Source: Escherichia phage EC148. Taken from it: a stretch of DNA of 64,000 nt. The number at the start of each line of letters is the position of its first letter. The stretch's first letter is position 1. A program made the position numbers and the translations under genes. Location: the sequence record NC_106721.1. The stretch is one strand, 5' to 3'. The notes below the pieces were generated by a model. That model did no database searches. It saw only the letters and a program-made list of their open reading frames with translations, and was not told the DNA's origin. This document shows positions 1 through 64,000 of this stretch, piece by piece.

Positions 1-101
1 TTTACCATAATGAGCGAGTAAGGATTTTGATGTATTCTTACCTAACCGTTTGTCACTTACTACTAATCGAAATACTTTCATTTCGAAATCCTCTATTAAA
101 A

Positions 102-179
102 TGGAAGCGGGTGCAGGAATCGAACCTACCTCTTTCTAGCTTATGAGACTAGCGATCTCTACCAGAGATCTAACCCGCA
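102..179 (-). tRNA. tRNA, anticodon CAU (Met/fMet- or Ile2-type)
   Basis: Cloverleaf folded by eye on minus strand: CCA encoded (plus 102-104 TGG), acceptor 106-112, T-arm 113-129 with T-loop TTCGATT, anticodon loop CTCATAA (plus 141-147); 1:72 pair appears unpaired (U-U). Confidence 0.5.
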
Positions 180-185
180 ATTGTT

Positions 186-261
186 TGGTCAGTGCGGCAG
201 GACTCGAACCTGCGACCCGAAGCATCCAAGGCTCCCACGCTACCAACTGCGCTACGCACTG
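186..261 (-). tRNA. tRNA-Pro (anticodon UGG)
   Basis: Perfect 7-bp acceptor stem (CAGTGCG/CGCACTG), T-arm GGTTCGAGTCC, anticodon stem GGAGC/GCTTC with loop CTTGGAT, CCA encoded. Confidence 0.7.
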
Positions 262-270
262 TTAATTCTT

Positions 271-468
271 TTATTGTGGAGGAATATTAATAATTCGTCC
301 GTCTACACAATAAACGGTACTAGGAATTGTACTATATATGTAGAAATTCTTTATATTACTCTCTCCGCCACAGAAATTTTTAGCAAATTCATACTCTTTA
401 TTAATGGTTGAGTCAAGTTTAAAACAACCAGTAAGTAGGAATACAGACAGCAGTAAAACTTTTTTCAT
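271..468 (-). CDS. small lipoprotein (signal peptide plus lipobox LLTGC), 65 aa
   Basis: N-terminus MKKVLLLSVFLLTGC; AGGAAA Shine-Dalgarno upstream; own promoter at 501-529. Confidence 0.55.
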   Translation of the reverse strand: MKKVLLLSVFLLTGCFKLDSTINKEYEFAKNFCGGESNIKNFYIYSTIPSTVYCVDGRIINIPPQ

Positions 469-500
469 TTTGCTTTCCTTCTCAACACTTTATAAGGTAT

Positions 501-529
501 ATTATACAGAGAATTAAGCATAATAGCAA
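501..529 (-). promoter_or_regulatory. sigma70-type promoter (minus strand) for the lipoprotein gene
   Basis: Read on minus strand: -35 TTGCTA, 17-nt spacer, -10 TATAAT, with A-rich upstream and extended TG. Confidence 0.6.
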
Positions 530-679
530 ATGAATTTTTAATAAATTTACTTATTGTGTAGGCCACCTGGAGGCTACCAACCCCACGGCTGACAAAGAAG
601 TTTGCGAGACCTCTCTTAAGTGCCAGAATAGACCCGCCGATCTATCGGAACCTACATAATAAGTAAACTTTATAGTGTC

Positions 680-799
680 ATTCTAGACAGGACTCGAACC
701 TGTTATCACTTGTGCGGACTTACGAGAACCATTCTTTCACTCGAATCGAACGAGCTTCTGCCCTCGCCAAGCTGGTTTCCCCATCAACCACGCTAGAAT
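680..799 (-). ncRNA. tRNA-like element, about 120 nt, not resolvable as a canonical tRNA
   Basis: Perfect T-arm ACAGG-TTCGAGT-CCTGT (plus 687-703) and an exact 7-bp acceptor-like pairing between plus 680-686 and 793-799, but 120 nt apart; second T-arm-like motif at plus 739-755. Confidence 0.25.
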
Positions 800-921
800 G
801 TTTGATTGTTTTCAGTGCAAGAGTCCGAGTCTTGGACACGACCGCTTCGCAAGTACATAGGCAGCTTATCATGAGTCAGCACTTCCGAATTGCTAGCTCC
901 GTGTTCTGCACTGAAATTTTA

Positions 922-1269
922 TTAGTTTAACCGTAAAGTATTATCTACTTCACCATTAATTGTTCGGCATTCTTCTGGGATTGCTGGTGTAGCCTTATAT
1001 TCCCACCATTCAGAACCGTCGTATTCACCACGTTCTAACCAAGTTCCATCAGTAAACCACACGTTACCATAAAGCAATTGCCCACCGAAACCAGAATCAT
1101 ATTTAAAGTCTAGATTATTTAGAAAATCTTCAATATCTTTTTCTGTATAACCTACGGGTAACACCCAAACTTCTTTGTCCCCATAATAACCGAATTCTAT
1201 CTTAATACACTTAACTTCAGAATTAATATTCTTTAAGGCAAGTAACAATTCTTCTTTAGCATTAATCAT
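922..1269 (-). CDS. hypothetical protein, 115 aa, Trp/Tyr/Gly-rich
   Basis: Intact ORF between tRNA genes on the same strand as the tRNAs. Confidence 0.5.
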   Translation of the reverse strand: MINAKEELLLALKNINSEVKCIKIEFGYYGDKEVWVLPVGYTEKDIEDFLNNLDFKYDSGFGGQLLYGNVWFTDGTWLERGEYDGSEWWEYKATPAIPEECRTINGEVDNTLRLN

Positions 1270-1295
1270 AGCATATTTCTCGTACTAGTTTAATT

Positions 1296-1372
1296 TGGCG
1301 CGACCGATGGGATTTGAACCCACATTCCCTCCCGTGACAGGGGAGTACCATTACCAAGCCAGCCCCGGTCGC
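1296..1372 (-). tRNA. tRNA-Asp (anticodon GUC)
   Basis: Acceptor GCGACCG/CGGTCGC perfect, T-loop TTCAAAT, anticodon stem CTCCC/GGGAG with loop CTGTCAC, CCA encoded. Confidence 0.65.
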
Positions 1373-1381
1373 ATAATTCAT

Positions 1382-1567
1382 TTACTCAGCTTTGAGTTTT
1401 TCAATAGCTGCATTAAGTTCTTTAAGAAACTTTTTTCGTACATTAAGACGGTTGAGACTTACTAGTATATCATGTTTAAGTTCTTCGATGTATTTCTTCT
1501 CAACTTCAATATTGTTGATAGTGCTATCACGATGAACTTCTAGCTGTGCAATTACATTCTTGGACAT
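1382..1567 (-). CDS. hypothetical small coiled-coil protein, 61 aa
   Basis: ORF with charged heptad-like sequence; co-oriented with neighbours. Confidence 0.4.
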   Translation of the reverse strand: MSKNVIAQLEVHRDSTINNIEVEKKYIEELKHDILVSLNRLNVRKKFLKELNAAIEKLKAE

Positions 1568-1669
1568 GCTTGTTTCCTCAGTTATTAATGAAAATGGTAT
1601 CTGTGACTGAATTCGATGTCAGCAATGATAGCTGGTTGGCTACCGGTTTACTTAACTCTACACAGAATT

Positions 1670-1753
1670 TGGCGGGCCGTGTAGGATTCGAACCTACGTT
1701 GTCTTTCGACATGGATTAACAGTCCACCGCCAAACCGCTTGGCTAACGACCCT
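1670..1753 (-). tRNA. tRNA with anticodon GUU (Asn-type) and a 13-nt variable arm
   Basis: Acceptor GGGTCGT/ACGGCCC, D-stem GCCA/TGGC, anticodon stem GTGGA/TCCAT with loop CTGTTAA, variable arm GTCGAAAGACAAC, T-arm GTAGG-TTCGAAT-CCTAC, CCA encoded; 84 nt. Confidence 0.5.
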
Positions 1754-1904
1754 AAATTTATATTGCTGACTAGGATTTTCACCTAGACGGAGTTAGCACC
1801 GTAGCGTGTAGCGGCATACCTCTCCAAACCGTGCCTCATCTTTCAATTACGGAGACAGTGTTCCTACGCGTGCCTGAATTGATTTAACAACTCTTTCAGC
1901 AAAT

Positions 1905-1980
1905 TGGACGACCGCATGAGATTTGAACTCACATAAAAAGGATTTGCAATCCTTCGCCTAAGCCATTCAGCCAACGGTCG
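1905..1980 (-). tRNA. tRNA-Cys (anticodon GCA)
   Basis: Acceptor with one G-U pair, T-loop TTCAAAT, anticodon stem AAGGA/TCCTT with loop TTGCAAA, CCA encoded. Confidence 0.65.
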
Positions 1981-2028
1981 ATTTATCTTGTTCTGTCATG
2001 TTGCTTCTCCAGTTCAATTTATGTAATT

Positions 2029-2057
2029 ATTATACAGAACTTTTGGAAACTAAGCAA
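2029..2057 (-). promoter_or_regulatory. sigma70-type promoter (minus) upstream of tRNA-Cys
   Basis: -35 TTGCTT / 17 nt / -10 TATAAT on minus strand. Confidence 0.55.
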
Positions 2058-2337
2058 CTACATTTTTTAAAAATTTGATGCCTTTCTTTTTCTTCTTATA
2101 TTTCCACGTTAAGGGATTCTGTCGATTATGAACGCTTGAGATCTTTGTCTCGTCAAAGTTCTTCAATATCATGTAATCACAGGATAATTGTTCTAATGGA
2201 ATGTGATCACCGTCAAAAGCGTATACATAAGGCTGTTGACTAGCACGATAATGATAGACTTTGTTAATTCTACGCTTCAGCAACTTATCCGCGCAGTAAA
2301 TAAAGAAGTTTTCAGGATGCATCAGCAGCTCCCTCAA
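2050..2337 (-). CDS. hypothetical protein, 95 aa
   Basis: ORF co-oriented with the tRNA island. Confidence 0.4.
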   Translation of the reverse strand: MRELLMHPENFFIYCADKLLKRRINKVYHYRASQQPYVYAFDGDHIPLEQLSCDYMILKNFDETKISSVHNRQNPLTWKYKKKKKGIKFLKNVVA

Positions 2338-2339
2338 TT

Positions 2340-2414
2340 TGGTGCACCCTGTTCGTATCGAACGAACCTCTCAAGCTCTTCAGGCAAGCGCTAATCCATC
2401 TCAGCTAAAGGTGC
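2340..2414 (-). tRNA. tRNA-like, anticodon not resolved (possibly CCU); may be degenerate
   Basis: Acceptor pairing plus 2344-2350 with 2408-2414 and perfect T-arm GTTCG-TTCGATA-CGAAC, CCA encoded; only a 4/5-bp anticodon stem could be found. Confidence 0.35.
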
Positions 2415-2420
2415 AAATTT

Positions 2421-2497
2421 TGGCAAACCTACTAGGACTCGAACCTAGACCGTACGGTTTTGGAGACCGACATGCTGTCCAGTAACACTCTAGGAAT
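2421..2497 (-). tRNA. tRNA-Trp (anticodon CCA)
   Basis: T-arm CTAGG-TTCGAGT-CCTAG, anticodon arm CGGT-CTCCAAA-ACCG closely resembling E. coli tRNA-Trp (from memory); acceptor stem has two U-U mismatches; CCA encoded. Confidence 0.5.
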
Positions 2498-2505
2498 GCA
2501 GGAAT

Positions 2506-2582
2506 TGGCGTCCTGTGCGGGGATCGAACCCACAAATCCTACCTTGAAAGGGTAGTGACTTTACCAGTTTGTCTAACAGGAC
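2506..2582 (-). tRNA. tRNA-Glu (anticodon UUC)
   Basis: Perfect acceptor GTCCTGT/ACAGGAC, T-loop TTCGATC, anticodon stem CTACC/GGTAG with loop CTTTCAA, CCA encoded. Confidence 0.7.
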
Positions 2583-2589
2583 TTAAATT

Positions 2590-2680
2590 TGGTGTTGGAT
2601 GATGGAGTCGAACCACCCGAGACCCTTCCGAGTCGGCAGATTTACAGTCTGCTTCGCTACCTCTACGATACTAATCCAAC
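2590..2680 (-). tRNA. tRNA-Tyr (anticodon GUA), about 18-nt variable arm
   Basis: Acceptor GTTGGAT/ATCCAAC perfect, anticodon stem GCAGA/TCTGC with loop CTGTAAA, extended variable arm forming a mini-hairpin, T-arm GGTGG-TTCGACT-CCATC; 91 nt. Confidence 0.6.
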
Positions 2681-2761
2681 ATATTTAAAAGTATTCAAAT
2701 ACTAGTTTAAACACTTTTAGATATGTTTCCAAATTAGATAACTATTATATCAAGTTTTATG

Positions 2762-2800
2762 GCACTGAGCAAGTCAAATTTTAAAGAACTTGCTCAGTGC
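2762..2800. terminator. 12-bp-stem hairpin (possible terminator) just downstream of the TGA-containing ORF
   Basis: GCACTGAGCAAG ... CTTGCTCAGTGC inverted repeat; weak T-run. Confidence 0.4.
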
Positions 2801-2808
2801 TGTATTAG

Positions 2809-3084
2809 TTAGTCGAACTTAGGAGCGACAGTTAAGGAGAATGGAAGTTCGAAAACTTCTTCGCCCTCATCACTAACAGTAATTACACGACCTTTAAGTT
2901 CAGACATTGAAATATCAATATCAGCTTTTGCATCTGGAGCCATGCCAGCTTCAATACATTTAGCTTTAACTTCCGGCAGAAGTTCTACATCGTAGAAATA
3001 AAGCCATTCAATCTCACCTTCCCAGCCTTCTCAGGATTTACAGATTGCACTTTCAATACCAGTTGCTATAACACGATTTTGCAT
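2809..3084 (-). CDS. hypothetical protein interrupted by an in-frame TGA at codon 18 (readthrough candidate or disrupted gene)
   Basis: ATG at plus 3084-3082 with GAAGGAG Shine-Dalgarno 7 nt upstream; frame reads MQNRVIATGIESAICKS-TGA-EGWEGEIEWLYFYDVELL... to TAA at plus 2811-2809. Confidence 0.35.
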
Positions 3085-3174
3085 TCGTTAACTCCTTCAT
3101 CAATTTATATAACTATTATACCAGAAATTTAAAGCAAAAGGCAAGTACATTTTTAAAAATTCTGTTTGGAGGAG

Positions 3175-3381
3175 CTAAACTCCAGATTCTTCAGCTAAGT
3201 CTAGGCTAATAAGAGATATAGCCATAATTGCTGCTCCGTGTTCTCTTTCTCCTGTCTCTTTAGCTAGGGTTATAATATCAAGAAATTGCTTATGAAAGTC
3301 TGCAACCTCTTGAGTCATACCTGCCTCAGCAATCATGCCTTTAAGCATGAAACGTTGTGCGGTAATTTCGGGATTAGCCAT
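3175..3381 (-). CDS. hypothetical protein, 68 aa
   Basis: ORF; start overlaps stop of upstream small ORF (ATGGCTAA arrangement). Confidence 0.45.
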   Translation of the reverse strand: MANPEITAQRFMLKGMIAEAGMTQEVADFHKQFLDIITLAKETGEREHGAAIMAISLISLDLAEESGV

Positions 3382-3541
3382 GTTGTTTCTCCAGTTTCAT
3401 GTTTAATAGTCTACAAATAAAATCAATGTCTTCATCTGTGCCTAGATCTCTATCTTCAAGAGTTGCCTTGAAGTTTTTCGTCAATTCCATGAGGATAACT
3501 TCTCTAGAACGACGTGTTGGCGGAGGTGGATGTCTATACAT
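3374..3541 (-). CDS. hypothetical small protein, 55 aa (MYRHPPPPTRR...)
   Basis: Hand-translated; AAGGAAA Shine-Dalgarno upstream; below the length cut-off of the supplied ORF track. Confidence 0.35.
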   Translation of the reverse strand: MYRHPPPPTRRSREVILMELTKNFKATLEDRDLGTDEDIDFICRLLNMKLEKQHG

Positions 3542-3556
3542 CTTATTTCCTTAAGT

Positions 3557-3633
3557 TGGTAGGGGTGGTGGGATTCGAACCCACAAAACCTGAATTTTAA
3601 GTCCAGTACCTATACCAATTCGATTACACCCCC
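3557..3633 (-). tRNA. tRNA with anticodon UAA (Leu-type anticodon) but short 5-nt variable arm
   Basis: Acceptor GGGGGTG/CACCCCT (one G-U), T-arm GTGGG-TTCGAAT-CCCAC, anticodon stem CTGGA/TTCAG with loop CTTAAAA, CCA encoded; D-stem poorly defined. Confidence 0.5.
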
Positions 3634-3734
3634 ATGTAATCAGTTTATTAGTTGATACATATTATAGCCTAGTGAAAATCCTACTACTAGTCCCACAAAC
3701 CAACCAATATAATAATCTTTTAGTTTCACAGGTA

Positions 3735-3920
3735 TTATCCTCGTTCAATATCTAGGGAAACACCGCAGTTAGGATTAATACCTGTACCGTTGCAATTTGA
3801 ACAAATCCAGATATTGCAAAAAGTATCTCCTGCTTCTGCATCAGAACTTTCACCAATTCCCCTACACTCAGGGCAGGCACATTCTTCTAGCTCTTGCTTG
3901 AGTTCTTGAAACTTGGACAT
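3735..3920 (-). CDS. Cys-rich zinc-ribbon-like small protein, 61 aa
   Basis: Paired Cys motifs CACPEC ... CSNCNG. Confidence 0.45.
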   Translation of the reverse strand: MSKFQELKQELEECACPECRGIGESSDAEAGDTFCNIWICSNCNGTGINPNCGVSLDIERG

Positions 3921-3929
3921 ATAGTCTCC

Positions 3930-4121
3930 TTAGTCAATTACTTTTGAGGCTTCAAGGGAGTCGATATAGTATACGTTTTCTACCATAATCATATAATCTG
4001 CCACTTTATCCATAGCTTGGGCCTCAGAGGTAGCTCTGGCTAACCTATATCCTTTTTTATATTCATCCGGGTATTCTCTATCTTGAATAAATACAACATA
4101 AACTATGTATAATTCCACTTG
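3930..4121 (-). CDS. hypothetical protein; start uncertain (possible GTG start)
   Basis: The supplied ORF 3930-4265 runs through tRNA genes at 4139-4216, so the true start must lie below about 4130. Confidence 0.3.
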   Translation of the reverse strand, partial: QVELYIVYVVFIQDREYPDEYKKGYRLARATSEAQAMDKVADYMIMVENVYYIDSLEASKVID

Positions 4122-4138
4122 TAATCCCCTAATTAAGT

Positions 4139-4216
4139 TGGTGGCTCCCCGAGGATTCGAACCTACGTACCTTCCGGTTATGAGCCGGGTGCTCATACCA
4201 TATGAGCTTGAGAACC
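4139..4216 (-). tRNA. tRNA, anticodon CAU (Met/Ile2-type)
   Basis: Acceptor with two G-U pairs, D-stem GCTC/GAGC, anticodon stem CCGG/CCGG with loop CTCATAA, weak 3-bp T-stem around TTCGAAT, CCA encoded. Confidence 0.5.
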
Positions 4217-4222
4217 AGAATT

Positions 4223-4311
4223 TGGCGGAAGAAGTGGGAATCGAACCCACAAGGCTATATTTCAAACCGACAGATTAGCAATCTGCTGCAATACCGTTAT
4301 GCTATTCTTCC
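4223..4311 (-). tRNA. tRNA-Ser (anticodon GCU), type II
   Basis: Perfect acceptor GGAAGAA/TTCTTCC, anticodon stem GCAGA/TCTGT with loop TTGCTAA, long variable arm, T-arm GTGGG-TTCGATT-CCCAC; 89 nt. Confidence 0.65.
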
Positions 4312-4326
4312 GAATTTATAAGATAT

Positions 4327-4355
4327 ATTATATTAGAAATTTAGCTTCATAGCAA
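4327..4355 (-). promoter_or_regulatory. sigma70-type promoter (minus) driving the tRNA-Ser / tRNA-CAU cluster
   Basis: -35 TTGCTA / 17 nt / -10 TATAAT on minus strand, directly upstream of the tRNA at 4223-4311. Confidence 0.6.
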
Positions 4356-4851
4356 GAAAATTTTTCAAGTTTTCGGTAGACATCTCATCCACATCTACGG
4401 GAGAAACAAAGCCGTTTAATTTTCTAGCAAATTTTTCACCCGCAGGATCGTTGTCTCCGACAGCTACCAATTTAAAAGGTAATAATTTCAGTTGCTTTAA
4501 TAACGCTTTTCCTGGAGAAGAACCTAACATTGCCAGGGCTGGATAACCAGCGTTATGTAGCGCAACTGCCTTAAATACAGATTCAGCGATCAATACTACT
4601 TTTTCATCTCCATTGAGAGTTTCTAGTCCCCATACACACTGGGTAGTAGAATAAGTAAAATATTTAGCTTCAAAGGGACACTTACCATGACCTTTTGGAG
4701 CAGAAGGATTATACGTCTGATAGCCTCGCAACATCCCGGAGAAGTCATACAACGGGACTGTTAGCCATCCTTCCGGACTTAACCAGCAATGATATTTATC
4801 TGTATCAAATCCTCTGGATAAGAGGTGCTGTGTTAGCTCATCAACATTCAT
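4333..4851 (-). CDS. Toprim-domain protein (DnaG-like catalytic core, no zinc finger)
   Basis: Conserved Glu in VVLIAESVF and DxD in LVAVGDNDPAGEKFARKL; start set at MNVDEL because the promoter at 4882-4910 lies inside the longer ORF. Confidence 0.55.
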   Translation of the reverse strand: MNVDELTQHLLSRGFDTDKYHCWLSPEGWLTVPLYDFSGMLRGYQTYNPSAPKGHGKCPFEAKYFTYSTTQCVWGLETLNGDEKVVLIAESVFKAVALHNAGYPALAMLGSSPGKALLKQLKLLPFKLVAVGDNDPAGEKFARKLNGFVSPVDVDEMSTENLKNFLAMKLNF

Positions 4852-4881
4852 ATTTGGTTCCTCTCTCAAATTTATAGATAT

Positions 4882-4910
4882 ATTATACAGAGAATTTAGC
4901 ATTCAAGCAA
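4882..4910 (-). promoter_or_regulatory. sigma70-type promoter (minus) for the Toprim-protein gene
   Basis: -35 TTGCTT / 17 nt / -10 TATAAT on minus strand. Confidence 0.55.
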
Positions 4911-5025
4911 TCAAATTTTTTAACTTTTTAGAGGAAAATCATAGGGCACTTAAGGGTAGCAGATAAGTGGGGAGGACCAAAATTTGTGACCCCACTAAAA
5001 ATCCGGGGGCAATTTTTAAAGACCC

Positions 5026-5054
5026 CTTGACATTTTCGCTGGGGTAGTGTAAAG
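5026..5054 (+). promoter_or_regulatory. sigma70-type promoter for the plus-strand three-gene cassette
   Basis: -35 TTGACA (5026-5031), 17-nt spacer, -10 TAAAGT (5049-5054). Confidence 0.55.
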
Positions 5055-5117
5055 TATATGTTATGGATGAGTGATCAAAGAGACACACATTTTCTATATA
5101 CTAGGAGGTGTCAAAAT

Positions 5118-6107
5118 ATGACAGAAGAAGTAGCTAAGAGTCCTGAGACCGTCGCTAGCGTTGCAGCAGAACTGCACAGTCACGAGGAATCAGATAAGAA
5201 AAAGTGGGAGAAGGTCAGAGCCTACGAAGAAAAACATCGTGAACACGATGATGAAGAAGAAGATGACGATGATGAACATTGTCATAAATATGGAAAACAT
5301 AAAATGCAAGAACCAGTAAACGTATTCACTAGTGGCTTCCCTGGCCTACTGGGTGGTTACCCAGCAAACGCAGGTGCTTTCGGTGGTGAAGGTATGGGAC
5401 TATTCGGAGCTATCCTAATCGGTGCTCTATTAACCGGCGGATTCGGTGGTTTCGGTGGATTCGGTGGACGTGGTGTAGTTGGTGAAGGTACCGCAGTTGA
5501 TGCAGTACTTCAGAACCAAGATACCGCTAGTATTCTAGCAGCTATCAACACTACTCGTACAGAGGCTAACCAGGGTACTGGAGCTGTTTTAAGCGCAGTT
5601 AACAATGGTTTTAGCCAGACAACCCAAAACCAGAGCCGTGATACTCAGTCTGTACTAACTACGATCTACGGTACAGGTGCTAATCTGTCTAATCAGATCT
5701 GCCAGGAAACTCGCAACGTTATTCAGGGTCAGTTCGATCTTTCTCGCCAGATTGATCAATCTTTCGCAGCTAACCAGATAGCTCGTGCACAAGATAAGTT
5801 TGATTCTGCACAGATCGCTTTCCAGCAGACTTTACAAACTAATAACCAGTTTGCCGCTGTTCAGGCTCAGATGTGTGCTAACCAGAACTCTCTGGAACGT
5901 CAGATCGCTGAATGTTGCTGTGAACTTCAGACTGCGATCGCTGGTGTAACTACTGCGCGTATCCAGGATGAGTTAGACGCATGTCGCCTACGTGAAGCAA
6001 TCGCTGCGGGTAGCGGTGCTAACGGTCAGGTAATTAATCAAATCGCTTTAAGTCTTGGTGCTATCACTCAGACTCTGGCTGGTCTGCAGGCTAAACTGCC
6101 GGCTTAA
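5118..6107 (+). CDS. hypothetical low-complexity protein: polyacidic N-terminus, Gly-zipper hydrophobic segment, Gln/Asn/Thr-rich C-terminal region with Cys cluster
   Basis: Strong RBS TAGGAGGTG before ATG 5118; promoter at 5026-5054; translation-optimised codon choice; no recognisable catalytic motif. Confidence 0.6.
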   Translation: MTEEVAKSPETVASVAAELHSHEESDKKKWEKVRAYEEKHREHDDEEEDDDDEHCHKYGKHKMQEPVNVFTSGFPGLLGGYPANAGAFGGEGMGLFGAILIGALLTGGFGGFGGFGGRGVVGEGTAVDAVLQNQDTASILAAINTTRTEANQGTGAVLSAVNNGFSQTTQNQSRDTQSVLTTIYGTGANLSNQICQETRNVIQGQFDLSRQIDQSFAANQIARAQDKFDSAQIAFQQTLQTNNQFAAVQAQMCANQNSLERQIAECCCELQTAIAGVTTARIQDELDACRLREAIAAGSGANGQVINQIALSLGAITQTLAGLQAKLPA

Positions 6108-6128
6108 TATTAAGGGGAGGAGCCCATT

Positions 6129-6545
6129 ATGAGTAAATATGGTTTTGTAAATAACGGACTTAATCAAAGTATGGGCTCCCAGCAGCCCATTCCGGGTCTG
6201 GATAACCCCTACTTACAACAGTTGCAACAGCGTTTAGCAGAAGCGCAACAGATGCAGCAACAACTCCAGCAAAACCCTGGAAGTGTGAGTCCTATGCAAA
6301 TGATGCAGCAAATGAGCGGGCAGTCGCAAATGCCTCAACAAATGCAGCAACAGGTGCCTCAGCAGCAAGTTCAGCAACAAACCCAACAACCGCAGGTTTC
6401 TGCGGAAGGACAGGCAGTACTAGCCCTTTTCGAAGACTTCGCAAAGACAGAGGATGGGAAACAGCTTGTATCACTTATGGGTAAGTTTAATAGCTTCTGC
6501 CAAAGCCAAGTTGCAAAAGCTCAAAATGGGGGTAGTAACTCCTAA
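6129..6545 (+). CDS. hypothetical Gln-rich protein, 138 aa
   Basis: RBS AAGGGGAGG; Q-rich repeats (PQQMQQQ...). Confidence 0.6.
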   Translation: MSKYGFVNNGLNQSMGSQQPIPGLDNPYLQQLQQRLAEAQQMQQQLQQNPGSVSPMQMMQQMSGQSQMPQQMQQQVPQQQVQQQTQQPQVSAEGQAVLALFEDFAKTEDGKQLVSLMGKFNSFCQSQVAKAQNGGSNS

Positions 6546-6554
6546 GGAGGAAAT

Positions 6555-6749
6555 ATGTGTTGCAGAAAATCTGTTTCGTGCTGCCCAGTGCCTGTAGCAC
6601 GTTGTTGCTCTCCAGCAATGTTTACGCAAATACCGGCGTTCAATCCCTTTGCCTTTAAGCCTACTCTTATCCTGCCCCCTAGAGTAGATTTTCAGTCAAG
6701 ATTGGCCTCCCGTATGGGTGGTTGCTGTACACCGAGAGTATGGTTCTAA
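6555..6749 (+). CDS. hypothetical Cys-rich small protein, 64 aa
   Basis: RBS AAGGAGG; 8 Cys including CC pairs; followed by terminator hairpins. Confidence 0.55.
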   Translation: MCCRKSVSCCPVPVARCCSPAMFTQIPAFNPFAFKPTLILPPRVDFQSRLASRMGGCCTPRVWF

Positions 6750-6761
6750 ACCAAAAACAAA

Positions 6762-6795
6762 AGCCCCTGCCGAAAGGTAAGGGGCTTTTTCTTTT
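6762..6795 (+). terminator. rho-independent terminator ending the plus-strand cassette
   Basis: AGCCCCT...AGGGGCT hairpin followed by TTTTTCTTTT. Confidence 0.65.
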
Positions 6796-6799
6796 GCCT

Positions 6800-6840
6800 T
6801 AAATACAGAAAAGCCCGCGCTCTCGTAGGAAACGCGGGCT
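6800..6840 (-). terminator. rho-independent terminator for the SPFH gene (convergent with the previous one)
   Basis: GCCCGCG...CGCGGGC hairpin followed on minus strand by TTTTCTGTATTT. Confidence 0.6.
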
Positions 6841-15312: not shown

Positions 15313-16167
15313 TTACACAGTGAATGGATATGCAATAGCAGGATGGTGTTCGTAACCACGAACAGTAAAATCATCCTTATTTACCCAGGTCAATACATCC
15401 TCCAGAGTTCGGATATTTGGATTGATTTCTAGAGTAGGAGGTGCAAAGGGTTCACGATCAAATTGCTTATGCTCCATCAAAACATTATACTGATCCTCAT
15501 AGATATGAAGATTGATAATCTTCTGGCGTGCAATCCCTGGTTTAAGGCCTGTAATCTGTGCCATTAATGCTAGAAGCGTATAGCACTGAACCATGTTAAA
15601 TACTTGGCCTAACAGGAAGTCATTAGATCTCTGGAAAGAGTTCAGATATAATGTATCTCCCAAAATAGAGAACTGATGAGTATGCATACATGGACGTAAG
15701 CAACCCTTTGAGAACTCCCCCGGATTCCAGAAGGTTAGAATTTCCCCACGATCATCAATGCCCTTTTTCAGATTATGATAAATCTTGGCTAGTTGGTCAA
15801 ACATAAGACCATCGGAATTAGTCCACTGACGTCCTTGAACACCATAGACTCGTCCCATATCATCCTCACCTTTACGGTATGGATTGTCTAGCCAAGCTAA
15901 GTTTTCATTTGCATTAGCATTCCATGTGTTAACACCAATAGCGCGGAATTGTGCTGCTGAATCATACCCACGTAGATACCCAATCATTTCCATTATTGCT
16001 TGTTTTGCAAACGCCTTACGAGTAGTAATAAGTGGGAATTCACCTGCACCTACGTTAAAAGTAAAATCTGCATCAATAATGGTGAGGCAACGAACCCCTG
16101 TTCTGGGATTCGTTACCCACTGACCTTCTGATAGAATACGTTTTCCAACTTCTATATACTGATCCAT
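15313..16167 (-). CDS. thyA: thymidylate synthase
   Basis: YGVQGRQW and catalytic [12 protein letters not shown] motifs. Confidence 0.9.
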
Positions 16168-16700
16168 TAATAAGTAACCAATTCCTGTACAAATCGCAGG
16201 CTGTTATCACTGTTTGCGCCAGTTGCGTAAACTAAACGAGTAGATTCATAGTTGTAATCTAGAATCGTATTATCCAGATATACATCTGCCTCTAGTTTTT
16301 GATTACTAAAGATTGTGGATACAAAAGCACTTTCAATATGACCATATTGATACATTTCTAGAAGAAGGTTAGCACCACCTAGAACTACTGTCTGCTGATC
16401 TTTCAGAAATGTAGGTAAAGCATCCCCAATCTTAGAAATTGGGGTGTAAATATCATGTGTAATATCATCTGGCAGTGGACGATCAGCACGAATAAATAGG
16501 TCAGAAGCTCCAATCATACGTTCTCTAACGGCGTATGGAAGAGCTAAATAAGTACCCGCACCAATGATGATGTTATCTGGATTCAACACGTCCAGTTGAG
16601 AATAGAAAGCATCTAGTTCTTCTTTGAAGGAACCCCATGGAAGTTTACCGCGGAGGCCGAACTCCCCATTCGGCCCAACTGCATACATTGCTGTAATCAT
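16167..16700 (-). CDS. dihydrofolate reductase
   Basis: N-terminal [15 protein letters not shown] motif; immediately upstream of thyA. Confidence 0.7.
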
Positions 16701-17842
16701 AAGAAATCTCCAAATTCATTACCCAGATCTTTCAGAGTATCAGTAGAGGTCTCAGTTACCTGACCTACACGGTAGGCTGCACCAATCTGGATTTCTTGTG
16801 GAGCAGGCTGTAGAGAAGTAGTATCCAACCAGTTCATAATCCACGGAATAGGGTTTTTGGTGATTACTGGTAAATGACTAGGCCATTCTACACCGATGTG
16901 CATAAATGCATTACGTCCCACAAAATACAGATATTCTTCTAGAAGTTCTGCATTCAAGCCAATCAGACTACGACCTTTGAAAATGAAATGACCCCATTCA
17001 ATTTCAGTTTTCAGAGTTTTCAGGAGCTGTGCTGGTGCTTTAGCCACTGCTTCATCTACCAGATCTTTGTCAAATTGCTGAAACATAATCTGGATGATTG
17101 CTTTGGACATCTGAGTGTGCAGAGCTTCATCTTTAGCGATTAATTGCAGATTTTTAGCAATACCTTGCAGAATATCGTTCTCTGCTAATGCAAAGGTACA
17201 TGCAAAGGATGCGTAAAACTGCATTGCTTCCAGACCATAGATCGCAAAGTAAGCGTCTAATAGTTTAGCCTGAGTTTCACGTTTAACTTCAGGGAACTCA
17301 GTTTCTGGATATGTATTGTCGCCACGATGATCGCGTACTGCGATGAAATACTGACCTAACTGGTACAGTTCATCGAATAGTTCAACAGAATCAGCGATGC
17401 GCGCGAATGCTTCTTGGTTTTTGGTTACAGAATCAATAAATTCTGCTGGATCAGTCAGCACATTACGAATAATATTGCTATAAGCACGACTATGCAGGTC
17501 TTCAAAATAGCTCCACTGTTTGAGCATACCTTCCAATTCTGGACGACTTACAAGCGGCATAATAGCTGCTTCAGGGGCACGACTGATAAAGGAATCAGTT
17601 TGAGTTTGCCATGCTAAGTTCAGGAGTGTAATTTCCTGAATTTCTCGTGGGAGATTAGGCCATTGTTTCTTATCTGCTTCCAGACTGATTTCAGTTTCAG
17701 TCCAAAATTGAGAGCGCTGCAGAAGTGCCAGACGTTCTAGTTCTGGATGTGCTACACGTACATAATCTGCGATACCGAGAGAATCTCCCAGGAAAAGGTC
17801 GGCGTTAGTATGATCCCAATTCAGGTTTAGTAAAGTAGTCAT
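16697..17842 (-). CDS. nrdB: ribonucleotide reductase class Ia small subunit
   Basis: Di-iron/tyrosyl radical R2-type sequence (EAMQFYASFACTFALAEN...). Confidence 0.9.
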   Translation of the reverse strand: MTTLLNLNWDHTNADLFLGDSLGIADYVRVAHPELERLALLQRSQFWTETEISLEADKKQWPNLPREIQEITLLNLAWQTQTDSFISRAPEAAIMPLVSRPELEGMLKQWSYFEDLHSRAYSNIIRNVLTDPAEFIDSVTKNQEAFARIADSVELFDELYQLGQYFIAVRDHRGDNTYPETEFPEVKRETQAKLLDAYFAIYGLEAMQFYASFACTFALAENDILQGIAKNLQLIAKDEALHTQMSKAIIQIMFQQFDKDLVDEAVAKAPAQLLKTLKTEIEWGHFIFKGRSLIGLNAELLEEYLYFVGRNAFMHIGVEWPSHLPVITKNPIPWIMNWLDTTSLQPAPQEIQIGAAYRVGQVTETSTDTLKDLGNEFGDFL

Positions 17843-17873
17843 TGATTTTCCTCTTTCTCACTATTTCAGGAAT

Positions 17874-17902
17874 ATTATAGCAAATCTGGTAGCGATTAGC
17901 AA
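17874..17902 (-). promoter_or_regulatory. sigma70-type promoter (minus) upstream of nrdB
   Basis: -35 TTGCTA / 17 nt / -10 TATAAT on minus strand, between nrdA terminator and nrdB start. Confidence 0.6.
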
Positions 17903-17909
17903 GTAAAAT

Positions 17910-17940
17910 TTCAAAGAAAAAGGAGACCCGAAGATCTCCT
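17910..17940 (-). terminator. terminator downstream of nrdA (minus)
   Basis: AGGAGA...TCTCCT hairpin then TTTTCTTTG on minus strand. Confidence 0.55.
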
Positions 17941-17948
17941 TGTTTTTA

Positions 17949-20279
17949 TTAAATAGTACAACCGCCTGATGCACAACCAGCTGCTTCTTCTCCAGCACCA
18001 CCACCATTTGCGGTGTTGAAGTTAGCATAATACCAAGTTTTCCACCCGTATTTAACAGCAGTCATGAAATCACGAACTACTACTGGGCCAGGAATAATTT
18101 CATTCTCAAACTTGGTGTAGTCGTAGTACATATTAGTACTAACAGACTGGCTGAAGAATTTCTGCATAGTTGCTACCCATTTGATCCACTCGATACGATC
18201 TACATCATAAGCCAATTTATAGCTCATTAACGTTTCCCAATCGGTTGCACCTGGAGCAATTGCAATTACTTTATTTACTGCACTACCCTTGATAGATACA
18301 ATCTTACGAGGTGGTTCGATAGAGTTAGTAACACCTAACAGAACAGAAGAACTTTCTCCCGGCATCTGAGCAGTCAGAACAGAGTTACGCATACCATATT
18401 TCAGAATATCTGCACGCAGAGACTCCCAGTCCATTTCTAGACCTACGGATACCAGCTCATCAACAGTTTTCTTGTACGTGTCGATTACCAGAATTCCTTT
18501 AGATGGTTTAGTACGATCAAACCACTCACATGCACCCTGTTCCTTAGCCAGGCGTACAGAGGCTTTATGCAGGAAGTAAGACAGTTTTTCAGCCTCACGG
18601 TGGATCCAGTTACGAGCTTCAATACCTTCGTAAGCCAGACCTTCTGCTGCCATTGCACCTGCTGCGTTCATTAGGCCAATACCGACATTACGACGTTTCT
18701 TAGCCGTATATTCCATAGTTGGGAACGGATAATCCTGAATTTCAATAATTGTATCAACGAATTTCAGAAGGATGTAGCAAGTTTTTTCCCACTCAGCCAG
18801 AGATTCCATGCGTCCAAGTACAACACCACCTAAGTTACACAGAGATACTTCACCAATATCCTCCGGCTTCATTTGATCAAGCTGCTCTTTTGTCTTGTAC
18901 AGCTCTGTAATGTGATGGAACGGGCGTGTAGGCTGAGTAATTTCAACACAAAGGTTTGTCATACGGATCGGATCAAGGAAGTTACCGTGACGATTAGATT
19001 CCCCAATGTGGTGAGCATACATACGTCCTGTTTCCATTCGGATACGTAGCCAAGTATCTAGGATTTCTTTTGCAGAGACTTTAGGAGCTGCAGGAACTGT
19101 TTTTCCTTCGTGGTCGATCTTTGTAAGAGATGCCACACGTTTCTCCGCTGCCACGTAGATTTCTTCAAATTTAGCCTCGTCATCACTATAAAACGCTTCA
19201 TGAACTTCTGGAGCATAGAAGTATGACATTAGCGTAATATCTTCGTTTTTAAGATAACGTTTTAACAAAAGATTGTTAAAGCTCAGAGAATAATCCATCT
19301 TATCGATTTTATTCTCATCTGTAGCACGTTGTTGCTTAACCTGCATCAATTGAATGATTTCAGGGTCGAAGTATGGATAAGACACTGTAGCAGAACCACC
19401 ACGAGTTTGCTGAGTATTGGCCTTTACTGAGCGGTCAATGTGTCGATAATACGGCAGTTTTCCGGAATGCGGGAATGCCCCATTTCGCACCGGATCAGCA
19501 ATTGATCGGCTTTCAAGATGATACCCGATTCCCGCTCTGGCTGCGACCATTTTGAAGACGATGTGCTCGGCGGTGTCGATTGAATCCAACGTGTCAGTGG
19601 AATCCACGAGACAGCAACTAGCAAATCCACGGTCACTAGAGCGCAGACCAACCAGTGGCGGCGTAGGAACGTTGATTTTGTGGAGCGACATTGCGTTGTA
19701 GAGGTCGATTGCATCTAGAATTGTCCAGTTAGGTTGAGATAACATCGCCATTGCCATACCCATGTAGGCGAATTGCGGGGTTTCATAAATTTCACCAGTG
19801 GCTATATTACGACGGGAATACTTATCAAAGAACTGCTTCAGCCCACCACTAGTAAAAAGACGGTCACGATCATGGTCGATAACCTGATTCAGAGCTTCAA
19901 ATTGCTCATCGGTAATCCATGCACTCATGTCTTCCCATGCACCTACGCTAACCATGTGGTCATGGAAGAAGCGTAAAGAAGGTGGTTCGAAAGAGTCATA
20001 AAGGCGTTTACGCATTTGCGCAAGACGTAATTCCTTTGCTGGCACATCGTATGCTGGATTATCTTTAATAAGACTTTCAGCAGCTTTAATTAATGCATCC
20101 ATCAGAGTGTCGGAATCTACAACCCCTTTAGGCAGAGTTTTTTGAGCAGCCATAGTAATGGCTGACCAGCTTACATCAACTGTTTTGCAACCATACTCTG
20201 CCCAACCATTGATTTTTTCAGGAGCAAAGTCTTCTACAGTACCGTCACGTTTAATTACTTTTTCAATGCGATGGCTCAT
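17949..20279 (-). CDS. nrdA: ribonucleotide reductase class Ia large subunit
   Basis: ATP-cone N-terminus (VIKRDGTVEDF), C-terminal Cys pair (CASGGCTI); start chosen at MSHRIEK with RBS AGGAAA; the supplied ORF extends to 20384. Confidence 0.85.
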   Translation of the reverse strand: MSHRIEKVIKRDGTVEDFAPEKINGWAEYGCKTVDVSWSAITMAAQKTLPKGVVDSDTLMDALIKAAESLIKDNPAYDVPAKELRLAQMRKRLYDSFEPPSLRFFHDHMVSVGAWEDMSAWITDEQFEALNQVIDHDRDRLFTSGGLKQFFDKYSRRNIATGEIYETPQFAYMGMAMAMLSQPNWTILDAIDLYNAMSLHKINVPTPPLVGLRSSDRGFASCCLVDSTDTLDSIDTAEHIVFKMVAARAGIGYHLESRSIADPVRNGAFPHSGKLPYYRHIDRSVKANTQQTRGGSATVSYPYFDPEIIQLMQVKQQRATDENKIDKMDYSLSFNNLLLKRYLKNEDITLMSYFYAPEVHEAFYSDDEAKFEEIYVAAEKRVASLTKIDHEGKTVPAAPKVSAKEILDTWLRIRMETGRMYAHHIGESNRHGNFLDPIRMTNLCVEITQPTRPFHHITELYKTKEQLDQMKPEDIGEVSLCNLGGVVLGRMESLAEWEKTCYILLKFVDTIIEIQDYPFPTMEYTAKKRRNVGIGLMNAAGAMAAEGLAYEGIEARNWIHREAEKLSYFLHKASVRLAKEQGACEWFDRTKPSKGILVIDTYKKTVDELVSVGLEMDWESLRADILKYGMRNSVLTAQMPGESSSVLLGVTNSIEPPRKIVSIKGSAVNKVIAIAPGATDWETLMSYKLAYDVDRIEWIKWVATMQKFFSQSVSTNMYYDYTKFENEIIPGPVVVRDFMTAVKYGWKTWYYANFNTANGGGAGEEAAGCASGGCTI

Positions 20280-20421
20280 TTGGCTTTCCTTTTTATAGTT
20301 ATCAGGATTTAAGGAATATTCTACTTTATTATCGGTCATTAGGCAAATAAAATTTTCTGATAGAAAAGGCCCGAGTATTTTCATACCCAGGCCCTGTATA
20401 TTACCAGTCTAGCTTTTTAGC

Positions 20422-20643
20422 TTATTCAATTACTTTAGTTCTAGCTACTTCTTTTAATAGAATATCTATGGAGGTGCTCAACTCGTTATAATTGAATGGT
20501 TTATTTGGATTTGAGGTTACAATTTTCCACGCTAGGGTTGTCTTAGGACTTTCTTCCCCTTCCTTACGTGTAATCATATTAGCAGCACTCAGTGAAGTAC
20601 GATGTATTTTAGTTTTACGGCTCAGATGAACGACGTTTCCCAT
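20422..20643 (-). CDS. hypothetical protein, 73 aa
   Basis: ORF starting 2 nt after the PhoH stop. Confidence 0.4.
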   Translation of the reverse strand: MGNVVHLSRKTKIHRTSLSAANMITRKEGEESPKTTLAWKIVTSNPNKPFNYNELSTSIDILLKEVARTKVIE

Positions 20644-20644
20644 A

Positions 20645-21406
20645 TTACACCTTCCCCATGTCTTTAAAGATGTCATAGAATGCTTTAGACTCAACAGAAC
20701 GAACGTTATCAATCAATTCGATCATTGAGAATGGGGCATTTTCGTATTTCTCATAGACTTCCATAAGGAGTGCTAGACCTGAGTCACCTTTAATGTCTTT
20801 CTGAGCTATATCTCCGCAGATAATTAAACGGCAGTCTTGCCCTACACGAGTTAGAAGACAAATCATTGCCTCAACGGAAATATTCTGAGCTTCATCGACA
20901 ATTACATAGGAGTTGTTGAAAGTTCTGCCACGAGCATGTTCGACAGCCAAAAATTTAATTTTCTGACGTTCGACATATCCCTTATAGGCATGATCGCCGA
21001 TGGCCCATTTCATACCATCAGCTATTGGCTCCAACCAAGGCTCTAGCTTTTCTGCTAGATCACCAGGAAGCATACCAAGAGACTTACCTAGAGGTTCATT
21101 AGGACGTACGAGGATCACTTGCTCAATATCTGAGTGAATGTCTACGAGTTCCTGAGCTGCAAGAACGGACGGAATAAAGGTTTTACCAGTACCTGGCTCA
21201 CCGATGCCCACAGTCACTGTGTTGTTCTTGATCATATTGATATATGATTTTTGCTCGCGGTTTTTACCTACTAGGGATTTAGCAACTGGGTTAGCGTAAT
21301 CATTAGAAAAATCAGCCTGAATTACGTTATTCTCATACTTGTTGCCACGCTTTCTTGAACCATTGCGGTTCTCTCTTTTTTGACGTGCTTTTCCCATAAA
21401 TAACAC
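20645..21406 (-). CDS. phoH: PhoH-like ATPase
   Basis: Walker A GEPGTGKT and VIVDEAQN Walker B. Confidence 0.85.
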   Translation of the reverse strand: MLFMGKARQKRENRNGSRKRGNKYENNVIQADFSNDYANPVAKSLVGKNREQKSYINMIKNNTVTVGIGEPGTGKTFIPSVLAAQELVDIHSDIEQVILVRPNEPLGKSLGMLPGDLAEKLEPWLEPIADGMKWAIGDHAYKGYVERQKIKFLAVEHARGRTFNNSYVIVDEAQNISVEAMICLLTRVGQDCRLIICGDIAQKDIKGDSGLALLMEVYEKYENAPFSMIELIDNVRSVESKAFYDIFKDMGKV

Positions 21407-21470
21407 TCCTATAGTGTACTTCGCTAACAGAGGATCAACAAAAAGATCTTGTTTATCAACTTACAAATAT

Positions 21471-21499
21471 ATTATACCAATATATACAGTAAAAAGCAA
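21471..21499 (-). promoter_or_regulatory. sigma70-type promoter (minus) upstream of phoH
   Basis: -35 TTGCTT / 17 nt / -10 TATAAT on minus strand; divergent from the nrdD promoter. Confidence 0.55.
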
Positions 21500-21691
21500 C
21501 TACAATTTTAAATAAGCCTATGATATTGCATTTAAATAAAAAATTTGCTTGCTTTTAACGTGAGATGTGTGATACTAGATAATCATTTTATATCGCGTGC
21601 ACGAGTGCGTGATTATACAATTTTTAATAGAGATTGGCAAATAAAATTTTTTGACTCAGATCATGTTACAGAACTTTATAGTAAAATATTG

Positions 21692-21720
21692 TTGACATCC
21701 ACCCTCGAATGAGTTATAAT
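21692..21720 (+). promoter_or_regulatory. consensus sigma70 promoter upstream of nrdD
   Basis: -35 TTGACA (21692-21697), 17-nt spacer, -10 TATAAT (21715-21720). Confidence 0.7.
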
Positions 21721-21749
21721 AGTAGTCTTAGTTAGAGAAGGAGAGTATA

Positions 21750-23624
21750 ATGAATCGCAATGAAGAACTAAAGTATAAAGAAATGCAGGCGTTAATTAGA
21801 AACTGCAAAGAGATTATCGAAGGGTCAGCAGATGAAGAGCTGCTGTTTAATAATGCCAATAAACCCTCAGAACGTTTCCCTACACAGAGGGATATGCTTG
21901 CAGGTGAATTGAGTAAGTATCTGATTCTAGAAGAAATGCCAATTCAGATTCGAAATGCTCATATGATTGGGGATATTCATTTCCATGATGCTGATTATGC
22001 TGCATTAGGCATGACTAATTGTTGTCTGGTAGCTCTGGAAGATATGTTGAAGAATGGTATGAAGGTTGGTAATGCTGAAATTAGCACTCCAAACTCTATC
22101 ACTACTGCGGCAGCTATTACAGCTCAGATTATCACACAGGTTAGCTCCCATCAGTATGGTGGTACTTCCGTGGATCGCCTTGATGAAGTATTAGCTCCTT
22201 ATGTTCGTAAATCCTATGACAAAAATCATGCGTTTGCAAAACGTTGGACTAAAGATGAGGCCAAAGCATCAGTAATGGCTACGGAGATGACTGAAAAAGA
22301 AGTTTATGATGCCTGTCAGGGTCTAGAATATGAAATCAATACCATGTTCAACTCTAATGGTCAGAGTCCATTTATTACCTTTGGTTTTGGTCTAGGAACT
22401 TCTTGGGAAGCACGTCTAGTACAGAAAGCAATACTGAAAGTACGCATGGATGGCTTAGGTATCAATAAACGTACAGCTATCTTCCCGAAACTGGTATTTG
22501 TACTTCGTGATGGCGTTAACATGAAACCAGGAGATGTTAATTATGACATCAAGAAGTTAGCTATGAAATGTACTGCTGAACGTATGTATCCAGATTATAT
22601 CAGCTATGATAAGGTTGTGGAAGTTACTGGTGACTATAAAGTTTCTATGGGCTGCCGTTCATTCCTAGCTGCTACAGAAGATGGTGAAACTGCCGGTCGT
22701 AATAACTTAGGTGTTGTTTCTGTAAACTTGCCTAGAATTGCTATCGAAGCTGAAGGAAATATTGATCTATTCTTTGATTTGCTTGAGCTACGTGTGGATA
22801 CAGCATTAAAAGCGTTGGAGTGGAGAGTTGATCGCTTAAAATACATTCAAGCTAAAGCTGCACCCATCCTCTATATGTCAGGAGCCTTTGGACTGCGCTT
22901 GGAGCCTGATGAATACGTATTCGATCATTTCTATAACCGTGCTTCTGTATCTCTAGGATATATTGGTTGTCATGAAATGCTACAGTTCATGTTTGGCAAA
23001 GATGTAGACACAATGTCCGAGACCAGCATCAAGTTTGTTCAGCGTGTATTGCAGTACATGCGAGATAGAGTCGATCAGAAGAAGGAAGAAACTAAGTTAG
23101 GTTATAGCCTGTATGCTACACCGTCAGAGTCCCTGTGTGATAGGTTTTGCCGTTTAGATCGTGAATATTTCCCGGAGCATGAAGATATTCTGTCCAAAGG
23201 ATACTACACTAACTCTCACCACCTTGATGTGGAACGTAAAGTTGCTCCCAATGTGAAATTTGATTATGAATCTAACTTTACTCCGATTGCTTCTGGTGGG
23301 TGTATTTCCTATGTAGAACTACCGGATATGAAACGATTCCCAGATGCACTAGAATGGGTTATTAATTATGCTGCTAGTAAAGTTCATTACTTCGGTATTA
23401 ATACTCCAGTGGATTCTTGTGGTAAATGTGGATTCTTAGGTGAAACAATAGCATCCGAAGATGGATTTAAGTGCCCTATCTGTGGTAATCATGACCCCGA
23501 AACTCTTGAAGTAACTCGTCGAGTTTGTGGGTATCTTGGAAATCCAGGTGCTCGTCCATTTAACCCAGGCAAACAGCATGAGGTTATGGGCAGGGTGAAA
23601 CATCAGGATATTCGAGCTAAGTAA
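21750..23624 (+). CDS. nrdD: anaerobic ribonucleoside-triphosphate reductase (class III)
   Basis: C-terminal glycyl-radical motif RVCGYLG and CxxC...CxxC zinc ribbon; promoter TTGACA-17-TATAAT at 21692-21720. Confidence 0.85.
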   Translation: MNRNEELKYKEMQALIRNCKEIIEGSADEELLFNNANKPSERFPTQRDMLAGELSKYLILEEMPIQIRNAHMIGDIHFHDADYAALGMTNCCLVALEDMLKNGMKVGNAEISTPNSITTAAAITAQIITQVSSHQYGGTSVDRLDEVLAPYVRKSYDKNHAFAKRWTKDEAKASVMATEMTEKEVYDACQGLEYEINTMFNSNGQSPFITFGFGLGTSWEARLVQKAILKVRMDGLGINKRTAIFPKLVFVLRDGVNMKPGDVNYDIKKLAMKCTAERMYPDYISYDKVVEVTGDYKVSMGCRSFLAATEDGETAGRNNLGVVSVNLPRIAIEAEGNIDLFFDLLELRVDTALKALEWRVDRLKYIQAKAAPILYMSGAFGLRLEPDEYVFDHFYNRASVSLGYIGCHEMLQFMFGKDVDTMSETSIKFVQRVLQYMRDRVDQKKEETKLGYSLYATPSESLCDRFCRLDREYFPEHEDILSKGYYTNSHHLDVERKVAPNVKFDYESNFTPIASGGCISYVELPDMKRFPDALEWVINYAASKVHYFGINTPVDSCGKCGFLGETIASEDGFKCPICGNHDPETLEVTRRVCGYLGNPGARPFNPGKQHEVMGRVKHQDIRAK

Positions 23625-23666
23625 GCTAATCAGCCGGGTTGCTAGTCGACCTGGCTTTTATTTTAT

Positions 23667-23695
23667 TTGCTTTCAGCCAAAAATTTATATATAAT
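23667..23695 (+). promoter_or_regulatory. sigma70-type promoter (plus)
   Basis: -35 TTGCTT / 17 nt / -10 TATAAT, followed by conserved AT-rich leader ending in GAGAGGAG RBS. Confidence 0.6.
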
Positions 23696-23723
23696 AGATT
23701 TATAAATTTGAGAGGAGAAAGAT

Positions 23724-24104
23724 ATGGAATTAAAGCCCTATATAGTTGAATCTACATGTGGTAGTTTCCATCTGGGTGTAGATGATATTGCTGAGGCTGT
23801 CTTTGCTGCCACAGGTGATTACTCGCATATAGAGGGTGTTGGATACCCTACCATTATTGGCGATTGGGTGGGAACAAATCTAGATGTATCGCCTTATAAC
23901 CCATATTGCTTGTTTGATGAAGACAGAGATGAAGTAAAATGTAATCTTGAATTTGTGTATAATAGAGTGTTAAAAGTATACCAACGTAGCCCCAATGGGT
24001 ACGAAGATATTACTTGGAGTATTAAACAGTATCTTAAAGATGTATACTCTAGTTTTTCTGACGAAGACCTAGAAACAGTTGCAGTGGAGTTTAATAATGA
24101 CTAA
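23724..24104 (+). CDS. hypothetical protein, 126 aa
   Basis: RBS GAGAGGAG; lacks the CxxxCxxC radical-SAM motif expected for an NrdG activase. Confidence 0.5.
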   Translation: MELKPYIVESTCGSFHLGVDDIAEAVFAATGDYSHIEGVGYPTIIGDWVGTNLDVSPYNPYCLFDEDRDEVKCNLEFVYNRVLKVYQRSPNGYEDITWSIKQYLKDVYSSFSDEDLETVAVEFNND

Positions 24105-24303
24105 GAATGTGAAACACCTTAAATATCGCTTAATTTACAACGGACGTATGGAAACAGAAGATCTGGCCCAATTAGCTATTAACTCTAATGAGGTTACAGT
24201 GCGTGCACTGGCAATTGAAAAGTTGCGTGCCTCTTATGAAAATCGTGTTATGGAACTAGAGGAGAAACTTTATGGCATTCTCGAAGCCGATACTACCAGA
24301 TAA
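24097..24303 (+). CDS. hypothetical protein
   Basis: ORF, start set at MTKNV. Confidence 0.4.
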   Translation: MTKNVKHLKYRLIYNGRMETEDLAQLAINSNEVTVRALAIEKLRASYENRVMELEEKLYGILEADTTR

Positions 24304-24493
24304 GGGTTTAAACTCCGCTTTGGAAAATGCATTAATGCAGCAGTGGGAAACTGGCTATAAGGATGGTGTTGAATCCTGCGCTACTATGCTAGAAGTTATT
24401 GCTAATACCTTAATGGAGAAAGGCAATAAAGAATTAGCTGAGCTATTAGACAGTATTGGGCAAAACTTCAGAGAACAGGTGAAAAATGCGTAG
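24272..24493 (+). CDS. hypothetical protein
   Basis: ORF. Confidence 0.4.
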   Translation: MAFSKPILPDKGLNSALENALMQQWETGYKDGVESCATMLEVIANTLMEKGNKELAELLDSIGQNFREQVKNA

Positions 24494-25322
24494 ATTAATT
24501 ATTATTAGTGGTGCGGGTTTGAGTGTTGAAAGTGGTGTACGAGCCTTCCGTACTGATACTGCTAGTGGTAAAGCATTGTGGGATGACTATGATCTAGAAG
24601 AAGTATGTAATATTCATGCCTTTCGTGGTAATTTTTATCATAAAACCCATATGTTTTACAACAAGCGTCGTGAAGAGCTAAAAACTGTTGAACCCAATCT
24701 TGCGCATTTGCGTATTGGTGAATGGTATAAACAATATCCAGGTCAAGTAGTAAACTTGACTACCAACGTTGATGACCTTATTGAGCGTGCTGGCGTTCCA
24801 CATAGTGACATTCTGCATATTCACGGATATTTAAAAGAGGTTGTTGTAGCTGATAGCTACAATAGTAGCAATAAACGGATTATTGATGTAGGATACAATT
24901 CTATTGATCCAGATGATTATAAATGGGTTAAACCTAATGTAATCTTCTTTGGAGAGCATGCTCCTGCATACGCAGAAATGTATAATGTTTTTGACGGTAT
25001 TACCAGTCAAGATATGATCATTGTGGTTGGTTGCTCTAACCAAGTAATTAACTTCTACTGGGAATTATTTCCTGTTCTTAATAGGACTGCTGCGAAATTT
25101 ATGGTAGTTAACTACTATGATAGTGCCCTCGCGGCGGAACCGGGCTATCAAGGTATGACTCGTAGTGAGATGTACCAGCTGGAAGAACGTGGTGTCCCTT
25201 ACTGGAGTAAAGGTGCGGTAGATGCTTTTAGTGATCCTGATTTTATTGCTCGTGTAGAAGCTCATTTAGAGGGTAGACCTTATGTGTCGAGAAGCAAGGG
25301 AAACAGATATGTCCATAGTTAA
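24486..25322 (+). CDS. Sir2-family (sirtuin-like) NAD-binding protein without zinc ribbon
   Basis: GAGLSVESGVRAFR, NVDDLIERAG...HIHG and VIFFGE motifs; no Cys in the usual Zn-binding insert. Confidence 0.7.
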   Translation: MRRLIIISGAGLSVESGVRAFRTDTASGKALWDDYDLEEVCNIHAFRGNFYHKTHMFYNKRREELKTVEPNLAHLRIGEWYKQYPGQVVNLTTNVDDLIERAGVPHSDILHIHGYLKEVVVADSYNSSNKRIIDVGYNSIDPDDYKWVKPNVIFFGEHAPAYAEMYNVFDGITSQDMIIVVGCSNQVINFYWELFPVLNRTAAKFMVVNYYDSALAAEPGYQGMTRSEMYQLEERGVPYWSKGAVDAFSDPDFIARVEAHLEGRPYVSRSKGNRYVHS

Positions 25323-25491
25323 ATCTGTGTATACACACCCCGATGATATATTTGTATGGGCGGATGGTAGTTGGTGCTATCGCTGTGAGCTGTGGGAGAT
25401 GGACTATAAATCCGATGACTATGGTGTTATATATGTTGATACGGTTGAGTATGATACGTTCTTAGAAAGGAACAAAAATGGAAATAAGTAA
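25309..25491 (+). CDS. hypothetical protein
   Basis: ORF, start set at MSIVKS. Confidence 0.4.
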   Translation: MSIVKSVYTHPDDIFVWADGSWCYRCELWEMDYKSDDYGVIYVDTVEYDTFLERNKNGNK

Positions 25492-25984
25492 TACTCCAAT
25501 TATTTTTCTAGATATTGATGGGGTGCTCAATTCGAGCATCTCCCACCATCATGCACCTGATGACGAAAAGATTTTCTTTGGAAGTGATTGGGTTTTCAAA
25601 CCGCTTCTCAAGGCTTTTCAGGACTTTATTCGTCCTTCTCCGATAATGATTGTTGGAGTATCCTCATGGTTCTCTGTCAGGAATGAGATGGAGAACGTTC
25701 AGATTATGACCGGATTAGGTCTTATCGATCGTTTTCTTGGTACAACGGATTTTACTGGGGGTGGATTATCTAGGGGTAATTCTGTTCTTCGCTTCGTTGA
25801 AAAGCATAAGCTCAAACATTGGTGTGTTCTGGATGACGCTGGTGCTATGATGTACCAGTATCCAACGGTTATAGTCAACGGTAGAACTGGAATAAATCTT
25901 CAAGATTTAATGGCTGTTAGCTATATGCTAGAATTTAGTCCAGATCTTGAAATGTGTAAAGCCCTACAACAATTTAAGGTGTAA
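25478..25984 (+). CDS. HAD-like hydrolase (putative phosphatase)
   Basis: Motif I-like IIFLDIDGVLN. Confidence 0.5.
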   Translation: MEISNTPIIFLDIDGVLNSSISHHHAPDDEKIFFGSDWVFKPLLKAFQDFIRPSPIMIVGVSSWFSVRNEMENVQIMTGLGLIDRFLGTTDFTGGGLSRGNSVLRFVEKHKLKHWCVLDDAGAMMYQYPTVIVNGRTGINLQDLMAVSYMLEFSPDLEMCKALQQFKV

Positions 25985-25986
25985 AT

Positions 25987-26415
25987 ATGTTCAATAATGT
26001 ATTCTCTAAAGAAGCTAACCCAATTTTGGTTAACTTTTGGCGTACTCTACCGGCTAGCCTGTATAATGAGGCTATTAACTCCTTGAAAATATGGTGTGAG
26101 AATAACGAAATCTCCTTTGCTTTTAAAGATGATATTGATGAGGCCCCCTGTATTGGTTTAATTGTGCAGGTAGAGGATGGTCTTGAAGAGATTGTGGGCT
26201 GGAAAGAGTTAGACGAAATGGGCTTAGTTTTTGCGTTAAATTATAAGCTGTTTATGCCTGCTAAGCATCGCCTTGTTGTTAACTATAAAACTAGTGAATC
26301 TCCTGGTTTTCAGGTTAATGAACGTTATGGTTGGTCTTACTCACCGGAAGAAGTAAATGAGGGGATTCAGAAACTTCGACGTTTCGGGTATATGATCCCA
26401 GGTTTAACTGCTTAA
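25987..26415 (+). CDS. hypothetical protein, paralogue A of a tandem pair
   Basis: Shares architecture and C-terminal ...GYMIPGL motif with the next ORF. Confidence 0.5.
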   Translation: MFNNVFSKEANPILVNFWRTLPASLYNEAINSLKIWCENNEISFAFKDDIDEAPCIGLIVQVEDGLEEIVGWKELDEMGLVFALNYKLFMPAKHRLVVNYKTSESPGFQVNERYGWSYSPEEVNEGIQKLRRFGYMIPGLTA

Positions 26416-26424
26416 GGAGGCAGA

Positions 26425-26817
26425 ATGGAACAAGTATATTGGCGTCAGATTGATCCTAGTTTGGTGAAACGTGCGGAGAAGCTGCTACAACGTTGGTTGG
26501 GGGTAAGACAAGCCTCCTTCACTTTTCCGGAGCAGCAAATAGATGATCCCTGTGTTGGTGTTTTCCTATCCGGCTACGCGGGGGAATGGGAGTTGGATTG
26601 GAATGAGTTGTCTGCTATGGGTTTAATTGTTGCCCTAAATTTCTCTTTGTTCCACCCACGTGGTTTGGCCATATGTCGTGTGTCGGATGATGGTTGTTCG
26701 CCCCATCTTTTACAGGTGGAAGATGATATTTGGGAGTACACTCCAGATATTCTCAAAGAAGCTAAAGAACAATTAAACCGTGTTGGGATTTATGTTCCAG
26801 GCTTAAATGATGAATGA
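26425..26817 (+). CDS. hypothetical protein, paralogue B of a tandem pair
   Basis: RBS AAGGAGG; ...GIYVPGL C-terminus; MGL(I/V)xALN(F/Y)xLF core shared with the previous ORF. Confidence 0.5.
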   Translation: MEQVYWRQIDPSLVKRAEKLLQRWLGVRQASFTFPEQQIDDPCVGVFLSGYAGEWELDWNELSAMGLIVALNFSLFHPRGLAICRVSDDGCSPHLLQVEDDIWEYTPDILKEAKEQLNRVGIYVPGLNDE

Positions 26818-26908
26818 TTTTTATTAGCTGAACTCTGATTACCGAGTCATTTTGGCTCGGTTTTATCCGTACTCAAGACCAATGATAGCACCATCCGGAA
26901 AATTTTAC

Positions 26909-26937
26909 TTGCAGGATGCCCAAAATCTTGATATAAT
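26909..26937 (+). promoter_or_regulatory. sigma70-type promoter (plus) heading the long leader upstream of the helicase-like gene
   Basis: -35 TTGCAG / 17 nt / -10 TATAAT. Confidence 0.5.
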
Positions 26938-27436
26938 ATTTATATTGAATTGAGAGACATTAGTAAAAATTGATTTTGCTAATTTTTCTTGTTTACAATC
27001 CGCGATACGGAACAGTTAGGCTGCCCCATTAAGGGTTGTTTTAACTGTTACGTGTTAGTTTTTAAACAAATAGTTAATAGAATACTTAGCGATCTGCGTC
27101 CCATAGGAACCCTGGTAAGGCCTCGAAGCAACCTAGTATGAGGTGGTTGTGAAGTGAGATGGGAGGAGTGAAAAACTCCGAGACGTGATTCTGTAAGTTA
27201 TATTGCATCTAGTATGAGCTAGTATATGAAGCATTAGGTGAGCAAATCTGGCTTAGCGGCCATCCTCAAGGATTTGTGCGATATAGCAAAGCAGCAGCGC
27301 AGCGTGAAAGTGGAAGTTGCCACCCCCCTTCAGTATTTGCGATTAATTTGTTGAGAAATTGACAGTAACAGTTGTTCTATTCTTTCTGAATAGTCCTAAA
27401 GAAAACTTATTTTATTTCCAACACAGGAGTATTGTT

Positions 27437-30226
27437 GTGTTCTCAATCCTACAAGGTCATGCAGGATTTCATCGCGATTTAGCCACAGGCAATTGGCGAG
27501 AAGTTAAAGCAGAAGACTATCTTTTTGCTAAAAGATTTTCCTCAAAGCATCCTGAAGGTAAACCAGCCTCAATGCCCTTCAAGTTTGATGTAATTGATGA
27601 AGTTGATCCTCAAACCCTAGTAGAAATGCTTCCTCTTATGAGACGTTTAACGTCTGACCCTCATATCGTTGCGGTACGAGGTCGATGTCTTGCACCTAAA
27701 AATAATGTGCGACGTAAGAAGGGCAACTTTAATGTATCTAATCCAAGTCATATAATTGCAATGGACGTGGATGGTATTGTAGATACAGGTGGTTGTAACA
27801 AGTTTGATCTTGTTGGCATGGCTCGACATATTATTAGGATGTTAAATAGTATTAGTGAGGATATGTTTCCTCTTGATGCAGGGTTTATCGCTCATGCATC
27901 GTCTTCGGCTGGGCTAAAACCAGGTATCCGAATGCACTTAATACTAGAATCTAATGTTAAAGTAACTCAGGGTCAAATCAAATTCTTATTTACATCTATC
28001 AATGAAAGTAGTAGACAAAAGTACGGCTTTGATATTGCCGACTTAGCTTATTACTCTTCCGTACAGCTCCATTATTTTGCAGATCCGTTATTTACTGATG
28101 GTATAGTAGATCCGTTTAAGGCGGAGGGTGCTTCACGTCTGGTATTTGTTAAAGGTTCTAAAGTAAATTTACCAAATAATCTGGTTGACTATGAAACAAC
28201 TAGAGGTGAGTTTAAGGAGGAGTTTTACTCTTTACTCGATCAAATTAAAGGTAAAAAAGCTGCCTCTGATAAAGTAGAGGAAACTATCAGCGAACTAGAA
28301 GAAGCTGAGGATGGGGTGTACTTGCGTATTATCCCCAAACTATACCATAGAGCATTAGAGGATGGTGTTGATTTTGCATGGCTAGAAAAAGAAATCCGTC
28401 CAGCCTTATCAGAATATATCGCAACTAAAGATAACAGTCGTAATATTCAAGATTATTTTAATAACGGTCGTAAGCAGGCTCTGAAAGCGTTTGTTAATAA
28501 TTCTAAACGCGATATACCCGATATTTTAAAAGGTATTCCACTTAAAAAGCTAGAAACTAATTCTCTAGAAACTGATAATTTCTTGAAACTAAATACTGTG
28601 CCACCAGAAGGTTATATGACTTTTGTAAAAGCGAGTTTAGGCACAGGTAAAACCACGGCGGTTGTGCGTTGGTTAGATTCAGGAGTTATTAAAGGTAATT
28701 TTTTAGCAATTACCAATACTAGAGCACTGGTATCTTCAAATGCTAAGAAATTTAGTGCAGGACAATACGATAAGTCTGTAGATATGCTTAATTTTAAGCG
28801 TGGTGCTATTGACCGTATGTCCACAACTATTCACTCTTTGCATAAGTTCAAGAGTTTTATTGGTCAAATTGATGCAATCTTTATCGATGAATGTGATGCA
28901 GTAATGAACGACCTATTATTCGCCCCGGTTGTTAAACAACGTCGTGAATGTATTCAGGTTCTTCGGGATATTCTTGCAACTGCAAAAATCATTATATTAT
29001 CTGATGGGGATATTAGTGCAGAAACAATTGAAGCATATGGTTCTTTGATTGAGTTTGATAAACCGGTTGCATTTTATAATCATCACCGTAAAATGCTATC
29101 AAAAGCTCATGCTTATGAGTTCCCTGATGAATCCAGTATTTGGGTTGCACTTCAGACTTCTCTAGAGATGGGTGAGAAATCTATCCTAGTATCTGACTGT
29201 GGGCCAGATGAACTGAATGAGAAGGGCATGGCATTGCGTCGTAATACGGGTGCGTTAGTTAAGGAAATCCACTCAAACTCTACATCTGATGTGGATATTA
29301 GACGTATTCTGGATTATACAACTAATGAGCTAATTGACCAACAAATTGATTGCTTATTATGTAGTCCATCCGTAACGAGTGGAGTTGACTTCAACTATTT
29401 TGATAACGTATTTGTTATTACTAGAACTAGTAACCAGGCGCCAAACATGCGTTTCCAAGCAATCAGGCGCGACCGTGGTGCTCAGAATATTTATTATTTT
29501 ATTGATAAATCTACGAGTGGATTCTCCGCAGGTTCTGAACAATATAACATTGATGAAGGTTGGCTGGAATTAGCACAGCAATTATACGCACGTCGTAGGG
29601 AGCTGGAGTCTAGGAACTATACTAGTACTTTACGTTATTACTTGCTTGATCAGGGTGCAACTATTGATATTTTCAGTGAAAGCTGGGGAAATATCGAAGG
29701 TGCAGGAAAAGAGTACACGGAAGAGCGAATCAAAGCCATTTTGTATTCAACTCCTGATTATTGTGCTCCACGCCATGCAGATGCGTATGAAGCTAAACTA
29801 CTTCTTGTTCGCTACTATCATCTTGAGTCTATCAAAGATGTAACAGTTGAGCATGTTGAACAATATATCAAGGATAAACCGAATGATCGAGCGGCATTCT
29901 TCCATAAGATGCACGAGATGTTCTGGGAGGATATTAAGAAGTGTTCAAATGTCACTATCAAACCATTCATAGAAGCTCTGAAAGGTAAGAAGAAAGATTT
30001 CTTCCTTAAAACAGGTCAAAGTGCTAACCCAAAATATGCCAGAATGTATCTTGGTATGATGGGTATTGGTAAGGATATGAACACGGAGAATATTGTAGAC
30101 TGGTACAGAACTTATTGTAAAATCGAGTGTATGCCAATCCCATATAAGTTTATGACTGATGAGGAAAAACATATGCATGATGAAGCAATGGCAGAGCTAG
30201 GTGCTAGAAATGACAGTGAAGAATAA
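27437..30226 (+). CDS. large Walker-A/DExD helicase-like protein (possible replication-origin-binding helicase)
   Basis: Walker A SLGTGKTT and FIDECD motif; start set at GTG 27437 with RBS AGGAG; the supplied ORF begins at 27359. Confidence 0.55.
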   Translation: MFSILQGHAGFHRDLATGNWREVKAEDYLFAKRFSSKHPEGKPASMPFKFDVIDEVDPQTLVEMLPLMRRLTSDPHIVAVRGRCLAPKNNVRRKKGNFNVSNPSHIIAMDVDGIVDTGGCNKFDLVGMARHIIRMLNSISEDMFPLDAGFIAHASSSAGLKPGIRMHLILESNVKVTQGQIKFLFTSINESSRQKYGFDIADLAYYSSVQLHYFADPLFTDGIVDPFKAEGASRLVFVKGSKVNLPNNLVDYETTRGEFKEEFYSLLDQIKGKKAASDKVEETISELEEAEDGVYLRIIPKLYHRALEDGVDFAWLEKEIRPALSEYIATKDNSRNIQDYFNNGRKQALKAFVNNSKRDIPDILKGIPLKKLETNSLETDNFLKLNTVPPEGYMTFVKASLGTGKTTAVVRWLDSGVIKGNFLAITNTRALVSSNAKKFSAGQYDKSVDMLNFKRGAIDRMSTTIHSLHKFKSFIGQIDAIFIDECDAVMNDLLFAPVVKQRRECIQVLRDILATAKIIILSDGDISAETIEAYGSLIEFDKPVAFYNHHRKMLSKAHAYEFPDESSIWVALQTSLEMGEKSILVSDCGPDELNEKGMALRRNTGALVKEIHSNSTSDVDIRRILDYTTNELIDQQIDCLLCSPSVTSGVDFNYFDNVFVITRTSNQAPNMRFQAIRRDRGAQNIYYFIDKSTSGFSAGSEQYNIDEGWLELAQQLYARRRELESRNYTSTLRYYLLDQGATIDIFSESWGNIEGAGKEYTEERIKAILYSTPDYCAPRHADAYEAKLLLVRYYHLESIKDVTVEHVEQYIKDKPNDRAAFFHKMHEMFWEDIKKCSNVTIKPFIEALKGKKKDFFLKTGQSANPKYARMYLGMMGIGKDMNTENIVDWYRTYCKIECMPIPYKFMTDEEKHMHDEAMAELGARNDSEE

Positions 30227-30443
30227 AAAATGGGAAACAAGGAAGTTCCCAGTAAAAGAACGTAAAGTTCCTGTTTACGACACTTCGGAAAAGCTATGTA
30301 GGGTGGTACCGCATAGATTAGCTGGCATCCCTAATATATCCGAATGGTTACTTAAACAACGGAAAACAAACGTGTCTCTTCGCATCGGCTTTGAGTTAGA
30401 TAAAGTCTATGCTGAACTTGCTTCTTTGCTCAAGGAATCGTAA
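30201..30443 (+). CDS. hypothetical protein, 80 aa
   Basis: ORF. Confidence 0.4.
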   Translation: MLEMTVKNKKWETRKFPVKERKVPVYDTSEKLCRVVPHRLAGIPNISEWLLKQRKTNVSLRIGFELDKVYAELASLLKES

Positions 30444-30451
30444 AAATTTAT

Positions 30452-30480
30452 TTGCATAGTGCAAAAAATTTCTGTATAAT
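30452..30480 (+). promoter_or_regulatory. sigma70-type promoter (plus)
   Basis: -35 TTGCAT / 17 nt / -10 TATAAT. Confidence 0.6.
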
Positions 30481-30511
30481 AGATTCATAAATTTGAGAGA
30501 GGAGTTTAAAT

Positions 30512-31216
30512 ATGGCTGGTTCTCGTAGAAAGAAACATATCCATGAAATCCCGGATGAAGTCTTTAAAAAGGTTATAGAGCATCTGGAGAACGGTGGTAC
30601 CAAGAAAGCAGCATGTGAAATGCTCGGCGTATCATCCAATCCAACTATGGAAAGGATGATTGAAGAATGGCAAGACCGCCAGATTCAAGTGGCTGAAATG
30701 AAGAAAAAGAAACGTGGCACACTCATTGAAGGCATTGAGTTAGCTAACGTTATTGAACAGTATTTGTCTGGTGATTCTTTTGAAGAAATTGCCGATCGTA
30801 ATTACCGCTCTGTAGCAATGGTTAAATCTGTTCTGGAACGATATGGTGCTCTGCTTCGTTTGAATGATATTGTAGATCCATTGAATCCTCCAATTATTCC
30901 TGATGATGCTGTAGCAGAAGAATTTGCAGTTGGTGAGCTTGTTTGGGTTCCTGGATACCAGTGTATCGGTGAAATCAAAAAAGCAATGGATAACCCTGTT
31001 GGTTGTTACCGTGTATGGCTTCTATCAGAAGGCAAACAACAGAACGTTCATTATATGAATTACGAGCTGGCTTCTGTTAAACATCTGGAAAAGTTAGGGG
31101 TAGACGTAAAATCTCTAGGATATAAGTGGACTCGTGAAGAAATTATTACGTTGATTAACGAAGCTGTTAAGGCTGCCCTGAAACTTGATAAAGAAAAAGG
31201 AAAACGCCGTGAGTAA
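30512..31216 (+). CDS. putative HTH DNA-binding protein
   Basis: N-terminal helix-turn-helix-like segment GGTKKAACEMLGVSSNPT; promoter 30452-30480; RBS GAGAGGAG. Confidence 0.5.
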   Translation: MAGSRRKKHIHEIPDEVFKKVIEHLENGGTKKAACEMLGVSSNPTMERMIEEWQDRQIQVAEMKKKKRGTLIEGIELANVIEQYLSGDSFEEIADRNYRSVAMVKSVLERYGALLRLNDIVDPLNPPIIPDDAVAEEFAVGELVWVPGYQCIGEIKKAMDNPVGCYRVWLLSEGKQQNVHYMNYELASVKHLEKLGVDVKSLGYKWTREEIITLINEAVKAALKLDKEKGKRRE

Positions 31217-31460
31217 GCTAACAGATTTGCTTAAAGATGGGGAAGTAAAAACTCTATATCGTAGAAGCTGGGATAATGACAATAATGGCTTAGTGTTACT
31301 AACTTTAGACGCTGACTCAGATGTAGTTACCCAACATACCTGGGTAGCTGGTAATTATCCCTATAGTGAGGTTGTTACGTTAACAGTATGCGAAGCTATT
31401 GCTGACGATTGGGAGATTGCCAGCATTGATGATATGCTTGCTGTTGGCCTGGTGGAGTAA
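31185..31460 (+). CDS. hypothetical protein
   Basis: ORF overlapping the end of the previous gene; start uncertain. Confidence 0.35.
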   Translation: MIKKKENAVSKLTDLLKDGEVKTLYRRSWDNDNNGLVLLTLDADSDVVTQHTWVAGNYPYSEVVTLTVCEAIADDWEIASIDDMLAVGLVE

Positions 31461-31477
31461 CTACAGAAAAATTTCAG

Positions 31478-31506
31478 TTGCTTAATCCTATAATTCTTGA
31501 TATAAT
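31478..31506 (+). promoter_or_regulatory. sigma70-type promoter (plus)
   Basis: -35 TTGCTT / 17 nt / -10 TATAAT. Confidence 0.6.
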
Positions 31507-31563
31507 ATTCTCATAGTTTGAAAGAACTATTCTGTTTAATTCTTAATTAAGGAAATATAAAAT

Positions 31564-31974
31564 ATGACTACTCCAACTCAGTGGACTGATGAACTGTTCG
31601 AAAAAATGTCTTCCGAATACGTTGCTCGTATGGAGCAATTCCCAGAGGATGAACGTCCGGGTGTTAGCATGGAAATTGTTAGCGAAATTGCTCAGGAAAA
31701 TGGTGTAACTCCGAACGGTTTTCGTATGAAGTTGACCAAAGCAGGTGTATATATCAAGAAAGCTGCTGGCTCTGCTTCTAAATCTAGTGCATCTACTGGA
31801 GAAAAAGCTTCTGGTGGTTCTCGCACTTCCAAAGCCCAAGCTCATGCCGATCTTCGTTCAGCATTCTCTGATGCTGGCCTAGCACCAGATTTTCTGGATG
31901 ATGCAATTATCGACAAACTGACCGGTAAAGCGGCTGCTCATCTGGCAGAAGCAATCCGAGCTATCACTAAGTAA
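31564..31974 (+). CDS. hypothetical protein, translation-optimised codons
   Basis: Promoter 31478-31506; strong host-like codon bias. Confidence 0.5.
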   Translation: MTTPTQWTDELFEKMSSEYVARMEQFPEDERPGVSMEIVSEIAQENGVTPNGFRMKLTKAGVYIKKAAGSASKSSASTGEKASGGSRTSKAQAHADLRSAFSDAGLAPDFLDDAIIDKLTGKAAAHLAEAIRAITK

Positions 31975-32010
31975 TTTTTAGATAAATCCACCAACAAAAG
32001 GAACACAGTT

Positions 32011-32307
32011 ATGACCAAAGCTGAAATTATCGCACAATGTGAAAAATTTGGTGAGTTTTATCTTCATTACGAGAAACTTCGTCAGAAAGGAACCACGTAC
32101 CTTCAGGGTACGATGGAATTTGATCCAGCCCAAGATAAATATCTGGCTGAGCGTATTAAACGTGAACGTATTCGTAAAGCGAAAGATGATGAGATCCTTG
32201 TCTTCTCTCGTACTAATGATAGCTTCCGTTTTATTCCTGTCGAGAAAGTCCGTCGTGTGACTAGCCTCCAATCAGAGTTAGATCGTGCTTCTCCAGTAGG
32301 CCGATAA
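32011..32307 (+). CDS. hypothetical protein
   Basis: ORF followed by terminator 32318-32342. Confidence 0.45.
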   Translation: MTKAEIIAQCEKFGEFYLHYEKLRQKGTTYLQGTMEFDPAQDKYLAERIKRERIRKAKDDEILVFSRTNDSFRFIPVEKVRRVTSLQSELDRASPVGR

Positions 32308-32317
32308 GAAACCAATT

Positions 32318-32342
32318 AGCCCCTATATGGGGCTTTTTGTGT
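32318..32342 (+). terminator. rho-independent terminator (plus)
   Basis: AGCCCCTATATGGGGCT hairpin followed by TTTTTG. Confidence 0.65.
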
Positions 32343-32357
32343 ATTTGGGATATGTAA

Positions 32358-32666
32358 ATGAGCGAACAGGTAAATCAAAACTATGAAGGACACGTTGATG
32401 ACCAGTCCATCATACTTTGGGAGAAGGAGGGGGAACAAGTAAGATTAACAGTATCTGAATTTCGTGGGAATCTATACATGGGTATTCGTTACTGGCTTCT
32501 TGATATTAATGATGAATGGTTTCCAACGAAATCTGGCTTCTCTTTTCCTTACACCCTAGAAACAACATCACAGCTTTTCTATGCGTTTACACAGATTCTT
32601 AGCGAATCTGAGGTTTTACATGAAGTACAGAAACGAGCTGAAGAACTCAAAGCCAAGAATGCCTAG
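32358..32666 (+). CDS. hypothetical protein
   Basis: ORF followed by hairpin GCCAAGAA...TTCTTGGC. Confidence 0.45.
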   Translation: MSEQVNQNYEGHVDDQSIILWEKEGEQVRLTVSEFRGNLYMGIRYWLLDINDEWFPTKSGFSFPYTLETTSQLFYAFTQILSESEVLHEVQKRAEELKAKNA

Positions 32667-32693
32667 TTCTTGGCTTTTTCTTTATAAATGTAT

Positions 32694-32722
32694 TTGCTTT
32701 CAACTCAGTTTTGTTATATAAT
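32694..32722 (+). promoter_or_regulatory. sigma70-type promoter (plus)
   Basis: -35 TTGCTT / 17 nt / -10 TATAAT. Confidence 0.6.
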
Positions 32723-32752
32723 ATTTATATAAATTAATGAGAGGGTTGCAAA

Positions 32753-33025
32753 GTGAAAAAGATAAGTATAAGTACACTTAAACCTTTCCCGTACATCGGA
32801 CAGCCTCTTATACTTATGTGGGAGGGGAAGATTAATGGAGAAAAGTATACTAAAACTAGAAGTGGGTATAAGCTGATTTCACTTCATTACGAAAAAGAAG
32901 TATTAGTAGCTGAAATATACTCTCCGTTGTCAGATAGGCTAGTAAAAACTACATATTTGCATCTTTGCAAAAATTATACATGGCACGGATCCACTAGACA
33001 ACCCACATACTATGAGGCAGAATAA
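32753..33025 (+). CDS. hypothetical protein
   Basis: ORF downstream of promoter 32694-32722. Confidence 0.45.
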   Translation: MKKISISTLKPFPYIGQPLILMWEGKINGEKYTKTRSGYKLISLHYEKEVLVAEIYSPLSDRLVKTTYLHLCKNYTWHGSTRQPTYYEAE

Positions 33026-33997
33026 ATGACCAATGTAAAAGACTTTATTAAACGTTGCCAAGAAGCATATTATCAAGGTATGTCTTTAATCTCTGATGAA
33101 GAGTATGATTGCCTGGTAAAACGCTTTCCGTTAGAAGAAGAGATCGGACCTAAGGGCGATATTCCACATCTGTATCGTATGTATTCTTTACAGAAAGTTT
33201 ATTATAATCGTGGAGATAAACCTCCGTTTAACCCGTTAGGTCAAGTAGAAACTGATAAGTTAGATGGTTGTGCAATTTCTCTGTTATATATTAATGGCGA
33301 ATTTGTTCAAGCACTAACTCGTGGTAATGGTATTCTAGGGAATGATGTCACAAGCAACGTAAGATTGCTGAATATCCCTAAAAAGATTTCCCAAAAAGTA
33401 CCTACTCAAATCACTGGTGAAGTTCTAATTACAAAAGAAGTAGAAAATAAACGTAACTTTGCCTCTGGTGCTATTAACCTCAAAGATAGTGATGATTTTG
33501 TACAACGTATCGGAGAAGGTGGTTTAATCTTCGTTGCATATGGTATCCAGTGTTCTGCTGAATCTGTAGGTATTACAGAAGCATATTTAAAAGATATGCT
33601 TTGGCTGGAGAATGAGAACTTCTTAACAGTTGTTAATGTGCGTTCCTTCTTTAAATGGATTCCGACGGATGGTAAAGTTGTTCGTATTAATGACAACAAC
33701 AAATTCTTCCGTGAAGGCTGGACTAATAAATTCCCTCGTGGAGCATTCGCTATTAAAGAGGATGAAGAAGGCGAGGTTACAACTCTTACTAAAGTTGAAT
33801 GGCAGGTAGGGGCTTCTGGTAAAGTAACTCCAGTTGGTTATTTCGAACCGGTAATTATTGATGATGCTACAATTGTTAAAGCGACTCTTAATAACGTTGA
33901 TTATATTAACTCTCTTGATCTAGAGATCGGTTGCCAGATTCGAGTGATTCGTGCTGGTGGTGTAATCCCGTGCATAGTAGAGCGAGTATACGAGTAA
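33026..33997 (+). CDS. NAD-dependent DNA ligase, adenylation-domain subunit
   Basis: KxDG active-site motif (TDKLDGCAIS) and LigA-type nucleotidyltransferase/OB region. Confidence 0.8.
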   Translation: MTNVKDFIKRCQEAYYQGMSLISDEEYDCLVKRFPLEEEIGPKGDIPHLYRMYSLQKVYYNRGDKPPFNPLGQVETDKLDGCAISLLYINGEFVQALTRGNGILGNDVTSNVRLLNIPKKISQKVPTQITGEVLITKEVENKRNFASGAINLKDSDDFVQRIGEGGLIFVAYGIQCSAESVGITEAYLKDMLWLENENFLTVVNVRSFFKWIPTDGKVVRINDNNKFFREGWTNKFPRGAFAIKEDEEGEVTTLTKVEWQVGASGKVTPVGYFEPVIIDDATIVKATLNNVDYINSLDLEIGCQIRVIRAGGVIPCIVERVYE

Positions 33998-34140
33998 TAC
34001 ATAACCCTTTGCTACCCATCTACCATATCGGAATTATAAAGTGGTTATTGACATTTTCGCCGCTTAGGTATATACTAGTATCATTCAGTTGAGGGATAGA
34101 AAGTTATGGCGAGGGTAAGCAAAGTTAGTTAAAATTGTAG

Positions 34141-34169
34141 TTGCTAAATGCTTAAATACTTGCTATAAT
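34141..34169 (+). promoter_or_regulatory. sigma70-type promoter (plus) between the two ligase genes
   Basis: -35 TTGCTA / 17 nt / -10 TATAAT. Confidence 0.6.
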
Positions 34170-34196
34170 ATTTATATAAATTGATAAGGAAGAAAT

Positions 34197-34970
34197 TTGA
34201 TGAAAATCGAAATTCCAACACAATGTCCCTCTTGTGGTTCTAAGCTAGATCTTGTCAACGGACAATTATTTTGTCGGAATAAGTCCAACTGTCCAGCGCA
34301 ATCAAGTAAGTTAATTGAGAACTTCTGTACAAAAATGAAGTTAAAGGGTTTTGGTCCAAAAACTATTGAGAAGCTGGAGCTGACGAAGATTTCAGAACTA
34401 TTTTACCTAACCGAAGAAGATTTGGTTAGAGCCGTGGGTAGCAAGGTTGCCGCTAAGTTAATTAGCGAATTAAATACTAAAGTTCGCGGAGACATTGACT
34501 TTGGTTCAGTTCTCGGTTCTTTAGGAATCCCTCTAATTGGAGAGGTTGCAGCAAAGAAATTATCCCAAAATTGCACTAGCTTCCACGATGTGAAGGCTGA
34601 CGGCAAGGCTGGAGAAAATTATAAAGCCTGGCTAAATTCCCCACAAGGCAAGGATGTTATCGAATTACCGTGGAAATTCTCAACTGGTGCTAAAGCTAAA
34701 ACCGTCGTTACTGATGATTTAGTTGCCCAGCCAAATGGAATCGCGGTATGTATTACCGGATCTTTGCAAGACTTTGCAAATCGAACGGATGCAACAAACT
34801 ATTTAGAAGGTCTAGGATATACGGTTAAGAAATCTGTTACCAAAGACGTCAAATACCTAATCTGTGAGGATGAATCGAAGCGTTCTTCCTCATCTTATAA
34901 GAAAGCCGAAACGAATGGGATAGAAATCCTGTCGATTAAAGAACTATTGGAGAAAAATAATAATGTCTAA
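34197..34970 (+). CDS. NAD-dependent DNA ligase, zinc-finger/HhH/BRCT subunit
   Basis: CPSCGS...C...C zinc finger, HhH-like segment, C-terminal BRCT-like region; separated from the adenylation gene by a promoter-containing spacer. Confidence 0.75.
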   Translation: MMKIEIPTQCPSCGSKLDLVNGQLFCRNKSNCPAQSSKLIENFCTKMKLKGFGPKTIEKLELTKISELFYLTEEDLVRAVGSKVAAKLISELNTKVRGDIDFGSVLGSLGIPLIGEVAAKKLSQNCTSFHDVKADGKAGENYKAWLNSPQGKDVIELPWKFSTGAKAKTVVTDDLVAQPNGIAVCITGSLQDFANRTDATNYLEGLGYTVKKSVTKDVKYLICEDESKRSSSSYKKAETNGIEILSIKELLEKNNNV

Positions 34971-35730
34971 ACTGAACTGGAACGTAGAAGGTGTAACCGA
35001 GTCTCTGAAAGCAAAAGCCACTGCTCTGGGTGTTTCTGTAATCTCTCAAGAACAAGTAGCCGCTATCGCCGCTGAACTGGCTGCTGAAACTGGCAAAGAT
35101 GTTACCGCCCGCTCTGTTGGCTCTAAACTGCGTAAAGAAGGTTTTGAAGTACAGAAAGCTAACGAAGTACAGAAATCCCCGTGGACTCCTGAGCAGGAAG
35201 CTGAACTGGTTGATTTCCTGAACGCTCATGCTGGTCAGTATACCTATGCTGAAATCGCTGCTGCTGTAGCTGGTGGTCAGTTCGGTGCTAAGCAGGTACA
35301 GGGTAAGATTCTGAGCCTGGAAATGACCGCTTCTGTTAAACCAACTGAAAAAGCTGCTGCTGTTCGTTCCTTTACTCCGGATGAAGAAACTGATTTTGTT
35401 AATCAGGTTGTTGCTGGTGCTACTATTGAAGCTATCGCTGCTCACTTCGGTCGCAATATTAAGCAGATCCGTGGTAAAGCTCTGAGTCTGCTTCGTGAAG
35501 GTCGTATCGCTGCTATGCCGGTACAGGAAACCTCAAGTGCTAAAACTCGTGAAGATCTGTTAGAAGGTCTGGATCTGGTTAACATGACTGTTGCTGAGAT
35601 CGCTGAGAAAACTGGTAAATCTGAGCGCGGTGTTAAATCTATGCTGTCTCGTCGTGGTCTGGTTGCTAAGGACTATGATGGTGCCGCTAAGCGTGCTAAA
35701 CTGGATGCAAAAGCTGCGGCTGCTGAATAA
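34963..35730 (+). CDS. hypothetical protein with three tandem HTH-like repeats, translation-optimised codons
   Basis: Repeats YAEIAAAV.../IEAIAAHFGRNIKQIRGKALSL/VAEIAEKTGKSERGVKSMLS; followed by strong terminator. Confidence 0.55.
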   Translation: MSKLNWNVEGVTESLKAKATALGVSVISQEQVAAIAAELAAETGKDVTARSVGSKLRKEGFEVQKANEVQKSPWTPEQEAELVDFLNAHAGQYTYAEIAAAVAGGQFGAKQVQGKILSLEMTASVKPTEKAAAVRSFTPDEETDFVNQVVAGATIEAIAAHFGRNIKQIRGKALSLLREGRIAAMPVQETSSAKTREDLLEGLDLVNMTVAEIAEKTGKSERGVKSMLSRRGLVAKDYDGAAKRAKLDAKAAAAE

Positions 35731-35747
35731 TCTGGTAAATTAAACCT

Positions 35748-35781
35748 AAGGGGAGGGGGCTATGCTCCTTCCCCTTTTTGC
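35748..35781 (+). terminator. rho-independent terminator after the HTH-repeat gene
   Basis: AAGGGGAGGG...CCTTCCCCTT hairpin followed by TTTTTG. Confidence 0.65.
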
Positions 35782-35812
35782 ATTTAGAAGGCACGAAAGC
35801 GTGCAAAGGAGA

Positions 35813-37285
35813 ATGACCTTGTTTAACGTGCAAGCTGTAGTGTTGAAGATGCTTCTAGCTTCCGAACAGAAGCAAATAGCATTGGAAACATTCTCAAAAC
35901 TGCATAAAGATCATTTTAATGACGCTTTCTCCTCAATTTACCAAGCCGTCCAGAATTATTATAAAAAATATAACACAATGCCGTCCATTGACGCACTTAT
36001 GCTTGAAGCTAATAGGAACGCCCGCCTTTCTCAAGCCCTAGTCGTCTTAGCTAACACTCAAATTCCAGAAGTGAGCATGGAACAGGCACTTGAAGTCCTA
36101 GAGGCCGAGTATACACAGGATTTATTCCTGAAGCTTCTAGAAACAGACGTGCTTCAAGATTTAACAATGCTGGATCAGGGAGAAATTCTCAACCGAGTTG
36201 CCTCCCTTCACTTAAAATTAGAAGAGAAAGTAACGAATACTGGAAAAGTATTCAACGCAGATAACATGCGTATTTTCCAGAGAGAAGAAGATACCAAACT
36301 GAACTTAATCGCTCTTGGTATTTGTAATGAGTTCGATGCTCAAATTGGTTTAGCTCGCACAGAAACGTTACTGCTTGGTGGTTGGCGTGGTACTGGTAAA
36401 TCCATTATCTGTTCAAACATACAGGTTCAGCAATATTTGAATGGAGATATTGCTCCATACTTCTCAATTGAGATGAAAGAACATGAAGTATTTAGACGTA
36501 ATCTAGCCATGTTAGCCGGGGTATCAGCACTAGCAATGCGTAATAATACTCTAGAAGGTGCAGCTCTATTGAGATTAGCCAGAACTAGAGCTAGAATGTT
36601 CAACGGGGGTGAAGAGCTTTTCGATAACTTCGTTAAACAGTATACAATGGCTAAGATGAGTGATTTCTACGATATGGAGAGTAAGCTAATAGAGGGGTAT
36701 GAACTACATACTCCTATGATTATCGTTTATGACCCTGAACTGTCCATTACAACAGTTGACGTAGAATTAAATAAATTAGTTGCTAGATATGGTGATAAAG
36801 TTACAGTAGCTTTACTGGACTATATTAACCAAACCCGACTTCCAGATTCTAAAACCATTGATATGTATGACTGGAAGGAACAGATGGTTGTTAGCTCGTC
36901 TTTCAAATCCATCTGCCAGAAACATAACGTGGCTGGCGTAGCTCCCTACCAGATCGATCAAGATGGTAGAACACGTATGTCAAAGGGGATTCTTGATTCC
37001 GCAGACATGGCTGCTAATCTTAATGCTGCTAAAGCTGATAATGGTCAAGGTGCTATTATGTTTGACTTTGTTAAGACTCGTTCTTCTGATAGCGTGAAGT
37101 TTATGCCTAAAATGAATTGGGAAACTCTGCGAATGGATAATACTACCAACCTAGCAATGGAAGATATATCTCAAATGGAAGCTGAGTTCGTTATCCCTAT
37201 TGAGAAGGATAAGCCGGCTCAACCTAAACGTTCTAAGAAAGACAAAACTGAAAATTCAACAGGTGAACAGGCCAGCGATATATGA
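35813..37285 (+). CDS. putative DnaB-like replicative helicase (RecA-fold ATPase)
   Basis: Walker A GGWRGTGKS; start set at MTLFNV with RBS AAGGAG because the longer ORF overlaps the upstream terminator. Confidence 0.5.
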   Translation: MTLFNVQAVVLKMLLASEQKQIALETFSKLHKDHFNDAFSSIYQAVQNYYKKYNTMPSIDALMLEANRNARLSQALVVLANTQIPEVSMEQALEVLEAEYTQDLFLKLLETDVLQDLTMLDQGEILNRVASLHLKLEEKVTNTGKVFNADNMRIFQREEDTKLNLIALGICNEFDAQIGLARTETLLLGGWRGTGKSIICSNIQVQQYLNGDIAPYFSIEMKEHEVFRRNLAMLAGVSALAMRNNTLEGAALLRLARTRARMFNGGEELFDNFVKQYTMAKMSDFYDMESKLIEGYELHTPMIIVYDPELSITTVDVELNKLVARYGDKVTVALLDYINQTRLPDSKTIDMYDWKEQMVVSSSFKSICQKHNVAGVAPYQIDQDGRTRMSKGILDSADMAANLNAAKADNGQGAIMFDFVKTRSSDSVKFMPKMNWETLRMDNTTNLAMEDISQMEAEFVIPIEKDKPAQPKRSKKDKTENSTGEQASDI

Positions 37286-38172
37286 GTAGAATAACAGAAC
37301 TACTTGATCTGAAAGGCATTGAATATAAAGACACAGGTGGGGACATCCTCATCTGTTGTCTCAATCCAGATCATGACGATAAACACCCAAGTTTGCGTAT
37401 TGATCCTGAAACAGGTATTATGCACTGCTTGAGTTGTGGCTTCGGTAAAGGTATACCGAGCATTTACCATTATTTTAATGAGACTCAGTACCGACAGTCT
37501 CCAAGACTATCGCAGGTACGTAAAAAGATTTCAGAGATTAGGAATGGATCTACAAATCTTGCAATTCCTGAATCTGCTTACCTTTTCGAAGGTGATTTCC
37601 GAGGTATAAGTTCTAAGACCTTGAAGAAATACTTTGCTTTCCAACACCAAGCAGACTGGGAAGGCAGAATTGTATTCCCAATCACAGATGCTGTTGGACG
37701 CAATATCCTATTTTTGGGTCGTTCTATAAACAGTTCTGCCCCTCCTAAATACTTAGTAAAACCAAAACAAGTTTCACCACCGATTTTCCCTGTACGATAT
37801 AATACTCCAGTTCTTATTCTAGTTGAAGGTATCTTTGATATGCTGAACCTAGAGGATAATGGTATAGACTATGCTTCTTGCTGCTTTGGTACACATCAGT
37901 TTACTTCAGATAACATTGCAGATAAGTTTAGCCCTTATATTATTGCTGGTGTAAAAGTTGTTGTTATCTTACTAGATAATGATGCTTCTGGTAATAAAGC
38001 TGCACAAGCGTTGGCCAAGCTAATTCGTACAAAAACGCGTTTAACACCTGTAGTGGCTAACTTTCTTCTACCCGAAGGTAAAGACCCTGGTGACTTAAAT
38101 AAAGAAGAAATTGATATGTTAGCAAAACGTATTGAAATTTTAGTTGCTGAATCGCTTAAAGATTTGGTATAA
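37282..38172 (+). CDS. DNA primase (zinc-finger plus Toprim)
   Basis: CHC2-type zinc finger (CCLNPDHDDKHP...HCLSCG), Toprim Glu (ILVEGIFD) and DxD (LLDNDASG). Confidence 0.8.
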   Translation: MSRITELLDLKGIEYKDTGGDILICCLNPDHDDKHPSLRIDPETGIMHCLSCGFGKGIPSIYHYFNETQYRQSPRLSQVRKKISEIRNGSTNLAIPESAYLFEGDFRGISSKTLKKYFAFQHQADWEGRIVFPITDAVGRNILFLGRSINSSAPPKYLVKPKQVSPPIFPVRYNTPVLILVEGIFDMLNLEDNGIDYASCCFGTHQFTSDNIADKFSPYIIAGVKVVVILLDNDASGNKAAQALAKLIRTKTRLTPVVANFLLPEGKDPGDLNKEEIDMLAKRIEILVAESLKDLV

Positions 38173-38234
38173 TATATTGGTAAGTTAGAGAAGAAACACT
38201 GAAGTTATACTTACTTACCAAGAGGAGATTAAAT

Positions 38235-40802
38235 TTGAAAATCGCAGTAGTTGATAAAGCTCTAAATAACACTCGTTACGATAAACATTTCCAGCTATAC
38301 GGCGAGGAAGTTGATGTATTTCATATGTGTAACGAGAAGTTATCTGGTCGTTTGCTTAAAAAGCACATTACTATTGGAACACCAGAAAATCCATTTGATC
38401 CGAATGATTACGATTTTGTTATACTAGTAGGTGCTGAACCTTTCCTGTATTTCGCAGGTAAGAAAGGCATTGGTGACTATACTGGTAAACGTGTAGAATA
38501 TAATGGATATGCTAACTGGATTGCAAGTATCAGCCCAGCCCAGTTACACTTTAAGCCTGAAATGAAACCAGTTTTCGATGCAACAGTAGAGAATATCCAC
38601 GATATTATCAATGGTCGTGAAAAGATTGCAAAAGCTGGTGATTACCGTCCTATTACTGACCCTGATGAGGCGGAAGAATATATCAAGATGGTGTATAATA
38701 TGGTTATCGGACCTGTCGCATTCGACTCCGAAACCTCAGCACTATACTGTCGAGATGGTTATCTGCTTGGTGTTTCTATATCTCACCAAGAGTATCAGGG
38801 TGTATATATCGATTCTGATTGTCTCACAGAGGTTGCAGTATATTATCTCCAGAAAATTCTGGATAGTGAAAACCACACTATTGTTTTTCACAACTTGAAG
38901 TTTGATATGCACTTTTATAAGTACCATCTGGGACTTACTTTTGATAAAGCACATAAAGAACGCAGGCTCCATGATACAATGTTGCAGCATTATGTTCTAG
39001 ATGAGCGTCGTGGTACTCATGGCTTGAAATCTCTAGCAATGAAGTATACCGATATGGGTGACTATGACTTTGAACTAGATAAGTTCAAAGATGATTACTG
39101 CAAAGCACATAAAATCAAGAAAGAAGATTTCACCTATGATTTAATTCCGTTTGATATTATGTGGCCTTACGCTGCAAAAGATACCGATGCCACCATACGC
39201 TTGCACAACTTCTTCTTACCAAAAATTGAGAAGAATGAAAAACTTTGCAGTCTGTATTATGATGTTCTAATGCCTGGTTGTGTATTTCTCCAGCGTGTTG
39301 AGGATCGTGGTGTACCAATTTCTATTGATCGCTTGAAAGAAGCTCAGTATCAGTTAACTCATAATCTGAATAAAGCTCGTGAGAAACTATATACTTATCC
39401 AGAAGTCGTTCAGCTAGAAAAAGATCAGAATGAAGCGTTTAATCCAAACTCTGTTAAGCAGCTACGTGTTCTTCTGTTTGATTATGTTGGCTTAACTCCA
39501 ACAGGTAAATTGACGGATACTGGAGCAGACTCTACAGATGCAGAAGCTCTGAACGAACTGGCTACGCAGCATCCAATTGCTAAGACTCTACTAGAGATTC
39601 GTAAGCTGACCAAGCTGATCTCTACTTATGTTGAGAAGATTCTTCTGAGTATTGATGCAGATGGTTGCATTCGTACTGGTTTCCACGAACATATGACTAC
39701 TTCTGGTCGTCTGAGTTCTTCTGGTAAACTGAACTTGCAACAGTTACCTCGTGATGAATCTATTATCAAGGGTTGTGTAGTAGCTCCTCCTGGGTATCGT
39801 GTAATCGCATGGGACTTAACAACTGCGGAAGTTTATTATGCTGCTGTTCTATCTGGGGATAGAAATATGCAACAGGTATTTATCAATATGAGAAATGAAC
39901 CTGATAAATACCCGGACTTCCACTCTAACATCGCACACATGGTATTTAAACTCCAATGCGAGCCTCGTGATGTTAAAAAGTTATTCCCAGCTCTGCGTCA
40001 GGCTGCTAAGGCAATTACCTTCGGTATTTTGTATGGTTCTGGCCCAGCTAAAGTAGCTCATTCTGTTAACGAAGCTCTTCTGGAACAGGCTGCTAAGACA
40101 GGAGAACCGTTTGTTGAATGTACTGTTGCGGATGCGAAGGACTATATCGAAACTTACTTCGGTCAGTTCCCACAGCTTAAGCGTTGGATTGATAAGTGCC
40201 ACGATCAGATTAAGAATCATGGATTTATCTATAGTCACTTTGGTCGTAAGCGTCGTCTGCACAATATCCACTCCGAAGACCGTGGTGTTCAGGGTGAAGA
40301 AATTCGTTCTGGATTTAACGCAATCATTCAGTCTGCTTCCTCTGATAGCCTCCTTTTAGGTGCTGTAGATGCAGATAATGAGATCATTTCTCTTGGCCTA
40401 GAACAAGAGATGAAGATTGTTATGCTGGTTCATGACTCCGTGGTTGCTATTGTTCGTGAGGATTTGATCGACCAATACAATGAAATCCTGATTCGTAATA
40501 TTCAGAAAGACCGTGGTATCAGTATTCCTGGCTGTCCGATTGGTATTGATTCAGATTCTGAAGCTGGAGGTTCTCGTGACTATTCTTGTGGTAAGATGAA
40601 GAAACAGCACCCATCAATCGCTTGTATTGATGATGATGAATATACTCGTTATGTCAAGAGTGTATTACTTGATGCAGAGTTCGAGTATAAGAAACTAGCT
40701 GCAATGGATAAAGAGCATCCAGATCATAGCAAATACAAGGATGATAAGTTTATTGCTGTATGTAAAGATTTGGATAACGTAAGAAGGATTCTCGGTGCTT
40801 GA
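38235..40802 (+). CDS. DNA polymerase, family A
   Basis: Motif B KAITFGILYG and motif C LVHDSVV; TTG start after AGGAG; 855 aa, the size recalled for T5 polymerase. Confidence 0.9.
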   Translation: MKIAVVDKALNNTRYDKHFQLYGEEVDVFHMCNEKLSGRLLKKHITIGTPENPFDPNDYDFVILVGAEPFLYFAGKKGIGDYTGKRVEYNGYANWIASISPAQLHFKPEMKPVFDATVENIHDIINGREKIAKAGDYRPITDPDEAEEYIKMVYNMVIGPVAFDSETSALYCRDGYLLGVSISHQEYQGVYIDSDCLTEVAVYYLQKILDSENHTIVFHNLKFDMHFYKYHLGLTFDKAHKERRLHDTMLQHYVLDERRGTHGLKSLAMKYTDMGDYDFELDKFKDDYCKAHKIKKEDFTYDLIPFDIMWPYAAKDTDATIRLHNFFLPKIEKNEKLCSLYYDVLMPGCVFLQRVEDRGVPISIDRLKEAQYQLTHNLNKAREKLYTYPEVVQLEKDQNEAFNPNSVKQLRVLLFDYVGLTPTGKLTDTGADSTDAEALNELATQHPIAKTLLEIRKLTKLISTYVEKILLSIDADGCIRTGFHEHMTTSGRLSSSGKLNLQQLPRDESIIKGCVVAPPGYRVIAWDLTTAEVYYAAVLSGDRNMQQVFINMRNEPDKYPDFHSNIAHMVFKLQCEPRDVKKLFPALRQAAKAITFGILYGSGPAKVAHSVNEALLEQAAKTGEPFVECTVADAKDYIETYFGQFPQLKRWIDKCHDQIKNHGFIYSHFGRKRRLHNIHSEDRGVQGEEIRSGFNAIIQSASSDSLLLGAVDADNEIISLGLEQEMKIVMLVHDSVVAIVREDLIDQYNEILIRNIQKDRGISIPGCPIGIDSDSEAGGSRDYSCGKMKKQHPSIACIDDDEYTRYVKSVLLDAEFEYKKLAAMDKEHPDHSKYKDDKFIAVCKDLDNVRRILGA

Positions 40803-41292
40803 TTTCAAATTGCCCGTCTATGCGTTACGGGCGTTTGTATCAATTGAGCAAGAAGGTGATTATTCCGTAATTACAACAAGATATAATAAATATGTGCTAG
40901 ATAACAGGAAGTTGCCTGGCACGTTTTCTCAACGTAGGCTCATTCTATTTGAGAAACGGAAAGAATTACCGTACAAGCTCTATCCTATTAGAGGTAGAAT
41001 ATCAATGTTGTCCCAATTAGTTGGGTCAAAGCGTAGCCAATTTATAGATTCTGATGGAAATCTTATTAATTGGAAGAAAACTACGTTCTATGATGTTGTT
41101 ACCTCTAAAGTTTTGAATTCAGCTAGAATTTATAACGGAAAATACCAATGCTATGTAGCTAAAGTTCCATACCCATTTGTATTATCCTATGTTCCAGCTT
41201 ATATAAGCTATATTCTGGTAAATAATAGCCCTGTTATTTATCAAGTCCATCAAGAGGAGCCTGAAATTCCTAGACTTAGAATAAAATTATGA
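40795..41292 (+). CDS. hypothetical protein, 165 aa
   Basis: ORF between polymerase and helicase. Confidence 0.45.
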   Translation: MLDFKLPVYALRAFVSIEQEGDYSVITTRYNKYVLDNRKLPGTFSQRRLILFEKRKELPYKLYPIRGRISMLSQLVGSKRSQFIDSDGNLINWKKTTFYDVVTSKVLNSARIYNGKYQCYVAKVPYPFVLSYVPAYISYILVNNSPVIYQVHQEEPEIPRLRIKL

Positions 41293-42641
41293 AGGTTGTT
41301 ATATCTAATAAAGCCTATTTCAAGCCCGATGATGAACTTTGGGATTATTGTAGTAAGCAAACCACTTATCACATAGAGACAATGACTAGTAAATACCCTA
41401 TTATGTATAAGAATAGTGGTGTTGTTGCTAAAGAGATTAAGTGGATTCCTATCACGCGTCTGGATTTATTAGATGCTAAAGGAGTAAAATACGAATTAGT
41501 AGATAAACGTACATTAGCTCCGGTAGATATACCAAAACCTAAGTTCAAGCTGCGTGAAGAAGACCAGCTCCCAATATATGAAGAGTGCGATGATACCTGT
41601 ATTATTAATGGTAAGCCTGGGTTTGGTAAAACTATCCTAGCCCTTGCACTTGCGTATAAATTTGGCCAGAAAACTTTGGTAATCTGTACGAATACATCCA
41701 TTCGTGAAATGTGGGCAGCAGAAGTTCGTAAATGGTTTGGGTTTGAACCGGGCATTATAGGTTCTGGGAAATACAATATTGATCCACCAATTGTAGTCAG
41801 TAATATTCAAACAGTGAATAAACATGCGAATAATCTTTCTAAAGTATTCGGTACTGTTATAGTTGATGAAGTTCACCATTGTGTGGCTACAACTTTCACC
41901 AACTTCCTAGAAATATCATGTGCTCGCTATAAGATTGGACTATCTGGAACATTAAAACGGAAAGATGGTCTACAAGTTATGTTCAAAGATTTCTTTGGAT
42001 ATAAGATCTTTAGCCCACCGGTTAATAATACTGTTGCACCTACAATCCATAGGTACTCCGTGCCTGTTGAGTTATCAGGAAACCAAAACGTACCATGGGC
42101 ATTACGTGCTAATGATGTGTATAACCATCCTGAATATCGAGAGACTATTATAAACTTAGCACACTTATACGTGAATATGGGGCATAAAGTACTCATTGTA
42201 AGTGACAGAACAGAGTTAATCCAAACAGTACTAGAAGCTCTCGCACAGCGTGGTGTTACAACATATGAAATTATAGGGGCAACCCACTTGGATGACCGAT
42301 TAAAAATTCAGGAAAATATAGCAAAAGGTGGGCCTTGTGTACTTGCAGCAGCTCAAAGTATCTTCTCTGAAGGTATTTCCCTTAATGAGCTATCTTGTTT
42401 AATAATGGGGAGTCTCATTAATAATGAATCTCTCATTGAACAGCTTGCAGGACGTGTTCAACGTATTGTCGATGGTAAACTCGACCCTATTGTTGTAGAT
42501 CTAATTATGAAAGGTGGCACTGGACTAAGACAGGCTTCTGGACGTATGGCAGTATATCGTAACAACGGGTGGAAAACTATTACCATGACTCCTGAGAAAG
42601 CAGTTCAATTAGCTAAAATTGCATTTGGCAACAGCTCATAA
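41289..42641 (+). CDS. SF2 DNA helicase
   Basis: Walker A GKPGFGKT and DEVH box (VDEVHH). Confidence 0.8.
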   Translation: MKVVISNKAYFKPDDELWDYCSKQTTYHIETMTSKYPIMYKNSGVVAKEIKWIPITRLDLLDAKGVKYELVDKRTLAPVDIPKPKFKLREEDQLPIYEECDDTCIINGKPGFGKTILALALAYKFGQKTLVICTNTSIREMWAAEVRKWFGFEPGIIGSGKYNIDPPIVVSNIQTVNKHANNLSKVFGTVIVDEVHHCVATTFTNFLEISCARYKIGLSGTLKRKDGLQVMFKDFFGYKIFSPPVNNTVAPTIHRYSVPVELSGNQNVPWALRANDVYNHPEYRETIINLAHLYVNMGHKVLIVSDRTELIQTVLEALAQRGVTTYEIIGATHLDDRLKIQENIAKGGPCVLAAAQSIFSEGISLNELSCLIMGSLINNESLIEQLAGRVQRIVDGKLDPIVVDLIMKGGTGLRQASGRMAVYRNNGWKTITMTPEKAVQLAKIAFGNSS

Positions 42642-42653
42642 ATGATGTATAAT
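42625..42653 (+). promoter_or_regulatory. sigma70-type promoter (plus)
   Basis: -35 TTGGCA / 17 nt / -10 TATAAT. Confidence 0.5.
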
Positions 42654-42724
42654 ATATACATAAATTTGAGAGAGAAAGTTTCGGATTGATAAGAAAGTCC
42701 GAAGCAGAAAAATAAAAATTTTAG

Positions 42725-42754
42725 TTGCTAAATTCTCTCGAAATCTAGTATAAT
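42725..42754 (+). promoter_or_regulatory. sigma70-type promoter (plus)
   Basis: -35 TTGCTA / 18 nt / -10 TATAAT. Confidence 0.55.
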
Positions 42755-42861
42755 ATATACATAAATTCGAGGAGAAAACAAAAATTAAATTCTTCGATTA
42801 TGAAAAGCTATACTTACTAGCTAGAGGAAATTCCGACCTAATTATCAAGCTATTCAAAAGA

Positions 42862-43146
42862 ATGCTTACAGAGCCTGATGCTCATCAATTATTGGTCGGT
42901 TCCTCATTCATTTTGAATGAATCAACAATAGTTGATAATCCAAATAAATTGTCTAATAGACAACTGGCAGAATATCTAGGAATTTTAAGTCTACGAAATT
43001 ATGCCGAATACAAGTTTACAAACGATCCTAGTTTGGACATACAATATGTTCCAGTATGGATACCACGTTTAGTAATCGACACTAACCCACTAATCGCAAT
43101 TAACAAATCGAAATTAATCTTTAAAGAGGAAATAAAATATGGCTAA
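42862..43146 (+). CDS. hypothetical protein
   Basis: ORF downstream of promoters 42625-42653 and 42725-42754. Confidence 0.4.
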   Translation: MLTEPDAHQLLVGSSFILNESTIVDNPNKLSNRQLAEYLGILSLRNYAEYKFTNDPSLDIQYVPVWIPRLVIDTNPLIAINKSKLIFKEEIKYG

Positions 43147-43912
43147 GTCTTGGGGCGAAACTACTGGCGGTTCTAACGATAAAATCGAATTCCTGAAGTT
43201 CAACAACGGTATCACTCGTGTTCGTATCGTTTCTGGTGTTCTTCCACGTTATGTCTATTGGCTGACTAATAAAGAGGGTAACGTAGCTCCTTTCGAATGT
43301 CTCCGTTTTAACCGTGACAAAGAGAGCTTTGTTCGTGGTAAAGCTGATCCGGTTCATGAGATGGGCTTCTTCGAGAAAGAGCTGGATAAAGATGGTAATC
43401 GTGTTCCGCTGAAACCGAAGAAAAACTATATCGCTTTTGTTATCGACCGTTCTGATAACAAACTGAAAGTAATGGAAGTCAAGGCTACTATTCTGAAAGG
43501 CATCCAGTCTATCATGAAGCAGCTGAGCCTGGCAACTCCGTTTGATATTGATATTTCTATCGAGAAAAAAGGTAAAGGTTTCGATACTGAGTATGATGTA
43601 CAGCAGATTGCTGCTATGCAGTTCCAGATTAAGCTGCAAGATCCTAACAGTGCAGAATCTAAGCAATATGCTGCAGATGTAGATCTGATCGGTGAAGCTA
43701 TGTGTGATGAAGATGGCGACATCATTAAGTTCGAAAAAGTTCCTTCTCTGGAACAAACCTATCCGGTTCCTACCTATGAAGAGCAGAAAGAAGCAATTCT
43801 AGCCTTCATGGAAGGTCGTGAGAATAAAGATGATGATGCCAAATCTGGTAATAGCAATGCAGGCTCCCAGAAAGGTATTGACACAGAAGCTGCAAGCGAT
43901 CTGGATGACTAA
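43139..43912 (+). CDS. putative ssDNA-binding protein (acidic C-terminal tail), translation-optimised codons
   Basis: Acidic C-terminus (...DTEAASDLDD), strong codon bias, position in replication module; functional call is inference. Confidence 0.4.
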   Translation: MAKSWGETTGGSNDKIEFLKFNNGITRVRIVSGVLPRYVYWLTNKEGNVAPFECLRFNRDKESFVRGKADPVHEMGFFEKELDKDGNRVPLKPKKNYIAFVIDRSDNKLKVMEVKATILKGIQSIMKQLSLATPFDIDISIEKKGKGFDTEYDVQQIAAMQFQIKLQDPNSAESKQYAADVDLIGEAMCDEDGDIIKFEKVPSLEQTYPVPTYEEQKEAILAFMEGRENKDDDAKSGNSNAGSQKGIDTEAASDLDD

Positions 43913-43917
43913 TAAAT

Positions 43918-43946
43918 AGAGGGGCTTCGGCCCCTTTCTTTTTAAC
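43918..43946 (+). terminator. rho-independent terminator after the SSB-like gene
   Basis: GAGGGGCTTCGGCCCCT hairpin followed by TTCTTTTT. Confidence 0.7.
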
Positions 43947-43948
43947 CA

Positions 43949-44926
43949 ATGAGAATATTATTTAGTGCTGATCATCATATCAAACTAGGACAAGATAAAG
44001 TTCCAAAGGAATGGCAGAAGCGTCGCTTCCTGATGCTAGGAGAACGGTTAAATGATATATTCCATAATCATAACTGTGATCTTCATATTGCTGGTGGTGA
44101 TATACTTGATGTTGCCGACCCGTCGTCAGAAGAAATAGAACTGCTTGAACAGTTCATGTCAAGACTTGACCATCCAGGCAAAATCTTTACTGGAAATCAT
44201 GAAATGTTAACGAAAACCATTTCATGTCTATATCATTATGCAGGAGTTATTAATAAAGTAACGAGTGGTAAGTGGGAAGTAATTACCAAACCATATCGTT
44301 CCCCTGAATTTGATATTGTTCCATATGACGAAATCCATAAATCTAAGTGGAAACCATCTGAATCAAAACTATGTTTCACGCATGTTCGTGGTGAAATCCC
44401 TCCACATGTAAAACCAGAAATTGATCTAACTAAGTACAACTGTTATGATACTGTAATTGCTGGCGATTTACATTCTTATACTAATAGCCAGACTATCGGA
44501 TCTACTAGACTCCTCTACCCAGGGTCTCCATTAACTACATCGTTCCATAGAGAACGCACAAAAGGTACAAATGGTTGCTTTATCGTTGATACCGACACAT
44601 TAAAAGTAGAATGGATTGAACTCGGTGATTTACCACAACTGATTCGTAAAACAATCGGAGCTGGTGAAGAGATGGAACCTAGTGATTATGATCGTGTAGT
44701 CTATGAAGTTACTGGTGACGTTGTTCAATTAAAGTCTATCAAAGACTCTGATTTATTAGATAAGAAGATTAACCATCGAGTTACTAAAGACGCTAAGTTA
44801 AATCTTGTTGATCTTGATATGTTAGGCGAACTTGAACTTTACTTCCGTGAAGTTGAGAAGCTATCTCAAGGCGACATTGATAGAATCTTGGCTAGAGCTG
44901 CGAAATATGTCAAAGATTACAATTAA
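43949..44926 (+). CDS. SbcD/Mre11-like nuclease
   Basis: Calcineurin-like phosphoesterase motifs (ADHH, GGDILD, GNHE). Confidence 0.8.
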   Translation: MRILFSADHHIKLGQDKVPKEWQKRRFLMLGERLNDIFHNHNCDLHIAGGDILDVADPSSEEIELLEQFMSRLDHPGKIFTGNHEMLTKTISCLYHYAGVINKVTSGKWEVITKPYRSPEFDIVPYDEIHKSKWKPSESKLCFTHVRGEIPPHVKPEIDLTKYNCYDTVIAGDLHSYTNSQTIGSTRLLYPGSPLTTSFHRERTKGTNGCFIVDTDTLKVEWIELGDLPQLIRKTIGAGEEMEPSDYDRVVYEVTGDVVQLKSIKDSDLLDKKINHRVTKDAKLNLVDLDMLGELELYFREVEKLSQGDIDRILARAAKYVKDYN

Positions 44927-46745
44927 GACACTAAAATTTAGTAACGTTATGTCTTACGGTAAGGACATCGTAATTCATCTCGATAAGAATCCCGTTACTC
45001 AACTAATCGGGGGCAATGGGCTAGGGAAATCTACAATTGCTACTGTTATTGAAGAACTATTCTATAATAAGAACTCACGCGGTATTAAGAAAGATGCTCT
45101 GTTCTCTTGGTCTTCTCCGAAAAAAGAATACGATATGCACGCTTATTTCTCGAAAGATGAGGATGAGTATGAACTGCATAAAGTAGTTAAGTCAACTGCT
45201 AAAGTAACTCTTATTAAGAATGGGGAAGATATTAGTGGACACACGGCAACCCAAACATACAAGATGATTGAAGAAATTATGGGTGGTGACTTCCAAACAT
45301 TCACCAAACTGATTTATCAATCGGTGGGCTCCAATCTAGACTTTCTAAAAGCAACGGATGCAACACGTAAGGCTTTTCTTGTTAACTTGTTCAATCAAGA
45401 ACAGTATAAAGAAATGTCAGAAACTATTAAGGCTGACCGTAAAGAAATAGCAAATACCTTAAACAATTTGCAAGGCCAAATGGCTGTAATTACGAAAATC
45501 CTTAATGGAAAGAATAATCTAGGAACTCTACAGGAACCTGTAGAAGTACCGGAGTTTGATGAAGAACCATTAGCACAAGAACTTACTGAATCGAAAATTA
45601 AGGCGGCATTAGCCAAGTCTCAAGAGGCTAATATTACTAAATTGCGTAATTTGGACAAAGCTGTACAAGTTGCCGAACAATCTTTCGAACCTTTCAAAAA
45701 TTTACCCGCGCCCACCGACCAAAACGAAGAGATCTCAAGTGTTACGCGTGACCTAACGATTGTGACCTCACGTGCGGGTGAAGTTAAGAAACGTTATCAG
45801 AAGTTCAAGCAAGAGGCTTCAAATACTGAATGTCCTACTTGTGGTACTCATCTGGATACAACTGCCGCTCAAAAAGCAATGGATATGGCTAGAACAGAAT
45901 ATGATCCTCTGTTCAAAGAGAAGCAATCTCTTGAAGCTAAGCTAGAACAGTTGAGGAAAGAACAACTTGAGTACGTTGCGTATATTAGAGCAAAGGATGC
46001 CTTGGATAAAGCAGTGGTAGCTAGGGACGAGTTCAAAAATTCAATGAGTGATGCTTCTTTTGAAGAACTCAATGTGCAAATCCTACAGGTGCAAATCCGA
46101 CAATTAGAACAGGAAATCGCTGATGGACGTTCTAAGGTTGCAATTGCCAAAGAGCATAATGCAAATGTCGAATTAGCCAATGCAAAATATAAAGCGAAAC
46201 TAGAACAGATTGAGAAAGCTGAAGCAGAAATGTCCGAGATTACTTCCAAATTAAATGAAGTATCAGAAGCTGTTGCTGATCTCGATATTCTGATTGCTGC
46301 ATTGAAGAATTTAGTAGGATATAAACTAGAGCATAGTGTGAAAGTATTTGAAGAACTAATTAATAAATACCTTTCTATTATGACTGGCGGTAAATTCGCA
46401 CTTGGATTTGAACTTGATGAAACAAAATTACAAGTAGTAATCTTCAATGATGGAAATCGTACCAGTATGGAGAACTGCTCTACTGGTCAACAGAGTCGAA
46501 TTAACCTAGCAACCCTGTTAGCTATTCGGATGCTGTTAACATCTATTAGTAAAGTTAATATTAATCTTCTATTCCTTGATGAAGTAATTAGCTTTATTGA
46601 TACGAAAGGACTTGACACTCTTGTTGAATTATTAAACGAGGAAGAAAGTCTAAATTCTATCATTGTTTCTCATGGGCATACGCATCCACTAGCTCATAAG
46701 ATTACTGTCAAAAAAGATGCAGAAGGATTTTCCTACTTAGAATAA
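44907..46745 (+). CDS. SbcC/Rad50-like ATPase
   Basis: Walker A GGNGLGKST, long coiled coil, C-terminal LLFLDEVISFID; start set at MSKITIK. Confidence 0.8.
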   Translation: MSKITIKTLKFSNVMSYGKDIVIHLDKNPVTQLIGGNGLGKSTIATVIEELFYNKNSRGIKKDALFSWSSPKKEYDMHAYFSKDEDEYELHKVVKSTAKVTLIKNGEDISGHTATQTYKMIEEIMGGDFQTFTKLIYQSVGSNLDFLKATDATRKAFLVNLFNQEQYKEMSETIKADRKEIANTLNNLQGQMAVITKILNGKNNLGTLQEPVEVPEFDEEPLAQELTESKIKAALAKSQEANITKLRNLDKAVQVAEQSFEPFKNLPAPTDQNEEISSVTRDLTIVTSRAGEVKKRYQKFKQEASNTECPTCGTHLDTTAAQKAMDMARTEYDPLFKEKQSLEAKLEQLRKEQLEYVAYIRAKDALDKAVVARDEFKNSMSDASFEELNVQILQVQIRQLEQEIADGRSKVAIAKEHNANVELANAKYKAKLEQIEKAEAEMSEITSKLNEVSEAVADLDILIAALKNLVGYKLEHSVKVFEELINKYLSIMTGGKFALGFELDETKLQVVIFNDGNRTSMENCSTGQQSRINLATLLAIRMLLTSISKVNINLLFLDEVISFIDTKGLDTLVELLNEEESLNSIIVSHGHTHPLAHKITVKKDAEGFSYLE

Positions 46746-46748
46746 AAC

Positions 46749-47231
46749 ATGGCTGTAGATAGTAGAGAGAAAGGTAAACGTGGTGAATATCAGGTAAGAG
46801 ATATTCTACGTGAGCGTACAGGTCTTGAGTGGGAACGTGTTCCTGGCTCTGGTGCTTTTGGCCAGAGCCACGGACTGAAAGGTGACATCTACCTTCCACC
46901 ACAAAGCGGACACATTAGTAAATACTGCTTCGAAGTTAAGTGGTATAAAGATGATAATATATCAAGTAATTTATTTAATGTTGGTGAATCCACTCTAGAG
47001 AAGTGGTGGCAGCAGTGCTCACGTGAAGGTGAGCAGATGAACTCCAAACCTGCATTAATATTCAAAAAAGACAGAGGACAGTGGTTAATAGCTTTGGATA
47101 GCTCAGACCCAATGGTTGACAACTTAATGAGTCGTACCCATATGGTGTTAAATAAGAAAGACATGGAAATCGTAATTGGTTTATTTGAACCGTGGCTACA
47201 TCATGCATCTGTTGAGGACTTAATTAAATAA
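46749..47231 (+). CDS. Hjc-like (archaeal-type) Holliday-junction-resolvase-fold protein
   Basis: GEYQVRDILRERTG ... RVPGSG ... GDIY pattern typical of Hjc-type PD-(D/E)xK nucleases. Confidence 0.5.
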   Translation: MAVDSREKGKRGEYQVRDILRERTGLEWERVPGSGAFGQSHGLKGDIYLPPQSGHISKYCFEVKWYKDDNISSNLFNVGESTLEKWWQQCSREGEQMNSKPALIFKKDRGQWLIALDSSDPMVDNLMSRTHMVLNKKDMEIVIGLFEPWLHHASVEDLIK

Positions 47232-48106
47232 TGAGTAAATCCTGGGGAAAATTTATTGAAGAAGAGGAAGCTGAAATGGCTTCCCGTCGTAACCTAATGA
47301 TTGTCGATGGAACTAACTTAGGCTTTCGCTTCAAACATAACAACAGTAAAAAACCATTTGCCTCAAGTTATGTTTCCACTATTCAGTCTCTAGCAAAATC
47401 TTATTCTGCTAGAACTACAATAGTTTTAGGAGATAAGGGGAAGTCTGCATTCCGCTTAGAGCATTTACCTGAGTATAAGGGTAATCGAGATGAGAAATAC
47501 TCTCAGCGTACGGAAGAGGAGAAAGCGTTAGATGAGCAGTTCTTCGAGTATTTGAAAGATGCTTTCGAGTTATGTGAAACTACATTCCCAACTTTCACTA
47601 TTCGGGGTGTAGAAGCAGATGATATGGCAGCTTATATTGTTAAACTGATCGGGCATCTATATGATCACGTTTGGCTGATTTCTACTGATGGTGACTGGGA
47701 TACTTTATTAACTGATAAAGTATCTCGCTTCTCTTTCACAACACGTCGTGAATACCATCTTCGTGATATGTATGAGCATCATAATGTTGACGATGTAGAG
47801 CAGTTTATCTCCCTGAAAGCAATTATGGGTGATTTAGGGGATAATATCCGAGGTGTTGAAGGTATTGGGGCAAAGCGCGGGTATAATATTATTCGTGAAT
47901 TTGGTAACGTTCTGGATATTATTGATCAGCTTCCACTGCCTGGAAAACAGAAATATATACAGAATTTAAATGCTTCGGAAGAATTGCTTTATCGAAACCT
48001 AATTCTGGTTGATTTACCTACCTACTGTGTGGATGCTATTGCTGCTGTAGGTCAAGATGTATTAGATAAATTTACAAAAGATATTTTGGAGATTGCAGAA
48101 CAATGA
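47231..48106 (+). CDS. D15: 5'-3' exonuclease / flap endonuclease (T5 D15-like)
   Basis: Sequence MSKSWGKFIEEEEAEMASRRNLMIVDGTNLGFRFKH... recognised from memory as near-identical to T5 flap endonuclease; FEN motifs present. Confidence 0.9.
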   Translation: MSKSWGKFIEEEEAEMASRRNLMIVDGTNLGFRFKHNNSKKPFASSYVSTIQSLAKSYSARTTIVLGDKGKSAFRLEHLPEYKGNRDEKYSQRTEEEKALDEQFFEYLKDAFELCETTFPTFTIRGVEADDMAAYIVKLIGHLYDHVWLISTDGDWDTLLTDKVSRFSFTTRREYHLRDMYEHHNVDDVEQFISLKAIMGDLGDNIRGVEGIGAKRGYNIIREFGNVLDIIDQLPLPGKQKYIQNLNASEELLYRNLILVDLPTYCVDAIAAVGQDVLDKFTKDILEIAEQ

Positions 48107-48549
48107 TTAAAATTAAATTAACTCATCCAGATTGTATGCCTAAGATTGGTTCCGAAGATGCCGCAGGTATGGATCTGCGAGCATTCTTTGGTACTAATCC
48201 TGCCGCAGACTTACGCGCTATTGCACCAGGCAAATCTCTTATGATTGACACCGGTGTCGCGGTAGAAATTCCGCGAGGTTGGTTCGGTTTGGTAGTTCCT
48301 CGTAGTTCTTTAGGTAAACGCCATTTGATGATTGCAAATACCGCAGGAGTGATTGACTCAGACTATCGTGGAACTATTAAGATGAATCTGTTTAACTACG
48401 GTTCTGAAATTCAAACTCTGGAGAATTTTGAAAGACTTTGTCAGCTAGTAGTAGTACCACACTACTCAACTCATAATTTTGAAATCGTTGACGAACTAGA
48501 GGAGACTGATCGTGGGGAAGGCGGATTTGGAAGTTCAGGAAGCAAATAA
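48103..48549 (+). CDS. dut: dUTPase
   Basis: AAGMDLRA and GVIDSDYRG motifs. Confidence 0.85.
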   Translation: MIKIKLTHPDCMPKIGSEDAAGMDLRAFFGTNPAADLRAIAPGKSLMIDTGVAVEIPRGWFGLVVPRSSLGKRHLMIANTAGVIDSDYRGTIKMNLFNYGSEIQTLENFERLCQLVVVPHYSTHNFEIVDELEETDRGEGGFGSSGSK

Positions 48550-48775
48550 TTTTACTGATCCTAATATGATAGGTATTGATACTAATATGTTAACTTATCA
48601 GATTAAAACTGCTGAACCAGAAACGTTTGTGCTAAAAACAGATAAAGAAGGTAATGTTACTTTCTGGGACCCTGAAGGTTTTGTAGAGCTTTGTACTAAT
48701 ACGGATAATGAGCATTTAAAACTACTATTAGCTATTTATAATCTTGGTATTATAGAAGGTTGTAGAAGCAAGTAA
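48512..48775 (+). CDS. hypothetical protein; start uncertain
   Basis: ORF overlapping the dut 3' end; followed by bidirectional terminator. Confidence 0.35.
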   Translation: MGKADLEVQEANNFTDPNMIGIDTNMLTYQIKTAEPETFVLKTDKEGNVTFWDPEGFVELCTNTDNEHLKLLLAIYNLGIIEGCRSK

Positions 48776-48816
48776 TAGAAAAACCCCGGTGGATTTTGTC
48801 CACCGGGGTTTCTTTG
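48775..48816. terminator. bidirectional terminator between the convergent early (plus) and tail (minus) modules
   Basis: CCCCGGTGGA-TTTTG-TCCACCGGGG hairpin flanked by A-run and T-run. Confidence 0.7.
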
Positions 48817-48831
48817 TACTATGTATATGTA

Positions 48832-51600
48832 CTATGAGTTATCTGGCTTAATAAGCTCGCTAACAAGTTTCTTCAGTTCGGTTAATTCTTGCTCAAGTTT
48901 GTTAACTTTATCAGCTTGATAACGAAATGCGCAAGCTAGATCTGCCATAATGACGTTGTTATCAAGTGCTAATGTGTCATCTGCTTTGTCAACAACAATT
49001 TGGCGGTCTACATATTCTTCACCGTCATCGTTAACACCTATAACATCTGCAAAAATATCTCCACCAGGAATTAATTTTACATATTCCGGGTCTATTTTTA
49101 GAAGGTCTTGGGCTATTAAGCCAAATCGCTGTATGTTGCTTCCATTGTATTTAAACATTGTCGGAAGCCACTGCATAACGCGATCATAGCTTTCTTTTCC
49201 ATCTGTATAGATTATATCGTGCTTTAAATCTCTGTCAGAGTTAGCGGCCTTTTGAAAAATGAAGTTTCCATTTGATGACCATGTGGTTATATCGTTTGAG
49301 GCTGGTTGAAACTGGAAGTTACAGAAAAAATTACCATCACCACGAAGTCTTAACGAGCAAAAAGGCCAAGCATTATTTCCCTGTGGGATAAGACCCCAAG
49401 TTGCACGAATTGGATAACCACCAGTTGATTGTGTACCCCATGAAAGGCCAGGCGCCCATCCACCATCATTGTTAGGAATAATCTCGCCCCAAACAAGAGC
49501 ATTACCCCAATAGTTAGGATCATCCCAGCCCATTTGTTGGGTTTTGCCAGTGTATTGAGCAGAATGAGTTCTGCCGTCAGGGTAAAACTTGTGCATATAG
49601 GACTGTATCCCTGCTTGATACAATTCTATTCCAAAAGATTCAACGTGTGTGTCGCCTCTTCTGATTAAACCAGCGATAGCGTAATCGTCATACCAGTTGT
49701 AACGACTTACACCAGTCCATGTGTTTATTGGTGGATTCATGATTGAGAATAGTTGTGACGCATTGCGTTCATTCCCGTCTGCATAAATACCAGCCCCAGG
49801 AGCTAAGGAAATACTTTTCGCTCCCGAAAAAGTACCATTTTCATTAAACTGATAATACTGTGCTAACCCATTATGAAATACGCCTATTGTATGCTTTCCT
49901 ACGCCTACTTGAGTCTCAAAATACGACTGAGAAGAACCAATATCTTCGCCTTGGGTATTCTTTAGTTTTGAATGGTATATACCTGCGTTTGCAGTAACTG
50001 CATTTTCCGTTTCATTTTCAACATTAAGACTAAGGAACTTTGGCGCATGTTTCTCACCAAGCCCTATATTATTTCTGATACCATTCGCATCCTTAGCACC
50101 TGTACCACCAAATTGAATACCTAGTGGTAGCCATTGATCGGTGGTAGCATCATAAACGCCCCAATGATCCCCGTCAGCTGGAATGGTTAGATACTTGTTT
50201 TTATTTGGAGAATATAAAACTGTTTCTCCAGAATTCTGAAACAGCCTATCAACTCCTAAATTATATCTAGCACCTTCAGGAGTATCTGCTCCTGTACCCC
50301 CAGCCGCAGTTGATAATGGAAGAGTTTCCCATGAAATTCCGTCACCTGTTGCATTTCTCTGAAGTACAATAAGACCATCATCTCTAATAACAAATCTATA
50401 TAATCTATTATGTGAATATAAAAAAGTATGAACCCCATCTTGCACAAGTGAGTCTATAAGGAGTGTCTGACGAGAAGCATTGATATCCAACAGATCTGAA
50501 AGATTATTTTCTTTTAATAACGATTTACTAATGATACCTTCAGCTTTTCCAGCAGCCACTTCCGCGCGCCCAGCGTCTGTAGATGCGCTTTGTGCGCTAC
50601 CAGCAGCATTGCTAGCTTGTTGTCCTGCTTCGATAGCGCTATTGCTTGCTTGTGCAGCGGAAGCAGCAGCAGCATCTTTTAGCGTGGTAGTTTCGGACAC
50701 AGCAGCGTCCTTAATTCCCTGTGTGTCTATTTTTAGCTGCTCAACGTCTGATTTTAAAGCTACTGTCTCTGCTACTGCAGTATCCTTAATACCTTGTGTA
50801 TCTATTTTTAGCTGTTCAACATCTGATTTTAAGCCTTGAATAGTAGTTACTGATTGGCTAGCTGAGGCTGCGGAATGGGCTGCATTGGTTTCACTAGTTT
50901 TTGCATTGGTTTCACTAGTTTTTGCATTAGTTTCACTAGCTTTTGCATTAGTTTCCGAGGTTTTTGCAGCGGATGCTGATGCGGCGGCTTGTGCAGAGAA
51001 TATTTCTGCCCCATCTCTATAGCCTTTAGAATCCGAAGCAGAAGCAGCAGCATTAGTTTCACTAGCCTTTGCCTTATCTTCACTAGTCTTTGCTGCAATA
51101 GCAGAAGCAGCAGCATTAGTTTCACTAGCCTTTGCATTAGTCTCACTAGTTTTTGCGTTAGTCTCACTAGTTTTTGCGTTAGTCTCACTAGTTTTTGCAT
51201 TAGTTTCACTAGCCTTTGCCTTATCTTCGCTAGTTTTAGCATTAGTCTCAGATATTTTAGCTGCAGCTGCTGATTCCTCCGATTTAGTAGCTGATGCAGC
51301 AGATTGAGTAGCAGATGTAGCGGACTGAGTGGCAGAGGCTTCAGAAGCTCCAGCAGAAATAGCAGCTTCCTGTTCAGAGTTCTTAGCATTAAGCTCCGAA
51401 GTTTTAGCCGCTATCTCAGAATCTTTTGCAGCTGCAGCAGACTTAGCTGCAGCCTCAATAGAAGATACTAACTCACTTGCAGTAATAGAGCTAATAGAAT
51501 TACCTAGAGTTACTGTATATCTAGGAAACTTACTAGCAGTAGCTTTAGTATCATCAATATTTAATATTTGTTGTACAATAATTTTAGTAGTTACTGCCAT
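48832..51600 (-). CDS. ltf: L-shaped tail fibre protein (pb1-like) with internal tandem repeats
   Basis: Ala/Ser/Thr-rich fibre with heptad repeats AKTSETN, Gly-rich beta-rich distal region, C-terminal coiled-coil region; first late gene after the convergent terminator. Confidence 0.7.
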   Translation of the reverse strand: MAVTTKIIVQQILNIDDTKATASKFPRYTVTLGNSISSITASELVSSIEAAAKSAAAAKDSEIAAKTSELNAKNSEQEAAISAGASEASATQSATSATQSAASATKSEESAAAAKISETNAKTSEDKAKASETNAKTSETNAKTSETNAKTSETNAKASETNAAASAIAAKTSEDKAKASETNAAASASDSKGYRDGAEIFSAQAAASASAAKTSETNAKASETNAKTSETNAKTSETNAAHSAASASQSVTTIQGLKSDVEQLKIDTQGIKDTAVAETVALKSDVEQLKIDTQGIKDAAVSETTTLKDAAAASAAQASNSAIEAGQQASNAAGSAQSASTDAGRAEVAAGKAEGIISKSLLKENNLSDLLDINASRQTLLIDSLVQDGVHTFLYSHNRLYRFVIRDDGLIVLQRNATGDGISWETLPLSTAAGGTGADTPEGARYNLGVDRLFQNSGETVLYSPNKNKYLTIPADGDHWGVYDATTDQWLPLGIQFGGTGAKDANGIRNNIGLGEKHAPKFLSLNVENETENAVTANAGIYHSKLKNTQGEDIGSSQSYFETQVGVGKHTIGVFHNGLAQYYQFNENGTFSGAKSISLAPGAGIYADGNERNASQLFSIMNPPINTWTGVSRYNWYDDYAIAGLIRRGDTHVESFGIELYQAGIQSYMHKFYPDGRTHSAQYTGKTQQMGWDDPNYWGNALVWGEIIPNNDGGWAPGLSWGTQSTGGYPIRATWGLIPQGNNAWPFCSLRLRGDGNFFCNFQFQPASNDITTWSSNGNFIFQKAANSDRDLKHDIIYTDGKESYDRVMQWLPTMFKYNGSNIQRFGLIAQDLLKIDPEYVKLIPGGDIFADVIGVNDDGEEYVDRQIVVDKADDTLALDNNVIMADLACAFRYQADKVNKLEQELTELKKLVSELIKPDNS
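50690..50835 (-). repeat. about 72-bp direct duplication within the tail fibre gene
   Basis: Encodes the duplicated peptide SDVEQLKIDTQGIKD(T/A)AV(A/S)ET. Confidence 0.7.
50860..51300 (-). repeat. in-frame 21-bp tandem repeats within the tail fibre gene (heptad A-K-T/A-S-E-T/D-N/K)
   Basis: Units such as GCATTGGTTTCACTAGTTTTT / GCATTAGTCTCACTAGTTTTT repeated at least 12 times in two blocks. Confidence 0.8.
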
Positions 51601-52022
51601 TATTTAGTTACCCCATCACTGATAAATACTTTACCCTCCATTATACGAAAGGAGCTAATTGCAGATCCTATAACATCTCTAGTCATAATTATATCATAGT
51701 ATCCTGCGAATCGCTGACGAGGGTTATATTTATCTCTATCTTTAGATGCTCTAGCCCCTATATTTTCCACAGATTCTACTGGCAAACTTATAGCTACAGC
51801 CCCTTGAGCAGCATCAATAATATTAGTAGTAAAGGATGCTAATATCTCCGCATTCTCATCTAGGCTATTTTTTATAGTACCCCTTAGAGAATACCCGGTT
51901 AAGTTAACGGGGGTATTTGTAGGTGGATAAGTACTATCATCAACATCTAAGAACTGCATCATTAAACCATATGGTACTTTCTCATCTATTACTAAATCTA
52001 TAACTCTATTTTCAGTACTCAT
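51600..52022 (-). CDS. tail collar protein (T5 p132-like, 140 aa)
   Basis: Size and position between the pb4-like and ltf genes, as recalled for T5. Confidence 0.5.
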
Positions 52023-52025
52023 TAT

Positions 52026-54098
52026 TTACCTTATATGGATGTACCCGTTTTGCAGGTCTATCTTCATTCTGTAATAGGCTTCCGGATTATCAGATAATGC
52101 AGCGTTTCTATCATAAATAACGTTAACACCGATCTGAGATAAGAAGGCATTATTTGCTACAATCTTACTGGCGGTTACCGTACCATTAACTATCATATCG
52201 CCATGCAGTACCATTGCTGGGTTAACCCAACCGGAACCATTCCATTGACGAGTAAATGCAGATTGCGGAGCATTACTATTAAACTCTGTCAATACATCAT
52301 ATCTAACTGGAGGACTACCAAAGTTATTCTGGAAGAAGGCATTAGCCTGCCCATCATCCCAACCACCAAGACCAGGAATACCTAAGGAATACATTCCAGA
52401 ACCACGTTGTCCATCATGTCCTATAGTACCTTCAGTACCACTCCACTGAACTACATCAGACCAGCTAGTACCTGCAAGTAGCTTATTAGTAACTGGGTCA
52501 AGTGTACCCGTAGTCGCATAGATATTTTGTGTCATATCTGTACGATTAGGTGGAGTTTTTGACCAACCAGGAGGCGGATAATCTTGTTCTAGTGGCTTTG
52601 CTGGAAGTGCAGTTGATATCTTATAAACAAATACTGTTTGCTTGCCCTGTATACCTGTTTGGATATCTACATCGCCATTTGGTGTTCCAATTACTACTCC
52701 ACTAGAAATACGTAGTACATCACCATCATAACGAATCCACTGTGTGGCATTACCAATGTCTAACTTAGCTTTGGCAGAGGTATTATCCATGCCCATCCAA
52801 ATACCGGAGTTATTATCCCCCCAAGATTTACCTTGAGTGTAAATTGCTGGATTATCCTTACCGGATAAGTTAGTCATGATAAAATTCGCAGCATTAATAT
52901 CTCTAGTAATTACTTTACCATCAACGTTAACAACACGGTTTATAGGATCAAAAGAAATAGGTGCTTTTCCCTCTTCATCTAGCAGACCAATGTTAATAGC
53001 ACCAGTAGCTGCATCGATTAAGAATGTCTGTCTCCAGATTTCTCCATCTTTCATGCTGCCCTTAATAAAGGCATAGTTAACATCAATACCAGTCTCATTG
53101 ACAAAGCTGTTATCTAGAGGAGTATCTTCATTCAATATAAATGTTACAGGAGCTGATTCTGTTATATCTTGTTTATTTGGTCCCCAGGCAATTGATGATA
53201 CCTTAAAGGTATGTTCAACTTTCCATGGGAATGATATAATTGTTGCAGCTCTGGCAGCACCAACGTTTATCTTTTGAGCTTTAGCCCAGCCAGTCTTAGC
53301 GTATTCTTCAGAATTTATATATGTAACCAAGAACTCACGAACATTAGCACCACCACCGCGTTCCCAATCCCACTCAATTCTAACATCATATCGTTCTTTA
53401 CCATCAGCAATTCGTGCAGCTTTAAAAACAATATTGATAGGTGCAGTAGGAGGAACAAAATTATAAGCTACTGTTAAAATATTAGGGAATTCATAGTACC
53501 CAGAAGAATCAACTGTAACACCATCAGGCATAGTTACTTGACCAGATATTCTGATCTTATAATCTCCGATAGGAACTCCACCAAATTTAATAGTAGAACC
53601 TAAAGCCCCAATGTAATACTTAGTCCAAGGACTGTCTTCAGTAGCTGTACTTTTTAACTCAATAGTACAGTAGCTTGCTTCACCAGTTGTTTCTACGACA
53701 ACTATCGGTGCACCTACCCCAACATCCACAGGTTCTGATTCAGATCTTGCTGCAACAATTATTGGCTTCTCTTTTGTCCTAAAGTTAGTCTCATTAGAGA
53801 GATTGATACCAATCTTAGCCTCTAGCAGTTCAGAATCAATAATAGAGTCGTAGAAAGCCCCTTGAATCTCGTAAGAGGTTGAAGGGGTCAGGTTATTAAT
53901 CATTATGAAGAAAGTATCTATACCAGTATAATCACGTCTATCTATACTTTCTCCTGTCTTTAACCAAAAAGATCTACCAATAACGTCATAGTCAGTATAT
54001 ATAGAGTGCTGGACATATGCCATTGTATATCCAGTCATTATACTATTTAAGACCATTTTGGCTGGTGCATTATTCGAAATCATTAAATGGATGCCCAC
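52026..54098 (-). CDS. tail tip/central fibre protein (T5 pb4-like)
   Basis: 690 aa beta-rich protein downstream of the hub gene; synteny and size as recalled for T5. Confidence 0.55.
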   Translation of the reverse strand: MGIHLMISNNAPAKMVLNSIMTGYTMAYVQHSIYTDYDVIGRSFWLKTGESIDRRDYTGIDTFFIMINNLTPSTSYEIQGAFYDSIIDSELLEAKIGINLSNETNFRTKEKPIIVAARSESEPVDVGVGAPIVVVETTGEASYCTIELKSTATEDSPWTKYYIGALGSTIKFGGVPIGDYKIRISGQVTMPDGVTVDSSGYYEFPNILTVAYNFVPPTAPINIVFKAARIADGKERYDVRIEWDWERGGGANVREFLVTYINSEEYAKTGWAKAQKINVGAARAATIISFPWKVEHTFKVSSIAWGPNKQDITESAPVTFILNEDTPLDNSFVNETGIDVNYAFIKGSMKDGEIWRQTFLIDAATGAINIGLLDEEGKAPISFDPINRVVNVDGKVITRDINAANFIMTNLSGKDNPAIYTQGKSWGDNNSGIWMGMDNTSAKAKLDIGNATQWIRYDGDVLRISSGVVIGTPNGDVDIQTGIQGKQTVFVYKISTALPAKPLEQDYPPPGWSKTPPNRTDMTQNIYATTGTLDPVTNKLLAGTSWSDVVQWSGTEGTIGHDGQRGSGMYSLGIPGLGGWDDGQANAFFQNNFGSPPVRYDVLTEFNSNAPQSAFTRQWNGSGWVNPAMVLHGDMIVNGTVTASKIVANNAFLSQIGVNVIYDRNAALSDNPEAYYRMKIDLQNGYIHIR

Positions 54099-56932
54099 TC
54101 CACAGACTGTTCTCCATCATCTCCTTCTGCTCTAATACGAAAATATAGTTTTCTATTTATTCCTAGAGCATCACTGTTATGAAGAGCAAAATCTGCCTTA
54201 TTATACATTAATAAATAGTCATAAGTATACTGATTTTCAATACGTACACTTCTTAGCATTCTATTCTGGGAGTCATAGATTTCCAGAGTATAGAATATAC
54301 TTTCTATTATATCTTCTTCTGGTATCCTATCCCAAGCTAGTTTTACATCTGGGCCTACAAATTCAGTTACATCCCCAGAAGCCGTATTAGTTACCCTAAA
54401 ATTAGATACTACACTTAGGTTTTTAGCAGAGTTAAGTTCTATAGATAAGGTTACTGGAGAACTTCTTCTACCATTTATATCCACAGCCCTTATTTCAAAT
54501 ATCGCTAAGCCTGCAGGCTCTCCAATTATCTCTTGGATCATGCGTTCATTGGGATTTGTTTCTAGTTGCTGCACAATATAAGGCTCAGCATGCCCGGAAT
54601 GCACGATAGAGTAATAAACTACGTTATTAGTTAAGCTTGGAAGCCAAGATAACTCACCATTTTTTCCTATAGAACCAACTAAACCACCGGGTGTAGGAGT
54701 ATATTTAAAATCTCTAGGAGGAAGAACGTTGTTACTAATATCTGGTATATCATTACCACTATTATCTACTTGATCAGAGTTGATAAATACATCTTCCCCA
54801 TACTCCTGTAGAGTAACATTTATCTTTCCTTCTCTAGAGTTTTCGACTTCATCTACTAAAAAGTACTTCTTATCCCATCCGTAACGGTCGTATGTAAATG
54901 CAATAGCATCGTTAGGCTCAATACCAATGAATTGATATGGTAAAGAAAATGAGAGGGTTCTAGAATACCTAGATTTCTTAAGTTCTCTGTCTGCAAAACT
55001 TCTAGCAGTATAGTAGTTAGTTATATTTGCAAAAGATAATTGTAATTTTTTATCTAAATTTTTATCCTGCTCTTTATATTTAGAGTTATAAAAGGTAATA
55101 GAGTTAGTTTTCCAGCTAAGAGCTGGGTCTACTATGGATGCTTGAACTGAGTTGAATTTATTTCTACCAGTAGTATCTGATAGCTCTAAATCACCATAAG
55201 TATCCAGAAAATTAATCTCTAATGGAGTATTAGAATATTTTTCTACAGTAATCCTATATTGACCAGATAAGTTGTTAATAGCCCCACCGTAGGATTCTAG
55301 TAAACCTTGCACATTTTTAAATACTGATTCAGATGTATCTAGAATAGTATTCATTTGTACTATTTGTCTATTTTCTGCTAATGGATCAGTCCACCCAACA
55401 TATCTCCAGTATGGCTGCCAGGATACTTGGTAAGATTCATCTATAATATCTAAGATAGCAGCTTCTTGTACCAATTGTTGTAGGGGGAACTGATCAATAG
55501 CAATGTTTGCACCATACCTATCTGAAGTTAAGTAGTCAAGTGTTTGCCAAATACCATTTAAACTAGTACTATTAGCAGTTACTCTACCATCAGGATGATA
55601 GATTTTTATCTTCTTACCCTGAATCTCAGCACTAACTTCTGGAATCTCAGTTCTATTTTCATTAATAGTAAAGCGTACTACCGCGTATGCAGTATCTAAT
55701 AGTTTATATCTAGCATCCCAGTACTCAGGCCCATTACCGTTCATATTTTGGAGATAGAACCCACGTTCCTTCGCTATATTTACTAATACTTCAGAAGCCG
55801 TTTGATCAGCTTTTCCATGATAAGTCCAAATCCTTATATCACCATTACCATCATTATATTTATATTCCTGACCGTGCACAGAAGGACTACTAGAAGATAT
55901 TCCTGATGCTATTCTTTGCATGGTGTCTCCTGCTACTTTTTTAACACCGAAACAGGTTCTAGCAGAGCTATCATTAGAGTCCATACAAATCATAGGGTTA
56001 TCCCCAAAGGAAAAGTCAAGAAAACCGTCTATCTCTCCTTCAGCAAAAGCGTATACTACGTAAACTATATTAGGATTGTGTAATTCCGTATCCGCAAAAA
56101 TAGGTATTCCCGGTATTTTCTGTACACCATAAACTACTGGTATATACTTAGCAGCAAGGTTAAAATCTATATCTACTTCTTTAGTAACAGTCTCATAATA
56201 CTTTTTAAGACTATAACTTCTAGATAGTCCAAATAGCTTTTTCTTAGACTTTAGCTTGTATCTTTCTTCCTGTACCTGATACTTTGCTAGAATAGAGATA
56301 CTTTTATTGGCATGAAAGAACCCATAATCTTCCTGGTATTCAAGTCTTTTAGCCCCGTTAGATGGAACTAATTGTCCTGCTACAACCTCAAGCCCTCTAT
56401 GAGAAGCATCATCAGTAAACCTACCGTTAACCCTATCAAAATCATAGAATTGGTTAGAACAATTCCAAGTAATTGTAGAGGTTCCAACCCCAGAAGTACT
56501 AATGTTGTCCTTAATACCTCCACCAGTAATTCTCCCTCTAAAGTATAATAAAGGGCCATTTGTGTCTGGGTCTACAGGTAAAATAGAACCATCCTCTGTA
56601 ATAATTGCTTGGTGGATTGATACTAGTCTATCTAAAAAGGATACACCATTCTGCACTAATTTCAGTACTTCATCCTGTGCTGTACCTGTAATAGTAAAAG
56701 ATAGGCTGCCAATAGATAAATCTCTATTTTGTTTATGTGTGCTAATAGACTTAACTTTACCGGCCTGGTACAAAATACCATTATATAGTACATCTCTAAA
56801 ATAGTCAGTTAAGTAAATAAAAGCAGTACTAGTACCTGTAGAGCCGGGTAATTCTAGAGAAATTAGACTAGCAGTTTTTATTCTGCTATTATTTTTTAAG
56901 TAGTTTCTAGCACTATCTAATATTTTTTTCAT
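54083..56932 (-). CDS. baseplate hub protein (T5 pb3-like)
   Basis: 949 aa, position after the distal tail protein; matches recalled T5 pb3 size. Confidence 0.6.
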   Translation of the reverse strand: MKKILDSARNYLKNNSRIKTASLISLELPGSTGTSTAFIYLTDYFRDVLYNGILYQAGKVKSISTHKQNRDLSIGSLSFTITGTAQDEVLKLVQNGVSFLDRLVSIHQAIITEDGSILPVDPDTNGPLLYFRGRITGGGIKDNISTSGVGTSTITWNCSNQFYDFDRVNGRFTDDASHRGLEVVAGQLVPSNGAKRLEYQEDYGFFHANKSISILAKYQVQEERYKLKSKKKLFGLSRSYSLKKYYETVTKEVDIDFNLAAKYIPVVYGVQKIPGIPIFADTELHNPNIVYVVYAFAEGEIDGFLDFSFGDNPMICMDSNDSSARTCFGVKKVAGDTMQRIASGISSSSPSVHGQEYKYNDGNGDIRIWTYHGKADQTASEVLVNIAKERGFYLQNMNGNGPEYWDARYKLLDTAYAVVRFTINENRTEIPEVSAEIQGKKIKIYHPDGRVTANSTSLNGIWQTLDYLTSDRYGANIAIDQFPLQQLVQEAAILDIIDESYQVSWQPYWRYVGWTDPLAENRQIVQMNTILDTSESVFKNVQGLLESYGGAINNLSGQYRITVEKYSNTPLEINFLDTYGDLELSDTTGRNKFNSVQASIVDPALSWKTNSITFYNSKYKEQDKNLDKKLQLSFANITNYYTARSFADRELKKSRYSRTLSFSLPYQFIGIEPNDAIAFTYDRYGWDKKYFLVDEVENSREGKINVTLQEYGEDVFINSDQVDNSGNDIPDISNNVLPPRDFKYTPTPGGLVGSIGKNGELSWLPSLTNNVVYYSIVHSGHAEPYIVQQLETNPNERMIQEIIGEPAGLAIFEIRAVDINGRRSSPVTLSIELNSAKNLSVVSNFRVTNTASGDVTEFVGPDVKLAWDRIPEEDIIESIFYTLEIYDSQNRMLRSVRIENQYTYDYLLMYNKADFALHNSDALGINRKLYFRIRAEGDDGEQSVEWASI

Positions 56933-57543
56933 AGACTTTCCCGTAAATTTAGTGAGATGTTGGAGTATGTTCCGTTATTATTTAGTGTAGATCCAAAAGC
57001 ATCACCATTCATGAGTTTTGTTCTAAATAGGATTCCATTAAATACTGGCTTCTCCGCTCCAGTAGTAGTTATAAATAAATCAGGGTATAAGTTTATAGAC
57101 CATGTATTACCTGATTTGTTAAATGATGTTATTTTATATACTTTTGGGTGGTTAGACAGCTTAAATAGATCCCCCGGTTTTGGGGTACCTGTAAGAAACC
57201 CTTTTGTATCCATAGTTATATTAGAACCCTTCTGTCCAGCAGGTATATTTACTAGACTAGTATTACCTCTAACTCTAAAAGCTTCGTATTGGGGTAATAT
57301 AACATCTATATAACCACCAGTCCTTTTGTATTCTAGAATAAAAGCATCTAGAACACTATATTCATCTGGAAATAATTCTGGATAAGAAATATTTATACCC
57401 CAGTATTGAGCAGATACCTTAACTTCGTTAACTTTACCATTTGGTAACTCATCACGAATTACTGGGTCATTATCAATCAGGTTAACACTTTCGAATCCTA
57501 AGCCTGAAAGTTCTGGATTCGTGTATGGGTCTGGTAATCTCAT
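56929..57543 (-). CDS. distal tail protein (T5 pb9-like)
   Basis: 204 aa immediately downstream of the tape measure gene; matches recalled T5 pb9 size. Confidence 0.6.
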   Translation of the reverse strand: MRLPDPYTNPELSGLGFESVNLIDNDPVIRDELPNGKVNEVKVSAQYWGINISYPELFPDEYSVLDAFILEYKRTGGYIDVILPQYEAFRVRGNTSLVNIPAGQKGSNITMDTKGFLTGTPKPGDLFKLSNHPKVYKITSFNKSGNTWSINLYPDLFITTTGAEKPVFNGILFRTKLMNGDAFGSTLNNNGTYSNISLNLRESL

Positions 57544-57607
57544 AGTTAATTTCTCCTCTTTAATAACAATATTATAATAGTATTAGAAAATTTTATCAAG
57601 AAATTTT

Positions 57608-57646
57608 TATTTTTCCATAAAGAAAAGGAGGACTCAAAGTCCTCCT
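57608..57646 (-). terminator. terminator downstream of the tape measure gene (minus)
   Basis: GGAGGACTTTGAGTCCTCC hairpin then TTTTCTTTATGG on minus strand. Confidence 0.55.
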
Positions 57647-57652
57647 CCAGTT

Positions 57653-60600
57653 TTAAGAATTTCCTAATGTTTTCAGACTAGCACCGTTCTCATTCAGAGC
57701 TAATTCTACTGCGTCTCTTAGAGCACTACTATTACTAGAAGCAAACTCTCTAAAACTTGCAGCATCCATAGCACTAATATTCAAGATGATAGGTCTTCCT
57801 GAAGTTGAGTTAGATGAAGTTTTTAGCTCATCATTAGGTGTAGCTTTCATAGGAATCATAGGGGTAACTACTTCTGTACCATGCTCACCCATTTGATAGC
57901 TAACCCCAGGGTACATATTACCACCCTCAGCACGAGGAACGAAAGAGTTAGCGCTACCTATACCTTGATCGCCACGAATATAAGACAGTTCACCTGCATT
58001 AGCAGACATGGACACATCTATATTCTTCTGACGTTCTCCTAAGGTTAGGTAACTAGTTGTATCCGCTCCAGAATCTGCAATACTTGACATACCAGATGCA
58101 GAAGATGCTTGAGCAAGAGCTAAGGCACCTGCCAAACCTGCCGCCACCATCAAAGGAATAGAGAACGGGTACGGTACAGCTGTCGCCGCTTGCATTACAG
58201 CTACTGCAGTTTGGATGATGATCTGCTTCTTAGCTGCGTCTTGTTGAATCTTCAACTTTTCAGCTTCTAGTTTCTTCAACTTAGCTTTAGATGCTTCTGA
58301 TTTACCATCACGTTTCTGCTCTGCTGCAATAGCCTGATCAATTGCACTAACCTGTTGACTAGTACTATATTGAATCATAGAGGCCACAGTCTGCATACCT
58401 GCTGCGATCGTGGAAGTAGTGTCTAAAGACCCCATAGAGAACTGAATCATAGCATTGGTTAAATTACCCATGCTTTGAGCTACAGCAGTTGCTTCGGAAT
58501 TTAACTCAGATAGTTTAGAAATTGCCTGATCATAAGAAGCCATTCTATTTCCCATATCAGCAAAATCTTTATCTTCTCCAGATAGTCCAGTTGTAGGAGT
58601 GTACACAGCACCTAAAGAAGATCCAACAGAAGCTTGCATCTCCGCATTTCTCTGTGCCCTTAAACCTGCTAGTTGTGCCCTAGTTTCAGCTATCTTTTTA
58701 TTATATTCCGCTTGTGCCGCAGCATTACCTAATGTTTTCTGCTTTAAGTCTTCATATAATTTTAGCTGTTCCTGTAAGCGCTCCGCATTTCCCATTAATG
58801 GTTTAGCAGTAAATTGTCTTTGCTGTTCTTCCTCTCTACCAGCAGCCATTGAAGCAATCTGATCTTGGCGGAATTTCCAGATTTCACGTTCAATTTGGGC
58901 TTGAGCACGTCTAGACTGTTCCGCCTCTTTCTGTTTATCAGCTTGTTTTGTATACCATTCGTACTTCTCTTTTTCAATGGTCAATTCAAGATTTAACTGT
59001 GCTAAACGATACTGAGTATCTGTCATAGTACGGTTATTTAAGAGAGCTATCTCACGGTCTACACCCAGAATTTTATCTGTATAATCCTTAACTTTCTTCT
59101 GAGCTTCCATACCCTGATTGGTAAGCTTAAGTTTCTCCAGCTGAATTTTTTCAATCTCTTTCTCAACAGCTTTATTTCCCTGATTAGTTTGAAGTACACG
59201 GCGTAAAGCAGCCTCTTGCTCTTCTAACTGTTGGAGTTCTAAACGCCTACCGGCTTCCTGTGCTTTTTCTTTATCTTTAGTTTGGTTGTATACGTCAGCT
59301 ATCTTCTGTTGAACTGCTAACTGGTTCTTAGTCTCATTACCGGTTAGTTTAACGTACTCAGATAAGGCCTGAGACGCAGTTTTCATTTCAGACAGAGTAT
59401 TATAGCCTAGGTTAAGGTTTTTAACATACTCGTCTGCACTTTTACCAGTACCTTGAGATAGTGATTCTATATTTTTTATAGCATCTGCTAAAGTAGCACT
59501 AGTCTTAGCAGCAGTATCTGTATTCTGAGCAACGTTCTGTATATCATTAGCTAAGTCACTAGCAGTTTTCTTAGTCTGATTATATGCCTTTTGTTGTTCA
59601 GTTAGTCCTTTTAATACAGTAGAGTTAAAATCGTATACAGCATCAGGATCAGTAGTATCTCTCTGTAGATTAATCTGTTTCTGAAACTCTGGATTAGCTT
59701 TTGCAGCAGCAGCTCCAGCAGCCTGATAAGCTGATTTCCAAGCATTGAGGTTCTCTGTAGAATCCTCTACTTCCTTACCGAGTCTAGTTACTTGTAGACC
59801 CATAGCTGCGGTTTCTTCTACAAACTTTTTATTAGCTTCGGAAGCACCCGCGGCTGCAATACCAACAGGAATACCTTCACCAACTTGACGTATAGCTAGT
59901 TTTGTATAGAAATCTGCTTGTTCCATTCGTTTATCGAACTCAGATTTTAGCTTATTACGCTTATCAAGAGATTCCTTATACATATCTAGAGCTTTATTAT
60001 AGCCTTCTTCAGAAGCAGCTAAACTTAAAGCAACAGCACCAACGTTGGTAGGGTCTATCTGTCTATTAGTTTTTTCTTGAGCTCTAGCTGCCTCAGCAGA
60101 TATAGAAGCCTGAGATGTATAAAATACTGTGTTGATAGCATCAATTACTGGCCCTAAATACTTAGCAGCAGCTTGTTGTATTTTTCTTAGTGCAGCATCT
60201 GCATTAGCAGCAAATTGCTCCCATGGAGTTGCACGTAGTACTTCATCTAGATAGCCAAACCGTTTAGTAGATTCAGCAATTACTGCATTAGCATATGCTT
60301 GTTGCTTCTGGAAAGTGGTAAGACTATTAACATTATATGTTATACCTGTGTTTGCAGCATTTAACTGTTTAACATAATCAGCGTATGCGTCATTAAGACG
60401 GATAGTGACACCAAGTTCATCCAGAAGTTCGATTTCTTGTTTAGATACGCCCTTAATTACACGGTTAAGTGCATCAGTCATATCAACGCCAAGAACAGCA
60501 GCCGCACGACGAGCTACTAAACCAAATTTATTAAGTTGTTCAGCATCAAATCCATAAGCAGATGCTGAAGATGCCTGTCTCATTGCTTCCTCAAAAGAAA

Positions 60601-61333
60601 TAGCATATCCAGCAGCTTCTTGTAGTGATCTAGCAAGGGTCTGAACAGGAGTACCTGTCTGAGTACCTACTATAACACCAAATTTTTCTAGACGATTTAG
60701 CTGATCACCTAGTTTAAGTTGTTCAAATGCTGATTGCAAAACGAAGATGTTGGAAGCAAGAGCTGCGTACATAATAGGTAGACTACCACCGATCTTAGCC
60801 ATTGCCGCAAAATCACGAGTTGCACCACGTGCTGAACCAGAGGTATTACCAATAGCTCTAGAAGCTCTACCAGCGGCACCAGCAGTGTCGTTAAAACCTC
60901 TAGCTGTACCACCTAATGCTCTATTAGTATCGTATAATCTATCCTGGACTTTTTCTGTTGCAGCTGCAACATCATTACCCATTGTTTTAACAGATCTAGA
61001 AACTCCATCAAATCCAATTTCTAGTTTATCTGTTACTTCAATAAGTTGGATAGCCAGGTAATCTAGCTTATCACCAATACCATCAATGGATTTAGTAATA
61101 CCAGCCATACCCCTACTAGCTTGCATTTTAGTAAGACTTTTCGCTGCTCTGTCTGCTGCCCTCTCAATGGAATAAAGAGTTCTGGGCATTTTACCTAACT
61201 GCTCATTTGTCAGTTCGGAAGCAGCAGCAGCATTTTCCAACGCATCAGATACGTTTTCAATAGACTTTGCAGTACGAGTTGCCCCCTTCTGTTTAACGTC
61301 TATTAGTAATTCTCGTATTAGCTTATCAGTCAT
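57653..61333 (-). CDS. tail tape measure protein (T5 pb2-like)
   Basis: 1226 aa, long Ala/Gln/Glu-rich coiled coil with hydrophobic C-terminal segment. Confidence 0.85.
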   Translation of the reverse strand: MTDKLIRELLIDVKQKGATRTAKSIENVSDALENAAAASELTNEQLGKMPRTLYSIERAADRAAKSLTKMQASRGMAGITKSIDGIGDKLDYLAIQLIEVTDKLEIGFDGVSRSVKTMGNDVAAATEKVQDRLYDTNRALGGTARGFNDTAGAAGRASRAIGNTSGSARGATRDFAAMAKIGGSLPIMYAALASNIFVLQSAFEQLKLGDQLNRLEKFGVIVGTQTGTPVQTLARSLQEAAGYAISFEEAMRQASSASAYGFDAEQLNKFGLVARRAAAVLGVDMTDALNRVIKGVSKQEIELLDELGVTIRLNDAYADYVKQLNAANTGITYNVNSLTTFQKQQAYANAVIAESTKRFGYLDEVLRATPWEQFAANADAALRKIQQAAAKYLGPVIDAINTVFYTSQASISAEAARAQEKTNRQIDPTNVGAVALSLAASEEGYNKALDMYKESLDKRNKLKSEFDKRMEQADFYTKLAIRQVGEGIPVGIAAAGASEANKKFVEETAAMGLQVTRLGKEVEDSTENLNAWKSAYQAAGAAAAKANPEFQKQINLQRDTTDPDAVYDFNSTVLKGLTEQQKAYNQTKKTASDLANDIQNVAQNTDTAAKTSATLADAIKNIESLSQGTGKSADEYVKNLNLGYNTLSEMKTASQALSEYVKLTGNETKNQLAVQQKIADVYNQTKDKEKAQEAGRRLELQQLEEQEAALRRVLQTNQGNKAVEKEIEKIQLEKLKLTNQGMEAQKKVKDYTDKILGVDREIALLNNRTMTDTQYRLAQLNLELTIEKEKYEWYTKQADKQKEAEQSRRAQAQIEREIWKFRQDQIASMAAGREEEQQRQFTAKPLMGNAERLQEQLKLYEDLKQKTLGNAAAQAEYNKKIAETRAQLAGLRAQRNAEMQASVGSSLGAVYTPTTGLSGEDKDFADMGNRMASYDQAISKLSELNSEATAVAQSMGNLTNAMIQFSMGSLDTTSTIAAGMQTVASMIQYSTSQQVSAIDQAIAAEQKRDGKSEASKAKLKKLEAEKLKIQQDAAKKQIIIQTAVAVMQAATAVPYPFSIPLMVAAGLAGALALAQASSASGMSSIADSGADTTSYLTLGERQKNIDVSMSANAGELSYIRGDQGIGSANSFVPRAEGGNMYPGVSYQMGEHGTEVVTPMIPMKATPNDELKTSSNSTSGRPIILNISAMDAASFREFASSNSSALRDAVELALNENGASLKTLGNS

Positions 61334-61344
61334 GTTTTATTTTT

Positions 61345-61381
61345 CCCAATAAAAAAGGCTCTGGGCAAATCACCCAGAGCC
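61345..61381 (-). terminator. hairpin plus T-run immediately upstream of the tape measure gene (minus)
   Basis: GGCTCTGGGTGATTTGCCCAGAGCC followed by TTTTTTATT on minus strand. Confidence 0.55.
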
Positions 61382-61416
61382 AAGCCTCATCGTGGAACGC
61401 CCATTGGAGGAAACTT

Positions 61417-61785
61417 TTACCGTGCACGAGATCTAGCATGTGGCTTAACGTTAGGAATCCTTCCGTTTTGCGGTTTATGCTGCTCAGCACGCTTACGTGC
61501 AGCATCTACAGCTTTAGCATCAAATATATTGATAATGTGTAGAACGAATTCTTTTTCTATAGGATCAGTAATCCCATAAATATCAAATAAAACACCTAAT
61601 GCAGCCTTATCCTTACCTATAAAAATAGGGAAGTCACCCGGTATGAAACAGTCAATTAGACTGTTATAAATATTCATACTAATAGATACAATAGGTGGAA
61701 AATCTTCGAGTTCAACGGGCATAGCCTTAGGATCAGGCTCTATACCCATTGACTCGCAAAGTATTAAATATTGTTGTTTAGTCAT
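61417..61785 (-). CDS. putative tail assembly chaperone
   Basis: Small ORF immediately upstream of the tape measure gene; call by position only. Confidence 0.35.
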   Translation of the reverse strand: MTKQQYLILCESMGIEPDPKAMPVELEDFPPIVSISMNIYNSLIDCFIPGDFPIFIGKDKAALGVLFDIYGITDPIEKEFVLHIINIFDAKAVDAARKRAEQHKPQNGRIPNVKPHARSRAR

Positions 61786-61846
61786 TTTAGATGCTGAGCT
61801 TTTAATACATTTGTCTGCAAAATCAGCAACAGCATCTAGGAGTTCT

Positions 61847-62251
61847 TTACGCTTTTGGGCTACGAAAAGTGTCTAAGTGGAACACTGTTTGGTTGATCCA
61901 AGAATCAAACGCAGCAGAGTTCTGCATAAGCATTACAGCATTATCGCGGCTAAAAGGAACTTCAGTAGCGGGATCAGCATCTGTTTCAATCAGCATCAGT
62001 TTTTCAACGTCACCTACAGTCAAACCAGTCCAACCTTTAATAGCTGCGTCAACAAATGCTTCAATGAACTTATCATCATCCTGCACTTGTATCAGTGTAC
62101 CATTAACCCATTCGTCACGTTTAGCAGAAGAAATAACACGTTTAGAGGTAGCGCGAGACATATAGTTAAGTTCTAGTTTAAAGTTTGGCATACCTGGGTA
62201 GGAAAGAGTAATAGTACGAGTATCAAGAGTAATATCTTTTAAATTAATCAT
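61847..62251 (-). CDS. putative tail assembly protein
   Basis: Small ORF in the tail module; call by position only. Confidence 0.35.
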   Translation of the reverse strand: MINLKDITLDTRTITLSYPGMPNFKLELNYMSRATSKRVISSAKRDEWVNGTLIQVQDDDKFIEAFVDAAIKGWTGLTVGDVEKLMLIETDADPATEVPFSRDNAVMLMQNSAAFDSWINQTVFHLDTFRSPKA

Positions 62252-63147
62252 TTTTTAATTTCTCCAAAGAAATCTATTCTCACTGGGTCTGAAGAAGCAG
62301 TAGGTATAATATCCCACTCAACTCTATACACATCTGAGAAATCTAGGCGTTTTGTAATACGTGCTGAAGGAAAATCTATAGAAATATTATTATTTCTTAT
62401 ATTTAAAGGTACATCTACCTCTGGTTCGACATTGTAAACCATATCTCCTGCAAAACGTTTTAAGTAATATAGAGAAATAGTTGCCGAAGCATTCATTTCA
62501 TTTACATAAGCTCTTTTATTATTATAGATTTTATTTATATCAAAAACACTCTTATCTTCTCTCCAAGAGCACTGCTGCTGGAAAGATAAAGAGGCAGAGA
62601 TAAGACCTGGTAAGACGCTACCATTAGTAGAAGCTATTACTGGGCTATAAGACATTACTTCACCCTGTATAATAGAACCTGCTTCTCTATATGTAGATAC
62701 TTCGGAAAATTTCCCCGATTCAATACCAACATTAAGAATTGGTATGTTCTTATCTAAAGAAAAATCTACCGTAGATACATAACAGTTTTCAAAATATACA
62801 CAGTTATTATCTTTATTTACTATATAGATATTGAACATAATAGGTTCAATATTATTACTATATAGTGGGAGTAAGAAAGTATTACCTTTTCTATCAAAAC
62901 CTAACCATTCAAAGAAGTTAGCCTCAGTAAGAGTATTACTGAAATTTACTGCTAGAGAGATAGAAGAGGGGGTTTGAGCATTTATAATAGAGTCTGCATA
63001 GTTAGTTCTACGATGAACAGTCCTACGAAGAGTCTTGAATTCCTCGTAGGAAGTCTGTATATCATAGTTTGATAGGGCATCAAAATGAAATGCCCTACCA
63101 TCATACTCAACTATAACTTTTGACTCTCTCATTAGAGAGTAGTACAT
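62248..63147 (-). CDS. putative tail protein, 299 aa
   Basis: ORF between tail tube gene and chaperone-like ORFs. Confidence 0.45.
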   Translation of the reverse strand: MYYSLMRESKVIVEYDGRAFHFDALSNYDIQTSYEEFKTLRRTVHRRTNYADSIINAQTPSSISLAVNFSNTLTEANFFEWLGFDRKGNTFLLPLYSNNIEPIMFNIYIVNKDNNCVYFENCYVSTVDFSLDKNIPILNVGIESGKFSEVSTYREAGSIIQGEVMSYSPVIASTNGSVLPGLISASLSFQQQCSWREDKSVFDINKIYNNKRAYVNEMNASATISLYYLKRFAGDMVYNVEPEVDVPLNIRNNNISIDFPSARITKRLDFSDVYRVEWDIIPTASSDPVRIDFFGEIKK

Positions 63148-63151
63148 TTAA

Positions 63152-64000
63152 TTAGCCACCAGCAGTAACTGTAATGCTCTTAGTACCTTCTACACCAGAA
63201 CCGTCTTTAGCTACAGCTTTGACAGTAACAGAACCTGTCTTAGTAGTGTCCGCAGTTAATAAACCAGATTCTGGATCAATTGTAGCTGCATCACCACTAG
63301 AAATAGACCAAGTTACAGCACTATTAGTAGCATCTGGCGGAGTTACTTCAACAGACATCTGTAGAGTATTACTGTTCTGTACTGAAGTAGCATTACCAGC
63401 AGATTTAACTGTGATTGATTCAACTAGTTTTGGTGGAGTTTTAGCTCCATCTCCTGTAGCAATCAGATTAGCCACAGTGGTTTTAGTATACTTGTTAGAG
63501 AAACCAAGATAACCTTCATCACCAGTATCCAAATCTGTAGGGATAGCTTTAAACTCTACTGAAGTACCAAGTACATCATCAGTCTCAATAGTAGGAATGT
63601 TAACGTGAGCCTGTTTAGCAACCAGCACAGCTGCCGGACGTTCATCATCGTATTCACCACCAAGGATAAGTGCGATTTCAAACTTGTTAACTACCTTCAA
63701 GGTTTTGATAAGATCTTTGTACAGTTCCATAGAACCAAGAGATTTATCATTTAGATAGGCAGTTAGTGAACCAGTTAATTCAAATGCACCAGTAAATGAA
63801 CCGATCGGAATATTTACACGGGACATAATATTCGGGGTTAGGTACGTGATGTTGTTATTAATGGTGAAAGTACCACCAGTAATAGGGATATCATATGCCT
63901 TATCAGAATCCATATCCTTAATTTTCAGGATAGTCAGTTTGTTCTTAATATAAGAACTCTGAATAGTCATATAAGTTTCATCATCAATACCTACAGTATC
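63152..64000 (-). CDS. major tail tube protein (pb6-like), C-terminal part with Ig-like domain; 5' end beyond window
   Basis: C-terminal Big_2-like Ig region (ITVKSAGNATSVQN...VTVKAVAKDGSG); reading frame stays open to the window edge. Confidence 0.6.
   Translation of the reverse strand, partial: DTVGIDDETYMTIQSSYIKNKLTILKIKDMDSDKAYDIPITGGTFTINNNITYLTPNIMSRVNIPIGSFTGAFELTGSLTAYLNDKSLGSMELYKDLIKTLKVVNKFEIALILGGEYDDERPAAVLVAKQAHVNIPTIETDDVLGTSVEFKAIPTDLDTGDEGYLGFSNKYTKTTVANLIATGDGAKTPPKLVESITVKSAGNATSVQNSNTLQMSVEVTPPDATNSAVTWSISSGDAATIDPESGLLTADTTKTGSVTVKAVAKDGSGVEGTKSITVTAGG

Follow-up and report, generated by a model that had tools for sequence, protein, structure and literature searches.

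Repeated cassettes of Escherichia phage EC148 are very probably T5-type early promoters built on a single architecture

The early promoters of phage T5 are very strong, and studies going back to the early 1980s have mapped, sequenced and dissected them. Several of them, including P-N25, P-N26, P-K28a, P-H207 and P15a, were reportedly defined by Gentz and Bujard in 1985. N25 serves as a standard model of promoter escape and is the source of the commercial 'T5 promoter' expression vectors. All classes of T5 genes are transcribed by the sigma-70 RNA polymerase of the host, and the early promoters have an ATATT discriminator in common (PMC7472727). Primer extension showed P15A and Ppol to be early in vivo in T5, and in vivo products were obtained from only 11 of the 19 T5 promoters defined in vitro (PMC7472727). 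N25 has a TTGctt -35, a 17-bp spacer with an UP-like element at -19, a TATAAT -10, an UP element whose centre is at -49 and a discriminator of 6 bp with a G at -5; its native initial transcribed sequence (ITS), in which C is absent before +30, speeds escape (PMC12464699). Near-consensus hexamers, the 17-bp spacer, the UP element near -49 and the 6-bp discriminator are common to N25, lambda PR and further strong early promoters of phages (PMC12464699), whereas the T5 class differs from these by a family-wide conserved ITS/leader and by a perfect -10 combined with the non-consensus -35 TTGCTW. Another family of multi-copy, strong sigma-70-type early promoters is the PeSL (promoter-early stem-loop) elements of the T4-type phages RB49 and phi1 (PMC2839356, PMC4122927). 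Like the cassettes described here, PeSLs have an AT-rich upstream tract, are conserved over ~70-100 bp and are intergenic, often ahead of small genes of unknown function.

We analyzed a 64-kb stretch of the EC148 genome, hereafter the window. It is 99.7% identical to Escherichia phage T5_ev212, contains the early region of a T5-like phage and part of the late region, and is collinear with T5 (AY543070) from ~32.3 kb to at least 78 kb. The early genes form two arms that diverge from ~21.5 kb, which places the minus-strand cassettes on the left and the plus-strand cassettes on the right.

A search with a two-block position-weight matrix (PWM), allowing spacers of 16-18 bp, yielded 23 copies of a promoter-plus-leader cassette of ~75 bp between 475 and 42780, 14 on the minus strand and 9 on the plus strand. 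They occupy 22 intergenic boundaries, and all are co-directed with their own downstream genes. The cassettes are listed below with their window coordinates and PWM scores; identities refer to alignment to the 75-bp promoter features of T5 AY543070.

475..549, minus: P13a ortholog (51 bits; 75/75 positions aligned, 91% identity); -10 at 501-506, ATG 32 nt past the -10; followed by a 65-aa ORF, then tRNA-Pro and tRNA-Met
2003..2077, minus: P14b ortholog (55 bits; 97%); followed by a short T5.070-like ORF and tRNA-Cys
2718..2792, minus: P14a ortholog (56 bits; 96%); heads a tRNA-Tyr/Glu/Trp/Phe cluster, without RBS tail, tRNA-Tyr 63 nt downstream
3089..3164, minus: P15c ortholog (64 bits; 97%); 18-bp spacer, canonical TGn extended -10
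4301..4375, minus: P15b ortholog (48 bits; 99%); tRNA-Ser ~15 nt past the -10
4856..4930, minus: P15a ortholog (62 bits; 96%)
8693..8767, minus: P16-17 ortholog (68 bits; 61/61 positions identical); heads an RNAX-like stable-RNA region and tRNA-Arg according to the T5 annotation
9366..9440, minus: P-D/E33 ortholog (62.5 bits; 95%); ATG 31 nt past the -10
10206..10280, minus: ortholog of the unnamed T5 promoter 43067-43141 (57 bits; 97%)
11533..11607, minus: ortholog of the unnamed T5 promoter 44393-44467 (63 bits; 96%)
13405..13479, minus: P-H207 ortholog (58 bits; 66/66 positions identical)
14200..14274, minus: ortholog of the unnamed T5 promoter 46337-46411 (45 bits; 95%)
17848..17922, minus: ortholog of T5 promoter 50061-50135, upstream of nrdB (53 bits); positions 1-51 98% identical, divergent beyond, where T5 has hegH
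21445..21519, minus: ortholog of T5 promoter 53638-53712, upstream of phoH (56 bits; 75/75 identical)
23647..23721, plus: ortholog of T5 promoter 55708-55782, after the nrdD terminator at 23632-23656 (53 bits; 95%)
26889..26963, plus: ortholog of T5 promoter 58999-59073 (56 bits; 75/75 identical); long leader, upstream of the origin-binding-protein gene
30432..30506, plus: P-N25 ortholog (65 bits; positions 38-75 100% identical)
31458..31532, plus: P-N26 ortholog, upstream of D3 (52 bits; 96%)
32674..32748, plus: ortholog of T5 promoter 65284-65358 (55 bits; 70/70 identical); extra 90-aa ORF downstream, ahead of ligA
34121..34195, plus: P-K28a ortholog, upstream of ligB (66 bits; 75/75 identical)
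38124..38199, plus: ortholog of T5 70987-71061, upstream of the DNA polymerase gene (52 bits; 75/75 identical); 18-bp spacer; taken to be the Ppol of PMC7472727, judged solely by its position ahead of pol
42605..42679, plus: P31A ortholog, first of a tandem pair (60.5 bits; 75/75 identical); -35 TTGGCA
42705..42780, plus: P31B ortholog, second of the tandem pair (62 bits; 75/75 identical); 18-bp spacer

The scores of these copies range from 45 to 68 bits, compared with 11.7 bits for the runner-up site in the window and a maximum of 3 bits in any of five Markov-shuffled windows; the PWM scan of the late region (43-64 kb) revealed no cassettes. The core TTGCW-N18-TATAAT gave 19 exact matches against 0.12 expected from composition-preserving shuffles; 13 of the matches are in minus orientation between 501 and 21499, and the remaining 6 in plus orientation between 23667 and 34169. 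The other four cassettes have TTGCCT, TTGCTG or TTGGCA, or in one case an 18-bp spacer. A generic sigma-70 scan of the window detected 46 sites with 49 expected from shuffles, i.e., no enrichment, so that the evidence rests on the specific cassette and its orthology and not on the generic consensus. A reading made from the sequence alone had proposed more than 20 promoter cassettes between 501 and 42754. Our count agrees with it, and its two limits are the last -10 bases of the first and last copies. The string that it gave for the minus strand, TATATTATACAGARTTT, was likewise recovered: with up to 3 mismatches allowed, it matches 12 times where 1.4 matches would be expected.

All 23 cassettes align with annotated 'regulatory/promoter' features of AY543070 at syntenic positions, namely P13a, P14a/b, P15a/b/c, P16-17, P-D/E33, P-H207, P-N25, P-N26, P-K28a, P31A/B and nine unnamed promoters. 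The earlier proposal of sigma-70 promoters, for which T5 early promoters were the suggested comparison, is thus borne out by 23 coincident positions out of 23. The two sets share genome positions and downstream genes, identities of 80-100% per promoter (mean ~95%), the A-tract, TTGCTW, the 17-bp spacer, TATAAT, the AT-rich discriminator and the ATAAATTTGAGAG ITS. The differences are of strain level only and affect the -35 and 5' spacer of the N25 ortholog and the leader of the nrdB promoter, the latter because T5 carries hegH there. One unnamed T5 promoter, 46937-47011, is without a cassette-grade counterpart in the window.

The N25 ortholog at 30432-30506 fits all of the N25 features described in PMC12464699. 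Its identity to T5 starts at the last bases of the spacer and extends over the -10, the discriminator AGATTC and the ITS ATAAATTTGAGAGAGGAGTT (to +20), and its first C is at +30, matching the published statement on N25 (PMC12464699). In contrast, its -35 and 5' spacer diverge, with TTGCATAGTGCAAAAAAT in EC148 and TTGCTTTCAGGAAAATTT in T5 P-N25.

The 23 elements are thus very probably T5-like early-class promoters, read by unmodified host sigma-70 RNA polymerase, as judged from their sequences and positions. We infer that each copy in EC148 would fire like its T5 ortholog, to which it is 80-100% identical. As only 11 of 19 T5 promoters were productive in vivo, some of the EC148 copies may have little or no activity in infected cells. 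The probable roles of the elements discussed below are drawn from the biochemical literature on N25, and the presumed early timing in vivo from that on P15A and Ppol.

The cassettes are AT-rich, with 68-81% A+T over -55 to +20. An A/T tract (ttAAAAATTTA, approximately -50 to -36) would recruit the alpha C-terminal domains of RNA polymerase, and the information content of the A-tract columns from -49 to -37 exceeds the 99.9th percentile of random. The A-rich tract had been called UP-like, an apt description since the same element is found in N25 (PMC12464699). It is followed by a -35 hexamer of consensus TTGCT(A/T), an AT-rich spacer, whose length is 17 bp in 20 cases and 18 bp in the other 3, and a perfect TATAAT in 23/23 copies. 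The discriminator is 6 bp long and AT-rich and starts with A in all copies; its A-T-A-T-T is a consensus and not an invariant string, with exact ATATT in 5/23 and ATAT in 9/23. Transcription would start at the A of ATAAATT, a motif that 14 copies carry at or near +1. The ITS, ATAAATT(T)GAGAG, would favour rapid promoter escape, and ATAAATTTGAGAG also holds the ribosome-binding site, the 3' part of the ITS, GAGAGGAG, being the predicted Shine-Dalgarno sequence for a start codon at approximately +21 to +34. In 13/23 copies, a script found a start codon 27-40 nt past the -10, with its Shine-Dalgarno sequence lying in the conserved tail. Two more, the minus-strand copies at 2029 and 3115, have an ATG at about this distance in their sequences, at the start of short ORFs that were not called by the script. 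Thus, the suggestion that a conserved leader supplies the RBS is supported. The copies that head tRNAs or stable RNAs retain the promoter and ATAAATT, and the RBS tail is missing.

We measured constraint as mismatch rates over 65 ortholog pairs. The rate was 0.00 for the -10 hexamer, 0.018 for the -35 hexamer, 0.035 for the ITS (+1 to +10), 0.046 for the discriminator, 0.062 for the A-tract (compared with 0.118 further upstream) and 0.063 for the 3' spacer, against 0.12-0.18 in the flanks. Each sub-element of the cassette is shown by these rates to be under purifying selection across orthologs. The cassette family was found in 27/27 T5-like loci of IMG/VR, and both the family and the divergent layout are kept in Tequintavirus and Epseptimavirus and, more weakly, in Sugarlandvirus.

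The cassettes had been described as coming in two orientation-specific flavours, a distinction that the data do not uphold. A global permutation test for strand differences gave p=0.29, and the A-tract, TTGCT, TATAAT and the downstream box ATAAATT..GAG are all seen in both orientations. Of the minus-strand copies 7/14, and of the plus-strand ones 2/9, contain TGTATAAT (p=0.23); for TGnTATAAT the counts are 4/14 and 4/9, respectively (p=0.66). The cassettes are therefore one architecture, not two. The leader quoted for the plus strand, ATATTTATATAAATTGAGAGGAG, had zero matches even at 3 mismatches. It is a composite of real pieces, and TATAAT-ATTTAT-ATAAATTGA occurs in 3/9 plus-strand copies. 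In T5, the minus-strand promoters P11 and P13b bear the leader that had been assigned to the plus-strand type. As for the extended -10 ascribed to TGTATAAT, its TG lies at -14/-13, one base off the canonical TGnTATAAT. The canonical form of E. coli extended -10 promoters, with TG at -15/-14, is common to 8/23 cassettes; 9/23 have TGTATAAT and 6/23 have neither. Since all cassettes have a good -35, none depends on an extended -10.

The cassettes had also been said to mark the boundaries of transcription units. They do mark unit starts and are co-oriented with the units, but they are not clean boundaries, as a terminator-like hairpin directly precedes only 3/23 of them (17941-17920, 23632-23656 and 32649-32677).

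Conservation of this kind might have other origins. That the repeats are copies of a small mobile or recently duplicated element, or a by-product of AT-rich composition, and not promoters maintained independently of one another, is extremely improbable, despite their 23 occurrences and a conserved span of ~65 bp. Shuffled sequences account for 0.12 matches against 19 and for at most 3 bits against 45-68, identity between copies at unconstrained columns is random (0.29 versus 0.26), terminal repeats and target duplications are absent, every copy keeps its orthologous position across phages of three genera, and conservation follows the known contact elements of RNA polymerase. These results together contradict such an origin. 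We regard as unlikely, though less so, that the A-T-A-T-T discriminator and ATAAATT (+1 to +7) are mainly an operator for a phage factor that sets early timing. A factor such as gpT5.026, D5 or another would then shut off the promoters at the early-to-late switch, and the elements would not determine intrinsic strength or escape. It fits with such a role that the discriminator (0.046) and +1 to +10 (0.035) are as constrained as the UP-like tract, and that both are missing from the non-cassette promoters P12, nrdD and P-K28b and from the promoter at 57571 in the late region. Furthermore, early and late T5 promoters differ mainly in the discriminator, and gpT5.026 weakens the contacts of RNA polymerase with it, although its effects in vitro are at most two-fold (PMC7472727). 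However, with pure E. coli RNA polymerase the native N25 ITS is ~10-fold more productive than an altered ITS (PMC12464699), which demonstrates an intrinsic role of the ITS without a phage factor. We know of no sequence-specific binder.

It has also been proposed that the cassettes, besides being promoters, are recombination or module-shuffling sites, i.e., preferred crossover points for the insertion, deletion and swapping of gene modules, for which PeSLs provide a precedent (PMC2839356). Cassette paralogs are ~59% identical over 65 bp, and some pairs reach 75%, which may offer short patches of homology. Several edges of indels or replacements fall at or within cassettes: T5 hegH is placed directly past the -10 at 17867/17872, and the extra ORF begins directly past the cassette at 32743. 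In UTK0009, the P15b-P15a module is replaced by a 2.2-kb nadR/pnuC segment whose new genes are flanked by cassettes, and the counterpart of the NADAR-like ORF that lies at 13468-13917 of the window is in another cassette-delimited slot (60% amino-acid identity). Nevertheless, breakpoints were not enriched at cassettes, in tests of limited power: 12/22 cassette boundaries had them compared with 21/57 non-cassette boundaries (p=0.20) or 8/16 intergenic regions that lack a cassette and are 40 bp or longer (p=1.0), and the addition of 27 genomes gave 5/9 and 8/18 (p=0.69). The edges cluster at the outer limits of the cassettes, and a conserved promoter beside variable genes predicts the same. Orthologous cassettes stay distinct, without concerted evolution, with 89-96% identity to the positional ortholog against ~70% to the next-best cassette, and paralogs are 29% identical at unconstrained columns against 26% for random. 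In contrast to PeSLs, the T5-type cassettes have no integral stem-loop, such a structure being found upstream of 3/23 copies only; they show no measurable breakpoint enrichment, within the limited power, and, as judged indirectly by the identities between copies, no chimeric or homogenised ones, and they also stand in front of operons for core replication and nucleotide metabolism (nrdB, pol, ligB) and not mainly of ORFans. A function as crossover sites is therefore quite unlikely, and the cassettes are best read as early promoters.

A more speculative view, to which we give little credence, is that in the T5-like phages covered here, from three Demerecviridae genera, the cassettes have a second role as portable 'expression sockets'. 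These could delimit slots that exchange accessory genes (homing endonucleases, NADAR-like genes, nadR/pnuC, ORFans), and the exchange would proceed by recombination in the short conserved promoter/leader sequence, as for PeSLs but without stem-loops. Alternatively, under the same reservation, the discriminator and ITS might be the cis-target of the early-to-late switch.

The EC148 cassettes are real and already known, every copy being annotated in the T5 reference record. As T5 early promoters have long been characterised, little is changed by our finding. What it adds is modest: the copies can be counted cleanly, 23 in all, with scores far above those of every other site; the strand-specific flavours are shown not to exist; and a test of the cassettes as recombination sites, of low power, was negative. 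It also adds the pattern of purifying selection on each element among orthologs, and evidence that Epseptimavirus and, more weakly, Sugarlandvirus retain this cassette together with its divergent arrangement. For the annotation of T5-like genomes, the PWM cleanly separates early-class promoters where generic sigma-70 scans fail.

A two-block position weight matrix was used to search the window; its upstream block extended through the -35 hexamer, its downstream block from the 3' spacer through +22, and the spacer was set at 16-18 bp. It identified 23 members of the promoter cassette, scoring 45-68 bits, in the 64-kb window. The runner-up site in the window scored 11.7 bits, Markov-shuffled windows yielded 3 bits at best, and the scan of the late region (43-64 kb) returned no cassette member. 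The core TTGCW-N18-TATAAT was found 19 times as an exact match, versus 0.12 expected from dinucleotide-preserving shuffles; minus-strand matches number 13 and span 501-21499, and the six plus-strand ones span 23667-34169. The repeated promoter cassette described by the sequence-only reading is thus real in its essentials, and the positions between which it had been placed, 501 and 42754, are each the last base of a -10 hexamer, belonging respectively to the first and the last member. The string proposed for minus-strand copies was enriched as well (12 matches versus 1.4 expected, with up to three mismatches). The plus-strand leader given by that reading, ATATTTATATAAATTGAGAGGAG, had no match with up to three mismatches allowed; it is a composite, of which the piece TATAAT-ATTTAT-ATAAATTGA is present in three plus-strand copies. 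The pattern TTGCTW-N16-18-TGTATAAT gave no match when the spacer was counted up to the TG, and 19 in its corrected form. Scans with generic sigma-70 consensus patterns showed no enrichment over shuffles (46 versus 49, 58 versus 57 and 64 versus 63) and are therefore useless for finding or validating the family.

Pieces of the window were 98.9% (6-kb piece) and 99.7% (24.6-kb piece) identical to Escherichia phage T5_ev212, and hundreds of further T5-like phages (Tequintavirus, Epseptimavirus) matched such pieces at 85-97% identity. The T5 reference record AY543070 was collinear with the window from ~32.3 kb to 78 kb or beyond, 78 kb being where the T5 stretch compared stops; by extrapolation, the window would end at ~97 kb on the T5 map. 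It thus covers a portion of the tRNA cluster (102-7921, minus strand, 12 tRNAs), the early region with its two divergent arms, and late genes, which occupy the minus strand from ~48.8 kb. Strong hairpins that look like bidirectional terminators are found where transcription converges, at 6811-6841 and 48779-48813. The former matches an 'efficient bidirectional terminator' annotated in T5, adjoining a mapped single-strand nick site, and the latter sits where the early genes give way to the late ones.

Comparison with the characterized T5 early promoters, a check suggested along with the sequence-only reading, showed that 23 of 23 cassettes coincide with annotated promoters, each aligning at syntenic position to a 75-bp promoter feature of the T5 record. 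The named counterparts are P13a, P14b, P14a, P15c, P15b, P15a, P16-17, P-D/E33, P-H207, P-N25, P-N26, P-K28a, P31A and P31B. Nine cassettes match unnamed T5 promoters, one of them before the DNA polymerase gene, which from its position we take to be the 'Ppol' of a study that gives no coordinates (PMC7472727). As every cassette matches an annotated T5 promoter, the feature has already been described and annotated. Homologies outside the hexamers were reportedly first described by Gentz and Bujard in 1985. All classes of T5 genes are transcribed by the host sigma-70 RNA polymerase, early and late genes being preceded by strong sigma-70 promoters; an ATATT discriminator is common to the early ones, and P15A and Ppol were found by primer extension to be early in vivo (PMC7472727).

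To describe the anatomy of the cassette, copies were aligned on both hexamers and 98 columns were scored for information content. Forty-eight columns exceeded the 99.9th percentile of random columns, forming a block from about -50 to +20 with the consensus ttAAAAaTttAn-TTGCTw-(17)-..AAatTt.g-TATAAT-ATaT.t-ATAAATT.gagAaa. Twenty copies have a 17-bp spacer and three an 18-bp one, all 23 copies have a perfect TATAAT followed by A, and A+T content over -55..+20 ranges from 68 to 81%. The discriminator of the N25 promoter is 6 bp long and carries G at -5, and the N25 transcript is devoid of C before +30 (PMC12464699). With +1 set at the first A of ATAAATT, the N25 ortholog (30432-30506) has the discriminator AGATTC, with G at -5, and its first C at +30; this agreement allows the start to be fixed at that A. 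The proposal that the leader supplies the ribosome-binding site was supported by a scripted search for 13 of the 23 copies, with a start codon 27-40 nt past the -10 hexamer and a Shine-Dalgarno sequence inside the conserved GAGAGG tail. Two minus-strand copies, -2029 and -3115, have an ATG at a like distance by sequence, in ORFs below the length cut-off of the script. P14a, P15b and P16-17 front tRNA or stable-RNA genes, and longer leaders are found before phoH, D3, the DNA polymerase gene and the origin-binding protein gene and in the tandem pair P31A/P31B.

We then compared window cassettes with their positional orthologs in T5, IrisVonRoten and the Epseptimavirus relative UTK0009 (L002), for a total of 65 pairs.

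Ortholog mismatch rates by sub-element of the cassette
-10 hexamer: 0.00
-35 hexamer: 0.018
Initially transcribed sequence (ITS), +1..+10: 0.035
Discriminator: 0.046
A-tract: 0.062
3' spacer: 0.063
5' spacer: 0.11-0.13
ITS, +11..+20: 0.11
Further upstream, -65..-52: 0.118
+21..+34: 0.18

The sub-elements described for N25 are an UP element centred at -49, an UP-like AT-rich spacer element at -19, the discriminator and the ITS; the native ITS speeds promoter escape, and altering +3..+20 results in ~10-fold less productive RNA (PMC12464699). The low mismatch rates indicate that the pieces functional in N25 according to biochemistry are those under purifying selection. A G-C dinucleotide at -25/-24 within the otherwise AT-rich spacer, often yielding TTGCTnnnTGCT, was considered across all 23 cassettes as a possible additional protein site. 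Paralogs are enriched in it, but its ortholog mismatch rate of 0.12 equals that of the flanks. This lead was dropped because the position evolves at the flank rate among orthologs, and the dinucleotide is probably not a specific site.

The sequence-only reading distinguished two orientation-specific flavours of the cassette. Strand-label permutation did not support this distinction (global p=0.29), and Fisher tests also argued against it; the A-tract, TTGCT, TATAAT and the ATAAATT..GAG leader are present in both orientations. The best single column reached p=0.009 among 356 tests. TGTATAAT is found in 7 of 14 minus-strand versus 2 of 9 plus-strand copies (p=0.23). It had been taken for an extended -10 element but is not a canonical one, which would read TGnTATAAT, with TG at -15/-14; TGnTATAAT occurs in 4 of 14 minus-strand and 4 of 9 plus-strand copies (p=0.66). 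The one nominal strand difference is the ATTTAT discriminator, present in 3 of 9 plus-strand and 0 of 14 minus-strand copies (p=0.047, uncorrected). It was rejected as a plus-strand mark, as the T5 minus-strand promoters P11 and P13b, just left of the window, have exactly that form. The strand pattern follows from the two divergent early arms, which meet at ~21.5 kb. A second promoter type is real and independent of orientation, with a TTGACA -35 hexamer but without any cassette feature, lacking both the A-tract consensus and the ATAAATT leader. Two minus-strand 'half cassettes' were also observed, in which a good A-tract and a TTGCC -35 hexamer are present without the conserved discriminator and ITS.

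Other promoters and half cassettes in the window
5027-5055, plus strand: TTGACA type, counterpart of T5 P12
21692-21720, plus strand: TTGACA type, nrdD promoter
34048-34076, plus strand: TTGACA type, counterpart of T5 P-K28b, 93 bp upstream of cassette P-K28a
21612-21640, minus strand: half cassette with TATAAT, matching the T5-annotated promoter at 53776-53850, with the phoH cassette 141 bp downstream
20318-20346, minus strand: half cassette with TAGAAT, 11.7 bits, inside the 5' end of nrdA, unannotated in T5
57541-57599, minus strand: promoter of the late region, TTGATA-17-TATAAT, with a terminator hairpin (57648-57624) upstream

The leader of the late promoter, which we take to be T5 P-D/E20, contains AAAGAGGAGAAATTAACTATG, presumably the 'RBSII' of pQE vectors; it appears verbatim in 14 published papers, apparently as primer or vector sequence.

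The cassette family recurs at comparable copy number and in the same divergent layout in T5 (25 cassettes over the 50 kb scanned), IrisVonRoten (24) and UTK0009 (25), and with lower scores in Klebsiella phage Sugarland (~20). Each of the 27 T5-like loci of IMG/VR had, within 20 kb, 9-13 copies in the same orientation as rnh; three distant metagenomic contigs (33-39% RNase H identity) yielded no cassettes.

The cassettes had also been proposed to mark transcription-unit boundaries and to serve as recombination or module-shuffling sites. They do mark unit starts, but only 3 of 23 have a terminator-like hairpin directly upstream (17941-17920, 23632-23656 and 32649-32677), and most units presumably overlap via read-through from upstream promoters. 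The closest precedent for shuffling comes from T4-type phages, whose PeSL cassette combines a strong sigma-70-like promoter with a stem-loop and whose PeSL copies were directly shown to recombine with one another (PMC2839356); in contrast, 20 of the 23 T5-type copies lack a stem-loop. Several cases fit 'slots' delimited by cassettes, namely the hegH insertion, a 90-aa ORF, a nadR/pnuC replacement and a NADAR-like ORF.

Loci that differ between the window and its relatives
17867/17872: site of hegH (523 bp), missing from the window
30206/30213: site of hegI (494 bp), missing from the window
37282/37285: site of hegJ (526 bp), missing from the window
13468-13917, minus strand: 149-aa ORF with a NADAR/YbiA-like look (UTK0009, 16834-17283)
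32753-33025, plus strand: 90-aa ORF directly after a cassette (edge 32743), before ligA
4342-4848: gene of the P15b-P15a interval, T5.076-like (with a Toprim-type sub-domain noted in T5)

The three HNH homing-endonuclease genes are missing relative to T5, with clean excision points. The hegH site falls inside the cassette that serves as the nrdB promoter, immediately past its -10 hexamer, so that in T5 the endonuclease took over the leader of that promoter. The NADAR-like ORF is missing from T5, occupies the same place in IrisVonRoten (99% identity), and is found in UTK0009 (60% identity) in a neighbouring slot across a promoter cassette. The place of the 90-aa ORF is empty in T5 and holds an unrelated 200-bp gene in IrisVonRoten and UTK0009; the sole similarity found (31%) was to a Sugarland gene in the corresponding position, and the region has the appearance of a variable slot immediately following a promoter. 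In UTK0009 (~5330-7540), a nadR/pnuC segment of ~2.2 kb, with genes for a ribosylnicotinamide kinase and a PnuC-like transporter and one further small ORF, replaces the T5.076-like gene, with cassette-type promoters on both sides. Such anecdotes would be just as likely if inserted genes must have a promoter and if conserved promoters are no more than the last alignable sequence beside variable genes.

Breakpoints were taken from chained blastn alignments of the window with T5, IrisVonRoten and UTK0009, giving 67 unique indel or replacement edges. In these low-power tests, breakpoints fell at 12 of 22 cassette-bearing versus 21 of 57 non-cassette gene boundaries (p=0.20), and cassette boundaries did not differ from the non-cassette intergenic regions 40 bp or longer (8 of 16, p=1.0). 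Adding 27 T5-like genomes over 7-24 kb, also at low power, gave 5 of 9 versus 8 of 18 (p=0.69). A test for concerted evolution among the copies was negative. Paralogous cassettes share 59% identity over the core and 29% in unconstrained columns, versus 26% for random sequence, and the identity of each cassette to its ortholog is 95% for T5, 96% for IrisVonRoten and 89% for UTK0009, the next-best cassette being at ~70%. The copies are old, independently maintained loci, neither recent copies nor gene-conversion partners, and recombination sites, for which these low-power tests gave no support, are an unlikely possibility.

What the sequence-only reading added to the cassette was thus either unsupported, for the strand flavours and recombination sites, or wrong in detail, for the extended -10 register and the literal leader. 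In its main point it correctly rediscovered the T5 early promoters, which are already known and bear annotation in the reference genome. These sigma-70 promoters combine an UP-like tract and a perfect -10 hexamer with a conserved leader that promotes escape and contains the ribosome-binding site.

Follow-up and report, generated by a model that had tools for sequence, protein, structure and literature searches.

The window analyzed here, a 64,000-nt stretch of Escherichia phage EC148 (NC_106721.1), begins with a tRNA cluster in which ARAGORN and Rfam find 12–14 tRNA genes, every one on the minus strand and within positions 100–8500. Over its first 9 kb the window shares 99.9% identity with T5-like phages (Tequintavirus; T5_ev212, SUT_E420), and it matches 601 phage records. 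The same minus-strand cluster holds three further elements, referred to here as elements 1 (676–800), 2 (1763–1902) and 3 (8424–8495), which lie among short ORFs and tRNAs with a single direction of transcription and none of which is called by ARAGORN (Table 1). The T-arm-like word GGTTCRANTCC, allowing one mismatch, occurs 17 times in the window versus 4.25 expected, a count reached in 0 of 100 shuffles. Thirteen of these matches fall on the minus strand within 1–8500, and the only ones there that lie outside tRNAs are at 690–700 (element 1) and 8435–8445 (element 3).

RNA2 and its neighborhood

Element 1 could be identified by comparison with T5 itself. Across 456 nt the T5 record AY543070 and the window align without a gap at 98% mean column identity, the misc_RNA annotated as rna2 maps to 676–800 with differences at 4 of its 125 positions, and element 1 is therefore T5 RNA2. 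Its flanks and synteny are identical to those in T5, with RNAIV downstream and a homolog of T5.067 upstream. In AY543070, where the tRNA region carries a series of misc_RNA features including rna2, rnaIV, rna3 and rnaX, the gene is labeled "tRNA-like stable RNA with unknown functions"; in the other T5 record (AY587007) and in most T5-like records it is unannotated or overlaid by a hypothetical ORF. An ORF check of the window gave no meaningful ORF spanning RNA2. In Serratia phage Slocum (our stretch L004), a CDS for a "hypothetical novel protein" (1455–1634, plus strand) lies opposite the RNA2 homolog (1490–1609, minus strand), and is probably a mis-annotated RNA gene.

Because RNA2 is an annotated T5 gene, finding it here is a rediscovery, and element 3 is also already known (as a pseudo-tRNA, as tRNA-OTHER and as part of rnaX). 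In the literature that we searched, which did not extend to the original T5 papers of the 1980s, we found no account of the structure or function of RNA2, nor of its family architecture, its internal module or its spread to T4-like Acinetobacter phages and tRNA arrays; we claim no priority for these.

Several neighboring stretches have features of their own. T5 rnaIV, a "stable RNA with unknown functions", corresponds to 555–657 (minus strand) and folds as a closed multi-hairpin (z = -1.58). A strong promoter-like site at 529–501, T5 promoter P13a, lies immediately downstream of RNA2 and RNAIV. Relatives in Epseptimavirus have a tRNA-Gly gene, sometimes together with tRNA-Lys, inserted between these two RNAs. 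On the other side of RNA2, the 115 nt at 804–918 (minus strand), between it and the T5.067-like ORF (922–1269), are closed by a 10-bp helix (UUUCAGUGCA/UGCACUGAAA). This stretch is identical in T5, has no annotation there and may represent a further small RNA or a hairpin for processing, with a fold z of only -1.47. Further along, 1595–1667 (minus strand) is T5 rna3, a "putative tRNA-like RNA" (fold z = -2.9).

Table 1. Positions of the three elements and their parts in the window
Feature	Position	Strand	Pairing or evidence
RNA2 (T5 gene rna2; element 1)	676–800	-	AY543070 misc_RNA mapped by gap-free alignment; core fold 680–799
Acceptor stem, 5' strand AUUCUAG	793–799	-	pairs with 680–686; exact 7 bp
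D-arm UGGU-UGAUGGGGAA-ACCA	773–790	-	4/4 stem pairs covary; 98.4% of cells paired
Anticodon-like stem, 5' strand GCUUG	768–772	-	pairs with 708–712
Module of about 55 nt in place of the 7-nt anticodon loop	713–767	-	conservation and pair counts
Module helix B	760–763 with 716–719	-	comparative model
Module helix B'	757–758 with 724–725	-	comparative model
Second, internal T-arm GCUCG-UUCGAUU-CGAGU, canonical T-loop	739–755	-	4/5 stem pairs covary
Unpaired stretch UGAAAGAAUGGUUC	726–739	-	columns invariant or nearly so across the family
Anticodon-like stem, 3' strand CAAGU	708–712	-	pairs with 768–772
T-arm 1 ACAGG-UUCGAGU-CCUGU	687–703	-	3/5 pairs covary; 96.8% of cells paired
Acceptor stem, 3' strand CUAGAAU	680–686	-	followed by GACA (676–679) in the annotated RNA
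Element 2, tRNA-shaped RNA, 140 nt	1763–1902	-	covariation
Acceptor-like helix UUGCUGA/UCAGCAA, 7 bp	1896–1902 with 1763–1769	-	
D-like hairpin, 6 bp	1876–1893	-	
Long helix, 10 bp, GGCAC-G-CGUAG with CUACG-GUGCU	1864–1874 with 1795–1804	-	encloses a domain of about 59 nt
T-like arm CUAGG-UGAAAAU-CCUAG, non-canonical T-loop	1770–1786	-	preceded by an 8-nt variable region
Element 3, non-canonical tRNA-like RNA	8424–8495	-	Rfam tRNA 35.5 bits, gathering threshold 29

Architecture and conservation of RNA2

In what follows, nucleotide n of RNA2 is window position 800-n. A sequence-only reading of this DNA had pointed to a perfect T-arm and an exact 7-bp helix enclosing 680–799, with a second T-arm-like motif inside; all three are present on the minus strand, the inner one as a canonical T-arm. 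As annotated, the RNA starts 1 nt before the acceptor helix. Of the explanations offered then, an interrupted tRNA suits element 1 well, as the RNA forms a cloverleaf whose anticodon loop is replaced by the 55-nt module, whereas a fusion of tRNAs is not supported, as the second T-arm comes without an acceptor stem, a D-arm or an anticodon arm to go with it. RNA2 cannot decode, having no anticodon in a loop of 7 nt.

Homologs of RNA2 were recovered by BLAST and pattern scans in Serratia phage Slocum, Klebsiella Sugarlandvirus phages, Acinetobacter phage AB2I3 and the T4-like Acinetobacter phages Acj9 and 133, as well as in a 167-kb MAG contig, a 164-kb uncultivated viral contig (L029) and several metagenome contigs. 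A 2-kb query from the otherwise unrelated L029 matched 405 phage records, solely through an RNA2 segment of roughly 80–110 nt. Most copies adjoin tRNA genes, although ARAGORN called none in the stretch of L029 that was examined. In the 1.46-Mb contig Ga0308158_10000004 (L014, 1–8283) ARAGORN finds 47 tRNA genes within 8.3 kb, and the RNA2 homolog (6023–6138) directly follows a tRNA-Gly(GCC) gene.

Since MAFFT misplaced helices when given the full-length members, 19 distinct sequences were aligned by hand and N-padded, with the padding preserved by the aligner. In this alignment, which was made with the structure in mind and whose pair counts therefore lean towards it, 94.5% of cells are paired versus 63.9% in shuffles (0 of 500 as high), the covariation score is 0.767 versus 0.199, and 25 of the 32 pairs show changes on both sides; slid controls are 29–45% paired. 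Two-sided changes affect all seven acceptor pairs (89.6% of cells paired) and all five pairs of the anticodon-like stem (100%). Within the module, pair 40–81 is CG in eight members and UA in eight, and pair 43–75 occurs as all four Watson-Crick types (AU in nine, UA in six, CG in two, GC in one). Both T-loops follow the tRNA rule of UUCRA and then two variable bases: in the second, positions 1–5 are UUCRA in 19/19 members and positions 6–7 vary as in tRNAs. Judged by the alignment, the module is the most conserved part of RNA2, and within it the stretch U61-GAAAGAAUGGUUC-74 is essentially invariant.

With a covariance model derived from the 19 sequences, family members score 79–107 bits and ordinary tRNAs at most 30; the model finds one copy per genome and has a single match in the window (679–799, 107 bits). 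Rfam 15 has no family for RNA2; the search returned a partial tRNA match of 18 bits (gathering threshold 29) and nothing else at E ≤ 10, with zero matches to ribozymes, T-box, YrlA, tmRNA or RNase P-like motifs.

The tRNA frame around the module is more varied. Environmental members have a canonical D-arm (UAGCUUAAyGGUAGAGC), and in the Acinetobacter phage members the D-arm is reduced to a GGNGGAAG loop, the D-stem being missing. Phages 133 and Acj9 have an intact module and a degenerate acceptor stem. The environmental member L019 can be read from one end to the other as a tRNA frame: acceptor GGUCAUC, UA, the canonical D-arm GCUU-AAUUGGUA-GAGC and a G are followed by a 5-bp stem (CCACA/UGUGG) that encloses about 55 nt instead of a 7-nt loop. 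Next come a short variable region and a T-arm, and the RNA closes with the 3' strand of the acceptor and an encoded GCCA.

Such a 3' end, together with a tRNA-like acceptor and T-arm from which the anticodon arm has been displaced by another domain, would suit an RNA that is aminoacylated and works on the ribosome as tmRNA does, in rescue or recoding. Against this, ARAGORN calls no tmRNA, Rfam gives no tmRNA match on RNA2, and the RNA is without a G3-U70 pair, a conserved discriminator or pseudoknots. There is also no conserved reading frame, and the 1-nt deletion carried by Sugarlandvirus members shifts every frame. We consider a tmRNA-like action exceedingly improbable. A narrower version, in which UGGUUCNCRUAA is coding or a tmRNA-like tag, was rejected because the frame is not conserved and there is no meaningful ORF.

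The placement of the module invites another reading, namely that RNA2 is an intron-containing pre-tRNA that is spliced to a normal decoding tRNA. The insertion lies exactly at the tRNA intron site in the anticodon loop, and the junction, a 4-bp helix with 3–4 unpaired nt at its flanks, loosely resembles a bulge-helix-bulge. However, once the module is excised, neither a 7-nt loop nor U33 nor a conserved anticodon remains; its 55 nt fall far short of a group I intron, and zero intron families match at E ≤ 10. The would-be intron is moreover better conserved than its exons, and the discriminator base differs among members, which argues against a shared amino-acid identity. To our knowledge, no tRNA splicing endonuclease exists in bacteria. 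Splicing to a decoding tRNA is thus extremely unlikely.

It should be noted that single-sequence folding does not discriminate the elements from shuffled sequence, either for element 1 (z = -0.94) or for element 2 (z = -0.95), and that covariation provides the decisive support for both predicted folds. The fold of the distal module of RNA2 is a candidate: the comparative model has an energy of -21.8 kcal/mol versus -33.8 kcal/mol for the minimum free energy (MFE) structure, compatibility with an alternative MFE helix (nt 34–40 with 71–77) is 80% across the family, and positions 37 and 86 show perfect covariation beyond what the proposed fold accounts for. The comparative model is preferred because the long-range MFE helix (CGAGGGC/GUUCUCG) is without two-sided covariation and clashes with the strongly covarying 43–75 pair. 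Other pairings were tried and abandoned. An alternative acceptor stem between the 5' end and the internal AGAAU, which would yield a 69-nt mini-tRNA, was rejected because AGAAU is invariant and the 5' end variable; a K-turn at the internal loop between helices B and B' does not fit the sequence signature in the alignment; and complementarity of the conserved stretch to the 23S sarcin-ricin loop was rejected because the variable N75 would need to be U.

Elements 2 and 3

Element 2 had been described as an enclosed element at 1765–1902 similar to the first. The 7-bp helix and a T-like arm are there, but its extent is 1763–1902 and its UGAAAAU loop is not a canonical T-loop. Compared across T5-like, Sugarlandvirus and Mydovirus phages, element 2 has 97.2% of its cells paired versus 22–43% in slid controls, and 12 of 36 pairs show two-sided changes; one inner hairpin (hairpin 1) was dropped because the register tried was 75% paired. 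Element 2 is found in 218 phage records and is without annotation in nearly all of the 40 records listed. Its hosts include Sugarlandvirus phages and 141–147-kb Klebsiella Mydovirus (Vequintavirinae) phages, where it sits between tRNA-Ser genes. Rfam has no family for it and gives no tRNA match, and the RNA2 covariance model does not match it; by these comparisons, element 2 is unrelated to RNA2.

The element is absent from the T5 type strain. Comparison of AY543070 (L003, 6031–6546) with window positions 1753–1904 indicates that element 2 and the adjacent tRNA-Asn are replaced there by the 519-nt ORF T5.069 and a different tRNA-Asn. In the stretch L060 element 2 is truncated, its 5' half being replaced by the start of an ORF, and Salmonella phage KKP_3822 has a damaged copy. 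These arrangements suggest cassette-like replacement by mobile genes inside the tRNA cluster. The tRNA-Asn(GUU) of the window (1670–1752, minus strand) is itself unusual: it is 83 nt long, its D-stem of 3 bp carries a long D-loop (GCC-AAGCGGUUU-GGC), and there is an additional arm (GUC-GAAA-GAC), which gives it the look of a class II tRNA. The tRNA-Asn found here in the T5 type strain is an ordinary one of 78 nt.

Element 3 had been taken for a T-arm and little else. The T-arm is perfect, but the element also has a D-arm and six of seven acceptor pairs, and its Rfam tRNA score lies above the gathering threshold (Table 1). The canonical anticodon stem is unpaired, and the anticodon arm is reduced to 3–4 bp closed by the 6-nt loop GUAACU. 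Element 3 occurs in 487 phage records under varying labels (tRNA-OTHER, tRNA-SeC(tca), tRNA-Ser, part of rnaX), and AY587007 marks it as a tRNA pseudogene. The short stem is preserved by compensatory changes among relatives, being GCC/GGU in the window, UGGC/GCCG in Klebsiella phage K7rec15 and GGGC/GCCU in Epseptimavirus, which argues that element 3 is a conserved tRNA-like RNA and not a simple wreck. The loop is UUCACC in Epseptimavirus, and Klebsiella phage IME260 has an extra hairpin inside it. The surroundings of element 3 (7922–8640, minus strand), about 720 nt without annotated ORFs, correspond to rnaX of T5 and BF23, a "stable RNA with unknown functions".

The pseudogene label and the collapsed canonical anticodon stem of element 3, like the damaged and truncated copies of element 2, could be taken as signs of decay, the elements then being functionless relics, either pseudo-tRNAs or tRNAs fused by accident; an ancient tRNA insertion could likewise be the source of the internal T-arm of RNA2. 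Decay is difficult to reconcile with compensatory changes that keep every helix of RNA2 and element 2 across distant phage families, with a non-tRNA module that is the best-conserved part of RNA2, or with the covarying short stem of element 3 and its 487 records. A relic origin is therefore very improbable, and degenerate tRNAs, as the sequence-only reading had proposed, do not describe elements 1 and 2. Its more general suggestion of other structured RNAs with tRNA-like ends is borne out by covariation. The absence of both a stable RNA and covariance-model matches had been named as the outcome that would speak against the proposal; AY543070 lists rna2 as a stable RNA, and element 3 passes the tRNA threshold in Rfam. 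Elements 2 and 3 are independent cases of a tRNA-like frame with an altered anticodon arm.

Possible roles and relation to known RNAs

We conclude, with a probability of about 0.7, that the minus strand of 676–800 is T5 RNA2 and that this RNA belongs to a conserved family of non-decoding small RNAs built on a tRNA scaffold; the relic, intron, tmRNA-like and processing-signal explanations are each less likely. Based on tRNA biology, the scaffold would allow RNase P to cut the polycistronic tRNA transcript at the 5' end of RNA2, with the 3' end trimmed, and would confer tRNA-like stability, by which the distal module might be delivered as cargo. From their architecture and position in a tRNA array, processing of the elements by RNase P or RNase Z, which the sequence-only reading had raised, is plausible. 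The degenerate acceptor stem in 133 and Acj9 implies that RNase P-type recognition may not be universal.

Processing could also be the whole purpose. Plant mitochondrial t-elements are tRNA-like processing signals, and the elements here might similarly act in cis as punctuation, with RNase P and RNase Z defining mRNA ends and the released RNA a by-product. Their location among short ORFs and tRNAs that are all transcribed the same way, and that of RNA2 and RNAIV just upstream of P13a, are in keeping with such a role. Punctuation requires an acceptor stem and a T-arm only, however, and leaves an invariant 55-nt module with covarying helices unaccounted for; in 133 and Acj9 it is the acceptor stem that is degenerate and the module that is intact. 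In addition, the rna2 product is annotated in GenBank as a stable RNA. We regard punctuation alone as unlikely.

For a scaffolded RNA, the conserved features of the module suggest how it might work. The second T-loop probably docks on a candidate partner, the invariant GG at 729–730, and would thereby create a second tRNA-like elbow. More speculatively, RNA2 might be a tRNA mimic or decoy that occupies a conserved tRNA-binding factor, for example an anticodon-targeting defense nuclease or a tRNA processing or modification enzyme, and is itself neither decoded nor cut in an anticodon loop. All three RNAs alter specifically the anticodon arm, the part that anticodon nucleases attack, which might fit a decoy role. 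The T5 tRNAs rescue infection from tRNA-cleaving immune systems such as PARIS (PMC11464382). A decoy function for RNA2 is nevertheless conjecture.

A bolder version, which we offer tentatively and think doubtful, would make RNA2 the founder of a widespread class of RNAs with two elbows, found in phages and mobile tRNA arrays and acting in counter-defense or as regulators of the tRNA pool. In such RNAs a second T-loop and the invariant AAUGG would stand in place of the anticodon loop. If this were true, they would bind and neutralize a conserved tRNA-recognizing factor, such as an anticodon nuclease of bacterial immunity, or alternatively would themselves capture tRNA elbows or CCA ends, and elements 2 and 3 would share the strategy of keeping the tRNA body and changing the anticodon arm. 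Reportedly, Glukhov et al. in 2018 found T5 mutants deleted in the tRNA region to be viable, in which case RNA2 would be dispensable in laboratory hosts. T5 and T4 annotations have long carried small stable RNAs without an assigned function. For RNA2 there is now a motif to mutate, a covariance model to search with and the hypothesis of a non-decoding tRNA mimic.

Among known RNAs, T5 RNA2 as annotated in AY543070 by the Ksenzenko laboratory occupies the same locus and differs in nothing material, the annotation being without structure or function. With canonical tRNA (RF00005), RNA2 has in common a 7-bp acceptor stem, a D-arm with GG, a 5-bp anticodon-type stem, a short variable region, a T-arm with a UUCRA loop and a position in a tRNA operon. 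It differs in having a structured 55-nt module for an anticodon loop, in scoring 18 bits where 29 are needed and in being passed over by ARAGORN.

The species 1 and 2 RNAs of T4 (rnaC and rnaD) resemble RNA2 in being small stable RNAs encoded where a phage tRNA cluster ends; rnaC likewise terminates in a canonical T-arm. With the RNA2 model rnaC scores 22.9 bits, the level of an ordinary tRNA, and rnaD does not match, so that no homology is detectable; the short words AUGGUUC and GUAAG that rnaD shares with RNA2 may be chance. The family model likewise does not support homology of RNA2 with element 2. In T5 RNA1 (L003, 2502–2645), which lies outside the window, the D-arm is class II-like (GCCGGAAUUGGUAGACGG), a T-arm stands at the 3' end and there is a hairpin GAGAUA-AAUGGUC-UAUCUC, and T4 rnaC (L010, 2909–3047) contains GGUUGAGAUAUGGCC; the shared word GGUUGAGAUA..AUGG hints that T5 RNA1 and the T4 species 1 RNA may be related.

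The tRNA-like domain of tmRNA and the bacterial Y RNA YrlA, like RNA2, combine a tRNA elbow and an acceptor-like end with another domain at the anticodon end. RNA2, in contrast, is without a tag reading frame, pseudoknots, a Ro-binding helix or an Rfam match to either, and unlike tmRNA it retains the D-stem and an anticodon-type stem. Another parallel in layout is man-made. In engineered tRNA scaffolds a cargo RNA is placed in the anticodon stem, where the surrounding tRNA frame attracts processing enzymes and shields the RNA. A Spinach-tRNA fusion is one example (PMC5397188). RNA2 likewise has its insert at the anticodon loop, but where those scaffolds are artificial, its arrangement is natural and conserved.

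Follow-up and report, generated by a model that had tools for sequence, protein, structure and literature searches.

A predicted tRNA-Asn with a long variable arm in a Tequintavirus belongs to a recurrent group almost confined to phages

The tRNA-Asn(GUU) gene at 1670–1752 (minus strand) of the stretch of Escherichia phage EC148 analysed here (64,000 nucleotides of NC_106721.1; hereafter, the window) carries a long variable arm, and long-arm tRNA-Asn form a recurrent group that is almost confined to phages. In bacteria, long variable arms are a textbook feature of Leu, Ser, Tyr and Sec tRNAs only, and synthetases use the arm to tell these long-arm tRNAs apart. Asn tRNAs with a conserved and covarying arm, which phages often have and cells almost never, break this rule; it is broken in the other direction too, since 60 of the 135 phage Leu tRNAs in the loci sampled have lost their arm. 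The explanation that we favour, on balance and by a modest degree, is that the gene specifies a functional phage tRNA-Asn, which would be charged by AsnRS and whose core would have been remodelled against nucleases. The gene itself is already annotated in hundreds of records, and its long-arm architecture is apparently undescribed in the searchable literature: we found there no description of a phage tRNA-Asn whose variable arm is long, papers on phage tRNAs in defence included (the T5 and BF23 tRNA papers of the 1980s lie outside this search), and the word “variable” is absent from the main text of the study of the PARIS nuclease AriB (PMC12409363).

ARAGORN identified 12 tRNA genes in the first 8 kb of the window, all on the minus strand, among them a tRNA-Asn(gtt) of 83 nt, encoded CCA included. 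The earlier note on this DNA had recognised both the gene and its anticodon loop CTGTTAA (CUGUUAA in the RNA, anticodon GUU), while its end at 1753 and length of 84 nt are corrected here to 1752 and 83 nt. The RNA reads GGGUCGU-UA-GCCA-AGCGGUU-UGGC-G-GUGGA-CUGUUAA-UCCAU, followed by GUCGAAAGACAAC as the variable region and then by GUAGG-UUCGAAU-CCUAC-ACGGCCC-G-CCA. On the minus strand, the encoded CCA occupies 1670–1672, the discriminator G73 position 1673, the 13-nt variable arm 1698–1710 (RNA positions 43–55), the anticodon arm GUGGA-CUGUUAA-UCCAU 1711–1727 (anticodon GUU, 1718–1720), and the D arm GCCA-AGCGGUU-UGGC, with a 4-bp stem and a 7-nt loop, 1729–1743. Position 16 of the D loop is C, and U in E. 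coli tRNA-Asn.

The Rfam model RF00005 recognised this RNA as a tRNA with 59.0 bits (E = 4.6e-11; gathering score, 29) and placed a 10-nt insertion in its variable region. Among the checks proposed in the earlier note, ARAGORN points to a tRNA-Asn, covariance scoring to a tRNA, and tRNA-Asn and tRNA-Tyr are annotated in T5-family relatives. The unconstrained minimum-energy fold (−30.5 kcal/mol, z = −2.3) is a cloverleaf with an additional hairpin in the variable region, whose 3 bp, GUC/GAC, close a GAAA loop and are followed by three unpaired nucleotides (AAC). Where a class I tRNA has a variable loop of 4–5 nt, AUGUC in E. coli tRNA-Asn, the window tRNA-Asn has this 13-nt hairpin. An intron or a misfold in place of the arm was considered and rejected, since the hairpin is backed by the free fold and by covariation. 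Judged from sequence comparison, chance is excluded as the source of the arm, given an identical gene in more than 200 T5-like phage records and compensatory changes in homologues.

We parsed 58 distinct tRNA-Asn(GUU) with variable regions of 9–21 nt from all fetched loci. The variable region forms a hairpin in 54 of them, with a stem of at least 3 bp in 47 and a GAAA loop in 24; the usual arm of the group has a 3–4-bp stem, a GNRA or UUCG loop and 3–4 unpaired 3′ nucleotides. Covariation was assessed in a MAFFT alignment of 18 diverse long-arm members. All four pairs of the arm helix vary by double-sided changes, pairing extends to 100% of cells, and examples of the stems are GUC/GAC, GUUC/GAAC, AUCC/GGAU, GUCA/UGAC, GAGC/GCUC and GCC/GGC. 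This support equals that of the acceptor stem, and in shifted controls, in which every 3′ partner was moved by 1–3 columns, pairing drops to 34–46%. In the same alignment, compensatory changes are found in every helix and the anticodon loop is invariant. Such covariation indicates that the hairpin must fold; an adaptive value of the arm is not implied by it.

By its predicted layout, the arm of long-arm tRNA-Asn is Tyr-like rather than Ser-like. The stem is followed by 3–4 unpaired 3′ nucleotides in 44 of the 54 long-arm Asn tRNAs with a hairpin and by three in 32 of 41 Tyr tRNAs, against 0–1 in 76 of 98 Ser tRNAs and 1–2 in 62 of 69 Leu tRNAs from phage loci. Phage tRNA-Ser arms measure 14–25 nt, with stems mostly of 4–7 bp, whereas the window arm (GUC-GAAA-GAC-AAC) has 13 nt, 3 bp and three unpaired nucleotides. 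The Tyr-type 13-nt arm that the earlier note had described on the GUU tRNA is therefore upheld, its layout being that of E. coli and most phage tRNA-Tyr. The E. coli tRNA-Tyr arm has the same 13-nt length and GUC/GAC stem (CGUCAUCGACUUC; this sequence matched annotated tRNA-Tyr genes at 100%).

The nearby tRNA at 2590–2680 (minus strand) had been described as combining a GUA anticodon with a Ser-like arm of 18 nt. Anticodon and length are correct according to ARAGORN and the sequence, but the layout of the arm (2618–2635, minus strand; C-GACUC-GGAA-GGGUC-UCG), as read from sequence and fold, is Tyr-type: one unpaired 5′ nucleotide and three unpaired 3′ nucleotides, around a stem of 5 bp versus the usual 3 bp. 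This tRNA-Tyr(GUA) is 91 nt long with A73 and an encoded CCA, is annotated in relatives, differs from the 88-nt tRNA-Tyr of T5, and obtains 32.6 bits in Rfam with a D arm that is off the usual register. Phage tRNA-Tyr arms range from 10 to 18 nt, and only 3 of 62 reach 18 nt. These features identify it as a tRNA-Tyr of the ordinary class II kind whose arm stem is longer, and not as a tRNA of mixed identity. The tRNA-Tyr genes of the T5 family counter retron Eco7 (PMC11555353).

Full-length homologues of the long-arm tRNA-Asn (83–87 nt) occur in the T4-like phages Winklervirus CHI14, Jiaodavirus KpV477 and Moonvirus CF1, as well as in Marfavirus, Phapecoctavirus and phiKZ-like Pseudomonas phages; carriers among cultured phages include Tequintavirus, Epseptimavirus, Winklervirus, Jiaodavirus, Moonvirus, Marfavirus, Phapecoctavirus and Phikzvirus. 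We scanned sequence collections with the pattern GGACTGTTAATCC, 14–26 nt, GGTTCGAATCC, whose spacing forces a long variable region. The pattern matched 68 viral contigs, mostly metagenomic and up to 476 kb, and a control with the short spacer of short-arm tRNAs gave at least 120 viral matches. Bacteria and archaea (185,579 species, one genome each) yielded six places, of which four are tRNA-Asn by ARAGORN. Two of these four lie inside dense phage-like tRNA arrays and the other two, in a Caulobacteraceae MAG and a Devosia MAG, amid ordinary chromosomal genes, so that long-arm tRNA-Asn are rare in cells, yet present there. A search of 5,426 E. coli genomes brought up nothing similar. We conclude that these tRNAs are a recurrent group almost confined to phages, which agrees with the phage-specific architecture suggested in the earlier note.

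That note had also pointed to the T5 family, and the first 9 kb of the window are indeed 99.9% identical to Escherichia phage T5_ev212 and other Tequintavirus genomes. The gene is annotated as tRNA-Asn in T5_ev212 and hundreds of relatives, and about 267 phage records hold the window allele at 95% identity or more. Prototype T5 (NC_005859) has at the same locus a class I tRNA-Asn of 78 nt whose variable loop measures 5 nt; its anticodon stem is mispaired, reads U36AAGUU41 and is changed at the AriB site. This T5-type allele has matches in 152 records, 132 of them at 95% identity or more. A third allele, long-armed and 86 nt in length (arm AUCC-GCAA-GGAU-AAA), occurs in Epseptimavirus and in Tequintavirus Bas33; the T loop of the Bas33 tRNA-Asn, UUCAACU, falls outside our long-arm search pattern. 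Pairwise alignment of the window and T5 loci revealed near-identical flanks, with tRNA-Cys on one side and, on the other, sequence shared from the CCGCCA 3′ end of tRNA-Asn onward. Between them T5 has a gene with a T5orf172/MUG113 domain (T5.069; domain from Pfam) and the short tRNA-Asn, and the window has a 152-nt spacer next to tRNA-Cys (1753–1904, minus strand) and the long tRNA-Asn.

At this locus, therefore, at least three tRNA-Asn alleles exist among T5-like phages, and Bas34 has a broken chimera. We considered whether Bas34 could serve as a test of the long-arm allele provided by nature and rejected it: the “tRNA-Asn” there is a chimera formed by a deletion, its acceptor stem is broken, and it receives no ARAGORN call. 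The “T5 tRNA-Asn(GUU)” that helps to overcome PARIS (PMC12409363) is the 78-nt short-arm allele, and since this tRNA is short and different, the published T5 experiments say nothing direct about the window allele and were set aside as direct evidence. With several alleles behind the name “T5 tRNA-Asn”, results obtained on one are not transferable to relatives.

In E. coli, Asn identity rests on G34, U35 and U36 together with G73, a set that can be transplanted into another tRNA (PMC9976931), and the window tRNA-Asn has both the GUU anticodon and G73. The mixed identity and altered synthetase recognition suggested in the earlier note are not supported, as the GUU tRNA carries this full set and lacks A73; at the level of the group, too, the discriminator and the 1-72 pair of the 58 long-arm Asn tRNAs follow ordinary tRNA-Asn and not Tyr, Leu or Ser. 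Among the tRNA-Asn of phage loci, G73 occurs in 54/58 with a long arm and in 94/97 with a short arm, and U1-A72 in 33/58 and 68/97, respectively. Among the tRNAs that classically have long arms, tRNA-Tyr has A73 in 57/57 with a call and U1-A72 in 2/58, tRNA-Leu has A73 in 75/75 (no value for U1-A72), and tRNA-Ser has G73 in 67/99 and U1-A72 in 0/99. Tyr and Leu identity require A73, and A73 and U35 are critical for Tyr (PMC9976931); in place of the A73 and GUA of a tRNA-Tyr, the window tRNA-Asn has G73 and U36. Its anticodon arm is the same as that of E. coli tRNA-Asn at 15 of 17 nt, the G27-U43 wobble pair included.

From these features we predict with good confidence that the gene at 1670–1752 is a working Asn tRNA, most likely charged by AsnRS. 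The host enzyme would charge it through the GUU anticodon and G73, and the tRNA would read AAC and AAU. TyrRS and LeuRS would be kept off by G73, as they need A73, and the Tyr-type layout and short stem of the arm, which are not Ser-type, should keep SerRS off. Class II synthetases reportedly reach their tRNA from the variable-loop side, so that an extra arm could hinder AsnRS. The group raises the question of how AsnRS can accept the arm and SerRS, TyrRS and LeuRS still be excluded.

A second question is whether architecture, beyond point substitution at the cleavage site, offers an escape route from nucleases like AriB. AriB cuts the E. coli tRNAs Lys(UUU) and Thr(UGU) as well as Asn(GUU) between positions 40 and 41 and needs a UAAUC motif; AlphaFold 3 modelling places the second subunit of AriB in contact with U16-U17 of the D loop, and the D-loop change U16C impairs cleavage (PMC12409363). 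The window tRNA-Asn shows none of the cleavage-site substitutions of anti-defence variants: the AriB site U36AAUC/C41 (slash, cut) is unchanged, with UAAUCC at 36–41 as in E. coli. The nearest differences from E. coli tRNA-Asn are the 28-42 pair, U-A versus C-G, and the arm starting at 44, which leaves the core 3 nt after the cut site. Since the site is unchanged, any escape would follow another, putative route.

According to the explanation that we favour, the phage would use tRNA-Asn to sustain Asn decoding during infection. The remodelled core, with an extra arm beside the 3′ strand of the anticodon stem and a D loop with C16, would make a poor nuclease substrate, and escape from a nuclease such as AriB would work despite the host-like anticodon arm. 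Protection, if any, could stem from C16 instead of the arm. We put forward this evasion step for the window tRNA-Asn only tentatively. We are just as guarded about its extension to a general phage strategy, in which a class-II-like arm on class I tRNAs would be accepted by translation while immune nucleases that dock on the anticodon stem, variable region or D loop would no longer cut.

Other tRNAs of these phages bear on this proposal. The same phage contigs also encode long arms on Thr(UGU), Ile(UAU/GAU), Cys, Met, Trp and Lys tRNAs, Asn(GUU) being the most frequent case among loci that were selected by the Asn pattern. T5_ev212 encodes a tRNA-Thr(UGU) of 87 nt, with a long arm and an intact UAAUC/A site, that is common to about 100 relatives. 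It thereby pairs long-arm Asn with long-arm Thr(UGU), two of the three AriB targets, both with the host site sequence; prototype T5 has short Asn and Thr tRNAs, substituted at position 39. Bas33 (HildyBeyeler) has long-arm Asn and long-arm Thr(UGU) and no Lys(UUU). T5 tRNA-Lys alone rescues Bas33 from PARIS, and T4 too is rescued by Lys alone, whereas T7, a phage devoid of tRNAs, requires both Lys and Thr (PMC12409363). The Bas33 rescue lends indirect support to a long-arm tRNA with an intact site working under active AriB.

The Bas33 case bears on Thr more than on Asn, and the rescue of T4 by Lys alone and the possible role of C16 speak against a simple trade-off model. Across phage tRNA-Thr(UGU), the UAAUC motif is kept in 5 of 11 long-arm and 22 of 43 short-arm members; this equal frequency indicates that, in general, a changed site and a changed architecture are not traded for one another.

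The same equality counts in favour of the arm as a neutral legacy, the alternative that survives best and to which we give a minor, though real, chance. Here a Tyr-like class II ancestor would have become an Asn tRNA, through A36 to U and A73 to G or through exchange of the anticodon arm, and the hairpin would reflect a folding need with no defence advantage. By similarity the window tRNA-Asn is a mosaic. Its T arm is closer to E. coli tRNA-Tyr (15/17) than to E. coli tRNA-Asn (10/17), which together with the length and stem of the variable arm, and with the Tyr-like layout throughout the group, favours such an ancestry; its anticodon arm, by contrast, is Asn-like and matches E. coli tRNA-Tyr at only 11/17. 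In a comparison of D arms across the collected loci, short-arm Asn was never the nearest neighbour of a long-arm Asn, and many long-arm D arms have a Ser- or Tyr-type G9, a three-pair stem and a G13-A22 pattern, again in line with a legacy. The window D arm has a plain 4-bp stem. We also tried to trace the origin from D-arm neighbours, but these came from Ser, Tyr, Cys, Lys and Thr tRNAs alike, with no class standing out for the window D arm.

Several features of the group argue against a neutral legacy. Many members have the U1-A72/UCC acceptor typical of bacterial tRNA-Asn, and the design occurs often in phages but hardly at all in cellular genomes. It recurs across many phage lineages whose acceptor stems and D arms differ strongly, which suggests that it was gained repeatedly or has long been retained by selection. 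As acceptor stems and D arms vary widely over the 58 sequences, repeated origins or a very old origin are possible; tRNA sequences are too short, and the signal too small, to establish descent.

It is improbable that the RNA would mainly act as a decoy for a host tRNA nuclease or some other factor that binds tRNAs, or that the gene is decaying. The PARIS authors do raise inhibition of AriB by competition from overexpressed viral tRNAs (PMC12409363), a broken derivative exists in Bas34, and T5 genomes carry several tRNA-like stable RNAs. However, the tRNA is intact and conserved in all its four stems, its T loop, G73 and the encoded CCA, the compensatory changes extend to every helix, the anticodon loop does not vary, and the gene occupies the position of T5’s working tRNA-Asn. 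Least probable of all, and by our estimate very unlikely, is mis-decoding as in nev-tRNAs, in which SerRS (or TyrRS) would recognise the class II body and AAC/AAU would partly be read as Ser or Tyr: Ser identity is determined chiefly by the long arm, with the anticodon playing no part (PMC9976931), the window tRNA-Asn has G1-C72, G2-C71 and G73 (GGGUCGU/ACGGCCC and G73), and class II bodies with non-Leu/Ser anticodons can be charged with Leu (PMC3333845), but its arm is shorter, with fewer pairs and more unpaired 3′ nucleotides, than that of phage tRNA-Ser, G73 and U36 contradict Tyr identity, U1-A72 is frequent in the group and absent from tRNA-Ser, and T5 (short-arm) and the window phage (long-arm) are close relatives with the same code, which makes recoding unlikely. 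Since G1-C72, G2-C71 and G73 with a long arm overlap the E. coli Ser set in the window lineage, we keep a small probability for serylation.

Compared with the class I tRNA-Asn, T5 tRNAN(GUU) and E. coli asnT, the window tRNA-Asn shares GUU, the CUGUUAA loop, G73 and G27-U43, and with T5 the genomic position, while it differs in having a 13-nt structured arm versus their 5-nt variable loop, and another D arm, T stem and acceptor stem. With class II tRNA-Tyr it shares the 13-nt arm, the GUC/GAC stem, the three unpaired 3′ nucleotides, G1-C72 and U35; tRNA-Tyr, however, has A73, A36 and a Tyr D arm, where the window tRNA-Asn has G73, U36 and a 4-bp D stem with a 7-nt loop. The T5 anti-defence variants come from the same phage region, Asn is one of the three AriB targets, and C16 is present as in the resistant T5 tRNA-Lys. 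Those variants escape by substitutions at 39–41, whereas the window tRNA-Asn keeps the host bases and differs in architecture. The closest precedents for a long-arm Asn tRNA are the nev-tRNAs of nematodes (PMC3333845) and the bacterial allo-tRNAs (PMC5389517), which likewise combine a long arm with a non-Leu/Ser/Tyr anticodon. Both keep the identity of their body (Leu, or Ser/Ala) and mis-decode, whereas the discriminator and anticodon of the window tRNA-Asn fit Asn, with acceptor pairs that also fit Ser and with acceptor and T stems of 7/5, unlike those of allo-tRNAs.

The site of the tRNA-Asn gene acts like a cassette that can be swapped (window 1753-1904 versus L199:6007-6525 in prototype T5, NC_005859). 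In the T5 version, a T5orf172/MUG113-domain gene, whose product is a putative GIY-YIG-like nuclease, overlaps the 5' end of a short tRNA-Asn, whereas the window version consists of a 152-nt spacer (1753-1904) and the long tRNA-Asn with its hairpin variable arm. The flanks of the cassette are almost the same in the window and T5. The segment directly 3' of tRNA-Asn (window ~1595-1667, minus strand) is conserved with T5, where the matching segment is annotated as "rna3, putative tRNA-like RNA".

In phage Bas34 SelmaRatti, the annotated "tRNA-Asn" (L209:14598-14683, equivalent to MZ501103 ~72597-72682, plus strand) is a chimera produced by a deletion: its first three quarters, from the 5' end, are those of the long-arm Asn tRNA, its 3' end is that of the initiator-type tRNA-Met, and the junction lies in the T arm. 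The acceptor stem is mismatched (GGGUCGU versus ACCCGCU), and ARAGORN did not call this gene (L209:14598-14683) as a tRNA. Bas34 required T5 tRNA-Asn supplied on a plasmid in a study of the PARIS defense system (PMC12409363), and the broken chimera may be the reason for this dependence.

In the window's tRNA-Tyr (2590-2680, minus strand), the D arm is out of its usual register: 5 nt separate the acceptor and D stems in a free fold, the D stem has only two pairs in ARAGORN, and the Rfam score (32.6 bits) is the lowest among the window tRNAs. Two minus-strand tRNAs were detected by Rfam and missed by ARAGORN. The one at 4142-4216 (40.3 bits) is annotated as tRNA-Met in the closest relative, T5_ev212, and has tRNA-Ile2(CAU) as its T5 counterpart; the other, at 8424-8495 (35.5 bits), is annotated merely as "tRNA", with no label. 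The 144-aa ORF at 8756-9190 (minus strand) is called "tRNA amidotransferase" in annotations of T5 relatives, a label that is poorly supported because the YqeY-like match is weak, scoring 18 bits where the cut-off is 27.

Long variable regions on tRNA(GUU), here with G73, also occur in two Alphaproteobacteria MAGs, Caulobacteraceae and Devosia (L008:6272-6358 and L009:2414-2497). Their surroundings are ordinary chromosomal ones (Sua5, cytochrome b561, peptidase M24, response regulator). In the tRNA from Devosia, the D arm is Leu-like and the variable arm pairs weakly.

In phage contigs, hairpin arms with GNRA loops were found on further tRNAs of normally class I type. Among the fetched phage loci, long arms were counted for Thr(UGU) (11/54), Cys (7/51), Met (6/101), Trp (4/47), Lys(UUU) (1/65), Ile(UAU) (7/14) and Ile(GAU) (5/61); these armed tRNAs come from loci L007, L012, L015, L025-L029, L043, L056, L076, L118 and others. 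The Ile(UAU) inserts look unlike the other arms, being ~22 nt long and having a CAGAUAA motif in common.

The reverse anomaly of the long-arm tRNA-Asn is presented by the window tRNA-Leu(UAA) (3557-3633, minus strand; 77 nt, A73), in which the long arm is missing and the variable loop is 5 nt (GUUUU). Short-armed Leu tRNAs make up 60 of the 135 distinct sequences in the fetched phage loci.

Immediately upstream of the window, T5_ev212 encodes an 87-nt tRNA-Thr(UGU) (L206:6134-6220, equivalent to LR597659 30133-30219, minus strand) with a 15-nt hairpin as variable arm and a Ser-like D arm, a long form common to ~100 T5-like records. The motif cut by the PARIS effector AriB, U36AAUC|A41, is intact in this tRNA. 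Prototype T5, in contrast, has a 75-nt Thr(UGU) with U39G, compared with the unchanged motif of the 87-nt long-arm form in LR597659.

Follow-up and report, generated by a model that had tools for sequence, protein, structure and literature searches.

An in-frame TGA in the T5.072 homologue of Escherichia phage EC148 is very probably a recent, lineage-private nonsense mutation

Introduction

In phage Q-beta, programmed UGA readthrough extends the coat protein to the A1 protein by insertion of Trp; there the stop is conserved, and the phage cannot do without the extended product. The crAss-like and Lak phages carry in-frame stops in many genes, together with suppressor tRNAs that have the matching anticodons. 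A further class comprises the classic leaky nonsense mutations, the opal alleles at Trp codons of E. coli and its phages, in which UGA is a stop that is misread by tRNA-Trp(CCA), so that the leak restores Trp (PMC11903333). In E. coli with attenuated release factor 2 (RF2), mass spectrometry revealed Trp as about 80% of the residues at UGA, and this Trp came from tRNA-Trp(CCA), an insertion dependent on the loop motif A36-A37-A38 (Grome et al. 2025, PMC11903333). The structure of the tRNA matters as well. When E. coli tRNA-Trp(CCA) with 27-43 unpaired was overexpressed, UGA readthrough in vivo rose about 2.5-fold, and G24A (the Hirsh mutation) and A9C likewise promote UGA reading (Fakih et al. 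2026, PMC13092985).

Escherichia phage EC148 (ON185585.1) is a Tequintavirus from bird faeces, isolated with ECOR4 as host and taken through three or more rounds of plaque purification; Illumina MiSeq reads gave 187x coverage of its genome, the assembly was made with CLC, and the genome announcement names T5_ev212 as its closest relative (PMC9583813). We analysed a stretch of 64,000 nt from this T5-like phage (hereafter the window), to which all coordinates refer unless another locus is named. A first-pass annotation of the window had drawn attention to a minus-strand open reading frame (ORF) with an in-frame TGA beside the phage tRNA island. It was headlined as a readthrough candidate, with a recent nonsense mutation and a sequencing error as the other options.

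Low-frequency reading of this phage UGA by tRNA-Trp would give a longer product, as in Q-beta. Unlike in Q-beta, the stop is missing from every relative, and the ‘extension’ is the ancestral gene body. The in-frame stop lies close to phage tRNA genes, as in crAss-like and Lak phages, but in contrast to these EC148 has one such stop and no suppressor anticodon. The locus is like the opal alleles of E. coli and its phages in that a single TGG-to-TGA change faces intact orthologues and a leak would be expected to restore Trp. The EC148 allele differs from laboratory opal mutants in being natural and from an environmental isolate; otherwise nothing sets it apart.

Results

The interrupted gene retains its expression signals. 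The locus comprises the following features.

2809..3084, minus strand: disrupted orthologue of T5.072 / AKFV33 orf071 (PHROG 4551), identified by translation, annotation and profile match
3115..3144, minus strand: sigma-70-type promoter, TTGCCT / 18-nt spacer / TATAAT, 10/12 matches
3092..3098, minus strand: Shine-Dalgarno sequence GAAGGAG, 7 nt 5' of the ATG, invariant in a four-way alignment
3084-3082, minus strand: start codon ATG, read from the sequence
3034..3084, minus strand: the 17 codons ahead of the TGA, still translated from the native start, MQNRVIATGIESAICKS (by translation)
3031..3033, minus strand: premature opal codon TGA in the context AAA TCC TGA GAA, read from the sequence
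2809..2943, minus strand: residual 44-aa ORF from Met48, called by gene callers in place of the full gene

Translation of the window gives an ancestral frame of 91 codons plus TAA that is broken at codon 18. The annotated ORF start at 3084 with its GAAGGAG site is present in the sequence, and the TGA at 3033-3031 is followed in frame by 73 sense codons and then by TAA at 2811-2809, which bears out the continuation that had been reported. The promoter-like element noted upstream is well matched to the sigma-70 consensus and lies at 3144-3115, the same place as a promoter annotated in phage AKFV33. Promoter and Shine-Dalgarno sequence are the same as in the relatives aligned, except for two scattered single-base differences in AKFV33. 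With promoter, Shine-Dalgarno sequence and start codon intact, transcription and the start of translation should therefore persist. The description of the segment downstream of the TGA as Trp-rich was overstated, as Trp makes up two of its 73 residues and three of the 91 in the intact protein.

GenBank entry URF91807.1 of EC148 is exactly the 44-aa residual ORF (2943..2809). The frame contains no ATG, GTG or TTG from the TGA up to Met48, and no obvious Shine-Dalgarno sequence stands ahead of Met48. With these signals missing from the stretch before Met48, a restart product from that codon is not proposed.

Just 3' of the stop of the gene, a perfect 14-bp hairpin lies at 2762-2800 on the minus strand (-22.8 kcal/mol, z = -6.0). 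Lacking a U-tract, it does not count as a canonical terminator. In AKFV33 a promoter is annotated for the tRNA-Tyr/Glu/Trp/Phe cluster, and its -35 element overlaps with the 3' arm of this hairpin.

The frame belongs to a conserved protein family. An uninterrupted 276-nt CDS is annotated at the corresponding coordinates in T5_ev212, in AKFV33 (orf071, ‘similar to T5.072’) and in Salmonella phage 8sent1748. With Trp18 restored, the 91-aa product aligns with all 90 positions (1-90) of the profile of PHROG 4551, a family of unknown function (E = 1.2e-44), and its identity to 32 full-length cluster representatives is 70-95%. The gene lies at a conserved position between the T5.073/074 homologues, which are upstream, and the tRNA-Tyr/Glu/Trp/Phe cluster downstream, and the gene order is the same in T5_ev212, AKFV33, 8sent1748 and the IMG/VR loci. 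Over 30 distinct alleles the T5.072 family has a dN/dS of 0.185, with 0.18 upstream and 0.19 downstream of Met48. The low value on both sides of Met48 indicates that selection acts in the family on all 91 codons as one protein-coding gene. Judged by these comparisons, the interrupted frame is no ORF by chance but a genuine gene, with purifying selection acting on it across Demerecviridae. Searches of Pfam and NCBIfam with the protein gave no hit, and a profile search of the PDB returned nothing below E = 0.3. The AlphaFold2 model was too poor for use (mean pLDDT 56, residues 1-32 below 50).

Natural deletions affect the gene in two T5-like phages from IMG/VR. In one of them (L031, a 109,306-bp contig) the frame is lost after about residue 57, and in the other (L032) residues 76-91 alone remain. 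These deletions, together with a private stop of its own in Citrobacter phage Cit2 (see below), show that the gene is dispensable. This small gene of the early region is thus conserved yet dispensable, the effect of its loss being read from natural deletions only.

The TGA allele is derived and private to EC148. The region of the locus is 99.9% identical to T5_ev212 and to a handful of other Tequintavirus genomes, and the TGA is the sole difference from T5_ev212 in 801 bases. It arises from the Trp18 codon TGG by a G-to-A transition on the coding strand, corresponding to C-to-T on the plus strand at 3031, and in an alignment with three relatives TGG to TGA is the only change at codon 18. The locus was found in more than 400 phage records. 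All 33 further DNA loci, drawn from GenBank phages, IMG/VR and metagenomes, read TGG at codon 18, and each of the 34 protein clusters has Trp18, with identities as low as 70%. We also used a 61-nt probe centred on the changed base, for which only an exact match scores at least 99%; none of the 159 phage records that matched the probe was exact. An exact 38-nt search for the TGA allele gave no match in IMG/VR, GTDB genomes or metagenome contigs. A scan of GTDB genomes for relatives of the locus found none, and a metagenome scan found seven, all intact, with search patterns that contained Trp18 or Trp27 and hence a slight bias toward intact copies. We dropped tblastn coverage of at least 80%, seen in 527 of 530 records, as proof of intactness, since tblastn aligns through stops, as it does in Cit2.

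The TGG in all other loci, the Trp18 in all clusters and the lack of exact matches in these searches indicate that the allele is derived and private to EC148. As far as the compared sequences go, it is a private stop in one lineage at a site where the orthologues have a sense codon. This agrees with the option of a recent nonsense mutation (33/33 loci TGG, 34/34 clusters Trp, 0/159 records TGA). It also goes against the readthrough headline, for which orthologues with a sense codon and no TGA had been named beforehand as the refuting observation: all orthologues compared have the sense codon, and none has the TGA. A programmed readthrough site was rejected as a candidate, because its stop would be conserved and all relatives examined have TGG.

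Codon 18 also lies within a direct repeat (TGGGAAGGC/TGGGAAGGT). At this repeat, Salmonella phage vB_Si_CECAV_FGS009 (L008, 378-662) carries an in-frame 9-nt duplication that results in WEGWEGWEG instead of WEGWEG. Five Salmonella phage records (H41-H45) match the 61-nt probe in two pieces with a span of 70 nt, which fits an insertion like that of FGS009, the only one of these that was translated.

A sequencing or assembly error, in which the true codon would be TGG and the gene intact, is very unlikely. It would suit an allele that is known from the material of one phage isolate alone and a change that sits in the middle of a GGG run (TCC TGG GAA). The GenBank (CLC) and Logan assemblies, moreover, presumably share one sequencing library, the link of SRR21280016 to the EC148 project being itself presumed. 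Over 5,943 bases, the TGA included, the window and the Logan contig of run SRR21280016 agree at 100% identity; the window may derive from this contig, in which case the identity is not independent and the corroboration is the 44-aa call in GenBank. An error is hard to reconcile with 187x coverage by paired-end Illumina MiSeq reads (PMC9583813), with a gene that is truncated in both assemblies and called in agreement in both, and with a change that is a substitution and no homopolymer-length error. The genome is otherwise clean, its 74 CDSs being free of frameshifts and of any other nonsense change, and its remaining differences from T5_ev212 are ordinary. It is formally conceivable that wild type makes up a minority of the phage stock, or that the error is systematic; this option of the annotation is improbable all the same.

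TGA is a normal stop codon in the EC148 genome. We compared the whole window with T5_ev212 (99.8% and 99.9% identity over two stretches; 74 annotated CDSs). The only internal stop was that in the T5.072 homologue, and none of the 74 CDSs was frameshifted. In the first 65 CDSs the codon changes amounted to 49 synonymous, 17 nonsynonymous and one nonsense, most of them in one mosaic patch. The CDSs terminate at TAA (56), TGA (13) and TAG (5), and those that end at TGA include the genes for DNA polymerase, DnaB helicase, the RNR beta subunit, RNase H and flap endonuclease. Trp is encoded by 165 TGG codons in 65 CDSs. The Logan locus reaches 7 kb past the start of the window and covers the rest of the tRNA island, and across this island ARAGORN found 21 tRNAs, none with a UCA anticodon.

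Reassignment of TGA to Trp across the genome, on the model of genetic code 4 or of recoded phages, would draw its sole support from the single in-frame TGA at a Trp position beside the tRNA island. One CDS in 74 with such a codon, TGA as the terminator of 13 CDSs with essential replication genes among them, no UCA anticodon among the 21 tRNAs from ARAGORN and the use of the 165 TGG codons for Trp make its probability negligible. With one internal stop, TGA used as terminator and no UCA anticodon found, both genome-wide reassignment and recoding by a suppressor tRNA can be regarded as excluded.

The comparison gave some further observations. Of the 79 substitutions that separate the window from T5_ev212, about 60 are concentrated at about 21700-25500, around nrdD and four small downstream genes; 31 of the 32 changed codons of nrdD are synonymous, and this segment is a mosaic patch, due to recombination, within a genome that is near-identical elsewhere. 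The only indels in the first 49.5 kb are deletions of 1 bp and 15 bp at window positions 12812 and 15275, both outside annotated CDSs. A single-base difference at 2532 lies in the T-stem of tRNA-Glu (2506-2582, minus strand), where, on visual inspection, a U*G wobble replaces a C-G pair; as with the TGA, the change is a G:C-to-A:T transition. Rfam detected two tRNAs that ARAGORN had missed, at 4142-4216 and 8424-8495 on the minus strand (40.3 and 35.5 bits; seen in L006). The T5_ev212 annotation gives the former as tRNA-Met and the latter without an assigned type.

The phage tRNA-Trp combines an ordinary anticodon with unusual stems. The tRNA that had been connected with the TGA is the following feature.

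2421..2497, minus strand: tRNA-Trp, anticodon CCA, found by ARAGORN and Rfam alignment

The imperfect acceptor stem described for it is real: the Rfam alignment shows the mismatches U2*U71 and U3*U70, and furthermore G8. The D-stem contains a U11-A24 pair, a U27*U43 mismatch leaves an anticodon stem of 4 bp, and the 7-nt loop reads CUCCAAA, retaining the A36-A37-A38 motif. The Rfam score is low (36.3 bits). Compared with the E. coli tRNA-Trp, whose reference sequence we verified against 5,426 genomes, the anticodon arm differs solely at 27-43 (C-G to U*U), and the D-stem has A24 instead of G24.

By its anticodon this tRNA is no UGA suppressor. Its sequence does not differ between EC148 and T5_ev212, and it is base-for-base identical in 10 of the 12 relatives in which ARAGORN finds it, all of which have TGG at codon 18. 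The imperfect acceptor stem is thus a trait of the lineage and unrelated to the TGA. The proposed link between tRNA and TGA does not hold in the form suggested, given the CCA anticodon, the same tRNA in 10 of 12 TGG relatives and the TGA that ends 13 of 74 genes.

In T5 (L019, 1237-1322) and in several relatives (L009, L010, L017, L036 and L037), another tRNA-like sequence takes the place between tRNA-Glu and tRNA-Phe. It has a CUCCAAA loop and the acceptor GGGGTA.../...TACCCCTGCCA, and ARAGORN makes no call for it. The sequence appears to be a second tRNA-Trp allele of the family, of non-canonical form.

The phage tRNA-Trp shares several features with the Hirsh G24A and 4-bp-stem tRNA-Trp variants (Kachale et al. 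2023; PMC13092985), namely the CCA anticodon, the CUCCAAA loop, A24 (here paired with U11) and the unpaired 27-43. Its anticodon stem is of the 4-bp type, with 27-43 unpaired, a 7-nt loop and a CCA anticodon. Unlike those variants, it also has G8 and the two acceptor U*U mismatches. It co-exists with normal termination at TGA and is unchanged in relatives without an in-frame TGA. The strict ‘Blastocrithidia-like’ subclass, defined in PMC13092985 as lacking A9C and G24A, was considered and rejected, as A24 excludes the phage tRNA by definition. The bacterial survey of 4-bp-stem tRNA-Trp makes no mention of phages (PMC13092985), and we found no literature report of raised UGA decoding by T5-family tRNAs.

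With two features that have been reported to raise UGA reading, this tRNA-Trp could increase the UGA leak above the basal level. A stronger proposal is that the phage tRNA-Trp(CCA) misreads UGA intrinsically and keeps the interrupted gene functional, so that changes from Trp to opal would be nearly neutral in such phages. The 4-bp anticodon stem with its 7-nt loop and the U11-A24 pair are in favour of this, as are the restriction of the anticodon-arm change relative to E. coli to 27-43 and the A24 for G24. Unpairing of 27-43 gives about 2.5-fold more UGA readthrough and G24A is a known UGA-misreading change (PMC13092985), and the retained A36-A37-A38 has been tied to UGA suppression (PMC11903333). 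The published effect is modest, however, at about 2.5-fold over a low background and with overexpression (PMC13092985), and the two acceptor mismatches and G8 cast doubt on efficient processing or charging. Besides, many relatives with intact genes have the same tRNA allele, so there is no association between the two. Genes terminate at TGA in 13 of 74 cases, and the extensions behind these stops are not shortened by backup stops. Such backup stops had been considered as a signature of habitual readthrough and gave no signal, the median being 11 codons after TGA versus 6.5 after TAA.

A second opal mutation bears on this proposal. Citrobacter phage vB_CfrD-Cit2 (OP745948.1) carries TGA in place of TGG at the invariant Trp27 (L007, 538-540; context GAG TGA CTC), with Trp18 intact, and GenBank annotates only the 44-aa remnant WAB24859.1. 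This allele is private, too, since among 57 records the exact match is Cit2 alone; NBSal003, with a C-terminal half identical to that of Cit2, has Trp27 intact. The tRNA-Trp of Cit2 is the EC148 allele apart from one difference in the acceptor stem. Independent TGG-to-TGA changes in the same gene, together with the same tRNA-Trp allele, would fit facilitated readthrough, as would the fact that both stops are TGA and neither is TAG. Both also stand in TGA-G or TGA-C contexts, compared to TGA-T at nine of the 13 genuine TGA stops. On the other hand, each allele is private to a single isolate, and hence neither has persisted in evolution. Enumeration of the single-base nonsense paths for codons 2-47 gave seven transitions and 17 transversions, from which the probability that two of two nonsense events are TGG-to-TGA by chance is 0.02-0.11, depending on the transition bias within a plausible range. 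The pattern is suggestive, not significant. Taken together, we consider it quite unlikely that the phage tRNA keeps the gene functional. The related idea that the T5-like tRNA-Trp(CCA) is naturally relaxed toward UGA through the unpaired 27-43 and A24, that part of the UGA codons would then be read as Trp in infected cells, and that the W18 mutation of EC148 and the W27 mutation of Cit2 would be only mildly deleterious, is still unlikely, if a little easier to accept.

The protein collection contained six distinct 44-aa fragments of the T5.072 family that start at Met48, those of EC148 and Cit2 among them. The other four (P0039, P0040, P0041 and P0043) stem from Logan and ENA assemblies and imply what are probably further N-terminal disruptions in other T5-like phages. 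These four had been clustered with an unrelated 378-aa acyl-CoA dehydrogenase (P0036) as their representative, apparently an artefact of the clustering.

Discussion

The in-frame TGA of EC148 is, with high probability, a recent and lineage-private TGG-to-TGA nonsense mutation in a conserved, dispensable gene rather than a case of programmed readthrough or recoding. One G-to-A transition in the EC148 lineage changed the invariant Trp18 codon to TGA after the split from the 99.8%-identical T5_ev212. RF2 would be expected to stop most translation after 17 residues and the 17-residue peptide to be the main product, which would make the allele null or strongly hypomorphic. A nonsense allele of this type is an already known, ordinary sort of event.

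Few ribosomes would be expected to pass the UGA in E. coli, mainly by means of near-cognate tRNA-Trp(CCA). Since Trp is the ancestral residue at codon 18, such a leak would rebuild the exact wild-type protein. The annotation had named Trp as the residue to be inserted if the UGA is read; this is indeed what would be expected (PMC11903333). The allele may thus be a leaky hypomorph rather than a strict null. The W27 event in Cit2 hints that opal alleles at Trp codons may be better tolerated than a plain null, in which case the term ‘null allele’ would be too strong. The mutation itself, its restriction to this lineage, the constraint on the family, the lack of recoding signatures and the intact expression signals are shown here; the efficiency of termination, the size of the leak and the lack of a fitness cost are inferred.

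As it stands, a strain-specific nonsense polymorphism in a nonessential phage gene is of little weight. It is of use for annotation, as GenBank gives the 44-aa URF91807.1 alone and the locus is better read as a disrupted T5.072 homologue. It also calls for caution, because a single in-frame TGA next to a tRNA island is no evidence of recoding. If the 4-bp stem and A24 did increase the decoding of UGA, the T5 family would offer a natural and tractable system for near-cognate UGA reading in E. coli, with EC148 and Cit2 as ready-made in vivo reporters, and the same tRNA might tune the readthrough of some phage or host TGA terminators.

Follow-up and report, generated by a model that had tools for sequence, protein, structure and literature searches.

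A natural short-arm tRNA-Leu(UAA) in T5-like coliphages, most likely charged by the host leucyl-tRNA synthetase

The window analysed here is a stretch of 64,000 nucleotides from Escherichia phage EC148 (NC_106721.1), a T5-like phage (Tequintavirus, Demerecviridae). The 12 tRNA genes that ARAGORN predicts in the window all lie on the minus strand. One of these is a tRNA-Leu(taa) of 77 nt at exactly 3557..3633 (minus strand). The same locus matches the Rfam tRNA family RF00005 at 3560-3633(-) with a score of 59.9 bits (E = 2.7e-11; gathering score 29), which ranks third among the 14 tRNA matches found in window positions 1-9000. The RNA sequence of this tRNA-Leu(UAA) is GGGGGUGUAAUCGAAUUGGUAUAGGUACUGGACUUAAAAUUCAGGUUUUGUGGGUUCGAAUCCCACCACCCCUACCA. 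Bacterial tRNA-Leu is normally a type II tRNA, characterized by a long variable arm. An earlier note on this DNA had pointed out that a leucine anticodon is here borne by a type I tRNA, and this structural claim is right. The gene, its parts and its closest co-directional neighbours are as follows.

3557..3633, minus strand: tRNA-Leu(UAA) gene, type I (short variable region), 77 nt, CCA encoded (ARAGORN, Rfam, cloverleaf drawing)
Within the gene, minus strand: acceptor stem, 7 bp, G1.U72 through G7-C66 (sequence, cloverleaf drawing)
3608..3624, minus strand: D arm with a 3-bp stem AUC/GGU (A10-U25, U11.G24, C12-G23), G13/A22 unpaired (sequence)
Within the gene, minus strand: D loop GAAUUGGUAUA, 11 nt, with A14, A15, G18, G19, U20 and A20a (sequence)
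Within the gene, minus strand: anticodon stem CUGGA/UUCAG (sequence, cloverleaf drawing)
3597..3599, minus strand: anticodon U34 A35 A36 (3599-3597) inside the loop CUUAAAA (3595-3601) (ARAGORN, sequence, Rfam)
3585..3589, minus strand: variable region G44 U45 U46 U47 U48 (GUUUU), 5 nt, stemless (sequence, cloverleaf drawing)
3568..3584, minus strand: T arm GUGGG-UUCGAAU-CCCAC, with U54, U55, C56 and A58 (sequence, Rfam, cloverleaf drawing)
3557..3560, minus strand: discriminator A73 (3560) and encoded CCA (3559-3557) (sequence)
4142-4216, minus strand: tRNA-Ile2(CAU), counterpart of T5 tRNA-Ile2, upstream and co-directional, 40.3 bits (Rfam only, missed by ARAGORN)
4223-4311, minus strand: tRNA-Ser(GCU), 89 nt, long arm kept, upstream and co-directional (ARAGORN, Rfam)
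4327..4355, minus strand: predicted sigma-70-like promoter TTGCTA-17-TATAAT, 10/12 (consensus match only)

The nucleotides marking membership of RF00005 (U8, A14, G18G19, U33, G53, U54, U55, C56, A58, C61) can all be read in the sequence. U55 and C56 of the T arm are the partners for G18 and G19, the U54:A58 pair is present, and a Levitt pairing A15:U48 is possible. A type II tRNA has a variable region of more than 10 nt with a stem-loop; the stemless pentanucleotide GUUUU places the present molecule outside this type, and the D arm is nonetheless of the type II leucine kind. The features read from the letters in the earlier note hold well. The 77-nt length, the anticodon UAA and the 5-nt variable arm are borne out by ARAGORN, Rfam and the sequence. 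The anticodon stem CTGGA/TTCAG and the loop CTTAAAA match the minus strand, though no strand had been named, and the acceptor stem and T-arm, there called good, are intact (sequence, Rfam, cloverleaf drawing). The proposed ARAGORN check of the interval returns the same 77-nt Leu(taa) call, and neither a different anticodon nor another known identity. A search pattern for the exact architecture of tRNA-Leu(UAA) finds one match in the window and none in 100 shuffles. The single-sequence minimum free energy (MFE) fold is no cloverleaf and its energy is no better than that of shuffles (z = -0.63); thermodynamic folding is uninformative for tRNA and was counted neither way. The fold is backed by the match to the covariance model and by the covariation among homologues described below. 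The anticodon 5'-UAA-3' reads UUA, as well as UUG via wobble, in an A36-A37-A38 context. This context equals that of E. coli tRNA-Leu(UAA), so that the usual anticodon-loop modifications are plausible on the phage molecule.

The predicted promoter at 4355-4327(-), a strong match of the sigma-70 kind, corresponds to the annotated P15b of T5. The co-directional unit behind it comprises tRNA-Ser, tRNA-Ile2, two small ORFs and tRNA-Leu(UAA). One of the ORFs lying between tRNA-Ile2 and tRNA-Leu (61 aa, 3735-3920, minus strand) exhibits two CxxCxGxG zinc-finger motifs (DnaJ-like), and is labelled "antitermination protein Q" or "DnaJ-like chaperone" in public records. Elsewhere in the window, a tRNA-like gene at 8424-8495 (minus strand, 35.5 bits, Rfam only) lies at the location of the T5 stable RNA "rnaX" region. 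The tRNA-Asn(GUU) at 1670-1752 (minus strand) is 83 nt long, about 10 nt of which appear as an insertion within the variable region in the Rfam alignment, against an annotated length of 78 nt for T5 tRNA-Asn. This tRNA, normally short-armed, thus appears to have an extended variable region in the window.

The phage tRNA-Leu(UAA) aligns end to end with the tRNA-Leu of E. coli (leuZ), phage T4 and phage 201phi2-1, each 87 nt long. The sole gap in these alignments is one clean 10-nt gap, which removes the variable stem-loop. Its D arm is identical to that of the 87-nt 201phi2-1 tRNA-Leu, the same layout is found in leuZ and T4 tRNA-Leu, and the length and register of the D loop equal those of all three. 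We also compared the molecule, with anticodons masked, to 80 reference tRNAs of all isotypes from the present phage, T5, T4 and other loci. The six top-scoring references are all leucine tRNAs. The identities in this comparison are 0.81 for ZC08, 0.80 for 201phi2-1, 0.73 for both Vibrio phage X1 and T4, and, for the short Leu(UAG) tRNAs, 0.70 (T5_ev212) and 0.69 (Vibrio X1). The long-arm tRNA-Tyr of T5 comes third by raw identity (0.76), yet it scores lower in alignment. Near the bottom of the 80 references, with an identity of 0.50, stands the tRNA-Phe(GAA) of the phage itself, the obvious alternative at one mutation's distance. Since the best-scoring references are all Leu and tRNA-Phe reaches only 0.50, this comparison identifies tRNA-Leu(UAA) as a tRNA-Leu that has lost its arm, rather than another tRNA with an acquired leucine anticodon.

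To describe the family to which this tRNA belongs, we scanned a viral contig collection and a collection with one genome per bacterial or archaeal species. The search pattern constrained only A14 A15, G18 G19, A20a, the CUUAAAA loop, the 5-nt variable region and the T loop. At least 119 viral contigs and no fewer than 119 bacterial species possess the short-arm architecture; ARAGORN calls a tRNA-Leu(taa) of 74-78 nt for 119 of the 120 matches listed in each collection. Among the matches listed, 225 unique sequences (113 viral, 112 bacterial) were taken as the family set. A73, a position free in the pattern, is found in 112 of the 113 viral and in all 112 bacterial members (224/225 in total among these listed matches). 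U48, equally unconstrained, is found in 111/113 and 112/112, respectively (223/225 in the same listed set). Positions 13 and 22 are unpaired in 97% of the viral and 100% of the bacterial members among the 225 sequences from the matches listed. In the same listed family the stems are paired in 91-100% of members, and each stem position exhibits three to six canonical pair types, which amounts to extensive covariation.

The controls behave differently. U48 and A73 occur together in 22% (120/542) of the non-Leu short-arm tRNAs of the same viral loci and in 20% (13/64) of the other short-arm tRNAs of the bacterial loci, in both cases among the matches listed. U48 alone is found in about 40% of other short-arm tRNAs in these listed loci, against 223/225 in the family. 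The viral loci of the listed matches contain 46 further short-arm leucine tRNAs with CAA or UAG anticodons, which were not selected by the pattern and obey the same rule. Taking all short-arm Leu tRNAs of these listed viral loci together, U48 is present in 163/165 and A73 in 164/165. Thus, at the level of sequence, the unconstrained positions A73 and U48 conform across the family to what leucine identity predicts.

The loss of the arm is largely confined to leucine tRNAs. Counts of long to short forms in the same viral loci among the matches listed are 54:1 for Ser, 20:1 for Tyr and 17:167 for Leu, the last ratio being biased for UAA by the choice of loci having one short Leu(UAA). The tRNA-Ser (89 nt) and tRNA-Tyr (91 nt) in the window likewise retain long arms according to ARAGORN. 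The simplest reading of these sequences is that arm loss is specific to Leu, the arm being shed only where the synthetase can spare it.

The bacterial short-arm Leu(UAA) genes are 74-77 nt long with A73 and U48. Among 80 matches listed by title, 68 are from Actinomycetota, including Nocardia, Mycobacterium, Nocardioides, Arthrobacter, Rhodococcus, Corynebacterium, Rothia and others. This range is far wider than the single CAA case of Streptomyces coelicolor in the literature. The phage tRNA shares with the actinobacterial type a 5-nt variable loop on a leucine tRNA body. It differs from the actinobacterial sub-type, characterized by C13 and a variable loop NNAGY (dominant form NNAGU), in having G13 and GUUUU. 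Its identity to 117 bacterial matches listed is 0.74 at best, with a median of 0.58. A long-arm phage tRNA-Leu, at 0.80, comes nearer to it than does any listed bacterial match, and these identities suggest that the short form arose more than once and that the phage tRNA represents a separate lineage of arm loss.

The leucine identity elements reported for E. coli leucyl-tRNA synthetase (LeuRS) are A73, A14 (with U8), the A15:U48 Levitt pair, G18G19 and A20a, together with the tertiary pairs G18:U55, G19:C56 and U54:A58 (PMC9976931; PMC6614811). The same reports describe the anticodon and the long arm as dispensable for E. coli LeuRS, variants without both arms being active (PMC9976931; PMC6614811). 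The phage tRNA-Leu(UAA) holds the whole set: A73, U8:A14, A15:U48, G18G19, A20a, U54:A58, U55 and C56. The most likely reading is that it is a working leucine tRNA leucylated by the host LeuRS, and from this complement of elements we infer such charging with good support. The view in the earlier note that the aminoacylation identity is unclear was therefore overstated, given the long-arm tRNA-Leu homologue and the full E. coli LeuRS identity set, but some uncertainty is legitimate. Published precedent points both ways: in the one published test of E. coli LeuRS on a natural type I tRNA-Leu from bacteria, Fan et al. (2019) report that the enzyme is inactive on the tRNA-Leu(CAA) of S. coelicolor, and describe this enzyme as charging type II tRNA-Leu only (PMC6614811). 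The variable loop of the S. coelicolor molecule is given there as ACAGC, with C48 (PMC6614811), so that it lacks the U48 Levitt partner on which E. coli LeuRS relies. The S. coelicolor LeuRS is reported to need a variable loop of at least 5 nt for good charging (PMC6614811); the phage loop has exactly five nucleotides, this minimum. For the Aquifex enzyme, the orientation of the arm is reported to matter (PMC2377443), and position 20 influences LeuRS activity in another system (PMC3643597). At this position U20 (window 3614) is found in the window and in about 10 records, and C20 in most T5-like copies; U20 is invariably present in E. coli tRNA-Leu.

Window positions 3300-3900 are 100% identical to Escherichia phage T5_ev212 and to three other records, and 394 phage records match this segment. 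The tRNA-Leu(UAA) gene is present at 95% identity or more in about 325 phage records, in nearly all of which it is annotated as tRNA-Leu; these phage figures are counts of records and include GenBank/RefSeq duplicates. The changes in the phB7 copy tighten pairs. T5_ev212 also possesses a second short-arm leucine tRNA of 77 nt, with anticodon UAG, the same D-loop layout and the same GUUUU.

T5_ev212 sequence 7881-7957, minus strand: short-arm Leu(UAG), about 540 nt ahead of window position 1 (subtract 8493 from T5_ev212 coordinates to obtain window coordinates)

This short Leu(UAG) allele is found in about 160 records and the 85-nt long-arm Leu(UAG) of T5 in about 52. Short-arm leucine tRNAs are further found in other Demerecviridae (Aeromonas phage AhP_Mru1, and Vibrio phage X1 with one UAG and one UAA gene), in Ounavirinae (Escherichia phage CL1, with three genes, UAG, CAA and UAA, and Pectobacterium phage Arno18, with two) and in Schitoviridae (Pseudomonas phage ZC08). 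Those of X1, AhP_Mru1, CL1, Arno18 and ZC08 are all 77-79 nt long and have U48, A73 and CCA. We know of no short-arm tRNA-Leu of their own in the hosts of these phages. A BLAST search of 5,426 complete E. coli genomes revealed no chromosomal match to tRNA-Leu(UAA). The only E. coli matches are 23-nt T-arm stretches on plasmids (E-value about 7; for example NZ_CP065971.1, 116625-116647), which fall in genes annotated "tRNA-OTHER" on 22 large plasmids. These plasmids may be phage-plasmids carrying unusual tRNAs.

An alignment with the T5 tRNA genes, as the earlier note had proposed, was informative, though not as one might expect: the tRNA-Leu(UAA) gene is absent from reference T5 and from roughly 50 relatives, and T5 has an HNH endonuclease cassette in its stead. 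Between tRNA-Tyr and tRNA-Ile2, T5 exhibits the HNH homing-endonuclease gene hegA (T5 8380-9063) where the window has positions 3557-4118. The hegA cassette stands in for the two small ORFs and tRNA-Leu(UAA), with both flanks aligning at about 95% identity. The 61-aa ORF is accordingly missing from T5 as a result of this replacement. Homology to T5 resumes within the 3' end of the tRNA, where a 7-nt remnant, CCTACCA, is left at the junction. T5 has therefore lost the gene, which is accordingly dispensable in the laboratory. Separately, phage APCEc03 (NC_047754; 301-377 of the compared segment) has a chimeric, unfoldable tRNA: it begins as Leu(UAA), preceded by the 5' flank of that gene, and ends as the short Leu(UAG), followed by the downstream flank of the latter. 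It follows from this chimera that recombination between both Leu genes removed roughly 4 kb of intervening tRNA genes. This deletion recalls the spontaneous tRNA-region deletions of T5n and SP15m (PMC11555353).

The codon usage of the phage matches these tRNAs. Across 51 long window ORFs, leucine is most often encoded by UUA (26.6% of Leu, 22.1 per thousand codons), compared with 11.4% of Leu in a 49-kb E. coli sample analysed likewise. CUA accounts for 21.0% of Leu in the window ORFs versus 2.9% in the E. coli sample. The two short-arm leucine tRNAs of the phage (UAA and UAG) read precisely UUA and CUA. We consider it quite probable that the gene encodes a functional phage leucine tRNA, a descendant of a long-arm tRNA-Leu without the variable stem-loop, which is charged by the host LeuRS and aids UUA decoding. 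The ancestral long-arm tRNA-Leu would have lost its variable stem-loop. During infection, tRNA-Leu(UAA) would be transcribed together with the neighbouring tRNAs and then processed. The host leucyl-tRNA synthetase would most likely charge it with leucine, reading A73 and the core formed by the D loop, the T loop and the Levitt pair, and not the anticodon or a long arm. The charged tRNA would then supplement the decoding of UUA (and of UUG by wobble), UUA being a minor codon in the host, to the benefit of phage translation.

An alternative reading accepts the leucine charging and regards the loss of the arm itself as an adaptive counter-defence, by which the tRNA evades a nuclease, toxin or other factor recognizing the long arm while LeuRS can still charge it. 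We regard this as rather unlikely, and we extend the same reservation to its detailed form, in which the arm-less tRNA sustains translation while the host tRNA-Leu is attacked. The recurrence of short-arm Leu in the unrelated Demerecviridae, Ounavirinae and Schitoviridae, whose hosts have long-armed tRNA-Leu, would fit such a pressure. So would the fact that the short form is the majority in T5-like phages (about 325 and about 160 records, against about 52 with the long form). The tRNAs of T5-like phages are reported to protect infection against tRNA nucleases: a tRNA-Tyr rescues it from retron Eco7 (PMC11555353) and a tRNA-Lys from PrrC and PARIS (PMC11555353; PMC11464382). Human Schlafen 11 is described as cutting type II tRNAs (cited in PMC13056530). 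However, our literature search found no bacterial system that targets tRNA-Leu via its variable arm, and the paper on a bacterial Schlafen reports cleavage in the anticodon arm, with tRNA-Leu unmentioned. The phage Ser and Tyr tRNAs keep their arms, so that the pressure must be specific to Leu or else be outweighed by synthetase constraints. Moreover, the same short form is chromosomal in many Actinomycetota, where no phage-defence explanation is needed, and a simple tolerated loss accounts for all data. If the counter-defence reading were true, the leucine decoder of T5-like, Felix-O1-like and N4-like phages would be immune-proof, and enterobacterial LeuRS would efficiently charge a natural type I tRNA-Leu, against the statement that it charges type II only.

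It is very improbable that the tRNA is not leucylated at all, being instead mischarged (most likely by PheRS) or left uncharged, and that it recodes UUA/UUG or acts as a decoy or regulator. A35, A36 and A73 are common to tRNA-Phe, position 34 is all that separates the loop CUUAAAA from the CUGAAAA of a tRNA-Phe, and the report that E. coli LeuRS does not charge the type I tRNA-Leu of Streptomyces (PMC6614811) points in the same direction. Yet G34, a major PheRS determinant (PMC9976931), is absent, and the body is 50% identical to the phage tRNA-Phe, among the lowest values of the 80 references, whereas leucine tRNAs reach 73-81%. The family-wide conservation of the Leu-specific pair A15:U48, the D-loop layout and A73 would be unexpected for a phenylalanine acceptor or a decoy, and recoding the phage's top leucine codon would be highly disruptive. 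Hardly credible is a decaying relic, that is, a tRNA pseudogene left by an accidental deletion: the missing gene in reference T5, the broken chimeric copy in APCEc03 and the MFE fold other than a cloverleaf could be cited for it, but all four stems are preserved, none of the invariant tRNA nucleotides is missing and CCA is encoded, identity of at least 95% is kept in about 325 records with compensatory changes in distant homologues, and the same architecture is retained in viruses (at least 119 contigs) and in bacteria (at least 119 species).

Two other candidates were rejected. A tRNA-Phe derivative (G34U) disagrees with the 50% body identity to the phage tRNA-Phe and with the presence of U at position 34 and A at position 59, where the PheRS nucleotides are G34 and U59. 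An ochre suppressor needs the anticodon 5'-UUA-3' to read the stop codon UAA, and the polarity is wrong: as 5'-U34 A35 A36-3' lies in a standard 7-nt loop with U33 and A37, tRNA-Leu(UAA) reads UUA/UUG and not UAA.

According to textbooks and recent reviews, the long variable arm is universal in tRNA-Leu outside animal mitochondria. The short-arm tRNA-Leu of Streptomyces is the one bacterial exception and is said to be rare. In the literature that we searched, the term "Type I tRNALeu" appears in a single paper, and we found no description of short-arm leucine tRNAs in phages. In particular, a short-arm phage tRNA-Leu is not discussed in the eLife phage-tRNA, bacterial Schlafen and SP15 retron papers. 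Type I tRNA-Leu as such is already known from animal mitochondria (PMC9976931) and, as reported, from S. coelicolor (PMC6614811). Hundreds of records already give this particular gene as tRNA-Leu, and its job is most likely the ordinary one. What it represents is a natural arm-less tRNA-Leu of coliphages, in whose hosts the synthetase meets no native short-arm substrate. Unusual by the textbook, it is no one-off: in T5-like phages most leucine tRNAs are of the short-arm form, which recurs in at least three families/subfamilies of phages infecting Gammaproteobacteria and is common in Actinomycetota. It offers a natural test case for whether enterobacterial LeuRS charges an arm-less tRNA-Leu. 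It also bears on tRNA annotation, where isotype models may under-score short-arm Leu genes, and adds a structural class to the debate on whether phage tRNAs serve codon supply or the evasion of tRNA-targeting defences. With the short form being common in phages and Actinomycetota, its interest is moderate and mainly for tRNA and phage specialists.

Among known systems, the long-arm Leu(UAA) tRNAs (leuZ, T4, 201phi2-1) have much in common with the phage molecule, which outside the arm is 80% identical to that of 201phi2-1 and 73% to that of T4: the CUUAAAA loop, the 3-bp D stem with 13/22 unpaired, A14, A15, the G18G19-U-A20a layout, U48, the T loop and A73. E. coli leuZ likewise has G1.U72 and the G13/A22 mismatch. 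The difference is one of the arm, the long-arm molecules being 87 nt long with a 15-nt variable stem-loop, and the phage tRNA 77 nt long with five unpaired nucleotides. The sole leucine tRNA of reference T5, tRNA-Leu1(UAG), lies in the same tRNA-rich region as in the present phage. It is an unrelated-looking, long-armed molecule of 85 nt, whereas in the present lineage this position is taken by the 77-nt short-arm Leu(UAG).

The S. coelicolor type I tRNA-Leu(CAA) resembles the phage tRNA in being bacterial-type with a 5-nt variable loop, in sharing the cytoplasm with long-arm tRNA-Leu and in the reported importance of U8:A14 (PMC6614811). It differs in its CAA anticodon and ACAGC/C48, against UAA and GUUUU/U48 in the phage. 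It is further described as served by a co-evolved LeuRS that does not use A73, while E. coli LeuRS leaves it uncharged (PMC6614811). Unlike it, the phage tRNA must depend on an enterobacterial LeuRS without a native short-arm substrate. The animal mitochondrial tRNA-Leu(UUR) is also a type I tRNA with anticodon UAA, whose identity is read via A73 and A14 without a long arm (PMC9976931). That molecule is degenerate and floppy and has a dedicated mitochondrial LeuRS, in contrast to the fully canonical elbow and core of the phage tRNA. A further known system is the engineered minimal E. coli tRNA-Leu of Larkin et al. (2002), which has neither anticodon arm nor variable arm and is reported to be charged by E. 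coli LeuRS as long as A73 and the tertiary contacts of the D and T loops are intact (PMC9976931). The phage tRNA keeps precisely these. Those constructs, as described, are artificial and were assayed in vitro (PMC9976931), whereas the phage tRNA-Leu(UAA) is a natural molecule.
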